From: Trichosphaerium sp. ATCC 40318
Taxonomy: Eukaryota > Protista > Tubulinea
NCBI GenBank assembly: GCA_038496445.1
Contig: JALMLS010000186.1
Coordinates: 1-64,000, forward strand
Direction: 5' to 3'
Length of the DNA stretch: 64,000 nucleotides
Each line of letters begins with the position of its first letter. Position 1 is the stretch's first letter. A program made the translations under genes and the position numbers. Below, one piece after another: positions 1 to 64,000 of the stretch. The notes below the pieces were generated by a model. That model was not told where the DNA came from. It did not search any database and worked only from the letters and a program-made list of their open reading frames with translations.

Positions 1-1106
1 ATAATCAAAAAAGACAACACAAAGCGTATAACTATAGCAACTGACTCGTACTACACTACACCAATCATTTCTAAGCTTTTAGATGATGACAGATTTAAGT
101 TTGTTGGCTTGATGAGTTCCAAAAAAGCACCAAATATGATAAACCATTTGCGACAAGTAAGTAACCATTTGGCGAAATTCCTTAAGCTTGTTAGATGCTT
201 CCCAACAACGGTGTGGGAGCCCATTGTTGGGTTTATGATGCTGACACTATAAACAATGGTTCTGTTGTTTGTGCTGGTATGTTCAAAGACATAAAAGCAC
301 ATGTTGCGTACATATCAAACATTGGCAATCCAACTGTTTTTGTATCAAGCAAAAAACCAACCAAATCAGATAAAAAAGCTGTAAACAAGCCAGAACCAGT
401 ACACGCATATTCAGAACTGAAGAACTGCTGTGATATTTTCAACAGATTGTCTGTAATACTTTGTTTTATGCCATTGACTGTTTTTAGTGTGCTTAAGTAC
501 AAACGTATCCATTCCACAAAACACACACGTTGGACCACAGCTTTATTGGCAGCATACTTGTACATAGTTATTGTATGGCTACACTAATGAGTTTAGTGAT
601 TTGTTTCTTGCTTCATCTTTTTGCTGGTATTCAATGCTGAATCCTACTTCAATAAGTTATCCCATGTACATGAACCAAGTTGCAGATCTGTTGTTGAAAC
701 TCACTTCCAAAAGACCTTACACTATACGCCAGCGAAAGCCATCATGCTCACAGTGTAGGTATGCATTTTAAACAACACATAAGCCTATTGTTTTATCTAA
801 TTCTCTTTAAGAGAGTGGCATAAAAAACTATCAATTGATGCACACAAGCAAAGAAAGCCATCAAGGTCATCAAAACGATTAAGATGTACAACCACAACTG
901 TACAAGAACCACCAACCAAGCGACAGTGTGTGAAACATGCTTTATTACACCCTACACACCAGCCAATTAAGATGAAAACCAAATCAAACAAACGAAGTCA
1001 TGAACTTTTGTCGCTTTCACAATCAGATTACCATCAGCATTTACGCCAGCTAAAGTATTCAAATTGTTCTAGAAGAGCTTGCAAAAATAGGAATAGGACA
1101 CTGTAA
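1..1106 (+). CDS. piggyBac-like DDD transposase, 3' part (spliced; 5' end outside window)
   Basis: ITIATDSYYTTPIISKLL...FVGLM resembles piggyBac DNWFTS...VGT. NKPEPVHAYSELKNCCDIFNRL resembles KP..V..YN..KGGVD..D. It is followed by HTRWTTALL. GT-AG intron at 157-194. The 3' end is approximate. Confidence 0.7.
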
Positions 1107-1694
1107 TATTCCTTCTCGTATGTATCTAACAACTGTAGGTTTTGCAGTGGATGCCCTATGTATCGGCAATGGGTTACAATTGATGGAAAAACAAAGCTTG
1201 TTACCATTCCACAGTTTTATTGTACAAAATGCTTTTACAAGTGCCACTAGATTGTATACATTGGTATAGATAATATCCCATACTAAACACTTGTATTTGG
1301 GGCTTCTGTAGTATAGGAGAAGCATTTTGTGTAACTGAGGAAGGCGGGTTACACCTAACTATTTGTTTTAGGTAGAATGCTGTTGTATTTAACTTCTCTA
1401 CTTGTTTTGTGAGCTGTACTGAGGTGTTGTCTAAATGTGTTATGTACTTTCATGGTTTGTATCAACGGTAAAATAGCCTATGTGTGATTTGAGGTAACAT
1501 TTGGCGAGATAACACAGCTTTTTGCTTTTTTTGCAAATGTAAAAAAAGGCTAACATCCATGCGCATTTGGATGCATATTTTTTGCATTTTCAGCACCGCC
1601 AAAAACAGCACGGCAGCACTATAAAAGAACAGCGGAGTTGTTTCCGAACGGTTTTACTTCATTTCAGTGAGCTGGGCTTATTCAGCGCATAGAG
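1..1694 (+). mobile_element. Right part of a piggyBac-like element
   Basis: Transposase, then non-coding sequence that switches abruptly into the middle of a P450 coding region at about 1695. The left end is not visible. Confidence 0.5.
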
Positions 1695-2368
1695 ATATTG
1701 CTGGTATTGAGACCACCTCTGTTAGTATGTTGGCAATTATTTACTTCTTATGCAAGTATCCTGAATATCAAGATGACATATCTTCAGAAGTTGATTCTGT
1801 TCTTTCAAAGGAAAATCCAGGCTACAACGACTTTTTTGATTTACAACATTCGTCTGGATTTGTTTATGAAACAATGCGTTATTTCGGTCCAGTACCATTC
1901 ACTAGAGTGAGTGCTAAAAATTCAGTTGTTCTCAAATCAAAGCATGGAGGTACGAGTACTTGTTATGGTGGTAAATAAACACGTGCTTACAGTTGTGATA
2001 GATTTTGAAATAGAGAAAGGAGGATATATTTTCACAAATTGGCAAGCTGGTGTTTTGATGAATCCGAAGTTCTATAAGGATCCAACGGCTTTTAATCCAT
2101 CTAGATATAGTCAAGGAGGTATGGAATATTGTTTTCAAGGGTTTTCAGGCTTAAGATATCTTTAGAAAAAGTTCCACGTGTTGCTTTTGGTGGAGGTGCC
2201 AGAATTTGCCTTGGTTATAATTTAGCTGATATTGAAATGATCGTATTCACTTCTCTATTGTGCCATAATTTCAAGGTATCCTTTTCGTCTGAAGCACCTA
2301 AGCAAGAACCCAATGGATTACGGAGAGTTCCAGATTTCACAATAGTACTTGAAACCAGAAAACAATAA
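1695..2368 (+). pseudogene. Cytochrome P450, C-terminal half (truncated or interrupted)
   Basis: I-helix AGIETT, ExxR (ETMR), FNPSRY and heme motif FGGGARICLG lie over three exons. No N-terminal half is present upstream in the window. Confidence 0.85.
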
Positions 2369-2652
2369 GAATTAGGAATAAAATTGTAAGAGGCACACCT
2401 CAATCTTAAGATGAAGTTGCCAAAGCGCTTTCTGGTGCTCATATGATTAATCTTACCTATACTTCAGTTACAGATGAAGGTATACCTATAACGTGGCTAA
2501 GTAAGGTTGATACAGTAAAACAGAGCTCAATTGAACGCTATCAAAACAAGTTTGGACTGCAGCATAATTCCAGTAACTTTTTTCAAAACTACATGGCTTA
2601 GCACTTAACTACTTGAAAAGCAAGTTGTTCAAAACGAACGTGTTTATTGAGG

Positions 2653-3135
2653 TTAACATTGAATACTTCTACCAACTTTTAGTTTGAATACTGGGGTATC
2701 AAAAGCCAATACATCAAAAGAAAATAAACTACATCCTAGTCCAGATACACAGCAAGAGTTTTGCATAATGATTCGATCAATCTTCTTTTCTCCAGCATCC
2801 TTAAGAAAACGAACATTTGCTCTCACTTTGTATGTAGTATCAGGATGAGATTGGACCTTATAGATAAGCTCTGTATCGAAGGTGCACGCATTGCTAGTAT
2901 GGTCACCTATTGTGATGTTTCCAAGGCGCCATGAAGTTTGCTTGTCAACTACCTTGTCAGGTTTTACTTCTACAATACCACCTTCACAGTTGAACTGCTT
3001 AGAGTAGATTTGAGTGTCATCTAATAATTCGAGAACAGCAAGTCCTTCTGGCACTTCATTGTTGAGTAAAAACTCTATGGAAAGTGCACTGGTACATACG
3101 AATACAGCAAGAAAAGTAGTAATGATGATGTTCAT
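2653..3135 (-). CDS. Small secreted protein of unknown function
   Basis: 160-aa intronless ORF with ATG, a signal-peptide-like N-terminus and several Cys. Confidence 0.7.
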   Translation of the reverse strand: MNIIITTFLAVFVCTSALSIEFLLNNEVPEGLAVLELLDDTQIYSKQFNCEGGIVEVKPDKVVDKQTSWRLGNITIGDHTSNACTFDTELIYKVQSHPDTTYKVRANVRFLKDAGEKKIDRIIMQNSCCVSGLGCSLFSFDVLAFDTPVFKLKVGRSIQC

Positions 3136-3408
3136 CCTTAAATTTTGTCATGTGACACAGAAAACTTGTTGTTTTTCAGAATTGTTTAACACAGTTTTGG
3201 CCTGTTTGAAGTGTCAACATAATATCACTGGTTACTGCACATAGCCTAAAAATACGTCCTAGAAAAATGAGAAAAACATGTTAGGTCTTGAATATTTAGG
3301 ACACAAACGTTTACAAAAAAGGAAGCATAGTCAGAACGTGGTCAACACATTTTTAGCTAAAAATGTCTAATCTATCAGTTTTTATCTTTGTTGACAACAC
3401 GTGCATGA

Positions 3409-4052
3409 ATGGCAAACAATAAATCAGTCTCAAATAACGACACAACCCTATTATTACCTGTAGAGCTTACCTACCATATTGTAGATCAAATAAGGTCAAA
3501 AAAACAGTTTAACGTTTTTAAATCATTAAACACAATGTACCATGATATAGTCACCAAGAACTTACTCTACAGGGTAACCTTGAAGATAGAATGACTTATT
3601 TTAACACTTATTAGCGTTTTTGTGTTGAAAAGAAAGGTTTTTTTGTATACAGAAGGATGAAGAGATATGCAATACTGGACATTAATGGATTACTAATTTA
3701 CAGAGTACGATGAAGTTCTATTGTTGAACTTACTGAATTAAATGCCAGTCTGCACTTGGTATTAAAAAGCTGGAGCACATCAAGTTTTCTGATATGATAC
3801 ATGTGCAAAATGAACCTCTAGTATACTCAGTTTGGTCACACTCTTGGTCCGTTAAGTTTCTACAAGAGACAACTCGAAAAGAGACTATAAGATTTTATAG
3901 CATTAAAACTGAAGAACAAGCACGTGATTTTTATCTAGATTTTATAGTGTTGCCTTTTTAATGTTCTTTAACTCTTTGAATAGAAACAAGATTGGTTGTA
4001 TCATATACAACTAGGATGGGACTTGTCAATTGAACACAATAAATCTCAATAA
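3409..4052 (+). CDS. F-box-like + PH domain protein, copy 1
   Basis: Exons 3409-3573, 3615-3704, 3749-3919 and 3984-4052 join in frame. N-terminal LLPVELTYHI. PH pattern EKKG..KR..IL...LLIY...IKF...TEEQKQDWL. The last intron is GC-AG. Confidence 0.8.
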
Positions 4053-4476
4053 TTATTGAGTTGATCAACTAATTAGTGTTTTATCTTGCCTGTATTTGCG
4101 TTGGTATTGCTGTCACGTTGAAAGTGCTGTAGTAATTTTGTTGCTCAATGCCACTTAAGATAAATAACATCTCTTAAACCAAGGCGTAAGTAATACAGAA
4201 CCAAATAAAGTCACTCCAAGGTTGTTGTCTATCACACATTAATTGGCATCATATCAAGTTTTGTTACATGTGCTATCACTGTAAGCTACGGTAGCTTAGA
4301 TGTTCTAACAGGTAGCGTTTTAGAGAAGTTTTACGTTAGACATCAGCTGGATGGGTTATTTGGTGAGTTGTTTTATTGCACAGCGATCATGAAGAGTACA
4401 AAGGAAGGTTTGATGTGTTTAAACTGAAATACATCGTGATTGTTGTTAACAACTGAGAAGGTCATTGACCACAAAC

Positions 4477-7117
4477 CTAACACCAAGGCGCCCATATTTT
4501 TCCGGCTACTGGATCACTTGGGTGTACAATAGGTCCACACTCAGGATCTAGAGGAGAAAACATCAGCTAAAATTGCGTACAGGCTTTTAGAATAAAAGGT
4601 CACTTACCTGGATGTCCTGTTGGAACGCCAGATTCATCTATTTCTTTTAATCTAGCAAGCAATGTCTTAACAACATCAGGATTTTCAGCAGCAACATCAT
4701 GATGCTCTGTAGGATCAGTGGACAAGTCGTATAACTCAACATTTAATTGCGGAAGACTATCATGCCCAGATCCAGAAGTACAGTACCTAATTCAAAGAAA
4801 ATAAGTTAAATCACGTGCCCCAAAAAAGGAGAAAAAAACACGAAAGGAAGAAAGTTCAGATTACCCGTAGAGCCTCTTTGTATTTGAAACGCTTTTGAAT
4901 AAGTTGCATTGTGATGTTTCTAGATTTAGTGTCCATGCATTACATGAAGTGTTCTTCATACATGAATCGCAACAAAGAGTTTCAGTGCTTGAAGCAACTT
5001 TTTGGAAAGGTGTTTCTGTGAAACAAACACCAGCAACTGTCTGACATTGAAGAAGAGGATTTAAAGCGTATAAAGGAGCTGTTAGATTAACAGGAGCATA
5101 CCATCCATCAGGTGTTCCTATGGTTTGCAGTTACATATAATGAAGGAAAAGTGGATTTAGATTTACCTCCAGATTGTTGTAGAAGTTTCCATTTTCCTAC
5201 ACGAATGCCTCTGTTCATACTTGGCTTATCATCAACGCCGTAAAGTACTTCATTACGAACTGCTTTTCCAGAATTTGAAATAGAATCCCATTGATCGACA
5301 CCTAGAGAAGCACAAGGTTAAGTAAAGCAAGTAACAAAAAACAAAATAAAAACGCTTTCATTTGATTTGTGGTCGCTAATGCGTACCATCTAGATCTGAA
5401 GGTGCCTTAGCACCTGCTATACTTGATAGCGTTGGCAGCCAATCAGCAGAATGCATCATGTTATTGTTCGTGTAGGCTGTTTTCGCCAACATTGTACCAT
5501 GAACTAAAGCTGTTCCTCTTGTACCACCTTGTGTTGTTAGCGCTTTTAAGTGCTATATTACTGATAACTACTACCTTCCCAAACACTGTGCTTTCCACCG
5601 CGAAGAGGCCAGTTCCTTGAACCTACCGCATCATTTGTAGTAGTAGGTCCTAAACACAACGACCATCAGTACAATAACTCGAGTCATTAGACAAAATAAG
5701 GAATCTCACCGCCATTATCAGTTGTGAATACAGTAAATGTGTTTTCCCACATTCCTTTCTTCTTTAGCGCAGCTGTTACATTTCCCAATCCTGTAAAAAA
5801 TAACTTGTTAAGCCAATTCCTGTGTTTCAAAAAAAAAGTAACAAAACCAATGAAACCAAAGACAAATATTTTAATTCCTTTCACTTAGTTATAGTTGAAA
5901 AAGTATTTCAATAGAACACAGACTCAATAGACTGGCAATACGCATAAAAAACATATTTTTGATTACGTTAACACGAGAAAATAATGAGAAAACAAAAGAG
6001 ATAAAAGTACCTTCGTCCATACAGCTAAGCATCCCAGCAAAAGTCCTGCGTTTCTTATTCTCTATAGTATGTATATACGGATCAACGTAAGACTTAGGAA
6101 CTTGGGCAGGGGAATGTACAGCTTGATAAGCAAGATACATGAACAAAGGCTTTTCAGCATCATGCTTCTCAATCACCTATTTGCCTAGGCTTAGCGAGTA
6201 AAGAAAAATTACAATACTCACTTCTATTGCTCGTTCAGAAAACAGTGTTGTCGAGTACTTCCCAATAGCTTCTGAAGCTACTCTAGAACATCCTTCACCA
6301 CACCTTTGGAGCAAAGTCAGAAAGTGTTACATACTTTGAACGACAGAGAAAACGTACTGAGAAGAAGTGTCATCTCTGAAGTCATAGAACCCACCTTCTT
6401 TGTGTTCGAAGTAACTCTCGCCTCCTGATTTCCCAGTTAAACACAAGCACAATTATATGGCCTAATTTTCTTACCTCCATAGTAACCGTAAAAGCTATTG
6501 AAACCTCTGAAAGTTGGTGTGTAATCCCATTTGTGAAATCCGAGATGCCATTTTCCAACTTAAAAAAAAACTAGTTAAGCCAACATTCTGTCAACACTTC
6601 AAAATCTTTTTGAACAAAAAAAAGCGTACTGGCGTGTGTTTCGTAGCCAGCTTCCTTTAATACATCAGCTGTGGTGTTTATATTCAAGGGTAATCCAAAA
6701 GCGCTTGTTGGAGGTATAACGTCATTAATGCCAGTGTGTAGAGGGTATCTAACACAAAAATAATTTATGAGAAAACTGCTGAAGAAAAAAAGACCGGTTT
6801 TCGCTTCTACGTACCTTCCACTCAAAAAAGTCGACCTTGTTGGAGAGCAAACGTCTTGTACGTAGTACTGGTTGAGTATAACTCCTATTGGAGGTGGTTA
6901 AAACAGTCATTGTATAGCGCGAGAAATTATAAAAAAAACACGTGCCTTCGGCAGCTAAAGCATCAACATTAGGCGTATTTATTTGATGGGAGCGAAACCC
7001 CACATCGTCGAATCCAAGGTCATCCACTATAACGAAAAGTATGTGCGGTTGTTTAGCACTATAAGATAAAGCGCAAAACGCAAGAATGATTGATAGGAAA
7101 AGCGCACTAGGTGGCAT
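4477..7117 (-). CDS. Arylsulfatase B/I/J-like S1 sulfatase with PAN/apple insert
   Basis: Signal peptide, [17 protein letters not shown] (CxPxR), [26 protein letters not shown] and terminal WAPWC. Multi-exon. Confidence 0.93.
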
Positions 7118-7331
7118 AGTCAATCAACTTGTCAATTTACTTTTCCGTTGACTTTTTTTCACAACTCACAACCTCCCTTAACACCTTCGCGTCCAGTAAC
7201 ACTCAAAGTAGTCCAATTATTACGTATTTACTACTGTGGCAATACTGTTGACGTTTTGACGTCAACATAGATCGTTTATTTGAATCTAAAAGTACATTGA
7301 TTCTGTTTTGTTCTTTTTTTTTTTTGTTAGT

Positions 7332-9798
7332 TTACAATACCAAGTCATCTCCAAGAATATACTCAGAGGGTGTTGGTAAGTCTAGAAAATCATCAATATC
7401 TGCACTTAAAAAAGGTTCCGAGATGCTATCTGGGCTGAAAGTAGGCAGTAAGTCAAGCATAGGGTTCTGTTCAACTGCGACTTGACCAGGAAGAGGAAGA
7501 AGAGGAGCGGCGGTAGTTTTTCTTGTTGTCAGCCCGAATAATGCATCAACAATCAAGCTCTTATCGTAGTCCAAACCGGTATCTGCTGCAAGTTGTACAA
7601 GCGACCTATAGGAAAAATTAACCTGAGGTGGATACAATAAAACCAGAATTGCGCTAGCCTACGTGTAGGCAAAATGTCAAACAAATTTTTGGTTTTCAGG
7701 CACAACAATCAACACGTGATGACTTGAAGTTAATGCAATGTGTCAATTTTATGTTATAGTATAACGTACGGTAATAAATGAGAAGCTTGAATTGAAAAGT
7801 TGGTGTGTAAATACGTGAATATCTAATAGTTTGTTAATATTAAGCTGTTCTTAAAATATTCTTACCTCTAAAAAGAAAGGAGCATCTCCTGAACGTATAG
7901 CTATTGCAGTTAAATCGTATAACATACAAGTAGTAGCTGGACATCTATCTTTGCAAGTTGGCGGTCGAATTAATTGAGAATAGGCATCTTTCGCCAACTA
8001 CAACAAAAAATAGAGTTAAGTGACGTAATACAATACTTGGCTTAGTCTGCCAAAAATATCTTGTACCTTCAATGCATACGTTGTATATCCGCCTGAAAAA
8101 TAAAGAATAGCTGTTATAAAATCAACTATAAAAGTCCATGATACTACAAGGCCATTTTTAACATCTTTACTAGTTATTGCTTTAAAAAAAGTTTTTACTC
8201 TCGTTAGATCATTCAAGTAAACAGCAAATTGATGCTCTGGCTAAACAAAGATGATCAGCGTCTTATACATGAATTAATAAGTTACACTTACTATAGTTAA
8301 TATCTGGAAGCCTCTAGGCCTACGAGCATCACTTGGACCTCGAGGTAGCTCCTGAGAAACAGAGAGCCAAATCTTTAAATTGTTAATTTGTTATTGGGTT
8401 GCTACCGATGTTGAACTCTTACTTTACCAGCAATACTCCATATTACTTGAACGCCAAGTGGAAGAGATATGTTATCAGGATCATCAATGAGGTGTGATAT
8501 TGATTTATTAATTTTAATTATCTCTGCTAGGGCTTTAGGTCTAAAAAGAAAGTTTTTAGGAAAAAAAAAACTAAAAAAGATGAAAGTAGTTTTACTTTGC
8601 CCTCAGTTCAGGTAGAGTAAAGCATAGCTAAACTACCACAAAATTGCGGGTAACTATTCACTGTGGTTAATTAATTCGCACGTGCCTGTTTGTTAACATT
8701 TGCGGTGAAAACAGATTACACCTTCTTGCTATTGTTTTTAATCTATACAACTCTGTACTATGAAGTGATTTCGGATCATCACATAGAGCCTCTATCATAT
8801 CCCTTCCTTTCTCTTTATATTCTGTAGCAGCTTCAATCTGTCCAGCATAAAAAGAGTACTCTCCAACTAAAACCAATCCGCCTTTTTGAAAAAAAAAGTC
8901 AAACAAACTTTCTTTTGGTGCAAAGAATATACCCGCAATACTATGGGTATTCGTATGTGCTAAGTTTAACGACACTTGTTTCGCTAAATTAATGAGGTGC
9001 TCTCCATGCGAATAGTTATCAGTTATCCTCGCTCCCAACGCTAGCATCGCTAATAGTTCAACCATATCTGGATCTATTGACCAACCTATTCGCATGTGGT
9101 TAAAAAAAAATTAAACTCTCCTTGCTTCTCGTTTACATACTTGTACTGGTTTGAAAGGTATTTATTATATTCTCTATTGGCCACTGACGCGTACCTGCGC
9201 CCTGTAGACAATATTGTAAGGATGGCTTATGACGTGGACGCTTTCCGTGAAACGCAACAGAAAATAACAAAAAATCGTTTACACGTACAAAAGTCGGTTT
9301 AAATCGGTGTTGATACGCTGCAAGCCATCGAGAAAGATTAGCAGATACGTTTAGATTACATGAAAGCCTCCACAGAGTCTGTTGTTATTTATTGAGTTTA
9401 CAAAATAAATACAACGCCGTAAAAACCTCCAACGTACTGTATGGTCGCGTTTGCTTGCCAATTGCTGGTATTTTGTCCGCCAATTATCCGTTTCTTTTTT
9501 TTGAAGCGCTAGCTGGTTTTCTAGGTCAAGCAAATGCTTTGTTCGTCGTTGTCGAAGTCCTAATGTAATTACAATTTTGTACGACTTTTTAACGATTTGT
9601 TTAACGCTTATTCAGCGTACCTGTTGTTGGTCCTCTTTTCTTGGGCGTTTTGTAAACACATTCTAAGTTTCTGTCTTTACAACGCTTACATGGTTGTTCT
9701 CCATCACATTTAGCATGTTTTGACCTACAATTTGTACACGCCCGTCTGTTAGCGTTCAAACGACGCTTTTTTTTAGGTGGTTCGCTTTCGCTTGCCAT
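7332..9798 (-). CDS. Zn(II)2Cys6 binuclear-cluster transcription factor
   Basis: NLS PKKKRR, then ACTNCRSKHAKCDGEQPCKRCKDRNLEC and a coiled coil. The downstream exons are approximate. Confidence 0.85.
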
Positions 9799-10607
9799 AA
9801 TATTGATGGTAATACTAAAAAGGCAAGCAAAGCACGCGATACATAAACTGAACGAGTTGTTGAGTACTCAGTTTTTGGATGGCAAAATTAACAACATGTG
9901 CGACCAAATGCGACAACATTTACTTGACAGGTAGGTGCTACTATGATCTCAAAGACTTTTGTCCAAAGCTGTCCTTCACAGCAAGTATGTTTCTCGAAAC
10001 TGCGTCGTAATCCTTGCCTATCAAGAGTTTTTAAGTGAGTAAAATTGTAGAGTTGCAAAATGTACCTTCAAATAAATCTACAGTGACGAATTTATACTCT
10101 TCACGCATTCCAGGAAGGGATGCTGCAGCGTTGAGGTAGTTTCCAATGTTTTCCATCTCAAAAATGTCAGTTTCGCTTGTAAAGCGACGAAAGTACCTGC
10201 AAGAACGGCATTTTGGACTTGTTTACTTTTCTAACGGCTCCTGGCTTCAATTTGTTGATAAACCTTTAATAAATGTTAGTGCTAACCCAAATCATGCACG
10301 TCGTACTTGCATAGTGCAACGCCATCTTTTAGACCCTCCCATCCTAAAATGTCGTAAGAAGTTGCTAAAAAGTAAGTCTTACCGTTTGAAGGCATTTCGG
10401 CGCCAATCACGCTCTCTACGAATGCCAAAGCTGAAGTACGTTAGGAGATTTAAAAAAAAGTTTTCGAAATACCCTCTGGCTTCCTATCGATACCGGCTTC
10501 TCTTGAAGTTGACGCGCGAGACATGCTTGATAGCGTCAGAAAGCGTTAGAAATTACTTGTGGGTGCAGTTAAGGCTTTTACACCTGAACACATTGGGATA
10601 ATTTTGG

Positions 10608-13058
10608 ATGGAACCAAAACACCTCCTATTGGTAGCTTTGTTCTGTTTCGTAGGCTACCATGTCTCTGCAGCATCCACAATCGCTTCAAGTGACTCACCT
10701 TGGCCAAAAGGCCTAATTGCATTTACGGATGATGGCACGTACACCCAGGAGCAGTGGAAAGAGCATTTTCGTAGCCCAGAAGCTTTGGCCGGCAAACGTA
10801 ACACGGAGCAATGTATCAAACCTGACAGTATAACACACACTGCTTTTGATATCTCCTGGACGATTTCTTTCGTCGATAGGATAGAATGTAATGGCAAAGG
10901 CTTTGCGCTTGAAGAAATTAGTACTCTGGTACGGAGTATAATTCTGTAGTGTCATTAATGGCGTCTTAGGCTATTCCAACAATCCTAGACGTTTTGGACT
11001 ACATGGCATCACACTTTGATTTCGCAGGCTCCATTACACTTGAAATATCAGTACGATACTTTCAAATATCACACCCGCAGTTCACGGGCAAAAAAAGTGA
11101 AAATAGAATTTAATCTTTTGTCGCTTAGGAATCTGATACGACGGCTCAGGCGCTTGCTCAAGGAGGATCATTTTATTACGCAGCAAGCGGTACGTGAACA
11201 ATCATGTTCACATGGTGAACATAACCTTTTCGCTGGAAAACTATATTATTGTCTTTATACATCGTTATTAGTGTCTTATATGCTATTTGTAGGATGGTTG
11301 AGATCTAAGTTTCATACTAAACTAGCTACTGGCAGATCGAGACAAGAACAACCTGATGCTTTCATGCAATATCAATTTCAGAGTACGTGGTATTTGTTCC
11401 TATTTTGATTTGTAAACTAGCGCCAGTCGCTAGCAAAAACAAAAAAAAAACCAGCCCTCAACAACAAGGCCAATACTGTTCTATTCGTTCAAATACTTGG
11501 ATTTTGTTTCTGTTCTCTCAGAAACACGTGTTATATTTACCCATTTCAAATTTATTTTTACTTTTTTTCTATCCACATAAAAATGCCTTGCGTTTTATTT
11601 CGCTTATAAAAACAATGTTTTCAAGCTCGGGTAAAAAAAGTAGAGAAGCGAAATTTTCAAAAGGGGAAAAAAAGAAAGTTTTGCCTGAAGTTGACTTTTT
11701 AGTTGTGTTTTTTCTTGCTAATCTGGTTTGGTAGATAATGATTGGATTTACCTTAATGGTACAAAAACGAAGCAAAGACAAGTTGATTTTTGGCTCACTA
11801 CACTACACGAGTTAACTCATGCATTGGGTTTTGTTAGTAGCGTAGGCACGTGGTTTTTTTTGGCGTCTTGTCGTTTTTAAGTATCTCCCTTTTGACTCTG
11901 CTTATTGATTTGATCTGACAAATCATTGTAGGTGATATTACTGGCACAAGTCAGTTCTCTTCTTCTGTCGGTAAGTTGTTTTTTTGCTCATTTGATGATT
12001 CTTTTTTTTTTCTTATTATTTTTTAAAGACCTTCGTACTCGATTTGATGAGCATTTGTTCTCCCTCAGTGAACAACAATTTTTGTTTGATAGAACCACTA
12101 AAGCACTTATTGTTCCGAGTGCAGTTTTAGATGGTAAATCGGTATGTAAAAAATAGACCAATAGCTATGAAATCTTCCTTCCTCCATTTTCTTTGCTCTT
12201 GTGACTTGCCTATTAACTTATGTCGATCTTTGTAAATAGGGAGAAATAGTAACTAGAGGAGATAATGTAGTAGATTTATTGACGATCACTGCATTACCTG
12301 TAGTTCATGCACCAAGCCCTTACGTGTACGATAACCATTCTACCCCGTTTGTTGAAAATTACTTGATCTTATGGAACTGTATAGAAAAGGAAGTAGCTTG
12401 TCTCATATAGATAAACGCCAAGGGTATACAACTTCTATGGAAGCTACTAGTTCTCTAGAATGTGGAAGACACCGTGGATGGTCAGCACTTGACCTCGCAA
12501 TGCTAAAAGGTAAAGCAATACAATTTCTCATATCAGATTGCTAACAGTTTTCCTTTTAGATATGGGCATCAATGTTATAGGAGAACCTCTTGTTGAAGAG
12601 CCTGCACCAGAATGCACTGATGCAAATGATGATTCGGTGGATACAGGTGGGGTTTTTTCACCTGGTTCGTCAACTGCAAGTATGTGATTGTTTTTTTCCC
12701 ACTGCAACAGCTGTCTTTTTTTGCTTTTCCATTTTATTCCTTTTCTTCATTTTGCTCTGATATGTTAAACATCAAACTATCAGTACTCAACAACATTATT
12801 TACATATTTAAGTTCTATTGGTTTATTTTTGTTTAATACTTGTGGTTGTGTCATCAACCGCTTGAATTGTTGAGGGATTTTTTTAGACGCTTTTTTTTTA
12901 CATTTTCATTTTCTTTGCTATTTTCTTTGCATGTGTTGCATTGTTTATTTAATTGTTGCTTCTTAGTCGCCATTTATGTTGCTATTGGACTTGTATTTCT
13001 TATTATTGTCGTTATAATCATTCTTGTTATTGTGTACTTTACAATGAAAAAAACTTAA
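10608..13058 (+). CDS. Membrane-anchored zincin (HExxH) metalloprotease-like protein
   Basis: Signal peptide, LHELTHALGF near 11805, WSALDLAMLKDMG, and a C-terminal TM helix followed by KKT-stop. Confidence 0.75.
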
Positions 13059-13393
13059 AAAATAAAAGTGCCTGCTATTATTATTACAACAAAATACATC
13101 CTGGTAAAAACCTTCTTCCAACATATAGTGGTCAATAGTATAACACGTGTAACAAACTTGAATTATCATATGGATTGAGTAGCTAGTACGGAGGTAAGTG
13201 GCCAATGAGTTAACTTTAAAGTTGTAACTCACTGGACAACTTATTTCAATTTTTTCAAATCATGGGAAACATAAGATCTGGCAGTCCTTTTTAGAACTAC
13301 TCACTTTTACTTAACTAAATCATTTACTGTGAAGGAACTACAGAAGTGGATGTGTTGTATTTTGGAGAATCAATAAGGGGCGAGAACTTAATT

Positions 13394-14057
13394 CTATGTA
13401 GATTTATTGTGTTCAATTGACAAGTCCCATCCTAGTTGTATACGATACAACCAATCTTGTTTCTATTCAAAGAGTTAAAAAACATTAAAAAAGGCAATAC
13501 TATAAAATCTATAAAAGGTCACGTGCTTGTTCTTCAGTTTTAACATAATAAAATCTTGTAATCTCTTTTCGAGTTCTCTCTTGTAGAAACTTAATGGACC
13601 AAGAGAATGGATAAACTGATGACATATCAGGTTCGCTTTGCACGTGTATCATATCAGAAAACTTGATGAACCTCATCATTCTCTGGCCATGCGTAGACTA
13701 TCATTAATTAATTCAGTAAGTTCAAATTACAACTTGTTCGTACGCGGTAAACTACCAATCCATTAATTTCCAGTATTGCAACTCTGTGCTTCCCAAACGT
13801 CTTAATAGGCCCACCAGACACAAAATAGCCTTTCTTTTCAACACAGAAACGCTAGCAAGTGTTAAAATAAGTTATTATATCTTCAAGTTTACCCTGTAGA
13901 GTAAGTTCTTGGTGACTATATCATGGTACATTGTGTTTAATGATTTAAAAACGTTAAACTGCTTTTTTGACCTTATTTGATCTACAATATGGTAGGTAAG
14001 CTCTACAGGTAATAATGGGGTTTTGTCGTTATTTGCGACTGATTTATTGTTTGCCAT
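13394..14057 (-). CDS. F-box-like + PH domain protein, copy 2
   Basis: Same four-exon structure as copy 1. GC donor at 13526. Confidence 0.8.
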
Positions 14058-14559
14058 TCATGCACGTGTTGTCAACAAAGATAAATAATACTGATAATTT
14101 TTTGAGTATTCAGTTGGGTTCAGAGCTGACGGATTTGGCACTTCTGGCAATTGTAAATCTCACTTTTTTAACTATGATGCGCTAGCATAGTCAGGAGGAA
14201 AATTTCTTGCAAATCCAACCGTTTCAAACCCACGGGATTTAACAAAACAGCAAAAATTGCTATTTGCATATTTGACCCTGGCAGCGTTTACAAGCCTACA
14301 GCAATGTTGTAATGTTGTGAGAGGTTTTAAGGTCCACAGCTTTATGAGAGCTATTGGTCTCAACAAGTTATTAAGTCATGAAGAGGAAGCCATCTGTTAA
14401 AAAAAATAATTTCTTCAAGTTAGCTTCCTTTAACGGCATTCTGTTTCTTTAAGGAAGGTCATATAGCACTGTTTTAGACAAAATCACTTTACTTAACTAA
14501 ATCATTTACTGTGAAGGAACCTGTATTTTGGAGAATCAATAAGGGGCGAGAACTTAATT

Positions 14560-15219
14560 CTATGTAGATTGATTGTGTTCAATTGACAAGTCCCATCCTA
14601 GTTGTATATGATACAACCAATCTTGTTTCTATTCAAAGAGTTAAAGAACATTAAAAAAGGCAATATTATAAAATCTATAAAAGGTCACGTGCTTGTTCTT
14701 CAGTTTCAACATAATAAAATCTTGTAATCTCTTTTCGAGTTGTCTCTTGTAGAAACTTAATGGACCAAGAGTGTGGCCAAACTGAGTATACTTGAGGTTC
14801 GCTTTGCACGTGTATCATATCAGAAAACTTGATGAACCTCATCTTTTTCTGGCCAACCCTAGACTGTCATTTAATTCAGTAAGTTCAAAATTAACACTTC
14901 ATCGTACTCTGTAAATTAGCAAGCCATTCAAGTCTAGTATTGCAATTCTCTTTTTCCAAAACTGCTTTATAGGTCCACTGGATCCAAAATAGCCTTTCTT
15001 TTCAACACATAAACGCTAACAAGTGTTAAAATATCATTCTATCTTCAAGGTTACCCTGTAGAGTAAATTCTTGGTGACTATATCATGGTACATTGTGTTT
15101 AATGATTTAAAAACGTTAAACTGTTTTTTTGACCTTATCTGATCTACAATATGGTAGGTAAGCTCTACAGGTAATAATAGGGTTGTGTCGTTATTTGAGA
15201 CCGATTTATTGTTTGCCAT
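14560..15219 (-). CDS. F-box-like + PH domain protein, copy 3
   Basis: Tandem duplicate of copy 2 (about 13300-14070 vs 14485-15232). KKGYFGSSGPIKQFWKKR is a canonical PH beta1-beta2. GC donor at 14692. Confidence 0.82.
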
Positions 15220-15519
15220 TCATGCACGTGTTAAAAAATGATAGAAAACTGCTCAATTTTTGGATTTTAATAGTACTCATTGTAAACTTTGTACATAATA
15301 AGTATTGTCTGAAACTGTGTGTATGCGATATTTAGTAATAGTAACTCAATTGCAACTAAGTTTTACTCAGTGAAGAGGAGAATGAGAATGAACTACTTCC
15401 ACTTTGTCAAAGAAAAGTGTCCATGCTAGAAATGAAGGGTGCTGGTTTGTATTTGTACCACAACAGTAAATATAGTAGGATAAGTTTTATTGACAAGTGA
15501 TCTGAACTTTGAGTTGTCA

Positions 15520-18168
15520 TTATATATTTACAACTGCTTCTTTTCTAGCAGCAAATTGTGTCTGTACAATTTTCAAATAAGCAGGCGTTGTCTTCAACAA
15601 CTCCTAGAGCTTACTTAGTTCCTTGACTATTTTTTTTAACACTTACTTGATGAGTTCCTTTTCCTATCACGTGACCATTCTCTAGGACAAGTATTTGATC
15701 TGCATGAACCACTGTTGAAAGCCTTGTTGATTTGTCAGTGAGAAGTTACTTCATCTGTAAGATATACCTGTGTGCAATTATAACTTGAGTGACACTATGA
15801 TGGAGTTGTTGTATTGAATCTTGGATAGCCTTTTCAGAGACGCTATCTAGAGAACTTGTGCTTTCATCGAATATCAGCAACGAAGGCTCTACAAGTAACG
15901 CTCTAGCAATAGCAACACGCTGTCTTTGCCCACCTACAATGACATTACTTTATGGATTCAAGAAAGAATGTACCTGACAGCTTAATGCCACGTTCTCCAA
16001 TTATGGAGTCATAGCCGTCAGGTGCTTTGATAATAAAATCATGAGCATTAGCGCTAACAGTGATTTAGTTCTATGTCGAAAAGAACTTTCTTAATCTAAT
16101 ACCGTTTTGCGGGTGTAATGATTTCTTCTAGAGTTGCATCTGGTTTACCGTATGAAATGTTGTCCGCTATAGATCTATCAAAAAGATTGCTATCCTGCAT
16201 CACAATAGAAACTCTCTTTCTAAGAGAGGCTCTTTTGGCTCGTTTCAGATTGATACCGTCCCAAAGGATAGATCCTTCTTGAGGATCATAAAATCTGAGT
16301 AACAGATTTGCTAGGGTAGTCTTGCCCGCGCCAGAATGACCTAAACACATATTTTAAGTATATTTAATACAGGTGCAACAACAGGATGTCCTGATATTTA
16401 CAATCGAGTCACGAACTTTTGTTCAGCAGAAAACATGTGCTAATTAGTATGTACCAACAAGAGCTGTAGTTGTTCCTGCTTTGATTGAAAATGAAACCTA
16501 TCCAGATTGTATGTTATTTAGTATATTACAGTGTATGTTAAAGAAGGTACTTACGTTTTGAACTGCAGGAGTGGCACCTTTCGTTGTATTATAAGTGAAC
16601 GAAACATCTCGAAATTCTACTTCTTTGTTTAAATCCGGAAGATCTTTTGCATTTTTATCATCCTTAAGGGTATCCTTTGTAGCAATGATATCATATAGCT
16701 GTACAACTCTATCAATACTTCCCATCATTCTTGTGTAACCCTCAGCGAACGTATCTAAGTAGAAAATGAGAACCAGCACCAAACAAGAGCAATCTATCTT
16801 CATGTTATTCTAATAAACACGTGTGGCATGGAAATAATCAATTTATAGATTGTTTTTAGAGTCACTTAAAGCGTTAGATGCATCGCCTACTGATTGCGTA
16901 CTTAAAGGATTAAGAGTCATGTCTTGATATCGTATCAATGCCAACAATGTACCAACAGTCATATTTCCATTGTTTATCTGCGATACACCGTAAAGAATTA
17001 CTGCAACTTTAGTGCTAGCCTCCGCTAGCTTTTGGACACAGTTTCTACTGTACATCAAAGTATCTTGTTGGTATTCTGTTAAATGATAACCATGCCATCT
17101 CTGAGCGTAGCGAAAGACTTCGGCTTCATCTAAGACGAAAAAGTAAGAAAAAACTAAGATCCTTTCGTTACCTCTTCCGAATGATTTAACAGAACGAATA
17201 TTGGATACACCATCGTATAGAGTTTGGTTTGAACTTTTATAGTACTCAGTATTCAGGTTACTAAGCTTTTTTCTAGCACCATACCAATAATATCCAAAAA
17301 AAAAGTTAACCGCAATTGTTGGTATAAACAACCACCATGGAGCTATCATAATTGCAGAACATAAGGCACCAATGAACGGTAAAAAGTCTATCAGTATATA
17401 TTTTCCGAAGACTAGGCTTATTAATGCCCAGACATTTCCTGAACCTTTCTGTATTTTAGCGCCAATTTCACCTAAACAACTTTATTAGTTTGGTACGAAC
17501 ACATCTGTTGCCGTTTCTCTGATATCTAAAAATGTTTGTACCTGCATTGGTGTTATCGTGCCAATCGGTGGGAAGTTCATAAAACCTTTTTAAGCCGCAG
17601 TAAAGCCATGAATCTTCAGTTTGAGTCGCTATGTACATTTTTATACTCATGCATATCATTCTGTTTATCCTTCTTAACATTACTACAACAAACCAGTACA
17701 ACATCAACCACTAAAGGCAATATAAATATCAAATATCGCAAGTATATTCAAAACCCATCTAAAATGAAGTTGTACATCTTAGCCACATAAATTTCGAAAA
17801 CCAGAATTACAAGGTACCTTCATGTTGGGAGATGTTGGATCTTTTAAAATTTGATCGATGATGCTTTTCAACATTGAAGGTGTAGCAACACAAAGAAGAG
17901 CGTATGTTACACTAAAAAGAATACAGCAGGCAAGTAATCTTGGGTCTGATCCTAACCTAGAAAAGATGTTATTTTTTTATTTTTTTTGAAAAAATTCCAG
18001 CCAAAACACGTGCCAAGCAGTTAGGGCTACGCTTTTAATTACTTTGAGTTCTTTGCTGTCTTTTGAATTACATGTCTGTTTAACAACTTTCTCCACTATA
18101 TTGACATTCTCCAGAGTACGTGGTTTGGATTGTATAAACGAAAGAAGAGGCGTTGCTTTCTCTGTCAT
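15520..18168 (-). CDS. ABCB-type half transporter (TMD + NBD)
   Basis: TM domain, Walker [10 protein letters not shown], signature LSGGQRQR, Walker [13 protein letters not shown] and IIAHRLST. Confidence 0.93.
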
Positions 18169-18788
18169 GAAATAAGGTTGATGTTTCTGATAAACAAGTC
18201 AAAGTCTTCATAAGGTACGAACTTAACTTGAAATTTCACTTGACAGTGGGTAAATAGTGGGTTCTCAGTTGGTTCAGCAACCCCAAAATTTAATAGGGAA
18301 TGTGATAATGAGTGGTCAAGTAGAATTAGCTACGTAACCCTAACCCCAAAAAAAAAACAAAACATTTCATACAGTTTTCAGTTGGCAGTTGTGTGGTTGC
18401 TACAGGTTTTTTGTAAGTATGTATGTAGTTAATACTGATCCATGTTGCTCAGAAGTTAGGGTTTCCCTTTAATCTGTGTTACACACGGCACGTGTAGTTT
18501 AACTGAGATTAGTTTTTTGTGTAAAGACTTTTGAAGACTTGTTCCACCATTGATCCTCAGAATTATGCTTATGAACATTAAAGCGTTAATATAGTGTGTT
18601 TATCATTGTGGAATGCTAATAAATAAAATAGTATAAGAAAACACAAACTGTCAACTCAGCAAAATAGGGTTTTTGGTTCATTTCTAGAAACTGACAAAAC
18701 AGGAATTTCATTTACTAGAGAATCAGTTACCAATTCCATCAACTGTTCGTGCATAGCCCCATAGGCATATCCAACACTCTTTCAAGCG

Positions 18789-21700
18789 ATGTGGCACTCG
18801 CTTGCCTTTATTGTATCGCTGGTTGCGCTTTCACAAGCACAAACGTATACGCTACCTCTAGTTTTCGTAACAACAGACTCAGGTATTGTTTTATAAGCGC
18901 TAGCGTACCAACAAGTTGTAACTTCCCTTTCCATGCTAAACGCTACGATAGGCTCTCTACCTACGAACAGTAGTACCAAGCAAGGAGGTAAGCGCGTTTA
19001 ACGCAAAATGCGAATGTTTTGATCTTAATAATTGGCTAGCTGGCATGGTCATTGCGTGGCGCGGCGAAGGTAACCAATTAGAGACATACTCACAGATTTA
19101 TTCTGTACTAAACGCATAAAAGGACAAACGACGCTAATAAGCGATAAAAACGATGCTCAATATCATAAGTATGATGGCAGGATAGGTATTGAGATACGTG
19201 GGCAGCTCTCCGCAACATACCCGAAAAAACAGTACAGCGTCGAAACCAGGAAAGCTGATGGTTCCAATAACAACGTAGAAATTCTTGGTCTCCCAAAAGT
19301 GCGCTCTGGTTTCATATTTTAACGTATTTAAACGCCGGAAAAGTAAAATCTTCTTTGAATTTTTGAGCGCTTCTTTGTGACATTTGACAAGCATTAAAAA
19401 CGTAAGTGTGTATGTGCAGCAATGTATACTTATCGTGGCGTTGCTTTGATGTTGTTTTTATTTCAAAAGAGGGTGTTAGGATCAACTAAAGCGGTTTTAA
19501 ATGCACGGATTAACATCTGGGTATAAAATTAATGTTTTCATAAGGAGAACGATTGGATACTTTCTGGTCCTTATTCTACAGGATCAGAACATACTTTTAT
19601 GTATAATAAGTTCACATATGACATATCAAATGATTTGGGTTACTACGCTGCTCGTAGCAAGTACGTCTTGGCCTTTTCTTTCTGAATTGTTCAAAAAAAG
19701 CACGTGTGCATCAAACTGTTGTCCTTTTTTTTCAATTTTACTGATCCACTGTGTATAAGGTATTGTGAGTTATTTATAAATGATGAGTATCTTGGTCTGT
19801 ACTTGTTTATGGAGAAGCCTCATAAACGTGATAAAAACCGTATTGATATAAAAAAAATGAAAGAAACAGATGTTTCTGGAGAAGCTGTTACAGGTGGGTA
19901 CCTTTTTTCTATTGATAAAGGATGGGTAGCTTCTAAAGGATGGGAATCAACTTACAGGTCAAATTATAATATAACAAATAACGAAGGTGGTGTTATAAGG
20001 TGAGTTTTGTTGCCTCTGTAAATAGGACTGACTTATGCTTTTTTTTCTTTACATTGTAAACTAGGCTTGAAGTTATTGAGCCTGATGATCCTGTTCCTGC
20101 TCAAATAGCTTATATGAGAAATCTATGGGATGAATTTGAGGAGGTATGTGCATCTTTCAGTGAGACAGTTATTGATGAACCAGCTACTGGTAAGTACATA
20201 CTTCAAATCAAAGTTGTTTGTTCTGAACTTATGTTTGTTTAATAGGTGCTCACACATTTATTGATTTCGATTCATTTGCTGCTATATTCCTCATCAATGA
20301 GTTTGCAAGAAACATAGATTCTTTTCGTATCAGTACACATATGTATAAAGATAGAGGATTCGATGAACTTGTTCATTTTGGACCAGCTTGGTATGCACTT
20401 TTTTGTAAGGGCGATTTCATTTGCCCTCATTTTCTTCTTGAGTTTTTTGACTTACACAGACCTCACAGGGATTTTAACTTTGCTTATGCTTTCAGAGGAG
20501 ATGCGTCTGTTTCTAAATGGTACTGGTCAAGCTCTCCAAGTGATCAGTTTTCAATACCCTTTTGGTACATAGATTTGCTAGAACAGTCTGTTTTTGTACT
20601 CATCGCTCTCTGTAAAGGTGGAAACCTCTTGTTTATAAAAGTATTCGATTCACAAGTGTTATACAATCTCAATGGAATTCTTGGCGTAAGGTATGAGTAT
20701 TTCTTAAGGGCGTAAAAATACAGCAACAGTTTATGAACGGAAAGTTAAACAACATTTATCAATACTCAAATTACTTTTCTTCTAACTTACTGTAGAGCGT
20801 TCTATCATACAACGCCTTAGTGTCAAGAATAGATTCATATGTCACAGAAATAAAACCTGCAGCTGAGCGTGATCTTGCCAAGTACGCCAAAAAAAATGAG
20901 TTTCAAAAGGGAACAAAAAAGGTTACCAACAAGCTTACTTTCTTCTAGGTGGAGGCGTGATGGTAATCCTACAACATTTTTCACAGTGAGTACTGAAGTT
21001 TTTAGTATTTTATCACGTGTCATATTTCATTTCGGACACCCATAAGAGTAAAATAATCATCTATTGTAGAATGCAGTTACAAAATTTAAATCATGGCTGG
21101 AACTTCGTGGAAACTGGTTATCAAGATGTCTTACTCTTGCAAAATCAGGGAGGTACACTTGTCATGGATTAATGAATATTGTTATTTAATAAGGTAACTA
21201 TAGGGGTACTATAGTAGCCGCTGAAACGCCCATCTTAGAGTATGGAGTTGCTCAAGAGTGGTTCAGAGAACTGAGGTTAAGAATATGTGCTAAAGGCACA
21301 CCAACTTCCAGGTTTACTCATTGGACTGGTGCAAGTAGTTATTGGGAGAATGGAAGCTCTAGTACACATGCATGCATTAACGTACGTTTTATAAAACCAA
21401 TGAATAAGGTTCACATGTAAAAGCAGTTTTTTTTTTGTTCTTGTTCTTGTAGCTCAAGGTTGTATATTAATTTTTATCATAGGTAGAACTTATAAGTTCG
21501 GCAGCGATCATTGTTACAGCTAATTTTGAGGATGTTACTCCTGTTAATAACTTGGTCATCAACGAAATCATGTATGATGCTGAAGGATTTGGTGACTACA
21601 AGGGTAATTAATTTCTGTTCTTTTTTTGTTTACTTATGCGCACAAGGAAAACAATTCGATTGGATTGAACTCAAGAACATTGGAGATACTACAATAAATC

Positions 21701-24700
21701 TAGCGAATGTAGAGTTCATCAGTGGTATTCACTTCAAGTTCTCAAGTGGTACATCAATCTCTCACCATCAACTCTCGTTGTAGTTCTAAGCTCTCCTGTT
21801 TCTTAGGTTCTATTTTGCCAGGTGGATATGTAGTTGTAGCAGCAGATGCTACTGCGTTTAGAGCCAAGTATGGCTTTTCTCCTGTAGGCTCTTATAAAGG
21901 TAAATTGGGAAAAGCAGGTGGATTGATCATGCTTGCAAATGGAGACAGATCACAAGTGTTTGATTATGTTGACTACAAGTCTGAATCTCCATGGCCAGAA
22001 AACGAGGATGGAAAATCGATAGAACTAATTTCAACTGATCTTGATGGCACCCTTGCTTCATCATGGCGAATTGGTGCAACAGGTGGTACACCTGGTAATG
22101 AAAATTCAGAACCAATACAAGAAGTAAAGATAAACGAGATATTAGCTCACACAGACTTACCTCAAGTGAGTTTCTTTGTTTTCTTGTTTTTTTCTATTTT
22201 TTTTAAGTATAATTTGACCTTAGAGAGATTCTATTGAGATTTATAACCCTACGGATAGTACTGCATTTATAAGTGGTTGGTATCTCACAGACGATGAGCT
22301 TACTCCCAAAAAATGGTTGATTCCAGGGACCTCGGTATGTTTTTTTTGTTATTTGATGTCTATTCATTTTGGTGCTTTTGTTTGTATATCTGGTCATCTC
22401 TATTGACTATGATTAAGATTCCTGCTGGTGGTTATGCTGTACTTGATGACTCTCAATTTGGGTCATCCCTTAAGCTGAGTAAATACGGAGAGACAATCAT
22501 TTTGAGTTCTGGAAACAATGGTTTGCTCACTGGGTACTTTCATAAAGTAACTTTTACTGCTTCTGATAATGGTAAGCTTCATTTTATTGTTGTATTGGTG
22601 AATTATATCTCATGTGGTTTCAATTAGGTGTATCTCTGGGTCGTATGGTAACGTAGAAGGTAAAGAATACTTTACACCTCAACAAAGAGTGACACTTGGA
22701 GAAGAAAACTGCAGGTATGTTATCAAACGAATTGTTCAAAAAACAAGCTGTTCATGGACAGAAACCGCTTTAAATTATGCAATGCACAGTTTACTGACAT
22801 ATTATTTTTCTAGACCAGCTGATGGAACGCTTGTTATCACTGAGATTGGATACGACTTCGATCCAGAGTATCTAAAAATAGAAAATATCGGATCTTCAAG
22901 TGTTCAACTTAAAAACAATCAAGATGTACCTTATCGTATCTTTGGTATCTCTGACTTCGATTTTTCGTTGAGCGCCAGCTCTGTATCTCCTGGTGAAGCA
23001 ATTTATGTATCATCAAATCCCAATCTTCTTCGAGATACATTAGGTTTACCACTAAATACAATGGTACATTTTTTAAACAATATCCATATTAAAAAAAGCA
23101 AGGCAACGGACTTCATATGGCTTATCAGCATCTACTAGGTTTATGGACCTTATTTTGGTACTCTAAAAAACGAAGGAGAGACCATAACTCTTGCGAGGTC
23201 AGAGGACGAAACATCTAAAGTACGTACAGAACAAAAAAGAGAAAACGTTTGTTGTAAATTAGGATTTTCCTTTTATTCTCTGACTTTCTTCAAAGGGTTA
23301 TGTGACTATTGACCAAGTAGAATATGGTGTTGAGTCACCTTGGCCAAGTTCTGGAGTTATCAAACGGTAATAGAGGAAAATACTAGTTGAACAAAGTGCA
23401 CTGACCCAAGTTTTTGTAGTATTTCATTCAACAGTTTTGGAAGTGATCCAAATAATTGGGCTTCATTGCGTCCTACTTGCAATCAACCATCTGAATGTCC
23501 AGTTATTGATACATGCGCTCAGGTATTTATCGCACAAGCTACTGTACACTAAAATATTGATTTAGCCAACATGCTCAGGTGGTAAGTGCATGTACACTAA
23601 AAAGTCTTGCTCAGCTTCCAGCAGCAACTGCCAAGCAATGTGTTGTTTGAGTTCTGGTTGCTCTGATTTTGATTGTACACCAACAACATCACCGCCAACA
23701 ACACAATCGCCAACAATTCCTCCCACAACACTTCCACCAACACAATCACCAACAACACGTTCCCCACTACCAACTCAACCAAATTTCATTCCTACAGCCC
23801 CTATACAGCCATCTTCTCCTTCACAACCTACTTCTTCCACTATACAACCAACTACCGCTTCTCCAAGCACTCAAGTTGTACCGATTGTTTGATTTTTAAG
23901 CATATGGCCATTAGAAACTCATGTTCTTTATAGAAACCCGGTTGCGATAAAGATATCGAGCCAATATTCGAATGTATTGAGATTTCTCCAAATGTTAATC
24001 GTCTATGGTTCAGCTATAAGTCTTACAATAATATAACATGCACCAGAGATCGCGTTGTTGACGCTTGGGCCAATACAATCTTGGTAAGAAGAAAAAACAA
24101 AGAATGTTTATTAAGTCTCTTTTCTAGGTATCAGATTACAAAGAGTTCAAATCAGGTATCAACCAGTTTGCTGGGTATGCAGTATACAATAGAACAACTC
24201 CTAGATGGGGTATAAACGGTATTTCTGTGCGCATTACAGACGAAATAAAGGAATGCCTTACAGGTAAGAAACTAAGACACTTTTTTGATGTAGTTATCTC
24301 AAGTTTTACTTAGAATTGTTCTTTATGATTTCATTCAAGAACGAATCTGGTTCTGGTGTTGACCTTGATGTGGTTAAAGAAGCTCTTGATACTTATATAG
24401 ATCTAGATAAAGATCAATTACAGCTAAGAGTACTAAAACCGTCAACAAGAGAATCACATATATCAACAGAAGTCTTTGTTACTGTTAAAGAATCAGGTAC
24501 CTACTTTATTTCGAAGAAAAGTTGTCCAAATGGTATACCTTCTTAATTACTTTCTTAGACAAAATTTCTGCTGTAAGCGTAATGTACGATATATGTACAT
24601 TAATGGTATACGATGAAGTAAAGAAAAGTGACATGTTAGCTTCTCATGGTGAGTCTAAAGTTTTTTGATGCCTTTCTGCTTAAGCCCTTGAGTTGAAGCT

Positions 24701-24878
24701 GACAATCATTGTAGGTTTACTTGTTGACACATGTACTGTTAGCACACCAACATTTGCACCAACAAGAAGTAAACCACAAAGACCTTTTATATCAGGTTCT
24801 ACTGCTAATTATAGCCTTCCAAGTGTTATTACACTTGGTTTTGTTACTTATTACTTTTTTATGTACTCCAATAAATAG
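18789..24878 (+). CDS. CotH kinase + lamin-tail domains + Pro/Thr/Ser stalk; surface protein, paralogue 1
   Basis: Signal peptide, IGIEIRGQ..PKKQY, YLGLYLFMEK, NEFARNIDSF and HFGPAWDFN. LTD motifs LVINEIMY, VKINEILAH and LVITEI. Hydrophobic C-terminus. Many introns. Confidence 0.85.
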
Positions 24879-25138
24879 TCGTTTTAGTTAATTTTTGCAT
24901 CTTGCTGATGGTGATGAAACAACAGTGGGCTACCTGATAAAGGTAAAATCACTGGTTTTTACTTCTCTGTCAACTCAAGGCAATAGTTTAGGTCGCGCAA
25001 GTCGACCAGTGCTACTTCCTCGGTGTTTACAAGGGGAGGGGTCGTTGCGACTTAATGAAATTTCCCTTTTGACATTCGCTAGTTAGATAATTATTTTATT
25101 CTTAATTTATTGACAAATAAATCTCAAAAACAATCGCC

Positions 25139-25825
25139 TTAGTATCGTACAAATGTTTTTGTAAAATATTCATGTTCTGGTTCAGTAAATGAAAAGTATG
25201 GCTCACGTGATTTCAAGAATACGATCTTTTTTCTCGTGACATAATTGCACCTTGGAGCAGAACTAATGGTAACAGTGTAATCCATTTCTATATCACTAGT
25301 CTTAAACCAAACAGGTACTCGAATTTTTATACCTGGTCTTGCAGCTGAGAACTCTGTTTCAAAGGAAGGGAACTGACAACGGAAGATTACAACATCTGAT
25401 AAGCATACACCAGTTTTGTTGAAAGATTTTTCAACTTTTGCAAGCCTGTAAGCCCTGAGAACCCTTTTCATACTTACAAAGCATGTGGTATGATAGTAGT
25501 GAAAGAATGATAAGAATCCATACCCCAGTACTTTTGGTGTCGTCTGAATATAAAAGTTTTCCGTTGTTTCTTGCTCTCTAAGTCTAGTCTAGCCATATTA
25601 GCTCTTCCATGATATTTTATCCCCGTTAAGTCCTTTTCTGCTGAATAGCTTAAAATCATCTCTACAATGCTTTCTCCATACACGCCATGCGTATGATATT
25701 GTTTTATGCCATGAAAAGGAAACAGTAGAACAATTAAGCATAGAAAACGAGTCTAGGTGTTCTACAAGTAAATAAATCCATAAGTGTTCATCTACACGTA
25801 AGTATTGTGGGTTTTTAAGAGACAT
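25139..25825 (-). pseudogene. Frameshifted paralogue of the F-box-like gene at 62481-63170
   Basis: Colinear similarity (PQYLRVDEHLW...MKRVLRAYRLAKVEK...FVRY) is spread over three ORFs, giving two frameshifts. Confidence 0.8.
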
Positions 25826-26420
25826 CACGTGAAACTTCCAGCCTTTGGACCGAAAAGTCAGAAAAAAGAAACTATTTGACTTTTGAGCTGTAACCAGCTG
25901 AAAATTTATGGTTGTAAAGAGTCCCTCAAAGAGATCAATTGCAGTGTAAGTGTTTACATTGGTGTTCTTTAGTCATGCCTGTCACGAACTCAAAACACTG
26001 TCCCTAAAAGTCGTAAACAGAAGCTATATTCACTAGTGAAGCTGCTCTGCAAGTTTTGTAAGCGGAATTGTTAAGGAAAAAAAGAACTAAAGGCAATGAA
26101 CGAAGTGGCGTGAAAAGTAATACAATTTCTGAGTTCACTGTAGAATAACCTTACCGCCTTTGGTCCTTCAAATATAACGTTCACAGTGCACCTAAACTAC
26201 CGCTGCATTGGCAAGTAGAGGCTGTTTTTGCGAATTGTTCAGTTAAACAGGTTTCGCACTTTGAACAAGTGACCTCACCGTAGCAATATACAAGTAGATT
26301 TGTCTAAAAAAACCTTTTTCCTATATTTACAAATATTCAATGATAATGTTTAGTGTATTGTCACGAATTCAATGAAAACAAGTTTGTCATGTGATGAAAA
26401 AAAACCAAAAAGTTACAACA

Positions 26421-27273
26421 ATGAAGTACCTTCTCTCTCTACTCTTAGTATTCGTCGCTTGCGCTTTAGCAGCTCCTTCCCTTCCGTCAGACTTCATTGC
26501 TAATGTTGACCTGCACGAGACAGGACCTGGAACAGAAATTTTCGCGAGAGGAAGAGCATACATCTCGTACTCAACAAAAAGAGAAGCATTTAAGGGTGTT
26601 TCTTTTGACTATCGTGTTTTGGTAGAGTTTTACCGTTTCTTTGATCAACAAGTAGAGTACTTTGTACGTATCCGTTTTTGATAGCATCTGACATTGTTTG
26701 CTCAAGGCACAAAACTTTAGTCAAGCAAAAACTCGGACAACTTTTCTGACTTTCATTCGGTGACAAAAATCGCTTTGTTTCTTCTTGATTCTGTTCTAAC
26801 CTGTAACTATTTTTCGTGCTTTTCTTCATTTGTACTTACTGAATTTTGTTGCAGGTCGACGTTGAGAGTAAAAAATGCACCAAAAAGACAATAGACATCA
26901 AAATGTTTGAGCCTTATGGTTTCTTGAAAGATGCTACAAAAGAATTCCGTCCATGCCTTTCTTTCGGATTTGATGGTCGTACTGGGGAAGAATGGAAGGT
27001 AATTAGCGATTTCATACCACGTAATTATAAAGCTCAAAGCACTAGCTAGTGTTAACACACGTGTTTCAAACGCATTTTTAAAATCATTTCTAATATCTTT
27101 TCTAGTTGGTAAGCAATGCCCTTAACCAGACTGCTTGTTTGAATTATGATGAATCAATGCCTTACTGGCATAAAATACAAGATAATGGATACGAAAGATT
27201 CACGATTTACGATTCTTTCGTTCCTGGAGAACCTAAAGACTCTGATTTTGTTTTGCCTTCATGGTGTAATTAA
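26421..27273 (+). CDS. Ependymin-related (EPDR)-like secreted protein
   Basis: Signal peptide, PSLPSDFIA at the start and P..SDFVLPSWC at the end. Three exons. Confidence 0.6.
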
Positions 27274-27837
27274 TTCATAATAAAATTCATTTTCCGTCCC
27301 ACACCAGCTTTTTAAGGAAGCTGCGCAGCTTCAAACCAAATTGAATCTGCCTTTGTTTTCTATTTTACTCAAACATTACTTGTTTTACATTCGTAACACT
27401 GTTTCACTTATAAAACGTAAGCAAAGTACATTTGTACTGTCAGTATAGAAAGTAATTTCAAATGCTCGCAGTATCGATCATACACCAATGTGATAGATGA
27501 TTGGGTTGCCCAACTTTCCAGTGTAAAGCCATTAAAGTTGTACGGTACTAAAATGTATATTATGTGACTAAGTGAAATAACTTAAAGGAGTTGAGGTAGT
27601 TTTCTTGACAACCATTTTTAATTTCTGGTAGAACCTTTTCGCAAAAAGGTACCACCCTTCAGTCCGTATCAATAGCTTGCTAGGAGATTTCGGAAGTGGT
27701 AGCCAACAACTGTGTGACACACTTGGTGTTATACCACTACACTTAAAAACAAATTCATCTTGCGAAGAAAATTGTTGTCAAGTGACAAAAAAACAATCCG
27801 CTTAATCTAAGGTGTTGAACGTGAGATTTAGTTTATT

Positions 27838-28587
27838 TCATAGTTTTCTTTTATGTTTTTTGCCTTTCAGAACACGATATCTGTGTGTTCGTGTACCATT
27901 ATCATAAACATCATGTACATACAAAACACCTCTGTCAGACCACTCCTTGCATTCTCCATGTAACTTACCATAGGCATAACAGTAATGTTTCCTAAATACA
28001 CTGGAACTATCCCACTCTTTGTACTCTCCATACAAAACATCATCAACATAAAAGCATTGTACTTATAATTCGCCATTGTGAAACCCATCCTTTAATTCAC
28101 CATTTAGCTTATTGTTGACATAAACATGGTGTTTGAGTATCTGGCCTGAACGACTCCACTCTTTATACTCTTTATGTAAATATCCATTGACATAAAAGCA
28201 ATTCACAGCCAATTGCCTTGAATTGGTATGCCACTCTTTATATTCTCCGTGCAAGTCATCACCAGCATAAATGTAAGAGGTATGGTGGTCCGAGTGATAG
28301 GGATAAAGGTTAACTTTATTATACGTCTTAAAGGTCTGACTTAATTACAATAAAGCGTCCATACAAAAAACACTCTTTAAATACTTCTCCAAAGTAATGT
28401 TCCTCATATTTTCCTTCTTTTTTGCCGTTAACAAAATTACATACGTATGTTTTGACAGTATTGGCCATTTAACGTAAAGTTCGTGGAGGTTAAAAAGAAA
28501 ACAACTCTCCATTTCCCTAAACAACGATAAGCGTTTTGTATAACAACCGATATTACCACTATTTGTGTAGTTGATTGAGGCTATCAC
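27838..28587 (-). pseudogene. MORN-variant repeat gene with two in-frame TAA stops
   Basis: LHGEYKEW repeats. Three ORFs in one frame. YVKWPILSK matches the neighbouring gene's YLKWPMLSK. Confidence 0.75.
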
Positions 28588-28730
28588 GTGATATACAAGT
28601 GTCCAATGTCGAAAACAAGAAAGATATTCCGAGAAAGTTTGAAGCCATAAGTTGAACAGTTGAAATCTTTCGGAGTATAAACATGCTGACCGTTACTTGT
28701 TTAGTGGTTTAATAAATAGCTTAAAAAGAG

Positions 28731-29399
28731 ATGAATTCACTTCTCCCTGTAGAATTACAACTTGATATAATCGAATTAGACCTTGAAGCGTACCTAAAGT
28801 GGCCTATGCTATCAAAACGTACAGCAACAGCAACAAGGTTCAATTACCAGTTAGAAAGACATGGTACATGGATAAAAATCAATAGAAAGGTAGGATACCA
28901 CAAACGAGGGAAATTAAAGACAAAATGTCGCTATATCAATGGTAAACTTGATGGAGAATACAAGGAATGGCATGATAGTGGTGTATTACATGTTTTCTGT
29001 AACTATAAAGATGGTAAACTAGATGGCAAGTTCAGGAGGTGGTATAAAAATGGTAAGCGTCATGAAGTGATTGATTATGTTAATAACAAGAAAAATGGGT
29101 TGGAATTGAGGTTTGGAAGAAAAAATACATTGTCTATGTGTATGTACTTGAATGGTAAGAAAGAAGGTGAGTGTAAGAGGTGGTATCGTAAACTTAAAGT
29201 ATTGAAAGCTCAGTGTAATTATCACAATGATAACTTACATGGAGTTTACAAGATGTGGTATTTGAATGGTAACCTAAAAGTTGAGTGTAATTATGATAAT
29301 AATGTACTACATGGTGAGAAGAAAACTTGGTTGGAAGATGGTACTCTGCAAAATAAATGCAATTTCATTCATGGCAAACAAGACGGAGTATGGTTGTAA
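28731..29399 (+). CDS. F-box-like + MORN-variant (MORN_2/YwqK-like) repeat protein
   Basis: Intronless. MNSLLPVELQLDII followed by about seven NGKLDGEYKEW-type repeats. Confidence 0.85.
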   Translation: MNSLLPVELQLDIIELDLEAYLKWPMLSKRTATATRFNYQLERHGTWIKINRKVGYHKRGKLKTKCRYINGKLDGEYKEWHDSGVLHVFCNYKDGKLDGKFRRWYKNGKRHEVIDYVNNKKNGLELRFGRKNTLSMCMYLNGKKEGECKRWYRKLKVLKAQCNYHNDNLHGVYKMWYLNGNLKVECNYDNNVLHGEKKTWLEDGTLQNKCNFIHGKQDGVWL

Positions 29400-29776
29400 C
29401 GTATATCTTCTAAAGTTGTAGTTGCCTGGTCTTTACAGATGTAAACTGAAATTTTGTAATCACATATTGGCTGTACAATCCCTGTTTTACAGACGTTTGA
29501 GACTAAGGAAGGTTGACGACTTTGTGTGCAAGTCAATTCAGAGTTGAGGCAACGGCTAGAGGCAATTTTTACGCAATGAGATGTTCAGAAAGTTTTTTGG
29601 TTTTTTCGGTTGCAGTTTAATTTTCTGTCTCTACTTTGAATAAAACAAGAATATCAAGGTTTGCTCCTCCAATATGTGTTGTTTGTAGCAAATTTCTTTA
29701 GCTTAAAGGTATGCTCGTTTCAGTATGTAACCAAGATCGGAACACAGGATAGCTTTGCGTAGATTAAATTTTATTA

Positions 29777-32700
29777 TCAAAGAACTTGTGATTTTAATTT
29801 TAGATGTGGTTTCGCCATTTTAAGAGCAATTAAAAAAGGTTTTGAAAGTTTTACACAAAATGATACATTAAGCTCTCTAAGAAGATTACATTGTCCTGTA
29901 AGGTTTTTAATATGGTCTTCTTGTATCTCTTGACACCCAGAAGCATTCAAAATATTCAGTAGAGTACTTGTATTTGCAATAACATCAACAACTTTTGATA
30001 ATTTTCTGCATCCTGACATACTGAATTCGAGAAGATGTTTCAAGCTATCTTTGTACTTAATAAAAGGTTCATCTGTTAATAGCCCCAAACCAGTTAATAA
30101 TAATACTCTTAAGAACTTGCAATTTTTCAATAGTGATGTTATACCAGCGTCATCTAGAAGGTAAGAAAAAAGTTAGCGAGAAAAAAGTAAGAAAAAAAGC
30201 TTGTTGTTTATCGGGCAAGAGTCGATAACAAAGACAATTCTTTTCGTGAAGATTGGTATGTATTGACAACATATTAAAGTAATTGAATTAAATCAATAGC
30301 ACAAACTTGAATTTTAAGATCAACAAAGCACCAAAGGAAAGCGAAGAAAAAAAAAGGAAAAAAAATTCTTACCAACTAAAGAGCAGTCTGATATTTTAAG
30401 TGTTGTTATGTTATGTGAGTATTGTGATAGAGCAATTATAACATCACTGTTAACCTTACGAAGTCTAGACATATTCACATAATCATACTTGATACCATGA
30501 GAAAACATATCCTTGAGCTCATCAGCACCAAAGGCGCCTATAAAAAAAAAGGTTATAAAATTGAAGTTCCACTTCTTTAGTGTACCTTCACCACAATAAG
30601 GCATATCAAGATGTGTTAGATTCAAACAACGCTTTCCTATACCACTAATATTTTTCATTCTAGGGCAACTCCTTATTGACATAAAAGAGTTAGAAAAAAA
30701 CCAAAAGAAGCACAAAGCGTTCAACAGAAAAAAAGTAAAAAATAAGCTCACCCAATGTAGAGAGTTGTAAGCTTCGTTAGGTGTTTTGCAACGCTTGATA
30801 GCGTTGTAAAATGTGTATGTCCTATCCTTAGTATACGTAATTTTGTCAAAGCTTGAGCTAATAGCTTAAGTGTCGCATCTACACCTTGAACACACCAAGA
30901 AAGTGTTAAAGAAGTAAGGTTTGTAAGTTTTGCGATATAAGTCAACATGTGATTTTCAATATCCTGATGTGCACCCAGATTTAGCGTTTGCAATTGACCA
31001 AAGTCTTTAGGAAACGATATAAGAAGACTCTCATCAATAGGACAAAAGGGTAGCACTAAAACACAAAAAACTTGTTAGTTCACAGAAAGAATTATCAAGT
31101 TGGAAGAAAAGACAAACAACATACCTAAATGCTCAAGTGGGGTTCTCTCCTTAGCTCCTATGATAGCTTCTGATCCCCATGTACCCATGTACCCAATCTT
31201 AAGGTATTTTAGACACTTCAAGTTCTTTCCTATGCCTGCCATTGCCTCAGGACCACAACAAGGAGGATCTGTTAAACTCATGTAAGTTAACTTTGTTGCA
31301 TTCTTTGCTATCATTTCTACGGTCTTTACTGTCACACTTGTTTTAGAAATATTAATATGGCGCATCTTAGAAGCGTATTTTTGAAATTTACTAAACGAAC
31401 TGTCTGTCACATTCGCACAACCTATTCAAAAGAAATGTAAGAAAAAATCAAGAAACAAGAAACAAACGATAGTCGTAACTTGCCTTCAATGCTGAGGTGT
31501 ATGAGTTCTTTTAAGCTACTCAATAACATCTTTAATACATCATCAGTTATATTTGTACGATCAACCTCTATTAACTTGAGGCAGACAAGTTTTTTAATAT
31601 CAACTATGTTTGCAACATTGACTTTGTTCATTCTAAGTTCAGTTAAGGAAGTCAATACGGCCAAAGCTGGGATACATTTGTCGTTGATCAAAAGGCATTT
31701 GGAGATATCAAGTGATGCCAAGGATGTAGAAAAACGTGATAGGGATTCCAAGAAAGGTAATGAGATACTTGTATCGCATACAGAAAGCGAAACAAGCTTT
31801 TGTTTTGCAGCAAATGTGAAAGATCCTTTAAGTAATTGTGCTCCAGTTAAATCAAGTGTTTGAACATTAGGACAACTAGGCATTATCTCAGAAAGAATAT
31901 TATCTGTTATACCATAGCAAGAAGATAAGTTAAGTTTGGTAAGTGCGTTATAGGTTAAGACTTCATTCCCGTTCGCCTTGAAGAGCTACAAAAAGTAAGC
32001 TTCGAGTTCTCATTGAAATAGGAAAAAAGTGAGAAACAATGTTCGATTCCTTACCGAAGCACGTGCTTTTGATTCTAAGAGTTTTGAGCACATTGATAGG
32101 TCAAGAGACTTAACCATTGCTAAATGATGTTGTACAGTGCTTATAAATGGTGGTAGACAAAGAATAATCATCAGAACCCATTGAAGTATCTCTCCTTGCT
32201 TAGCAAGTGCCATTTCAAGATAGTGAGGGAGTTTATCAGGAAAGTCCATCGCTATAGCCTACAGAAAGGTCAGTTGAAGTAAATATTGTACTAGTGACTT
32301 ACTTCAATATGGCAAGCTGCTTCTCTTAAGGTTAGAGTATGTATATCACCTTCTTCATGCTCAAATAGCTTTGCGCCAATGAAAGCATTTGTTGAATGAA
32401 AATTGAATAGTAAATCAAAAATATACAGATGAGACCAATTTACAGAAGTACTATCTTGGCTCATAGAAATAACTACTTTATAGCATTTTATAGCCTAAAT
32501 TAATTAAAACAAATTTGTACAAAGGAAAAAACGTGAAGTACGTGACAAAAGATGTTGTAAGCTTTTGAAAAAAAAAATGAAAAAAAAATCTCTCGCAAAG
32601 AAAAAACGCTTTCGTCATCATACCTCAACAACATCATCAAAAGACTCTATAAAAGGTTTTGTATACGCTCTTGTTCTAAACACATTTCCAAGTGCGAAAA

Positions 32701-35700
32701 ATGTAGGTGCACTTGGGAACACAGAACGAGCACGAACAAGCTTTTCTTGAGCCATATCTAGCATTTTAATTTTTGATGCTCCCTTTTTTTTCTTAGACAT
32801 AAGCAAGAGCATGTTTCCTTCAGCGAAATCAATAGTATTCATCTGATGTGCAACGCTTGATATCGATTGAATATCAGTGTACAATACAGATCTCCTTGAA
32901 AGAAGTTGTGAGGGAGTTGATTTCATCTGAATACCAGTTATAGTTTGAAATTCTGTAATGAATGACTTCATATCAAAACCCTCAACAAACCGGTTAGCTG
33001 TGTTACGTTATAATTTTAGTATTTAGCTCGAAAAAGGTGTGCATATTGTTTGTAACATTATGTAAGTACCTCTCTAAGGTCATAGGAAGAATCAAGCTCA
33101 GAATCACTTAATCCTTTAACAAACTTCTTCACTATCAGAATCTTGACTTTTGAACGCCTACATAAAAACAACGTTAATCTATAACTCAAATGGTATAACG
33201 TACCAGAACGTCTTTGATTTAGAGCTTGATTTACCAAGTATTTTATTTAACATAGAAAGTACTACCATAGAAAAAGGAGACTAGAGCAATGTTTAGTTCT
33301 ATAACAACGAAAAAAACAATGAAAAAAAACCAAGAAATCAAACCCACCTCAATTGATATACGAACAGCCTCCATTGTTTTCCTTGAAAATAGCATTATAC
33401 TCAGATTTACAACAAGAATCGACTTACCTCATTTGTTTTCTAAGTGAGTTCTTAAGACATCTCAAAACCATATCAAGAAGGAAAATACTCCTTGATTTAT
33501 CATCTTTCAAGTATGACCTCACAAGACCCAAGTATCTTATTTTATAGCTTAGCATGTTATCTCTTACGAAGAAAATAATGTACCTCAGATTTATACCTTC
33601 CTTATGCATACTTTCTTTCAGATCTAAAGCAGTACTAATCATAACAGCACCGGAGTCAACTTTCTTTGCAAACTCAGGTATTACCGAGTTAAACAGTTGC
33701 TCAGTAGCTTTTATTACTTCTTCATTATGTATCTCCTTATTATGCATACCAAATCGAGTGAATGCATCAGAACTTAGAGGGACATGAGACTTTTTGATAA
33801 ACTCTAAAGTAATTAAACATTCAAGCAAAAAAAAAAAAATTCCGCGCACAAAAAGTACTTACCAGGTCTCAGCAATTCAAAGAATATTGCCCGCTTTGAA
33901 GGAGTCGAAACTACTTGATTTCTGGCCACAGGTGGGAATAGACGGGCCATATCAATGGCATATATTTTTCCATCCTACAGTAAAGTCACACTGAGCTATT
34001 CATTATTGTAAAATATCGCTTTTCAAGACAACACACTCTAAGCTTCTTATGATCAATTCTACCACATATAATCACTTACATGCCCTCTATGGCCTTCTAT
34101 ATCTCCAGGAGCGTAAAGTTCTACATCCTTGAATAGATGTGGTTTTAAGTTCAACATCATTCCTGCTTTTCGAAATACATCTGAAATCTCCGTATCAGAA
34201 TTGCATACATTCACTGCATCAGCACATCCATACCTGGAAAGTGTAAGATGTCGGAATATTTAAATCAAGTCCGATGGAGTACTTTATAGTTTCCTTATTA
34301 ATTGGAAGCACAGAGATAGCAATAAGCCGGAACCCTTAAATTTTGTTAAAAAAAAGTTAATTTAAGGTTTTGTAAAAAATACCTCGGTAATCAATGAGGC
34401 TCATCAGCGGCACCTGCAGAGAATTATAAGCAATTAGTTTTCCAATAAAATGTAATGTACCTGTAGTTCAGGTATATTACAATTATAGTACGCCATCAAT
34501 CCCCTCAACTCGTTCTACAAGCAATTTAAAAACGGCATAAACAAAAGTGGTACCTTTGCTGCCTTCATTGCAAATTCTGTACAAGGCTTATCATCACCTA
34601 TTCTTTTATGTGACTATTACGATAACATATTATTCTATGTTTTACAACGTACCATACATCCAAATATTAGTATTGGGAACTTTAGCATCAATAGCAAATT
34701 TAAAAAGAATTCCTACCTCATAAATAAGAAAAAAAGAAGAACAAAACGTTAAAGCAACAACACGAACCTTGACAGATAAATTTCTCTCCTCCAGCAATAC
34801 CACCTACTGATGCTGGTTTTATCGTCTTTTCTTCGTTTGGTAGACAAACTTCGCTTATAATGATACGAGCGTACGTCTAAAAAGCGTGTTAGCAATTACT
34901 ATCATGTTTTGGACTTATTTTGGAGTCTTTGAAGATTTCTGAGAATTGCTTATCTACACACGTGTATTACATACCTCAGCTGTCGTAGCAAAGTCATAAG
35001 CAAGGTTTCTAAGCTGTGTATACTTTTCTAATGAGTTTGGCATACTCTCTATACGCTAGAAGAAAAAAACTTACAAAAAAAAATATCCCCACAAAAAAAC
35101 AATTTCAATCAAATCATATGGCCTATCTCTTACCTGAAAAGCTTTATTCCACTCCTTAACAGGTGCTCTCCTATCCTTGGTTTTGGTTTCAATCTCCTAA
35201 AGTACGTTACAGACATGCACAGATGAATAAAAGGCCAAGTTTTACGTCTGAAATTAAATCTTGCCAATAACTAATCGGGTCATCTTCTGAAAGGCGCTCT
35301 AGAATATCTTGTACAGTTTTAAGGTCTTCTTTGGTGAGTTTTTTGAGTTTTTTGACGTCTGTAAGGAAAAGAAGTCAGAATATCATCAAAACCGACTGTA
35401 ACGCGATATTTAACGTCAAAAAGGGTATTAGCACCCAACTTAAATTAACTGTAACGAATAAATTAAAAACGACATGTTTTGAGTTAGAACGGTGCGTTTG
35501 GGCGCTAATACGCGTGGAATAACCAAACTAAGGGTTTAAAACGAGCGTCTAATTTTACGTTGCGTGCCAGGGTTTTCTTTAACAACCAGAGTACTCTTCG
35601 TGTCGAAGTCTATGTAACTATCGTAGTCATCATAAATGCTATACAGCGCTGCAGAACGTTCTGACACTGAATTTGACTCGTAAACGTTATCGTAGCAGTC

Positions 35701-35712
35701 TGAGTCGCTCAT
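29777..35712 (-). CDS. CLU-domain protein with C-terminal leucine-rich repeats
   Basis: GGIAGGEKF, ILFKFA, MSLIDYRG, PGDIEGH, IDMARLFPP, LSSDAFTRFG and MHKEGINLRY, then AMN1/FBXL-type LRRs. More than 20 exons. Confidence 0.85.
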
Positions 35713-36019
35713 TGGCGCGTATTAGAACATGAACCGACAATAAGAAATAAAAAGACTTGATTGAACTACTCATTTGTTAAAAGAAGTTCTATTGTTAATA
35801 CAGTCTGATGGCTTTTTTAACCCCCACGTGGTTGTAACAAATTAAAATGAAGCGAAGACATGGCGGTCTAGTTATCACTATTTGGAGTGGTTATAAAAAA
35901 ATTACTTAAGTTGTCGCGTACTAACCACTACGCTATACAAAACGTATTAACACACTCACTCTGGAGTATGGTGGAACCTTATACGACAAAGTTACAAACT
36001 GATTTTATTTTAGAATAAT

Positions 36020-39000
36020 TTAAACAAGAACAAGTAAAGCTAATAAAGAAAGAACGGAGCTCACATAATTTACTTTTTTAGCTGAAGATGTTGTAGCTTT
36101 AGCAGTTGAACCAACTGGTGATTGTGTAGTCGGAGCAACTGGTTGTATTGGAGCGGTTGGTTGAGCTGGTACTGATGTTGGAGAGACCGGGGATACAGGT
36201 TCAACTGGAGTTGGAGATGTTGTGAAAATTGTTGGTGGTGATGTTGTTGGTGTACAATCAAAATCAGAGCAACCAGAACTCAAACAACACGTTGCTTGGC
36301 AGTTGCTGCTGGAAGCTGAGCAAGACTTTTTAGTGTACATGCACTTACCACCTGAGCATGTTGGCTAAATCAATATTTTAGTGTACAGTAGCTTGTGCGA
36401 TAAATACCTGAGCGCATGTATCAATAACTGGACATTCAGATGATTGATTGCAAGTGGGACGCAATGAAGCCCAATTATTTGGATCACTTCCAAAACTGTT
36501 GAATGAAATACTACAAAAACTTGGTCAGTGCACTTTGTTCAACTAGTATTTTCCTCTATTACCGTTTGATAACTCCAGAACTTGGCCAAGGTGACTCAAC
36601 ACCATATTCTACTTGGTCAATAGTCACATAACCCTTTGAAAGACAGTTAAATAAGAATAAAAGTGGAAATAGAAAAACTGGAACAAAGCCAGAACGGTCT
36701 AGTTGTGTTCGAATTATGTTGTGGCGTACTGTGGATGTTCCGTCCTCTGATCTCGCAAGAGTTATGGTCTCTCCTTCGTTTTTGAGGGATCCAGAGAAAG
36801 GGCCATAAATCTAGTTTACATAAGCACAGTTTTGATGCTGATGTAGAAAAAGCGTACCACTGCATTTGAAGGCAAACCTAGTTCGAAGAACCTCTGGGTC
36901 TTCTGATACATAAATAGTTTCTCCTGGAGTTACAGACACCGCATTCGAAGGAAAATCATACTCAGAGATACCAAAGATACGATAAGGTACATCTTGATTG
37001 TTTTTAAGTTGAACACTTGAAGATCCGATATTTTCTATTTTTAGATACTCTGGATCAAAGTCGTATCCAATCTCAGTGATAACAAGCGTTCCATCAGCTG
37101 GTCTAGAAAAACAATATGTCAGTAAACTGTGCATTGCATAATTTAAAGCGGTTTCTGCCCTGAACAGCTTGTTTTTTGAACAATTCGTTTGATAACATAC
37201 CTGCAGTTTTCTTCTCCAAGTGTCACTTTATGTTGAGGTGTAAAGTATTCTTTACCTTCTGACGTTACCATACGACCCAGAGATACACCTAATTGAAACC
37301 ACATGAGATATAATTCACCAACACAATAAAATGAAGCTTACCATTATCAGAAGCAGTAAAAGTTACTTTATGAAAGTACCCAGTGAGCAAACCATTGTTT
37401 CCAGAACTCAAAACAATTGTCTCTCCGTATTTGGTTAAATTAAAGCTTGAGCCAAATTGGGAGTCATCAAAAACAACATAACCGCCAGCCGGAATCTTCA
37501 TAGTCATAAGAAATTTAAACATTCATGGACAAAACTGAAACATACAGAGGTTTCTGGAATCAACCATTTTTCTAGAGACTTCTCATCATCTGTCAGATAC
37601 CAACCACTGATAAATGCAGTACTATCCGTAGGATTATATAACTCAATAGAATCTCGCTAACAAAGAATATTAACGAAAGGTTGCACTGAGTTAGAAGGAA
37701 ACTCACCTGAGGTAAGTCTGTGTGAGCTAATATCTCGTTTATCTTGACTTGAAAAATAAGATCTGTACTCTCAGGAGTTCCGTCATCACTACTTAGTTGC
37801 CATGATGAAGCAAGGGTGCCATCGAGATTAGTCGAAATGAGTTCTATTGATTTTCCATCCTTGTTTTCTGGCCATGGAGATTCAGACTTGTAGTCAACAT
37901 AATCGAACACTTGTGATCTGTCTCCATTTGCAAGCATGATCAATCCACCTGCTTTTCCCAATTTACCTTTATAAGATCCTACAGGAGAAAAGCCATACTT
38001 GGCTCTAAACGCAGTAGCATCTGCTGCTACAACTACATATCCACCTGGCAAAATAGAACCTAAGAAACAGGAGAGCTTAGAACTACAACCAAAGTTGATG
38101 GTGAGAGATTGGTGTACCACTTGAGAACTTGAAGTGAATACCACTGATGAACTCAACATTCTCTAGATTTATTGTAGTATCTCCAATGTTCTTGAGTTCA
38201 ATGTAATCGTGTTCTTTTCCATCAGCATCGTACATGATTTCGTTGATTATCAACTTATCAACAGGGGCAACATCCTTAAAATTTGCAGTAATATTGACAC
38301 CTTCTGAGCTCGTAAGCGATAGCTAAAAATACGGTTAGATTGTAGTTACGAAGTGGAAAAAAACGTTATTTTAGATAAACTCAGCACTGGTCTGGTTAAG
38401 CAGCAGTGACTTAAAACAAGCCATCTTCAAAAAAGTACGCTAAGTGTACAACATACGTTTATACATGCATTTGCAGTAACCGCCCCATTCTCCTTTACAT
38501 CATCTGCGCCAGTCCAATGAGTAAACCTAGAAGTTGGTGTGCCTTTAGCACATATTCTTAACCTCAGTTCTCTGAACCACTCTTGTGCAACTCCATACTC
38601 TAAGATGGGCGTTTCAGCGGCTACTATAGTACCCCTATAGTATCACTATTAATCTCATAATTTTTGTAGTATAGTGAACCACGTACGATCCAGATTTCGT
38701 GAGAGTAAGATTTAAAGATATCCAGTCTCCACGGTTTTGGAGCCACGTTTTAAACCTAGCTACTGCTGGCTTTGGAAGAATGTAAGCAAATTCAATGATA
38801 AAGGTAAAAATCACGTGATAGGTATTAAAATTGTTGCACTTACTATGTAACTCACGCCATTGCGCCACCTAAAATACACCTTTATCAGACACTGATTTGC
38901 TTCTTTTAAAAAACACCAACAAACAAGCATTAACAAGGAACGCACTTTACAGTATCTCTCTCAGCTGCCGCGTTTATTTCAATCTGGTATGCATCTATTC

Positions 39001-41035
39001 TTGATTCCATGGAAGTTTGAGATAGAACATCCTACAAAAAATGTTAACGAAGTATACAAGGCAGTTGCTATTTTTAGCAGTAGCTGCATTTTACATGCTA
39101 CGTCAAAGTTCATACCTTACGCCATGAGTTCCATAACGATTGTATAACACTTGTGAATCGAATACTCTTATAAATAAGAGCTCTCCACCTTACATAGAGC
39201 AATAAGCGTATTGACGAATATGTCAAGAAGTACCAAAATGGTATTGCATATGCAAAGCCGTCAATAAGTGTTGACCAATAAAATTCATTGATATTTTGAT
39301 TTCCATAAATATCGTATGCTAAATTGAAATCCCTAAGATTATAAGGTAAATAACACCGTCAAAAAGCTAAGAGAACGAAAAACCCAACATAAGTACACAT
39401 ACCAAGCTGGTCCAAAGTGAACAAGTTCATCGAATCCTCTTTCTTTATACATATGTGTACTGATACGAAAAGAATCTATGTTTCTTGCAAACTCATTGAT
39501 GAGGAATATAGCAGCAAATGAATCGAAATCAATAAATGTGTGAGCACCTATTAAACGAACATAAGCTCAGAACAAACAACTTTGATTTGAAGTATGTACT
39601 TACCAGTAGCTGGTTCATCAATAACTGTCTCATTGAAAGATGAGCAAACATCCTCAAAATCAGTCATAAAGTTTTTCAGATAAGTCTTTTGAGCAGATAC
39701 AGGTTCATCGGGCTCCCTAATTTGATACCTACAGTAGGATGAATAACATTAGTAAGCTGGGCTTTTTTTTGGCTAGAGTAGTTACTGATAATAGCGCTAT
39801 GTACCTTATACCATAACTGACGTTTTGAGGTTGAGGGTACAATGGATTATACGGCGAAAGCCAACCATACCGCGAATCATAATCTTTATCTATAGAAAAA
39901 AGGTATCCACCAGTAACGTCTTCTCCTGAAATATCATCATCATCCATTTCTTCAATATCAACACGGTTTTTGTCCTGTTTATGAGGCTTCTCCATAAACA
40001 AGTACAGACCAAGATACTCTTCATTTATAAATACTTCACAATACCTAACAGTGGATCAGTACAATGAGTACAAATGAAAAAAACAACAGTTTGTTTTTCA
40101 CAATTCTCAAAAAACAAACCAAGACGTACTTGCTGCGAGCAGCGTAGTAACCTAACTCATTTGATGTATCATAAGTGAATTTATTGAGCATATAGCTTTG
40201 GGACACTCCTCCGGAAATACCAAACAGTATCCAATCGTTCTCCTTTGAAAAAGTTAATTGCTTTTATTCGTGTTTTTTTTGGTCATAACGGGTTTCTTCA
40301 GAATTAAAAACAACATTAAAGCAACTACTCTCTAAGTGTGTTTCTATACAAGACCTTTTGATGTCAAATGACGCTTTAGGAAATACGCTAATTCTAAAAA
40401 TAAAAGAAGAAATCCAAAAATAGGTAAACTGTTTTCAAACAACACGAAAAAAAACACACCTTAGGCATCCCAAATATTTTCACGTTATTGTTTGAACCAT
40501 CAGATTCCCTAGTTTCTACAGCATACTGTTTCTTAGGGAAAAACTGTGACGAGGACGATTGACCGCGTATTTCAATACCAATCCTGCCACTATATTCGTG
40601 ATATTTGTCATTATCTTTATCTGTTACTAGCGTCGGTTCTCCTTTTTGAAACAAGTCAAAAACACAAAATATACTTCTTGCAAAAGAAGTTTTTTATTGA
40701 ATCTTTCTCGTTTACCTTCACCACGCCATGCAATTATCATGTCAGCTGAACGATTACGTTTAGATTGTAAGGTATTCGGAAGAATAAAAAAAAAACAGCG
40801 TCTTACCTCCTTGTTTTGTACCATTATTTACAGGTAATTCGCCTAGTGCAACAAGTTAGCAACGTAGATTGTGTATTATCAGAAACCAATAAAACTTTAT
40901 TTTCCTATTAAAATGGATACGCTAAGCACAGTTACACATACCTGAGTCGGTTGTGACGAAAACTAAGGGTAAAGTATATGTTTGGGCTTGTGAAAGCGTA
41001 ATAGCGCATAAAATACAAGCCAGCAAGTACCACAT
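36020..41035 (-). CDS. CotH kinase + lamin-tail-domain surface protein, paralogue 2
   Basis: Inverted paralogue of 18789-24878 with a shorter tail ending in a GPI-signal-like hydrophobic end. Confidence 0.85.
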
Positions 41036-41654
41036 ACTACTTAAAACCTTGTTGGAGTCTCACTGTATAATTTTCTATTTGTCCGTAGTACTACGTTGAT
41101 TAGATAACGCTCTACTTAGGTTTAGTATGCTTATTGCGTATTCTAAACTTGAAACATTCTTGTGAATGAGAAGGTTAGAAATTCGCCAAAAATTGAATTA
41201 TTGCAGATATCCAAATTTGTACCGCAAAATCCAATCTTATTTGTTGTTTAAAATGATTAAAAGCATATGTATCTTCTTTCCGCCAGTTCTTGATGCATTT
41301 CCATTCAGTTTTTGTTAGTAAGTACTTTTTCCGTAATCTCGTATTTAACCTGAATACGTGTAAACGGCTATGCCCTACGCGTGTATATTTGTCTCGTAGC
41401 ACTGAGCGCACTTTTAAAGAAACAGCAGTTTTTTTAAAAGATTTCTTCCCCAAAACGGCTCGGAAACATCGTCATTAGTTTAAGCATAGTCTATGGAGCT
41501 TTGTTGTAAAGTAACTGTTGTTTTTGGAAACGTATGGTTCTAATTTTATGTCATTTTATGGAAAAACTAAAAAGATGTTTTGTTTATTTTTGTGATGTAA
41601 CAATTTCAGCTTTACGTTGTTAGTTGCTGTATTAAAAGTAGATGGGTTGAACTC

Positions 41655-44600
41655 TCAGTTACTGAGAAGTGTACGTAATGCTGTTGAGACGTCAGTACCA
41701 GCGTTTGATTTCCTGCTTGGGAACTCCTTGTCCAAGTATTCGAGAATCTTATAGCATTCTCCAACTTTAACCACTTTGTGCAAGTCGGTCTTGGTCAGGT
41801 TAACCAAAGTGCTCTTCGTTACACCCTAATACAATATTGTTAGATAAATAGTTTGAATCATCGTGCAGTTGACGTACATGAGCTTCAAACGGTGTGACAC
41901 AGTGGCCAAGGTGAAGGTCCCAAAGCATTCTTCTAACATACATAATTTCTTCGATTCTTGTCTTCAGTATGGTAGTCAGCTTCTCAGTTGCGCCAGGATG
42001 TCCTTCAACCAAAGTAGCCATGGCTAAAACAACATATATTAGAAATAAACGTATAATAAAAATAGAAATTGCTGCGAACACAATACTTACACGAATCAGA
42101 TAAATGGAACAGTTGGTCTCCGTTCAAGTCCCAGAAAATAAAACTTGGCCGGAATTCAGGCATGTTAAGCTTAATAGTACAATGTTAGTCTTATTTCACT
42201 TGAATGTAAATACTAAAGTGTACCTTGTAGCACAACCAAGCGAGAATATGACGAGGTGTCCATTCCCAAAGTTTGTCTACAAAGAAAATAAGAATGATGA
42301 TCACAAAGTTCTTGTGATAAAGAAACCAAAACTCTTTTTGTTTTTCTTCACTTACGTGGTAAAGCTGCCAATTCGAGCATTGGTAGTGGTGGCTTTGGGC
42401 TACGTATATGTTAGTAGACTGAAATGTACTAAAGGTAGTGAAGTTTCACGTACATGTGAGGATCGCGAATTACAATATCAACAGGCACATCAATGAACAA
42501 GTCAAGTCTATCTGGAAGCTTTCTAAGAAAAAAAAGTAAGATCGCCGTGCCCTTGCCCATGATTCTTTTTGTTTGAACTTTGAGCACAGAACGTGTTCTA
42601 TTTTAATGATAGCTAAAAAATGACATACGGTATATCTACGCTGATACGAAGAAAGTAGTCCAGACCAAACACATTCTTTTTCACAAAAGTATGAGTAAGA
42701 GTTTTTGGTAGTTCCATGATAAACTGTTGGGTAGCCTTGTCACCAGGATACAACTATATTTTTTATATAAGTTCACAATAATCACTTTAGAGTTGATAAA
42801 ACTTAATTAAGCAAAGCTTGAGAGCAGTTGGAGGTAAACGACTCGAAGTTGTTCAGAAAAGTCAAAAAATTGAAAAAAAAACAGAGTTGCAGAAAAATCG
42901 AGGTTAGATACCTTTTTTGGGTAAAGTTTTTTATGCCATTCTAATACTGTATCAAAATCTGATACTAATTTAGAACTCATGTTCGCAGATTTTTGTTTTG
43001 AGATAAGCTTGAACTCTAATTCTTTAACTTTTCTTGAACTATCGTTTTGAAGGTCGACAAGTACTTCAATATCTTCCCAAGGAGTAAAGAAGTTCTTCTT
43101 CATTTGAGCACGAATATGGATTTTTCCTACACAGTAAGTGTCACGTGATAATTCATAATACGTCAAGTAAAAAACGTGTTTCTTTGAACTGTTGGTTTTT
43201 CTTACCACCCATCACAGACTTCTTTCCTTGCATATCAACAGGACATATTGTCTTAGAGTGAGGTGTATGGTCCATGTTAACTATACGTATATCTTTAGAG
43301 CAGGATTCATCCTCTCTGTTGACCACATCAACATCAACTTCGAGGTGATATTTAATCCTACAAATATTTAGGTTGTAATAGTACTAGTGGTCTTACACGA
43401 ATCCTTTATGGTTTATGCTTGATGGACAAGCCTTAGGAGGGTAGAATTCGAATGGGAAAGCAGTTTTACCACGTTCTACTTTCATGTAATTACCAGGTTG
43501 AAGTGCAACAAGGTTCAAAGGCTCCTTTATAATCGTGCTTATCTTCTTATTATTCTTGAACATTTTACCCTTTTGAAAAAATCAATATCAGGTTTCCGTG
43601 TTGTTATCTATAACGTACGATAAGTACAATCCACATTGATCTGATATATGTGAAGTTTTCTTCAACATTGAGAAATACAACACCTAGATACTAAAGTAAG
43701 AAAACGTTGGAACAGTTGAAGTGAACTTCTTTCGAAATGAAACGGGAAAAACTAGTTTAAAAAAAACTAGTAAAATAAAAAGTATTTATCGCACCATCAA
43801 GCGGTTCACCAGCAACGTATATCTTTTCTTCAAGCGTATTAGGACCTAATATACGTGAGATATCAAATTAACAACACTAGAGGAGGAGCTTACCTGGTGG
43901 TATACTGATATACATATTAGTCTCTTTACGCTTTCCAAGGCGTCTCAGTAGCGGTAAACCTTTAGGAGGAAGTCCTTTGGCTGCCTGTGCAGCGAACTAC
44001 GCGTATTAAGTAACAAGAAAACGAGCAGACATCGAGCAATTGCCAAAAACATCTTCTATCAACGTACCTGCGTAAAATCTTCTTGTGCTCTAGGAGAAGA
44101 GGAACCATCCGGATTTGGTACACTGGCAACAGGGACAGCACTTTTTTCTATAAGGGATGTTAGCTAGAGGCCTCTGCGAGTGACAAAAAAAACCGTTGGA
44201 AAAGTAGTTGTGATCGAACAAAAATGATATTTGTTCGTAACAACTTTACTCGCCTATTGGAGGATCAAACTCAAACCCAAGTTGTATCTCGCCGTTTGTT
44301 ACTTTCTTGCCTAAGTACACAGTGAGTTCTAAAGTGTATCTATCGAAATAAAGCGAGAAAATCAACCTTCTAGTTGAAACCAGTATTTTTTCACTCCAGC
44401 CGCATTCATGGTCTTCAGTTTACTAATATCCACACTGAAGCTACCCATTGGAGAGTCTTTAGATAGCTAGGGATAGATTTTAATGCCTACAATCCTTTTG
44501 CAACGTATTTTCGATTTCGTACCTTATCTTTATCAAAACAATCTACTACTACGCTACTGCTATCCGATACATTGAATTTGAAAGATTGATGCCAACTTGG

Positions 44601-44853
44601 GGTTAAACTCTTTTTCTTCACCCTGGTTTTCTCCTTTTTACCATCTACAGCGATCTTACAGTATGGGTCGGACGTCCCTAAGCGATTTTAGCACGTTTGG
44701 GTTTCTTTCGGGTCAAAAGGGTCTACAACGCAGGAACCGTATATAAACGCTTGAAAGTGCATGTTTTATACTTTTGAGGCGTTCTAACGTACCACCAATG
44801 TCCATAGCCATTAAATCCCTTCCAGACACTACAGTTAAATTCAAGACGCTCAT
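41655..44853 (-). CDS. C2 - arrestin - SAM protein (Dictyostelium AdcB/AdcC-like architecture)
   Basis: LTVVSGRDLMAMD..TSDPYCKI (C2). EKIYVAGEP, FPFEFYPP.ACPSS and YFLRISVD (arrestin fold). C-terminal SAM-like segments. Confidence 0.8.
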
Positions 44854-45092
44854 GTTGTTATCTTTAAACGCCTTTGACAATTTATCAATGAAGATCAAGC
44901 CTTAACACGTGCACATTCACAAATTAAAACCCGTTCCACATTAACGAAACGCAGTTCCTGATTCGGGTCTATGTGATATCCCAAAATTTAAGCACACCTA
45001 TACGATACTTTACATGCTACGTGCCCATGCACTCTTAATTAGGCTTAGGGTAAAAGTAAGAGTTCACAAAAGATTTGAAGTTTTTTAACTAG

Positions 45093-46201
45093 CTTCCCAT
45101 TCCCAAGATACTCTGAACTGAGCATTATCCACCGTGTACCCTTTCCAAGGCGTGCTTTGCAAGCCTTTTATTTGGGTTGGGTATTTTGAGTAAACCCACT
45201 GTTGTCCTTTCGGGTGGATCAAAATCCACCCTAGGACGGTTACTTGAATAATTATGGATTGGCGGTTCTGTATTCTACCTCTGGACATTCGACATATTTA
45301 CCCATGAGCATTATCGACCAAGATTCTTGTAGAGCACTGTGTACAGCTTTCTGACTAAAAACTTGTTGACAATTTTATCATAGAGCCCTATAGATACGGC
45401 GTATGTTATGAAAACAGGAGTAGCTTAGGTGCTAGCACTCACTTAAAAGCAGAGTTTTAGATTCTGGCTTGAGACAGGCCCTACTGACAAGTTTAGGTGG
45501 CGTTGGCTTACACAAGCTTCATTTAGACATGTCCGTCAACTCAGTTATTTGGACAGGCCAAAGCAGACAATAAACAAAAACTAAAGTTCATTGGAATGAT
45601 TTACAACACTTAGCTTACAAGTCATAGCTTCCACAAATAATTATTACTAGCCCATTTAACTTTATGTACACCCATCAATACCTTGGTACCCTCTTCAGTT
45701 GCATGTGTATTATATAAGGTAATAGTATGAACACCAACTAAGTACTTCAAACATTCATCTGTAATTGCAGTACCATCTAAATCAATCTCATGAACACCAG
45801 CCAATGCCTTGACACCATTATCTGTAACAGCTGTATTTGATAAATCAATTGTATGAACACCACTAAAGCCTTGATGCCCTCATCTGAAATTAAATTACAT
45901 TCTGATAAGTTAATAGTATGTACACGCTCCAATAAGTACAAGTGCCTATGATATTTTCTGAAGTCAAACAGTATCAATAGAGGTATTTTGAAGTAAAGGG
46001 CTTCCAGAAAGAAGAGATATTTCTCTGTCGCTTTTAACCATTATTACGCCATATCCAACATGGTTGTGAACAATATCTCGCAATAAACGGCATGTTTGTG
46101 CTGAGTGGAGCGTAAAAGAGCCTTGCTTCAGGATATGAACGATTATTTCTACAGGCAGGTAAATAAGGTTCAATGCGTTACTATCTTCCATAATGCAAAT
46201 G
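45093..46201. repeat. About 1-kb segment duplicated in inverted orientation at 61160-62094
   Basis: Highly similar reverse-complement sequence, including the non-coding flank. Confidence 0.85.
45622..46191 (-). pseudogene. F-box-like + LRR (GVHTIDLS-type) gene, frameshifted
   Basis: LPVEIIVHI, then AGVHEIDLDGTAITDECLKYL repeats, split over three ORFs by frameshifts. Confidence 0.75.
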
Positions 46202-46895
46202 TAAACAAGATCGTTAAATCTGAGATCAACTTAACACCTTTTTTTGTCAATGGCTCGGCTTTATCAACTTTATCAAATGAACTGTGCATCCACCTAACCT
46301 ATTGTGAATATTGAACTTTTTAACAGCAAGACCATAAGTTAAGTACCTTTGAAGACATGGCGTAGCAAACTGGAAAACCTAGCCAGTGTAGTCTATCCTC
46401 TCCGTAGTTAGTGATTGGTAAGAACGTGAGACGGTGTTTGGCCTATATTTGGCACAACAAATTCCACGCAAGCATAAGGAGATGGGTAGCGAAGTGGCGG
46501 TGGAGGATGTTGCTGAAGAGTTTATTGACTAGCTTACAGGTTACGGAGAAGTTGCACGATAAAGAGTGCAATTAAGAGTGCAATTGGAAGTGAATGGTCA
46601 AGCTACTTCCCTTTTCGCAAGAATAAGACTTGTGGAGATTTCTTCGCGGCAAAACCAGCATTAAAATGAAAGAAAAATGTACTGGGTGAAAACAAATGCA
46701 GCCGCTATGTTGAGCCGTTAGAAAATCACTAAACAGAGTAAGTGTGCTGTAGGTTCGGAGGCAGAAACCATAGTCTTAATTTCCCACTAAGTCACATTTT
46801 TTAAAGGCGTATAACCAAAGCCATTGGTTTGCCTGTATTCGTTACATAGCCCTCAACGCAAATAAGGCACTAGCGTGAAGGTATACGCACTTTTA

Positions 46896-48372
46896 ATGGA
46901 AAAATATACTGAAAGCTATCAGCTCGCCTTTAAGCTTATCGGCACATGTTTGTGGGGATTTTTGCTAGGTAGGACTACTTTCTTTTTTTACTTTCAGACA
47001 CGTGCGATTCTAATGTTGAAAAAGTGTTCATAGTGCCTTTGTATGTCTGTCAATACGACTATTTGAGGTAAGTAACGCAAGTAACTCAAAATTTGCCGTA
47101 CACGTTTTTTTTGGCTCAACAATGCTACCACGTGATTTCGTAGCGTTTTTCTACAAAATTACATCTGTAACGCTCAAGTCTAAAAAAGAACTAGAACAAA
47201 ATGTAAACAGCAAAAAAACACAAGCTCTGCGTTGGAACAACGCAAAGTCTTCATGTTTGTTTTTTATTCACAACAGTTGTTTATTTAGATACGGTGGTGG
47301 TTCTGCACAAACGATAATGCGTATACAACGAGCGACGATGGTTTTAGCGGTTGTAGGTGCGCATGCCTGAGTTGGTTTTTCCCCTCGTACAAAAAAAACG
47401 GAGTGACATTGAAAACAAGTGCGATTGACTTGGTATGGCATCGACCCTCTCGAAACAAGGAATATTCTACCAATAGGTTTAAATGGTCTACTGTTTGCTA
47501 TCGGCGTTTGGTTAATGTACGTACAGTAACAACTTGGTTGCGTTCTGTGCTAATGCAATTTTTTTTTGATAGTGACACGTCATGGGCATTGAACCTATTG
47601 AGGTATACTCAATGTCTTTGGAAGCTCAACAAACGTGTTGCTGGCTGGGTATATTTAACAAAGATATTGATTATATTCTTGATGATATCAGACCTTGTTA
47701 TTCAAGTTGGCTTTAATGTTACTTTGAACACGCTTCTAGTTCAAAAAAAAATCAAACAGAGGCAAGACATGCTGATTATATATTACACCGTTGTTACCAT
47801 AGAGATATTGGGATATGGTGTACTAGGTTTAATTACTCTTTTTGGGATACTGAGAATACCAAGCAACTTCAGATCAACAGCGACAAAACTCATTATTGTA
47901 AAGGTACTTAAAAAAAAAAGGAATTTAAAACAAATCCTCAACACTGTTTTCTTTCAAGGTCCGGGCATTCCTCATTTTAGGTGCTACCTTTATCATTGCA
48001 TATATTATTGAACTTTCAACTGGTGCTGCTATAAAATCATACAGATCAAAATGGTGGAGATTTATAGTAAGACTCATTTTTCTGATTTTTTTCTGATTTT
48101 TTCTTTATTGTGTTTCTGAGTTTTATTAGATAACACGAAGTACTGAGTGGGCGTTTTGTGCAGCTATTGTTGGATTAACATGTTGGCGTCAAAAAGTTAG
48201 AGGTTCAATGTCTATGTCTACTGCATCTTATAACTCAACCTCATATTGGCCAGAAGATGAAGAGCGCTCAGATATTGAAGCTGAAGAAGATGACAATTAT
48301 CAACGTAAAAATACTTCTGTTCTTGTTACACTAGAGCATACTGAGATAAGTAAATTAAACGTTACATTGTAA
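46896..48372 (+). CDS. 7TM receptor-like protein, paralogue A
   Basis: About seven hydrophobic segments over seven exons. RLTWYGIDPL and WALNLLRYTQCLWK are conserved across paralogues. Ser/acidic tail. Confidence 0.7.
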
Positions 48373-49126
48373 TACGTCTCTATTTTTGACTACTAGAATA
48401 TGTTGCTTGTGTACATGTTACCGCAACACATCATACCTTCATTCATTCTAACATTGTTACACCACTATCAGGTACCTGTACTTACAATTGCGTCATTTGT
48501 CAACACAAATAATACGTAATCTTTAAACGTCTGATTATACCATCTGCATAGTAGAACTAGCCCGGTTGAGTATTATCATACCACATTCTACATTGATTGT
48601 ATGAGTATAATGACAGTATAAATAAGTATTTTACTGGCGTTTGATAAGTGAGAGGTAGTTGTTTAAGTACGGTAGTATCGTAAAACAACATCAGCAAGTA
48701 GCAGTTCTATACAATGGCAGATTACGATTCAAAAAGTTTTTGTGTTGGTTGATTGAATGTTTCAATTGATTTATGTAATTTGTTGTATATGTACAAGAGA
48801 TAACTCCAATTTAATAAATGGGAAGGGTCTCTGGCTACGTGATCCAGGGGATCGAAGCTGAGTGAGACGTATTCTCTCCTCCAATCTGGTATTGTAGATC
48901 AACAAGAACGCGTGAATCTAACTGGATTTATGAAAAATCTTGCTGGTGTACAAAACCATTGATTTATCTGATACACACGCAACAGATGATTGGCTTGCTC
49001 CACATTCTAAACACTTTTTATTAATACTTGGCATTGTTTGTCCATGATATACAATTTATTTCCGAGTTATTCAAACGACATGTCTAATGCTCAAAAACAG
49101 TACTACATGCTTTTTTGTCTATTTAG

Positions 49127-50667
49127 TTAATCTTGTTGATGTCCTAAAGGAAAAAGAATAGAGGTGGAGTTCCGCTGACACGTGTTTTCATCGTCAATAC
49201 CTTGGTTTTCAAAACAGTCATCAGTGTCTGGCCAGTAATTTGTTGAGTTATAAGAAGATACTGTCGTGGATTGATATACTGGTTCTATTACTCTTTTCCT
49301 CCAACTTGTCAATAATACAATGGTAGTACAATATGACCACTGTGAAATAAGGGACGTCTACAAAAAATAATTAACTCCAAATTTGGTTTTTTGTTTTCTT
49401 ACTATGGGTCTCCACGGCTTGTTTCTAAATTTTTTCCAAAACGTTAATGCTAACAAATCAAGCCAATATATGCAAACCATGATAGTACCCAATACGAGGA
49501 ATGCTTGGACCTTGAAAGTAATATAAACTAGTAAGAAACAGTTGGTTTTCATAAAAGATATGTTTTTCACAAAAGATGTTAAGGTTTGGGTCAATACCCT
49601 AACCAGCTACAACCGGCAAAAAGGCAGAACCAGGTAATGTCGAAAAGTACAAGGATTAAAAAGCTACGTGTAATTTCCTTGAAATCAACAAATCGACTTA
49701 ATTTCTTAGGCAAAGCGACCAATCTCTAAATTTTACCAGCAGTTTAATGGAGAAAAGTCAGTTGTTACCTTTGAGATTATAATCTGTGTTGCTGGTGATC
49801 TAAGATCCTTTTTTATTCTCATCACTTCCCGAAGAGTTATGTAGCCAATAGTAAAATATACGAGCACTTCTATTGTCAAAAAACAGTGGAAGCCAATAGA
49901 AAGGGAGTATGTCTTGTGTATCTTATTTTCATACCAAAGAATGCTCAATATGACACTGTAAATAACTTGACTAACAAGGTCTGATATTATCAAGACAATA
50001 ATTATGGTATTGATTAAATGTTCACAACCAGTGGCTCGTTTGTTGAGCTTCCAAAGACATTGAGTATACCTCAATAGGTTCAATGCCCAAGCAGTGTTAC
50101 TAAAATATAAGTTAGCGTCTCACCCGTCCTGCATGTTGTGCGCACATAAGCCAGATACAGACACCAAGAATTAAACCGTTCACACTTATTGGCATAATTT
50201 TTCTCACTCCAAGCGGGTCAATACCATAGAAAGTCAATCGAACTGAAATGTTCGTCATTAATAAACTTATAAATTCATTTTTAGGCATACGTAAAACTCC
50301 TACTATGATCGCTGCTCGTTGTAGGCGCATCAATATCTTTGTAGAACCACCTCCATGTCTACAGAAAAAAAACCTTGCTGTTAGTAAAAACAAACAGTAA
50401 CGTGCCTATGTGGTAAAAAGCACGTGGGTTTAAGCAGTTTGAATATCACCAAGAGGAAAAAACCGTTAGTTTACCTCAAGTAATCGTATTGACAGACATA
50501 CACCGGTACAATAAACACTGTATCAACGCATTAAGAAAACAAGCCATAAAAACGAGAAAATTAAGAAAAACAAACCATAAAAAATGAGTTGTACCAAGCA
50601 ACAATCCCCATAAACTAGCCCCAGTAAGTTTAAAAGCGATTTGAAAGCGCTCACTGTACTGTTCCAT
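49127..50667 (-). CDS. 7TM receptor-like protein, paralogue B
   Basis: Same exon structure as paralogue A, in convergent orientation. Confidence 0.7.
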
Positions 50668-51479
50668 TTACAATGACTTTTTTTCCTATTCTAGTTGAGT
50701 CAACTGTTTTATAAACGTAAAGTTCACACTGTTTCTCCTCGCGCACTTTAGGATATTTTGCTATCTTGTCAACACCTTAGCACCGATAATTCGGTTGGGT
50801 ATTACGGTCATGTACACGTTATCTAGAAACCTGGGTTTGCTGTATGCAGAAAAGTAAGTAAAGATAAACAATCGTTCCTGAACATCCTATTTTTAAGCTA
50901 CATGGACTCCCAGAAAGACCTTACTACATGGATGGTTTTAACCTAAAATAACATGGCAATAAAAACAATGGATCTTTATTTTTTGTTCCTCTTTTTCAGC
51001 TCCAGTGGAACAATAATAGAAGTGTTATTTTTCTCTTTAATACCCAATTGATTTTCAAAACAGTCATCATGTTCTGGCCAGTAGTTCGTTGATTGTTGAT
51101 AAGATGTAGTTGTAGATTCATAATTTGGTTCTGTAACTCTTTGTCTCCAACATGTCAATACTACAATAGCTGTACAAAATGACCAGTGTGTAATGAGGGA
51201 CATCTAAACAATAATTTAGCTACAAGCAAAATAAAAGACATGTCATTTTTTTTCATTCTTACAAAATTTCTCCACCATGTAAATCCGGTGACAGGTAGTA
51301 TGTCAACTTCTGTCAATTTTTTTTGGTCAACTTTCTGTGAACCTGTTCTCAACCTCTTCAGCTGTTTTTTTATTATTAACAAAGCATATCCTGTGAAGCG
51401 CATATATATTGCTTAGGTTGAAAGACCTTTAATATTACGTTTCATGAAATACCTACAGTAATAATTGCTGACACAAAAA

Positions 51480-52408
51480 CAGGGCTGAAACTAAACAAGG
51501 CTTTGCCTTAAATATGAAGGCATTTTTTTAAAATCAGGCATTGATGGCAAAAATCAGGCATGCAAAAATGACAATGCCTGATTTTGCAAAGGCAATGGCA
51601 GAAAAGGCAAAAATCAGGCATTGAAATAAGGCTTTGTTGGGCAATGCCTTAATTGTTGCAATGCCTTGTTTTTTTTAGGCAATGCCTGCCCTAGTTTTTT
51701 TATGCATTGCCAGCCTTAAATTTACAGGCACCAATTAGGCATTGGTTGTGTACACATTGTACATTAAGGATACATTGGTTTAAGGTAAGTTTCCACCACA
51801 CCAACACTTCCTAAACATTTTTTTTCATTTACTACTGACGTTTTATATAGACGACGTCGCCACACTCTTAGTATTTTATAGATTCTAACGAAACCACTGC
51901 CATTCAAACCGCAGCACCCAAATGCACCTACAATAGGAGTATAGGTACTTTAAACCATTTTTCCAGTCCGCGAAAATTATACCAATAATTTGTTAATTTT
52001 TTTTTCTAGCTAAAGGTTTTTATTCACATGGAGGACATTGAAGTTTTTTGTGTTTTGTGTACTGTACTTTAATAAATGAATCACTATTGTATGCCTATAT
52101 AAAGCCTTGTTTTATGAGTATATAGTGCCTGGGTTATGCCCAAAAATTGAGGGCAAAAATGCCTTATTGTTGCACTAAAAATGAGGCATTATTGGACCAA
52201 CAATGCAGGCTATTTTAAGGCTAATTAGTGAACCAGTTGCTTGCTATTTGGCCCAAATATGAGGCTTCAAAGCCCAAAATTACAAGGCAATGCCTCATAT
52301 TTGCTCATTTTTTTTGGCAAAAACAAGGCAATTTGGTGAAAAATAAGGCTGTATTTGGTGGCAAAAAAAAGGCTTTTGCAAAAAAAGCCTTATTTAGTTT
52401 CAGCCCTG
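51480..52408. mobile_element. hAT-like non-autonomous element (MITE)
   Basis: 23-bp TIR CAGGGCTGAAACTAAA(C/T)AAGGCT with one mismatch. Dense AGGCAT/GGCAATGCC subterminal repeats. No credible ORF and no TSD. Confidence 0.75.
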
Positions 52409-55400
52409 AAGTTGACAGAAAGTTGACCAAAAAATCAGTAAGTAGTTGGTAGAAATGAAGCCCCGAACCACAACTAAGCTATTTAAAAACAAACCAAGAA
52501 CTTCACCGTTTATATATATACTACAGGCGTCTCATCAGCTACAAGTAAACGCCACAATAGAGGAGGAAATGAAGTTTATTAAAGTTTGGTAGCAAGGTAT
52601 TTTTTCATTGATTTTTTTTTGATTATGATTGTTTTATTCTTTCGAAGCTATGAGCAAAGTTAATAGCTTAAATTTACCCAAGATTCTAACCTTTAATGGC
52701 ACTGTAAGGCGTTGGTTATGTTGAAGGCGTTGTTTTTTTTCTTTTTGGATTCTTTTAGCTTCTTTAGCTTCTCTCGCAGCTTTTTGTTGTGCTTTTAATT
52801 TTAGCAGTGGAGTATTAAGCCGTTTCACTAAACAACATTATAAGCAAAAGTTAATGTAACATTAGCACATGCACCGCTTTTGGATTTTCTCAGCTTGCTC
52901 TTTGCGCCTCTTCTCTGTGACAGCTTTGGGAGTGCCAACAGGTATTCTTTCTACTGTACGCATGCCATCCTTTAAGCTGCACTTTGCATAGTTTGCCAGA
53001 GAAGAAAACACAACATCACAAGCTCGCTTAGTAGTACCCTCAAATGTTAACACATTCTTGACATCACAGTTGTTGCCCTCACTGATATTATTCGTTCGGC
53101 AGTGCTCCCAAGGCGTATTCTTAACAGTCCAAAGAGCCCAAGTAGATGGAGGAGAGCTAGTAAAAAAAAAAGTTTAAAACGAAAAGTAAGGAAAAAATAA
53201 GAAAAAGGTTGTGGTATGAATTATGTAGTGTACTCGGTTATTTCGTTTGCAACCTCAATGTAAGTATTAGCTAAGTATTTAATAAATTGTTTGCAGTCAT
53301 CACTCTTCTCAATCACTTCTTTTTTAAAGGCGTGCCATTTACGATAGAATGCTTTCTCATTTTTTTCATATATCAGCTCAGAAGAAACAAGCTTACACCA
53401 TCTATTCTCTTCTTCACGCCCTTCTTTTTTCAATCCTAGCCTTGCTCGCCTTCGTCTATGAGCTTCTGCTATATGGTAAATACACTGGGCTATTTTTAAG
53501 GGTCCCAGTACATTTGTAGCGGCTAAACAAATATTACTAGTTGTAAAACAAATGTTGGCAAAAAAAGTACCTCTTTTCATGTTTGTCTCTCCATCAGTCA
53601 TCAAACGCTCAAAAGGAGCACCACATACACTCTTTAGGTGCATAAACGCGTATTCATACTCTGCCAGTGTTTTATTCTTCATAATGGCGAAGCTAATACA
53701 AGTTCCTTTGGTGTAGTGTTCACCAACAGCCTTTACCCAAAAAAACAAAACCTAACGTAAAATATATGAGCTAAGAAATCTTGTTTACTTTTACTACACG
53801 TACTTGAGCGTTAATATCCGCAATGCCAAAGGTGCCATCAACAAAAAGGACACTGGTATCAAGGTTGCATATATTTTTTTGTCACAATCTGGCTCGACAA
53901 ATGGGTGACATGCAAAATCGCCACTTTTTGTTGCCACTTTTTTTGGTGTTTTTTTTTTTTGTTTGTAGTTAACGTGTTATGTGTAGGCGTTGGTTGTTGA
54001 TTCAAACAGCGGAAGGTACAGTACCATGAACGGCTAGGCAAAAAAGGTGGAGATTTCCTTTCGCATAGTCAGTTTGGGTCATTGTGGTGAGGAACGGGCT
54101 GTCTTCCCTTTATATATGGTTTAAATACTCTCAACTGGTTTTTTAACCTGTAATTTATTAATAAAGCCCAATTTTACAAAAAAAAAAACAGTTTTGTTGT
54201 ACCTTCACGTGATTTTTGTCGCCGGCTGTACTATAGAAAAAAAAATAAAAATAAAAAATTATTGTAATGTACAATACCTGCCTATTCAGAGTTATAAGAA
54301 TGTGATGAGTGTAGTGTGCTGCGTGAAAACTCAATAAATTCGCAGTCTTACAACCGTGTAGCCTAATGGAGGCGTAAATGGAGAAAAGACTATGAGGCAT
54401 AAACCAAATCAGATTCCCCCATAAACGCTAGGCGATTTACCTGCGCGGAAGGACAAGGAAAAAATTTGAGTGAAATGCGCCTGCAGAAATCGCATCTCTT
54501 TCCCTTGGCACAATCGAGAAAACAAAAAAGAATCAGTCGAATGCAAATGCATTTGAAGAAAATGCAGCTAAGCGTGACGTCTGAAAGCCCTTTTGTTGTA
54601 CCCGATGAACAAGCCCACAGGGAGTGCACGGTGACCATGGGTTCCGCCCATCGTGTAGCACATTTATGGTGACTGACTATCACGCCCAAGCAACACTCCC
54701 AAAATACAGGAGTGCGCTCAAGTGTGATGGTAAGCATGAGGACCTAGGATGCTGTCATCTTCTACCACGTAAGCCCCTATGAAACATGTGTAATAAACAT
54801 AGCAACATAGGCAGTGGTAATCAACTTCTGGCTCCAACACAACCTTTCGTCTGAGGTGATGACAGTGTTCTGTAGTTACAGAACACTGTTTATCAAGGCA
54901 TAACGAAAAGGGGTATGTGGTAATTGCAGCTTTAATACTGTGTCCACTCCCAGAATGAAGAGTTCTCTTCTATCATTATAACGCATGTTTTAGTACAAAG
55001 CGTAGAAATGTTAATCGAGTTCTTGGGTTATGAGACTGTACTCTCAAAGATACAGCAACACAACCACTTCAATAGTATGTGATGTTAGTGGCACAAAATA
55101 CTCTCAAGTGCTTTGTATCATTAGAACACAGACATTGTCACAATACAATATTGTCCTGAGTGGATCAATGTTTATTGTACAACATGGACACCTGTACTCC
55201 TCCTTCATCTTATCTCTGTCAAATGAAATGACAGATTGATAAAGAGATGTCGATCGAGTCATTGTCCATTAGACATGTTGAAAATTGTAGCCCTGAGTGG
55301 GCAAACAGTTCAATACAACATGAGCTGAAGCCCTTGAGTGGGCAACAACTACTTGTGTACCAAAGCACATGTTCTTTTCTAGCATTAGAACGCTCGTTTG

Positions 55401-55500
55401 GAGTGTAGAAATGATAAGTGTTGCTTTCATCACATAGTCTACAACCTTCATAACATAGCATCATGCTTGATGTGCTCTTTTAACATTACAACACCAACAA

Positions 55501-56134
55501 TGAGAGTAACACAGGATAAACTAAGGGTGACATGGTGTACCTTACTAAGTAACACGGAATAAACTAAGTGTACCTTACTAAGAGGAACACGGAATAAACT
55601 AAGGGTAACACGGAATAAACTAAGAGTAACATAAAGGTATGACCTAAGAGTAACAGTATACCTTACTACGCGTAACACGAAAAGGTATGACCTGAGAGTA
55701 ACACAGGATAAACTAAGGGTGACATGGTGTACCTTACTAAGTAACACGGAATAAACTAAGGGTAACACGGAATAAACTAAGAGTAACATAAAGGTATGAC
55801 CTAAGAGTAACACGGGATAAACTAAGGGTGCATGGTGTACCAAGTAACACGGAATAAACTAAGAGTAACATAAAGGTATAACCTAAGAGTAACACGGGAT
55901 AAACTAAGGGTGCATGGTGTACCAAGTAACACGGAATAAACTAAGAGTAACACAGTGTACCTTACTACATGTAACACGAAAAGGTATGACCTGAGAGTAA
56001 CACAGGATAAACTAAGGGTGACATGGTGTACCTTACTAAGTAACACGGGATAAACTAGGGTAACATGGAATAAACTAAGAGTAACACAGTGTACCTTACT
56101 AAGAGTAACACGGAATAACTAAAGGTGACATGGT
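55501..56134. repeat. Complex modular minisatellite
   Basis: About 21-bp GTAACACGGAATAAACTAAG(A/G) modules shuffled with GGTGTACCTTACTAA and AAAGGTATGACCT. Higher-order blocks restart at 55501, 55693 and 55992. Confidence 0.92.
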
Positions 56135-56194
56135 ATGAGATAAGGAAGGTAAACTTAGCGCCAAAAAAAGTAACCAGTAAAAACAAGTGCAATC

Positions 56195-58365
56195 ATGGCA
56201 TGGCAGCTGTTGTAATAGACCCAGGCGTGGGAGACCTTAATTTAATAAGTTGGGTGCCAAATGAGCGTGCAATTGTTTACACAAGCTCTGCACGCTCACA
56301 TGGGTACCAATTTACTCGAAAGGGCAGCCTCATAAAAAAAACCCTGAGAAGATTTCATACTATTTTGAATGCAATCACTCGGAATGTTCAGCACGCTTAA
56401 ACATACACTCTCACAAAACAAAAGTTGGCAAAATAGGCATGGTGAAGTTAACAAAACGTGAGTTTCTTTGTAGAAAATGTTGTTTAAAAAGTGTAGAACA
56501 TGTTCCTGGGTGCACTCCAGATCCAGTAAAGAACTTTAAGTTGAAATATTCCATTGGACACGAAATTCAAACAGATTATAAAAAAGGAGTGTCTAAAAGG
56601 GTGATCGTGCGTAGCAAGGTGTTTTTAAAGTATTCAATTGCTGTTTAGGCTATTAATACTTTATGTGCTGCGAAAAACCCTTTAAATGCTTCCATAGTAC
56701 CAACAAACAATGCGTTAACGTATAGAGTGCGTCTACAACGTGCAGAAGGAAGAAAAAACCCTGAGGTACCTTTTGCATCATAATCTTTTTTATATGCTAT
56801 TTAAGGCTTACTCTATGCCAACAGGTGTTCGCAAACATCAAACTAAAGTACCGAGAAGCAGTGTATATAAATATGGCCAAACACACTGTCATATCATACA
56901 TTGAGCCTTTAGCTGTACCTTTAATAGAACAGTTAAATAAACAAACATTGTTTGTGGATGCTGTTCACAACTCAACGGATGCTGGATCTCACGTAAAGAA
57001 AAAGACACAATTTTTTTGCTTATTTTTTTTTTGTAGACATTAATGTATTGGTTGAAAGCTGTTGGCCCTGTTGCATCTAAGGGAACTAATATCGGATGGG
57101 CTTTAACAGAAGGTAAAACATTACCAGAGTATGTGTATGCTTTTGAGCATCTAAACGAAGTTTTTGGTCCTGTCTTTTTACGGATGATGGCTGACTGTGA
57201 GGTCAATTTGAAAAAAGGTAAAAAAACTGACTGAAAAAATGTTAATTTAACGCTTAGCTGCTTTCAAAGTTTGGGGAGATGATATGCCTGTCTACCACTG
57301 TTTATTTCATGTGGCAGAAGCTCATAGAAGGAATCGTATGAAATGTGGGTTGGGTGGAGAAAAGAACAAGGCCGAATATGCTTGGTGTACCCAGTTTAGT
57401 AAGGATTTAACAACTTGTCCGGAGGAAAAGCAGTTTTGGAAGCTTTGGAATAAATTCAAAGAGGTACATTGTATTTTGAGTGGTTGTAGTACTAATGGTT
57501 GTTATCTACAGGATGCTATAATAGCAGGTGGTAATATCAAAAAATATATGCAATATTTAGAAGACAATTATGTAACACCAAGCAATGATGTCAGCAAGTA
57601 CACGTTTTTATTGGTTCTACATATGTTGCTTACATTCTTTTAGGTTTCCTCCTAAGACATGGGCTCAGTTTTGTTGTAACAACCCAGAACATCTCAATAA
57701 TCGAACCAATAATATTAGTGAAGGCAACAACAGCGATGTTCAACAGGTGCTTAAATTATATGGTGCCAAAGGAAGTATCACTGATCACGTAGTTGACACT
57801 CTTGTTAAATACACTGTAGCCAGTTGTAAAGAAGCACTTTGTGTTATAGAAGGTGTTAAAGGCAGTGGTACCCCTCATTCTACTACAGAAAAAAGGAAAC
57901 AAGCTGCTTTAAAAAAAGATGAACAAAAAAGTACTACCCTTACAACGTTCTTTAAATAATGTTAATGTTTTATTTGTAGAAGTAAACAATACTCCTCTGG
58001 TCTTGAGTATGCAACACAAAATTGACAAAAAAAGAAAAAAACGGGAAGAAAAAGAAAGAAAGGAAGAAGAAAAAAAGAAGAAAGCAAATCGCAAGCGCAA
58101 AAGCCTAAAACCTTCAATGGTACCACCTAAAAAAAAGAGAAAGACTGTGATCATTGTACGACACAAAAAACCCCTTCTTTCTAGTACTAAAAAGAAAAGA
58201 ATTATCATCATAAAACAAAAAAAAGCTCTTGGACTTGCAGCTGGTTTAAGCCATGAAGTTAAACAAGTGCTACCTGATGGAGAGGTTGTGTTAAAACAGC
58301 GCTTACAAACACAGCATACAAAGCGTGTTTCAGTGCCTGTACAACGCTTTGGAGCGACTCAATAA
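56195..58365 (+). CDS. Inner MULE transposase (spliced; one apparent frameshift)
   Basis: YYFECNHSECSARL zinc finger, LFVDAVH, MMADCE, HCLFH, RTNNISEG and a Lys/Arg-rich tail. Start approximate. Confidence 0.85.
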
Positions 58366-61159
58366 ATATACCATTTTTTCCTTATTTATTAAGTTGTCTG
58401 AAGGTCTATGACATTAGCAGATTGTGTTACACTTTGAAACAATGCTGTAGTGGCTTTGGGGAGTATACTAAGGTGTAAAACAACTATTGGGACAGGATAA
58501 AAAAGTGGCGATTTTGAAAAAAAAAAGTGGAGATTTTCATGATCACGGACAAATGATATTACATCATTTGTGGCTTGAACAATTCTAGATGATTCAGGGT
58601 ACATCATCCGAATGTTTGAGTAAACCTGTGGGCATGTTAATCCAAGCATAATAAAAAACCAATACCTCATGGTGCATATCCTTTTCGTGGTGCACTCTAC
58701 GCGCCAGGTATGCCATGTTATTAGCGTTAGGTACCTCATAGCCATTAAGAGGATCTTTAGATTCATCTTGTAAAAAAGCTTTATACTAGTACATAAAAAC
58801 AATTAGTGATAGATGCTGATGTCATTTTTCATACCACACTTCGTTTTGGTATTTTGCATGCCAGATCTTTTTTAATGCTAGTTTTTGCGCCAGTTCCAAG
58901 TTTTAATTTATGAACGGGAATAGGGAGGCACTGTAGAGAATGCCCTAACAATTTTGGTTATTTTAAACTTCAATTAAACTGTTGTTGTTTATAGTACCTT
59001 CTGTTTGTCTGATATCCAACACTTGAGCATGTTCAGCGTCTTTACCAGCTCTTGAGACAATCTGTAACTTAGCTGTACAAATCCCGCGTCTTTTGCAACG
59101 GTAATACCATGTAATCCCTTTGTGTGTGTTTGCATGGCGTATGTGACTATATTGTCGAGCCCACTTTTTCTCTTTTGAACAATAAAAAACAGGGTTGTTT
59201 CCTTGGTTCCATGCAAGCAGCTTGACGTTACCTATTGATGGTATTGCTGGCCGTAATGGTGGCTCATTAGCGTCCAACATCAAACACAAATAGTAAGTAT
59301 GGCTTGTTAAGTGATGTAGGATCTTTCAAACGCTCATAACACAATGTTCAAGGCTGTGTATACACTTCTTGAAGTTGTTTACAGATTTTTGTTATACTTA
59401 CCTCCCATGTTACAAAAAAGTAACTATTGATATCTCATGGTATGTTAGAAGCACTGTAGACATATTTCACCAATTGTAAAAAAGTATGGAGCAAAATCAA
59501 AAGATAATAAAGTAAACCATCTCGCAAGTACCTACACTATGCTTTTCTACGCGCAAAAACTCTCTTACAGTACAATATGCTGCTGTTGTGAAATAAAAAC
59601 CTTAAACGGGTTAAAAATTTGCAAAATGCATCACTATGTACTGTTTAAGGTGTAGTAGTACATACCATGTGAGATACGTGTAAAACCACATGGTACATTT
59701 AAAGCAAAAAAAAAACCCAACACGTGTTTTTTCTAAATCGGGCATCACTTTGTATTTTCAACTCAAATACTTTGTTTCTGGCTGTGCGTGCTGAAAATAA
59801 TTTTTACAGCATTTTGTAACAAAGTTGACAACATCGTAAATATTGACAAAAAAAGTTGACAAAGTTACTATCACGGTAAATCCAACTTCAAAGGCTATAA
59901 AAAAATCAATCCAGAACATAGAAGCTAAGATAGCACCCAGAATGAGAAACGCTAGGACCTTTTGAAGAATCAGTATTACGACCAAAACAAACATTAATCA
60001 ATTGCTACCTTTGAGATTATAATCTGTGTTGCTGGTGATCTAAGATTCTTTTTTATTCTCATCACCTTACGTAAGCCAATTATAAAATATATCAATAGTT
60101 GTTTAGTCAAAATAGTTTCAACCACAATGTAAAGGAAATATTTCTTATGCAAATATAGCTTGTTTTCATGAAAGAGTATGCTCGCTGTAATACTATTTCC
60201 AAGTTGAAGTAAAAAGTCTGATATTATCAATACAGTTATTGTTATGTTTGTTAAATATTCACATCTTATATCCTTTGTATTGAACTTCCAAAGGCATTGA
60301 GTGTACCTCAATAGATTCAATGCCCAAGCTGTATCACTACAAAAATTAAATGAGGATTTCCCACTTTTCTGGTTTACAAAAGGCACGTGCATTAACCAAA
60401 CACAGACACCATTAAAAAACCCATCCAACACTACAGGTAAGGTTTTTCTTGCTCCAAGTGGGTCAATACCATACCAGGTCATTCGCACTAGTTAGCTATT
60501 ACTGGAATTACAATAATTAAGGCTTAGTGTACATAAAACTCCCATAATTATTGCAGCTCGTTGTAGACGCATCAAAATCTTTGTAGAACCGCCTCCATGC
60601 CTAAAAATAAAACTTTAGCTAAATGCTGTCATTCTCGAGACTTTTTAGAAGTGAAAAAACACGTGTTTAGTTGGCAACTAATAAACAGTTTGTTATTACA
60701 CAATTCTTTGGTTTATGCGTTTTTGAATTGATTTCTCTCGGAAGAGAGAAATCAAGGATAAAGATAACGTTATAATACCAAAGCTGTTGAAAATACATAT
60801 GGTGGGAGAAGGGGTTCAAAATCACGTGTTTAGCAAACGGTTTTTTTGTGTCTGCATTAAAACTCGTTATCTTACCTCAAATAATTGATCAACATACTAA
60901 GAAACCAAACCATAAAATGAGTTGTACCAAGCAACAATCCCCATAAACAAGCTCCAGTAAGTTTAAAAGCGAGCTGATAGCCTTGACTATATATTTCCAT
61001 TTGAAATGATTTTCTAGAAACAAGACGACAGTCAACTGTTGTCTGCGAACAGTCAGCTATACTTCCTCTGTAGTATTCATGCTGTCTAAGCATTACTGCT
61101 TGACTGTGTCTGCGCTGTGATAAGCATTAGGTTACTTTTACTATTGGAGTGTACGTTGT

Positions 61160-62094
61160 CATTTGCATTATGGGATAGTAACACATTGAACCTTTAATTT
61201 ACCTGCTTGTGGAAATAATCGTTCATATCCTGAAACAAGGCTCTTTTACGCTCCGCTCAGCACAAACATGCCGTTTTTTGCGAGGTATTGTTCACAACCA
61301 TGTTGGATATGGCGTAATAATGGTTAAAAGCGAAAGGGAAATATCTCTTCTTTCTGGAAGCCCTTTACTTCAAAAATACCTCTATTGATACTGTTTTGAC
61401 TTTAGAAAATATCAGATACAGCTGTTACAGATAATGGTGTCAAGGCATTGGCTGGTGTTCACGAGATTGATTTAGAAGGTACTGCAATTACAGATGAATG
61501 TTTGAAGTACTTAGTTGGTGTTCATACTATTACCTTATATAATACACAGGCAACTAAAGAGGGTACCAAGGTATTGATTGGTGTACATAAAGTTAAATGG
61601 GCAAGTAATAATTATTTGTGGAAGCTATGACTTGTAAGCTATGTGTTGTAAATCGTTCCAATGAACTTTAGTTTGTTGTCTGCTTTGGCCAGTCTGAGTT
61701 GACGGACCACGTCTAAATGAAGCTTGTGTAAGCCAACGCACATGTGATGCCACCTAAACTTGTCAGTAGGGCCTGTCTCAAGCCAGAATCTAAAACTCTG
61801 CTTTTAAGTGAGTGCTTCCTAAGCTAATCCTGTTTTCGTAGCATACACCGTATCTATATGGCTCTATGATAAAATTGTCAACAAGTTTTTAGTCAGAAAG
61901 CTGTATACAGTGCTCTACAAGAATCTTGGTCGATAATACTCATAAATCTAGTGTAAAAAAAACACGAAGAATAGCGCAAATATTAATGGTGAATATGTCG
62001 AATGTCCAGAGGTAGAGAACCGCCAAGCCATAATTATTCAAGTAACTAGGGTGGATTTTGATGCACCTGAAAGGAGTATCTTGGGAATGGGAAG
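61160..62094 (+). pseudogene. Inverted, further-decayed copy of the F-box-like/LRR segment
   Basis: Matches the reverse complement of 45093-46201, with a frameshifted start and an internal deletion near 61413. Confidence 0.8.
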
Positions 62095-62480
62095 ACAACT
62101 TCAATTCGAATGTCTTTATTATTTTACAACAGACACTTGATTTAACCTTATACGACAGCGCAGCACTACCGTTAACCTTCAGCTGAAAATGCAACCATTC
62201 TGAGCGAGTAGGATCCTCGGGTGATGTACAATTGTAATTGCGTTAGCTCAATTATTTGAGATATCTTGTGGTTATCCCAAACTGACTAAAAACTAGTCTG
62301 ATACGCTATAGTTGCGATTCTATGTTCTTGCATAGGAAATTACTGTCTACAGTACGAAAACGTGATCAAGACTTACTGCCTGTACAAAAGTCCAATTGTA
62401 CAAAAAAAATCTGGTTTTTTTCTTGTCTACAAGAAGTCCTACACGTAACAAAAAGCAAAGTTGAAAATTGTATCTATGAC

Positions 62481-63170
62481 TCAATAGCGAACGTAGTTTT
62501 CAGTCCAATGTCCACGTTCTGGAGGAGTGAACGAGAAGCGAGCTGTCATCGATTTTCTGAAAATAATCTTTTTTCTTGTTACATCATGACATCTTTGAAG
62601 ATACTTTACTGTACTGCTCATTTCTATATCTTCTTTTCTAAACCAAACAGGTATCCGCGTTTTTTGACCACGTCTTGCTGAGAATTCTATTTCAAAAGAC
62701 GGAAACTGGCACTGATAAATTACAACGTCGTTTAAGAACACTGCACGCATTGAAGAAGCTTTTTCGACTTTTGCAAGCCGGTATGCCTTGAGAACCCTTT
62801 TCATGCTTACAAAGCATCCGCATGGTATGACAGTAGTCTGTGAATGATAAAAATCCATCCGACAGTACTTTTGGTGTCGTTTGAAGATAGCATAAAAGTA
62901 CTTCCGTGGTTTCTTGCTCTCTGCGGCTAATCTGGTAGTGTACAATCTCTTCCACGATATTTTATCACCATTAGCTCGTTTTCTGGTGAAAAGTTGTAAA
63001 TCGCGGCTACAATGCTTTCTCCATGTCCTCCACGCGTTAGATATTGTTTTATGCCATGAATAGCAAACATTAGTACAGTTAAGCATAGAGAATGCGTCAA
63101 GGTACTCAACGAACAGATGAGCCCATAAATGCTCATCCACACGTAGATATTGCGGGGTTTTTTGCGACAT
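62481..63170 (-). CDS. Intronless F-box-like protein, unknown C-terminus
   Basis: 229-aa ORF. EHLWAHLFVEYLDAFSMLNCTNVCYSW...WRKHC fits an F-box pattern. Paralogue at 25 kb. Confidence 0.7.
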   Translation of the reverse strand: MSQKTPQYLRVDEHLWAHLFVEYLDAFSMLNCTNVCYSWHKTISNAWRTWRKHCSRDLQLFTRKRANGDKISWKRLYTTRLAAESKKPRKYFYAIFKRHQKYCRMDFYHSQTTVIPCGCFVSMKRVLKAYRLAKVEKASSMRAVFLNDVVIYQCQFPSFEIEFSARRGQKTRIPVWFRKEDIEMSSTVKYLQRCHDVTRKKIIFRKSMTARFSFTPPERGHWTENYVRY

Positions 63171-63422
63171 TGAGACAGTACGGAAAATTAGTAAACTAAT
63201 TGTGACTTTTCAACTGAAGTGGCACGTGTTCGGGCAGTTTTTGAACAGCAAGTTACAAACAAGGTTAAGCACTTTGCAACTAAATGAATAGAACTTTCTA
63301 AGTGTCGGACTTGGGTGTAGAATCTCTATTATCTACATGCCATGTACAGACAGCAAATTTTGTCCTGACCATGTGTGACTAAGGCGGTACAGAGTAAACT
63401 TAACCATCAGTTCCTGTTAACA

Positions 63423-64000
63423 ATGGCAGCTCCTTCTGATGCTGAACTTTCGAAAGATTTTACTTTAAACGATGGCACAAAGGGTCATTTAATAGTTAAG
63501 AGTGGCGATACAACTACAATCGAGCTGGTTTTTCCTGAGCATACGTGGTCTAGCACGAACGGACTCCAAACAATTCTTCAGGTCCTCTCACGACAAGCGC
63601 TGATTACAGAGCTAGAAAAAGATACATTTTCAATCACTAGAGCAAACCAGGTGACTCAAACTGTCAGTTGAGTCGTATCTTACATAATTATCCTAGAGCG
63701 AATACCATTTAACATGTGATCTTCTTCAAAGTCCTATTGTATTCCAACAATTGAAGGCGCACACTGCGCTAGAACAACACCTTCTTACACAGGTCACTGA
63801 TCTTCAAAAGCAAGTCACTGATCTTAAAGATAATGCGTTCATCAAAGGGATTGCTATACTTGAGGACAGACTTCCAGCTAATGGTCCAGGCACGTGATAT
63901 TTAGAGTTTTTCAATATAGTGCAAGTTAACGGAAAGACAGGAGGCGAGGCTAAAAACCAACAATGGTCAAGAAGACACTTCAATACAGTAGCAATCAACA
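63423..64000 (+). CDS. Partial spliced gene: coiled coil + phage-tail-like motif
   Basis: MAAPSDAEL..., VTDLQKQVTDLK, then IAILEDRLPANGPGGEAKNQQWSRRHFNT across a GC-AG intron. Runs off the end of the window. Confidence 0.55.

Follow-up and report, generated by a model that had tools for sequence, protein, structure and literature searches.

Few bases of eukaryotic genes are as conserved as the T at position +2 of the splice donor, and introns with a C in its place (GC-AG introns) are usually few and scattered, with donors that mirror the GT consensus. Introner-like introns exemplify a DNA-level process that shapes many introns at once. The highly iterated palindrome of cyanobacteria, HIP1 (GCGATCGC), is a bacterial 8-mer whose cause is unsettled; we know of nothing HIP1-like in nuclear DNA or at splice signals. 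Among non-canonical introns, the GC-AG class is the main one that is tolerated, with ~0.8-1% of junctions in mammals (PMC13149111). In the cyst nematodes Globodera rostochiensis and G. pallida, GC/AG introns account for 3.46%, then the highest share reported, and GC and GT donors follow one consensus, CAGG[T|C]AAGT (PMC4901422).

Here we describe a window of 64,000 nt (positions 1-64,000 of contig JALMLS010000186.1, assembly GCA_038496445.1) from the marine protist Trichosphaerium sp. ATCC 40318, in which GC donors are several-fold commoner and nearly confined to one heptamer, GCACGTG (Table 1), a natural experiment in how far splice signals can absorb pressures other than splicing. Like U2 GC-AG introns in general, those of the window combine GC at +1/+2 with a 3' AG, a branch site and an otherwise strong donor, and are as short as the neighboring GT introns. 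They differ in their share, which is roughly 4-6% of introns within the window by the census of a custom gene finder prone to over-prediction, and in the near-confinement of their donors to GCACGTG, whereas elsewhere GC donors mirror the GT consensus of the species. As in Globodera (PMC4901422), the GC/AG share is raised several-fold, and the introns lie in unrelated genes and are needed for correct gene models; unlike in Globodera, GC occurs almost exclusively with ACGTG at +3 to +7, completing an over-represented palindrome. No published description of GC-AG introns confined to GCACGTG was found in the literature, and the pattern suggests that non-canonical introns can arise by a route not described before.

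Table 1. Introns and donor sites discussed in the text (branch-like motifs are given with their distance from the 3' end of the intron)
Feature	Coordinates	Strand	Length	Donor	Branch-like motif or remark
GC-AG intron 1, sulfatase gene	6885..6945	-	61 nt	AAG|GCACGTGTT	TTAAC, 13 nt
GC-AG intron, multi-pass membrane gene A	60337..60390	-	54 nt	AAT|GCACGTGCC	TTAAT, 9 nt
Homologous GT-AG intron, paralogue B	50100..50145	-	46 nt	TAT|GTGCGCACA	CTAAC, 12 nt
GC-AG intron 1, ABC transporter gene	17957..18013	-	57 nt	TTG|GCACGTGTT	ATAAC, 12 nt
GC-AG last intron, small-gene copy 1	3920..3983	+	64 nt	CAA|GCACGTGAT	TTAAC, 12 nt; supported by frame and signals
Same last intron, small-gene copy 2	13463..13526	-			donor kept in all three copies
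Same last intron, small-gene copy 3	14629..14692	-			donor kept in all three copies
Putative GC-AG intron	63890..63940	+	51 nt	CAG|GCACGTGAT	TTAAC, 11 nt
GC-AG intron with a different donor, LRR gene	31422..31483	-	62 nt	AAG|GCAAGTTAC	counter-example
Candidate GCACGTG donor, zinc metalloprotease-like gene	11846..12028	+	86 or 183 nt	TAG|GCACGTGGT	acceptor at 11931 or 12028
Weak candidate GCACGTG donor	8541..8685	-	145 nt	CAG|GCACGTGCG	open frames run on across
Plausible GTACGTG donor keeping T at +2	11190..11196	+			one of ~5; open upstream frame, nearby acceptor

A first-pass annotation of this DNA had proposed seven GC-AG introns with GCACGTG donors. The heptamer is present at all seven positions, 3920(+), 13526(-), 14692(-), 6945(-), 18013(-), 60390(-) and 63890(+), each has an AG 51-64 nt on, and the proposed junction peptides were reproduced. 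The further proposal that the reading frame is restored only with the GC donor does not extend to 60390, where the intron keeps the frame and contains no stop, so that splicing is not the sole way to an open frame. Likewise, a GT donor four bases further on breaks the frame if the acceptor stays the same, but keeps it with a different AG in four cases (the three small-gene copies and 63890); GT alternatives at +6 are present for the sulfatase and ABC genes. The GT alternatives score -6.2 to 0.1, compared with 1.6-5.8 for the GC donors. Judged from sequence, support is strong for the predicted introns of the sulfatase and the seven-transmembrane (7TM) gene A and moderate for those of the ABC gene and the three small-gene copies.

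The GC introns belong to unrelated genes, in which they are variously the first, a middle or the last intron, and, by their sequence features, are ordinary U2-type spliceosomal introns. All five independent introns among those proposed carry a branch-like TTAAC, ATAAC or TTAAT 9-13 nt from the 3' end, a spacing that resembles that of a transcript-verified GT intron (CTAAC at 12 nt); the intron at 63890 has a weak pyrimidine tract. A U12-type (minor) origin, for which the criteria were a /RTATCCTT donor and a TCCTTAAC branch site, was rejected, as the donors read GCACGTG and contain no ATCC motif. The intron bodies share no sequence: no pair exceeds z 3.3, and those reaching it are T-rich and of low complexity. 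Introner or transposon-derived introns, with which the GC introns would share a DNA-level route affecting many introns, were likewise rejected, since common body sequence, terminal repeats and common length are all absent.

For two genes, sulfatase and 7TM A, protein homology shows the predicted introns to exist at the proposed positions. Splicing at 6945 restores the catalytic CSPTR motif of the sulfatase, and the peptide encoded by the joined exons 1-3 gives a gapless alignment with residues 7-67 of human arylsulfatase B (1fsu_A; E 6.8e-17). No frame-keeping GT alternative scores better than -4.6, and each would alter the spacing. In the 7TM pair, genes A and B have introns at the same codon, with conserved exon flanks and unalignable intron bodies. 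The intron of paralogue B is transcript-verified: an mRNA contig (L002; JGI sample 3300016894, MMETSP), 99.9% identical to the window exons of this gene, skips exactly the 46 nt. Two homologous proteins, P0001 and P0002, do not have the 18 residues that read-through would add to gene A and read WLI|NTAW and WFI|DAAW at the junction, where spliced gene A reads WLI|DTAW. Searches for transcript-derived proteins of 7TM A, the ABC gene and the gene at 63890 found none.

The ABC intron connects the ATG-bearing exon to an exon with transmembrane helix 1 that is without a usable start of its own, and read-through at 18013 meets a stop. The only GT alternative, GTTTTG at +6, scores -6.2 compared with 4.0 for the GC donor, and an ABC_membrane domain was found in a downstream exon. 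Gene finders that forbid GC donors would break many gene models in Trichosphaerium sp.; within the window, the sulfatase catalytic motif and the ABC transporter start are at risk. Of the five unrelated gene families that had been counted, these two were confirmed, and the PH label of the small genes was not: Pfam returned nothing for their exons or for the 62-aa peptide across the junction. Among the small-gene copies, 1-nt indels are confined to the intron segment; read-through adds 13 codons before a stop, and copy 1 has a frame-keeping alternative (GT at +4 with AG at +7). The donor at 63890 scores 5.8, the best of all GC donors; here, read-through gives GT-stop, with TGA reached at once, and just 19 downstream codons lie inside the window.

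C at +2 is strongly associated with ACGTG. In the window census, GYACGTG donors comprise 7 GC and 5 GT, compared with ~1 GC and ~170 GT among other donors (Fisher p 5e-9, or 1e-6 when the three paralogous copies count as one). In a test for frame-restoring introns, 9 of 25 GCACGTG sites passed, about three times the background of 11.5% (p 0.0013), as did 14 of 26 GTACGTH sites; none of six GCACGTH sites passed, and none behaves as a donor. Position +7 is G in all GCACGT-type donors and in ~18% of GT donors. GTACGTG donors were also said to persist, which is plausible by frame and acceptor at 11190(+), 11383(+), 38686(-), 42453(-) and 53803(-). The statement that there is no GC donor of any other sequence fails by one and is too strong: the LRR gene contains a well-supported GC-AG intron with a GCAAGT donor. 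This intron joins long open frames of 167 and 114 codons, and its removal restores a cysteine-type LRR unit, L-S-I-E-G-C-A-N-V-T-D, across the junction. LRR Pfam matches lie in the upstream exon, and the GC donor scores 4.4, with GT alternatives at -1.3 or worse.

The hexamer CACGTG occurs at 44 sites in the window, 6.2 times the number expected from composition and 1.7 times that expected from a maximal-order Markov model, and the base preceding ACGTG is C in 88 cases, T in 28, A in 29 and G in 5. It shares with HIP1 that it is a short palindrome in many-fold excess, in both coding and non-coding DNA, and has recruited synonymous sites. Individual copies were seen in coding sequence, a 5' UTR, introns, donors and spacers, and a coding CACGTG shows a synonymous CAC/CAT toggle between paralogues. 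Since the donor consensus in the window is MAG|GTA(C/A)GT, GTACGTG is a common donor variant, and a single transition (T to C at +2) would turn it into GCACGTG. We consider it fairly probable that the GC donors are ordinary U2 donors that arose from GTACGTG under genome-wide CACGTG pressure. The nuclear genome would be under a strong, compartment-independent pressure enriching the palindrome, which could have driven C to fixation at +2 in about half of the donors reading GYACGTG; splicing would survive because GC is the only variant donor that the major spliceosome tolerates and because these donors otherwise agree with the consensus throughout. An almost invariant letter of the splice signal seems to have been rewritten by a sequence bias acting genome-wide, and splice donors may offer countable, polarisable sites at which to gauge the process enriching CACGTG. 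Of the earlier claim that a force converts the +2 T of GTACGTG, the tie of GC donors to the hexamer, beyond mere donor strength, holds; the direction of change, from T to C, and a cause acting on DNA instead of splicing are what we infer. More tentatively, a motif-specific drive at the DNA level (biased repair, conversion or modification-linked mutation) may make CACGTG from near-cognates and override selection on the +2 T, with the GC-AG class as a side effect of a "highly iterated palindrome" system in a eukaryote; we regard such a drive as a serious possibility that falls somewhat short of probable.

Several observations count against an origin from GTACGTG under CACGTG pressure. Four of the seven sites (63890 and the three small-gene copies) are weaker cases, where read-through to a nearby stop or another splice pair may be used instead. 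No GTACGTG/GCACGTG pair occurs between paralogues in the window: 7TM A and B are the only GT/GC paralogue pair, and the donor of B is GTGCGCA, so that no direct conversion is seen. The one-mismatch neighbors of CACGTG are not uniformly depleted relative to the Markov expectation, as the conversion idea would have it (GACGTG 0.41, CTCGTG 0.42, AACGTG 1.07, TACGTG 1.44, all from small counts). Finally, the GCAAGT donor indicates that tolerance by itself can also yield GC donors. The donor scores speak for the proposed origin: without +1/+2, nine of ten GC donors reach 3.6-5.8 and exceed the 75th percentile of GT donors (3.5; median 2.8), as is ordinary for GC-AG introns, which makes spliceosome tolerance part of the explanation.

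These scores could also reflect a splicing code in which a GC donor needs C at +4 and G at +7, through lineage-specific U1/U6/U5 or protein contacts, with selection acting on splicing and the overlap with the palindrome incidental. GC donors that stand far above average at the remaining positions, GCACGTH sites that never act as donors, and a consensus, GTA(C/A)GT, that departs from the usual GTAAGT/GTRAGT would all fit. We nevertheless think such a code unlikely: GT donors have no preference for G at +7, the GCAAGTTAC donor appears functional, CACGTG is equally over-represented away from donors, including at coding and 5' UTR positions, and the C in about half of the GYACGTG donors is left unexplained.

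CACGTG is also the classical E-box/G-box core, and it could be under selection as the binding site of a chromatin protein or of a bHLH/bZIP-type dimer, with GCACGTG donors kept for a dual function as splice site and putative protein site. The hexamer is identical to that of bHLH/bZIP factors and some copies lie near gene starts: one is conserved 7 nt before the start codon in all three small-gene copies, and both 7TM paralogues have a conserved copy in their 5' UTR exons. Regulatory sites, however, would not be expected to be about as dense in exons as in introns and splice donors; the GC introns, whether first, internal or last in their genes, keep no common distance to gene starts, and CACGTG is also found in coding sequence as synonymous variants. 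Selection for a protein site is, on this evidence, quite improbable.

That the pattern is partly an artefact, with several GC introns not spliced as proposed, a smaller true number and an apparent pattern owed partly to the abundance of GCACGTG, is very improbable: read-through does stop near several sites, frame-keeping GT alternatives do exist, and two of the nine GCACGTG sites passing the frame test are false (14062 is antisense and 44912 lies upstream of a start codon), but homology fixes the sulfatase and 7TM junctions, the ABC gene requires its upstream start exon, alternative donors score 0.1 or below, and the pass rate is well above background.

Two further GCACGTG sites are candidate donors. 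At 8685, read-through ends after 6 codons, and the gene may simply stop there; no branch-like motif was found between 8541 and 8685. The candidate at 11846 sits directly after the HELTHALGF exon, which has a weak Matrixin-type HExxH match (E 0.027); its use would restore the frame, and its donor scores 4.7, compared with -1.3 or worse for the GT alternatives.

All seven donors that the first-pass annotation had reported as beginning with GCACGTG carry that heptamer at their coordinates, each with an AG 51-64 nt further on, and splicing at them yields the junction peptides that it had quoted. The window has a G+C content of 36%, with genes packed densely on both strands, short exons, and introns mostly of 45-100 nt. 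An EM fit to its candidate introns that restore frame gives the donor consensus MAG/GTA(C/A)GT (first slash, splice site), with C at 40% and A at 37% of GT-type donors at +4, counted from the intron start, and G at only 18% at +7. GTACGT thus counts as an ordinary donor in this window, and GCACGTG departs from such consensus-type donors solely at +2. Both the EM splice model and a gene finder based on dynamic programming, developed on the window, predict too many introns and, with GC freely allowed, return many false GC donors; we took from them no more than donor weights and an approximate number of introns.

Judged by the protein it would encode, the sulfatase intron is a real GC-AG intron. 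Splicing exons 1, 2 (70 nt), and 3 together gives a 62-residue peptide whose alignment to residues 7-67 of human arylsulfatase B (1fsu_A; E 6.8e-17) is free of gaps and spans both junctions and the catalytic CSPTR motif, which is lost by read-through. GT alternatives that keep the frame score -4.6 or worse and alter the spacing. In one sulfatase intron, CACGTG lies directly before the branch-like TTTAAC.

We also accept the intron of 7TM gene A as a real GC-AG intron, on comparative evidence. The original argument, that only the GC splice restores the frame, does not hold: at 54 nt and with no stop codon, the intron can be read through in frame, and splicing there is therefore not needed to keep the frame. 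In paralogue B (49.0-50.7 kb) the exon flanks are conserved relative to gene A, and the segment at the corresponding codon, shorter by 8 nt, cannot be aligned. An mRNA contig of B (L002) skips exactly this segment, a GT-AG intron, and neither P0001, the B protein, nor P0002, a homologue with 40% identity, has the 18 extra residues that A would gain by read-through. Their junction peptides are WLI/NTAW and WFI/DAAW, respectively; that of spliced A is WLI/DTAW. The GT intron in B thus corresponds to the GC intron in A, and because the GT copy has GTGCGCA, not GTACGTG, the pair does not demonstrate a simple T-to-C step. The homologous donors are both 8-nt palindromes with their halves swapped, GCAC-GTGC in A and GTGC-GCAC in B, which may be coincidence.

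Exons of the window share 99.9% identity with mRNA contigs of JGI sample 3300016894, which also bears an MMETSP label; L002 and a second contig, L001, belong to this sample, and P0004 from the same organism carries the MMETSP label. Paralogue B is the only 7TM copy among the mRNA contigs reached by protein search, and L002 verifies five of its GT-AG introns. Searches for transcript-derived proteins corresponding to P0001, the ABC exon, and the exon of the gene at 63890 found none within a length range that misses most full-length products.

The ABC intron is probably a real GC-AG intron. Read-through leads to a stop, and the exon with transmembrane helix 1 depends for its start codon on the upstream exon, having no usable one itself. 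The GC donor scores 4.0 and the only GT alternative, GTTTTG at +6, scores -6.2; conservation around the junction is too low to check it by homology. The small-gene introns are likewise probable: all three copies retain donor, acceptor, and a branch-like TTAAC, and 1-nt indels among the copies are confined to the 64-nt intron segment. Substitution rates fail to separate intron from exons (divergence is higher in exon 3 than in the intron), and a +4 GT/+7 AG pair is also frame-keeping, with a donor score of 0.1. The three introns count as one evolutionary event. Pfam gave mostly blank results on single exons flanking the introns and was also blank on a 62-aa junction peptide of this gene; the PH domain first ascribed to it thus lacks Pfam support, and we drop the name. 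The intron at 63890 is putative; read-through there gives Gly-Thr-stop, with just 19 downstream codons within the window.

Contrary to the earlier claim that no GC donor has any other sequence, a GC-AG intron with good support in an LRR gene has a different donor; its splice restores the canonical cysteine-type LRR unit L-S-I-E-G-C-A-N-V-T-D over the junction, and its GT alternatives score -1.3 or worse. Two further GCACGTG sites are candidates, and the remaining copies are intron-internal, UTR/promoter, coding, or antisense.

Coordinates of predicted introns, donor candidates, and associated sequence features
Feature	Position	Strand	Remark
Sulfatase GC-AG intron	6945-6885	-	
7TM gene A GC-AG intron	60390-60337	-	
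7TM paralogue B GT-AG intron	50145-50100	-	
7TM paralogue B, five GT-AG introns	48976-50665	-	
7TM A donor palindrome	60383-60390		
7TM B donor palindrome	50138-50145		
ABC GC-AG intron, probable	18013-17957	-	
Small gene copy 1 intron, probable	3920-3983	+	
Small gene copy 2 intron, probable	13463-13526	-	
Small gene copy 3 intron, probable	14629-14692	-	
Putative GC-AG intron	63890	+	intron 63890-63940, donor score 5.8, best of all
LRR gene GC-AG intron, well supported	31483-31422	-	donor AAG/GCAAGTTAC, joins two long open frames
GCACGTG donor candidate	11846	+	directly after HELTHALGF exon, zinc metalloprotease-like gene; intron 11846-11931 or 11846-12028
GCACGTG donor candidate, weak, intron 8541-8685	8685	-	
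Rejected GC donor	32066	-	good GT donor 12 nt downstream
Rejected GC donor	44912	-	upstream of start codon
Rejected GC donor	14062	+	antisense
Rejected GC donor	18488	+	
Start-proximal CACGTG, copies 1, 2, 3	3398-3403, 14063-14068, 15225-15230		
Coding CACGTG, copies 2, 3	13641-13646, 14807-14812		His-Val
Coding CATGTG, copy 1	3800-3805		
CACGTG in introns or 5' UTR exons	4812-4817, 19701-19706, 50421-50426, 60660-60665		
MORN-repeat open frame	28731-29399	+	222 codons
Inverted duplication	19118-23701 / 40646-36229	+ / -	69-86% identity
Paralogous blocks	25224-25825 / 62566-63170		
Paralogous blocks	45205-46201 / 62075-61160		

On both strands the window holds 26 copies of GCACGTG and 9 of GTACGTG. 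A frame-restoring-intron test run on whole site classes, which misses short exons, passed 9/25 GCACGTG sites (p 0.0013), 14/26 GTACGTH (H, any base except G), 0/6 GCACGTH, and 1/9 GTACGTG, relative to a background of 11-12% (GCA, GAA, GTA). A strict test that asked for at least 25 open codons on both sides passed 13 GC, 13 GA, and 5 GG sites and is without power. As had been proposed, GTACGTG donors seem to persist, with about five sites plausible on inspection. Donors in the ACGTG context thus number 7 GC and 5 GT, compared with about 1 GC and about 170 GT elsewhere (Fisher p 5e-9, or 1e-6 counting the three paralogues once). The independent GCACGT donors all carry G at +7, for which the chance is 2e-4 to 1e-3 at 18-26% G. 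Very roughly 4-6% of the window's introns are of the GC-AG type, the total being rough because the gene finder over-predicts.

With 44 sites, CACGTG is the most over-represented hexamer in the window, exceeding its composition expectation 6.2-fold. Among its one-mismatch neighbours, on small counts, GACGTG and CTCGTG occur at about 0.4 of expectation, TACGTG at 1.44, and AACGTG at 1.07. The base preceding ACGTG is C in 88 cases, T in 28, A in 29, and G in 5, although C makes up only 18% of bases. In donors the C:T ratio before ACGTG is about 1.4:1, compared with about 3:1 over all ACGTG sites, which fits partial resistance through selection for GT. The coding CATGTG and CACGTG variants of the small-gene copies differ synonymously, by C or T at the palindrome's CpG. 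In all three copies a CACGTG also precedes the start codon by exactly 7 nt (CACGTGCATGAATGGCA...), and the similarity of copy 3 to the others stops just upstream of it. CpG observed/expected is 0.70 window-wide, despite the six-fold excess of this CpG-centred hexamer.

The GC introns look like ordinary U2-type introns by their signals: TTAAC, ATAAC, or TTAAT stands 9-13 nt from the 3' end, and in length they match their GT neighbours. We found no U12 signals in them and no common body sequence, as introner copies would show; a search with Rfam detected no snRNA genes in the window. At all other positions the GC donors outscore most GT donors. In GC-AG introns elsewhere, a donor strong at its remaining positions is the rule; the restriction to C at +4 and G at +7 departs from it, because it completes CACGTG. 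The simplest reading is that a pressure enriching CACGTG everywhere rewrote +2 of consensus GTACGTG donors from T to C, a conversion that we infer, and that the converted sites would still be spliced, +2 C being tolerated because no donor variant other than GC is permissible. A lineage-specific splicing requirement for C at +4 and G at +7 in GC donors is a rival explanation, against which the CACGTG excess away from donors speaks. Alternatively, CACGTG may be selected as a putative protein-binding site. A further rival is that some of the junctions are mis-inferred, against which the protein comparisons for the sulfatase and 7TM introns speak.

GC-AG introns as such are already well known, accounting for about 0.8-1% of mammalian junctions (PMC13149111) and reaching 3.46% in cyst nematodes, in which GC donors, however, follow the same consensus as GT donors (PMC4901422). 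Full-text literature searching turned up no account of GC donors forming a class linked to a palindrome.

The window also contains several paralogous blocks, among them a large inverted duplication of a multi-exon gene with many intron positions in common, and a possibly single-exon gene with a MORN-repeat match (E 5e-18).
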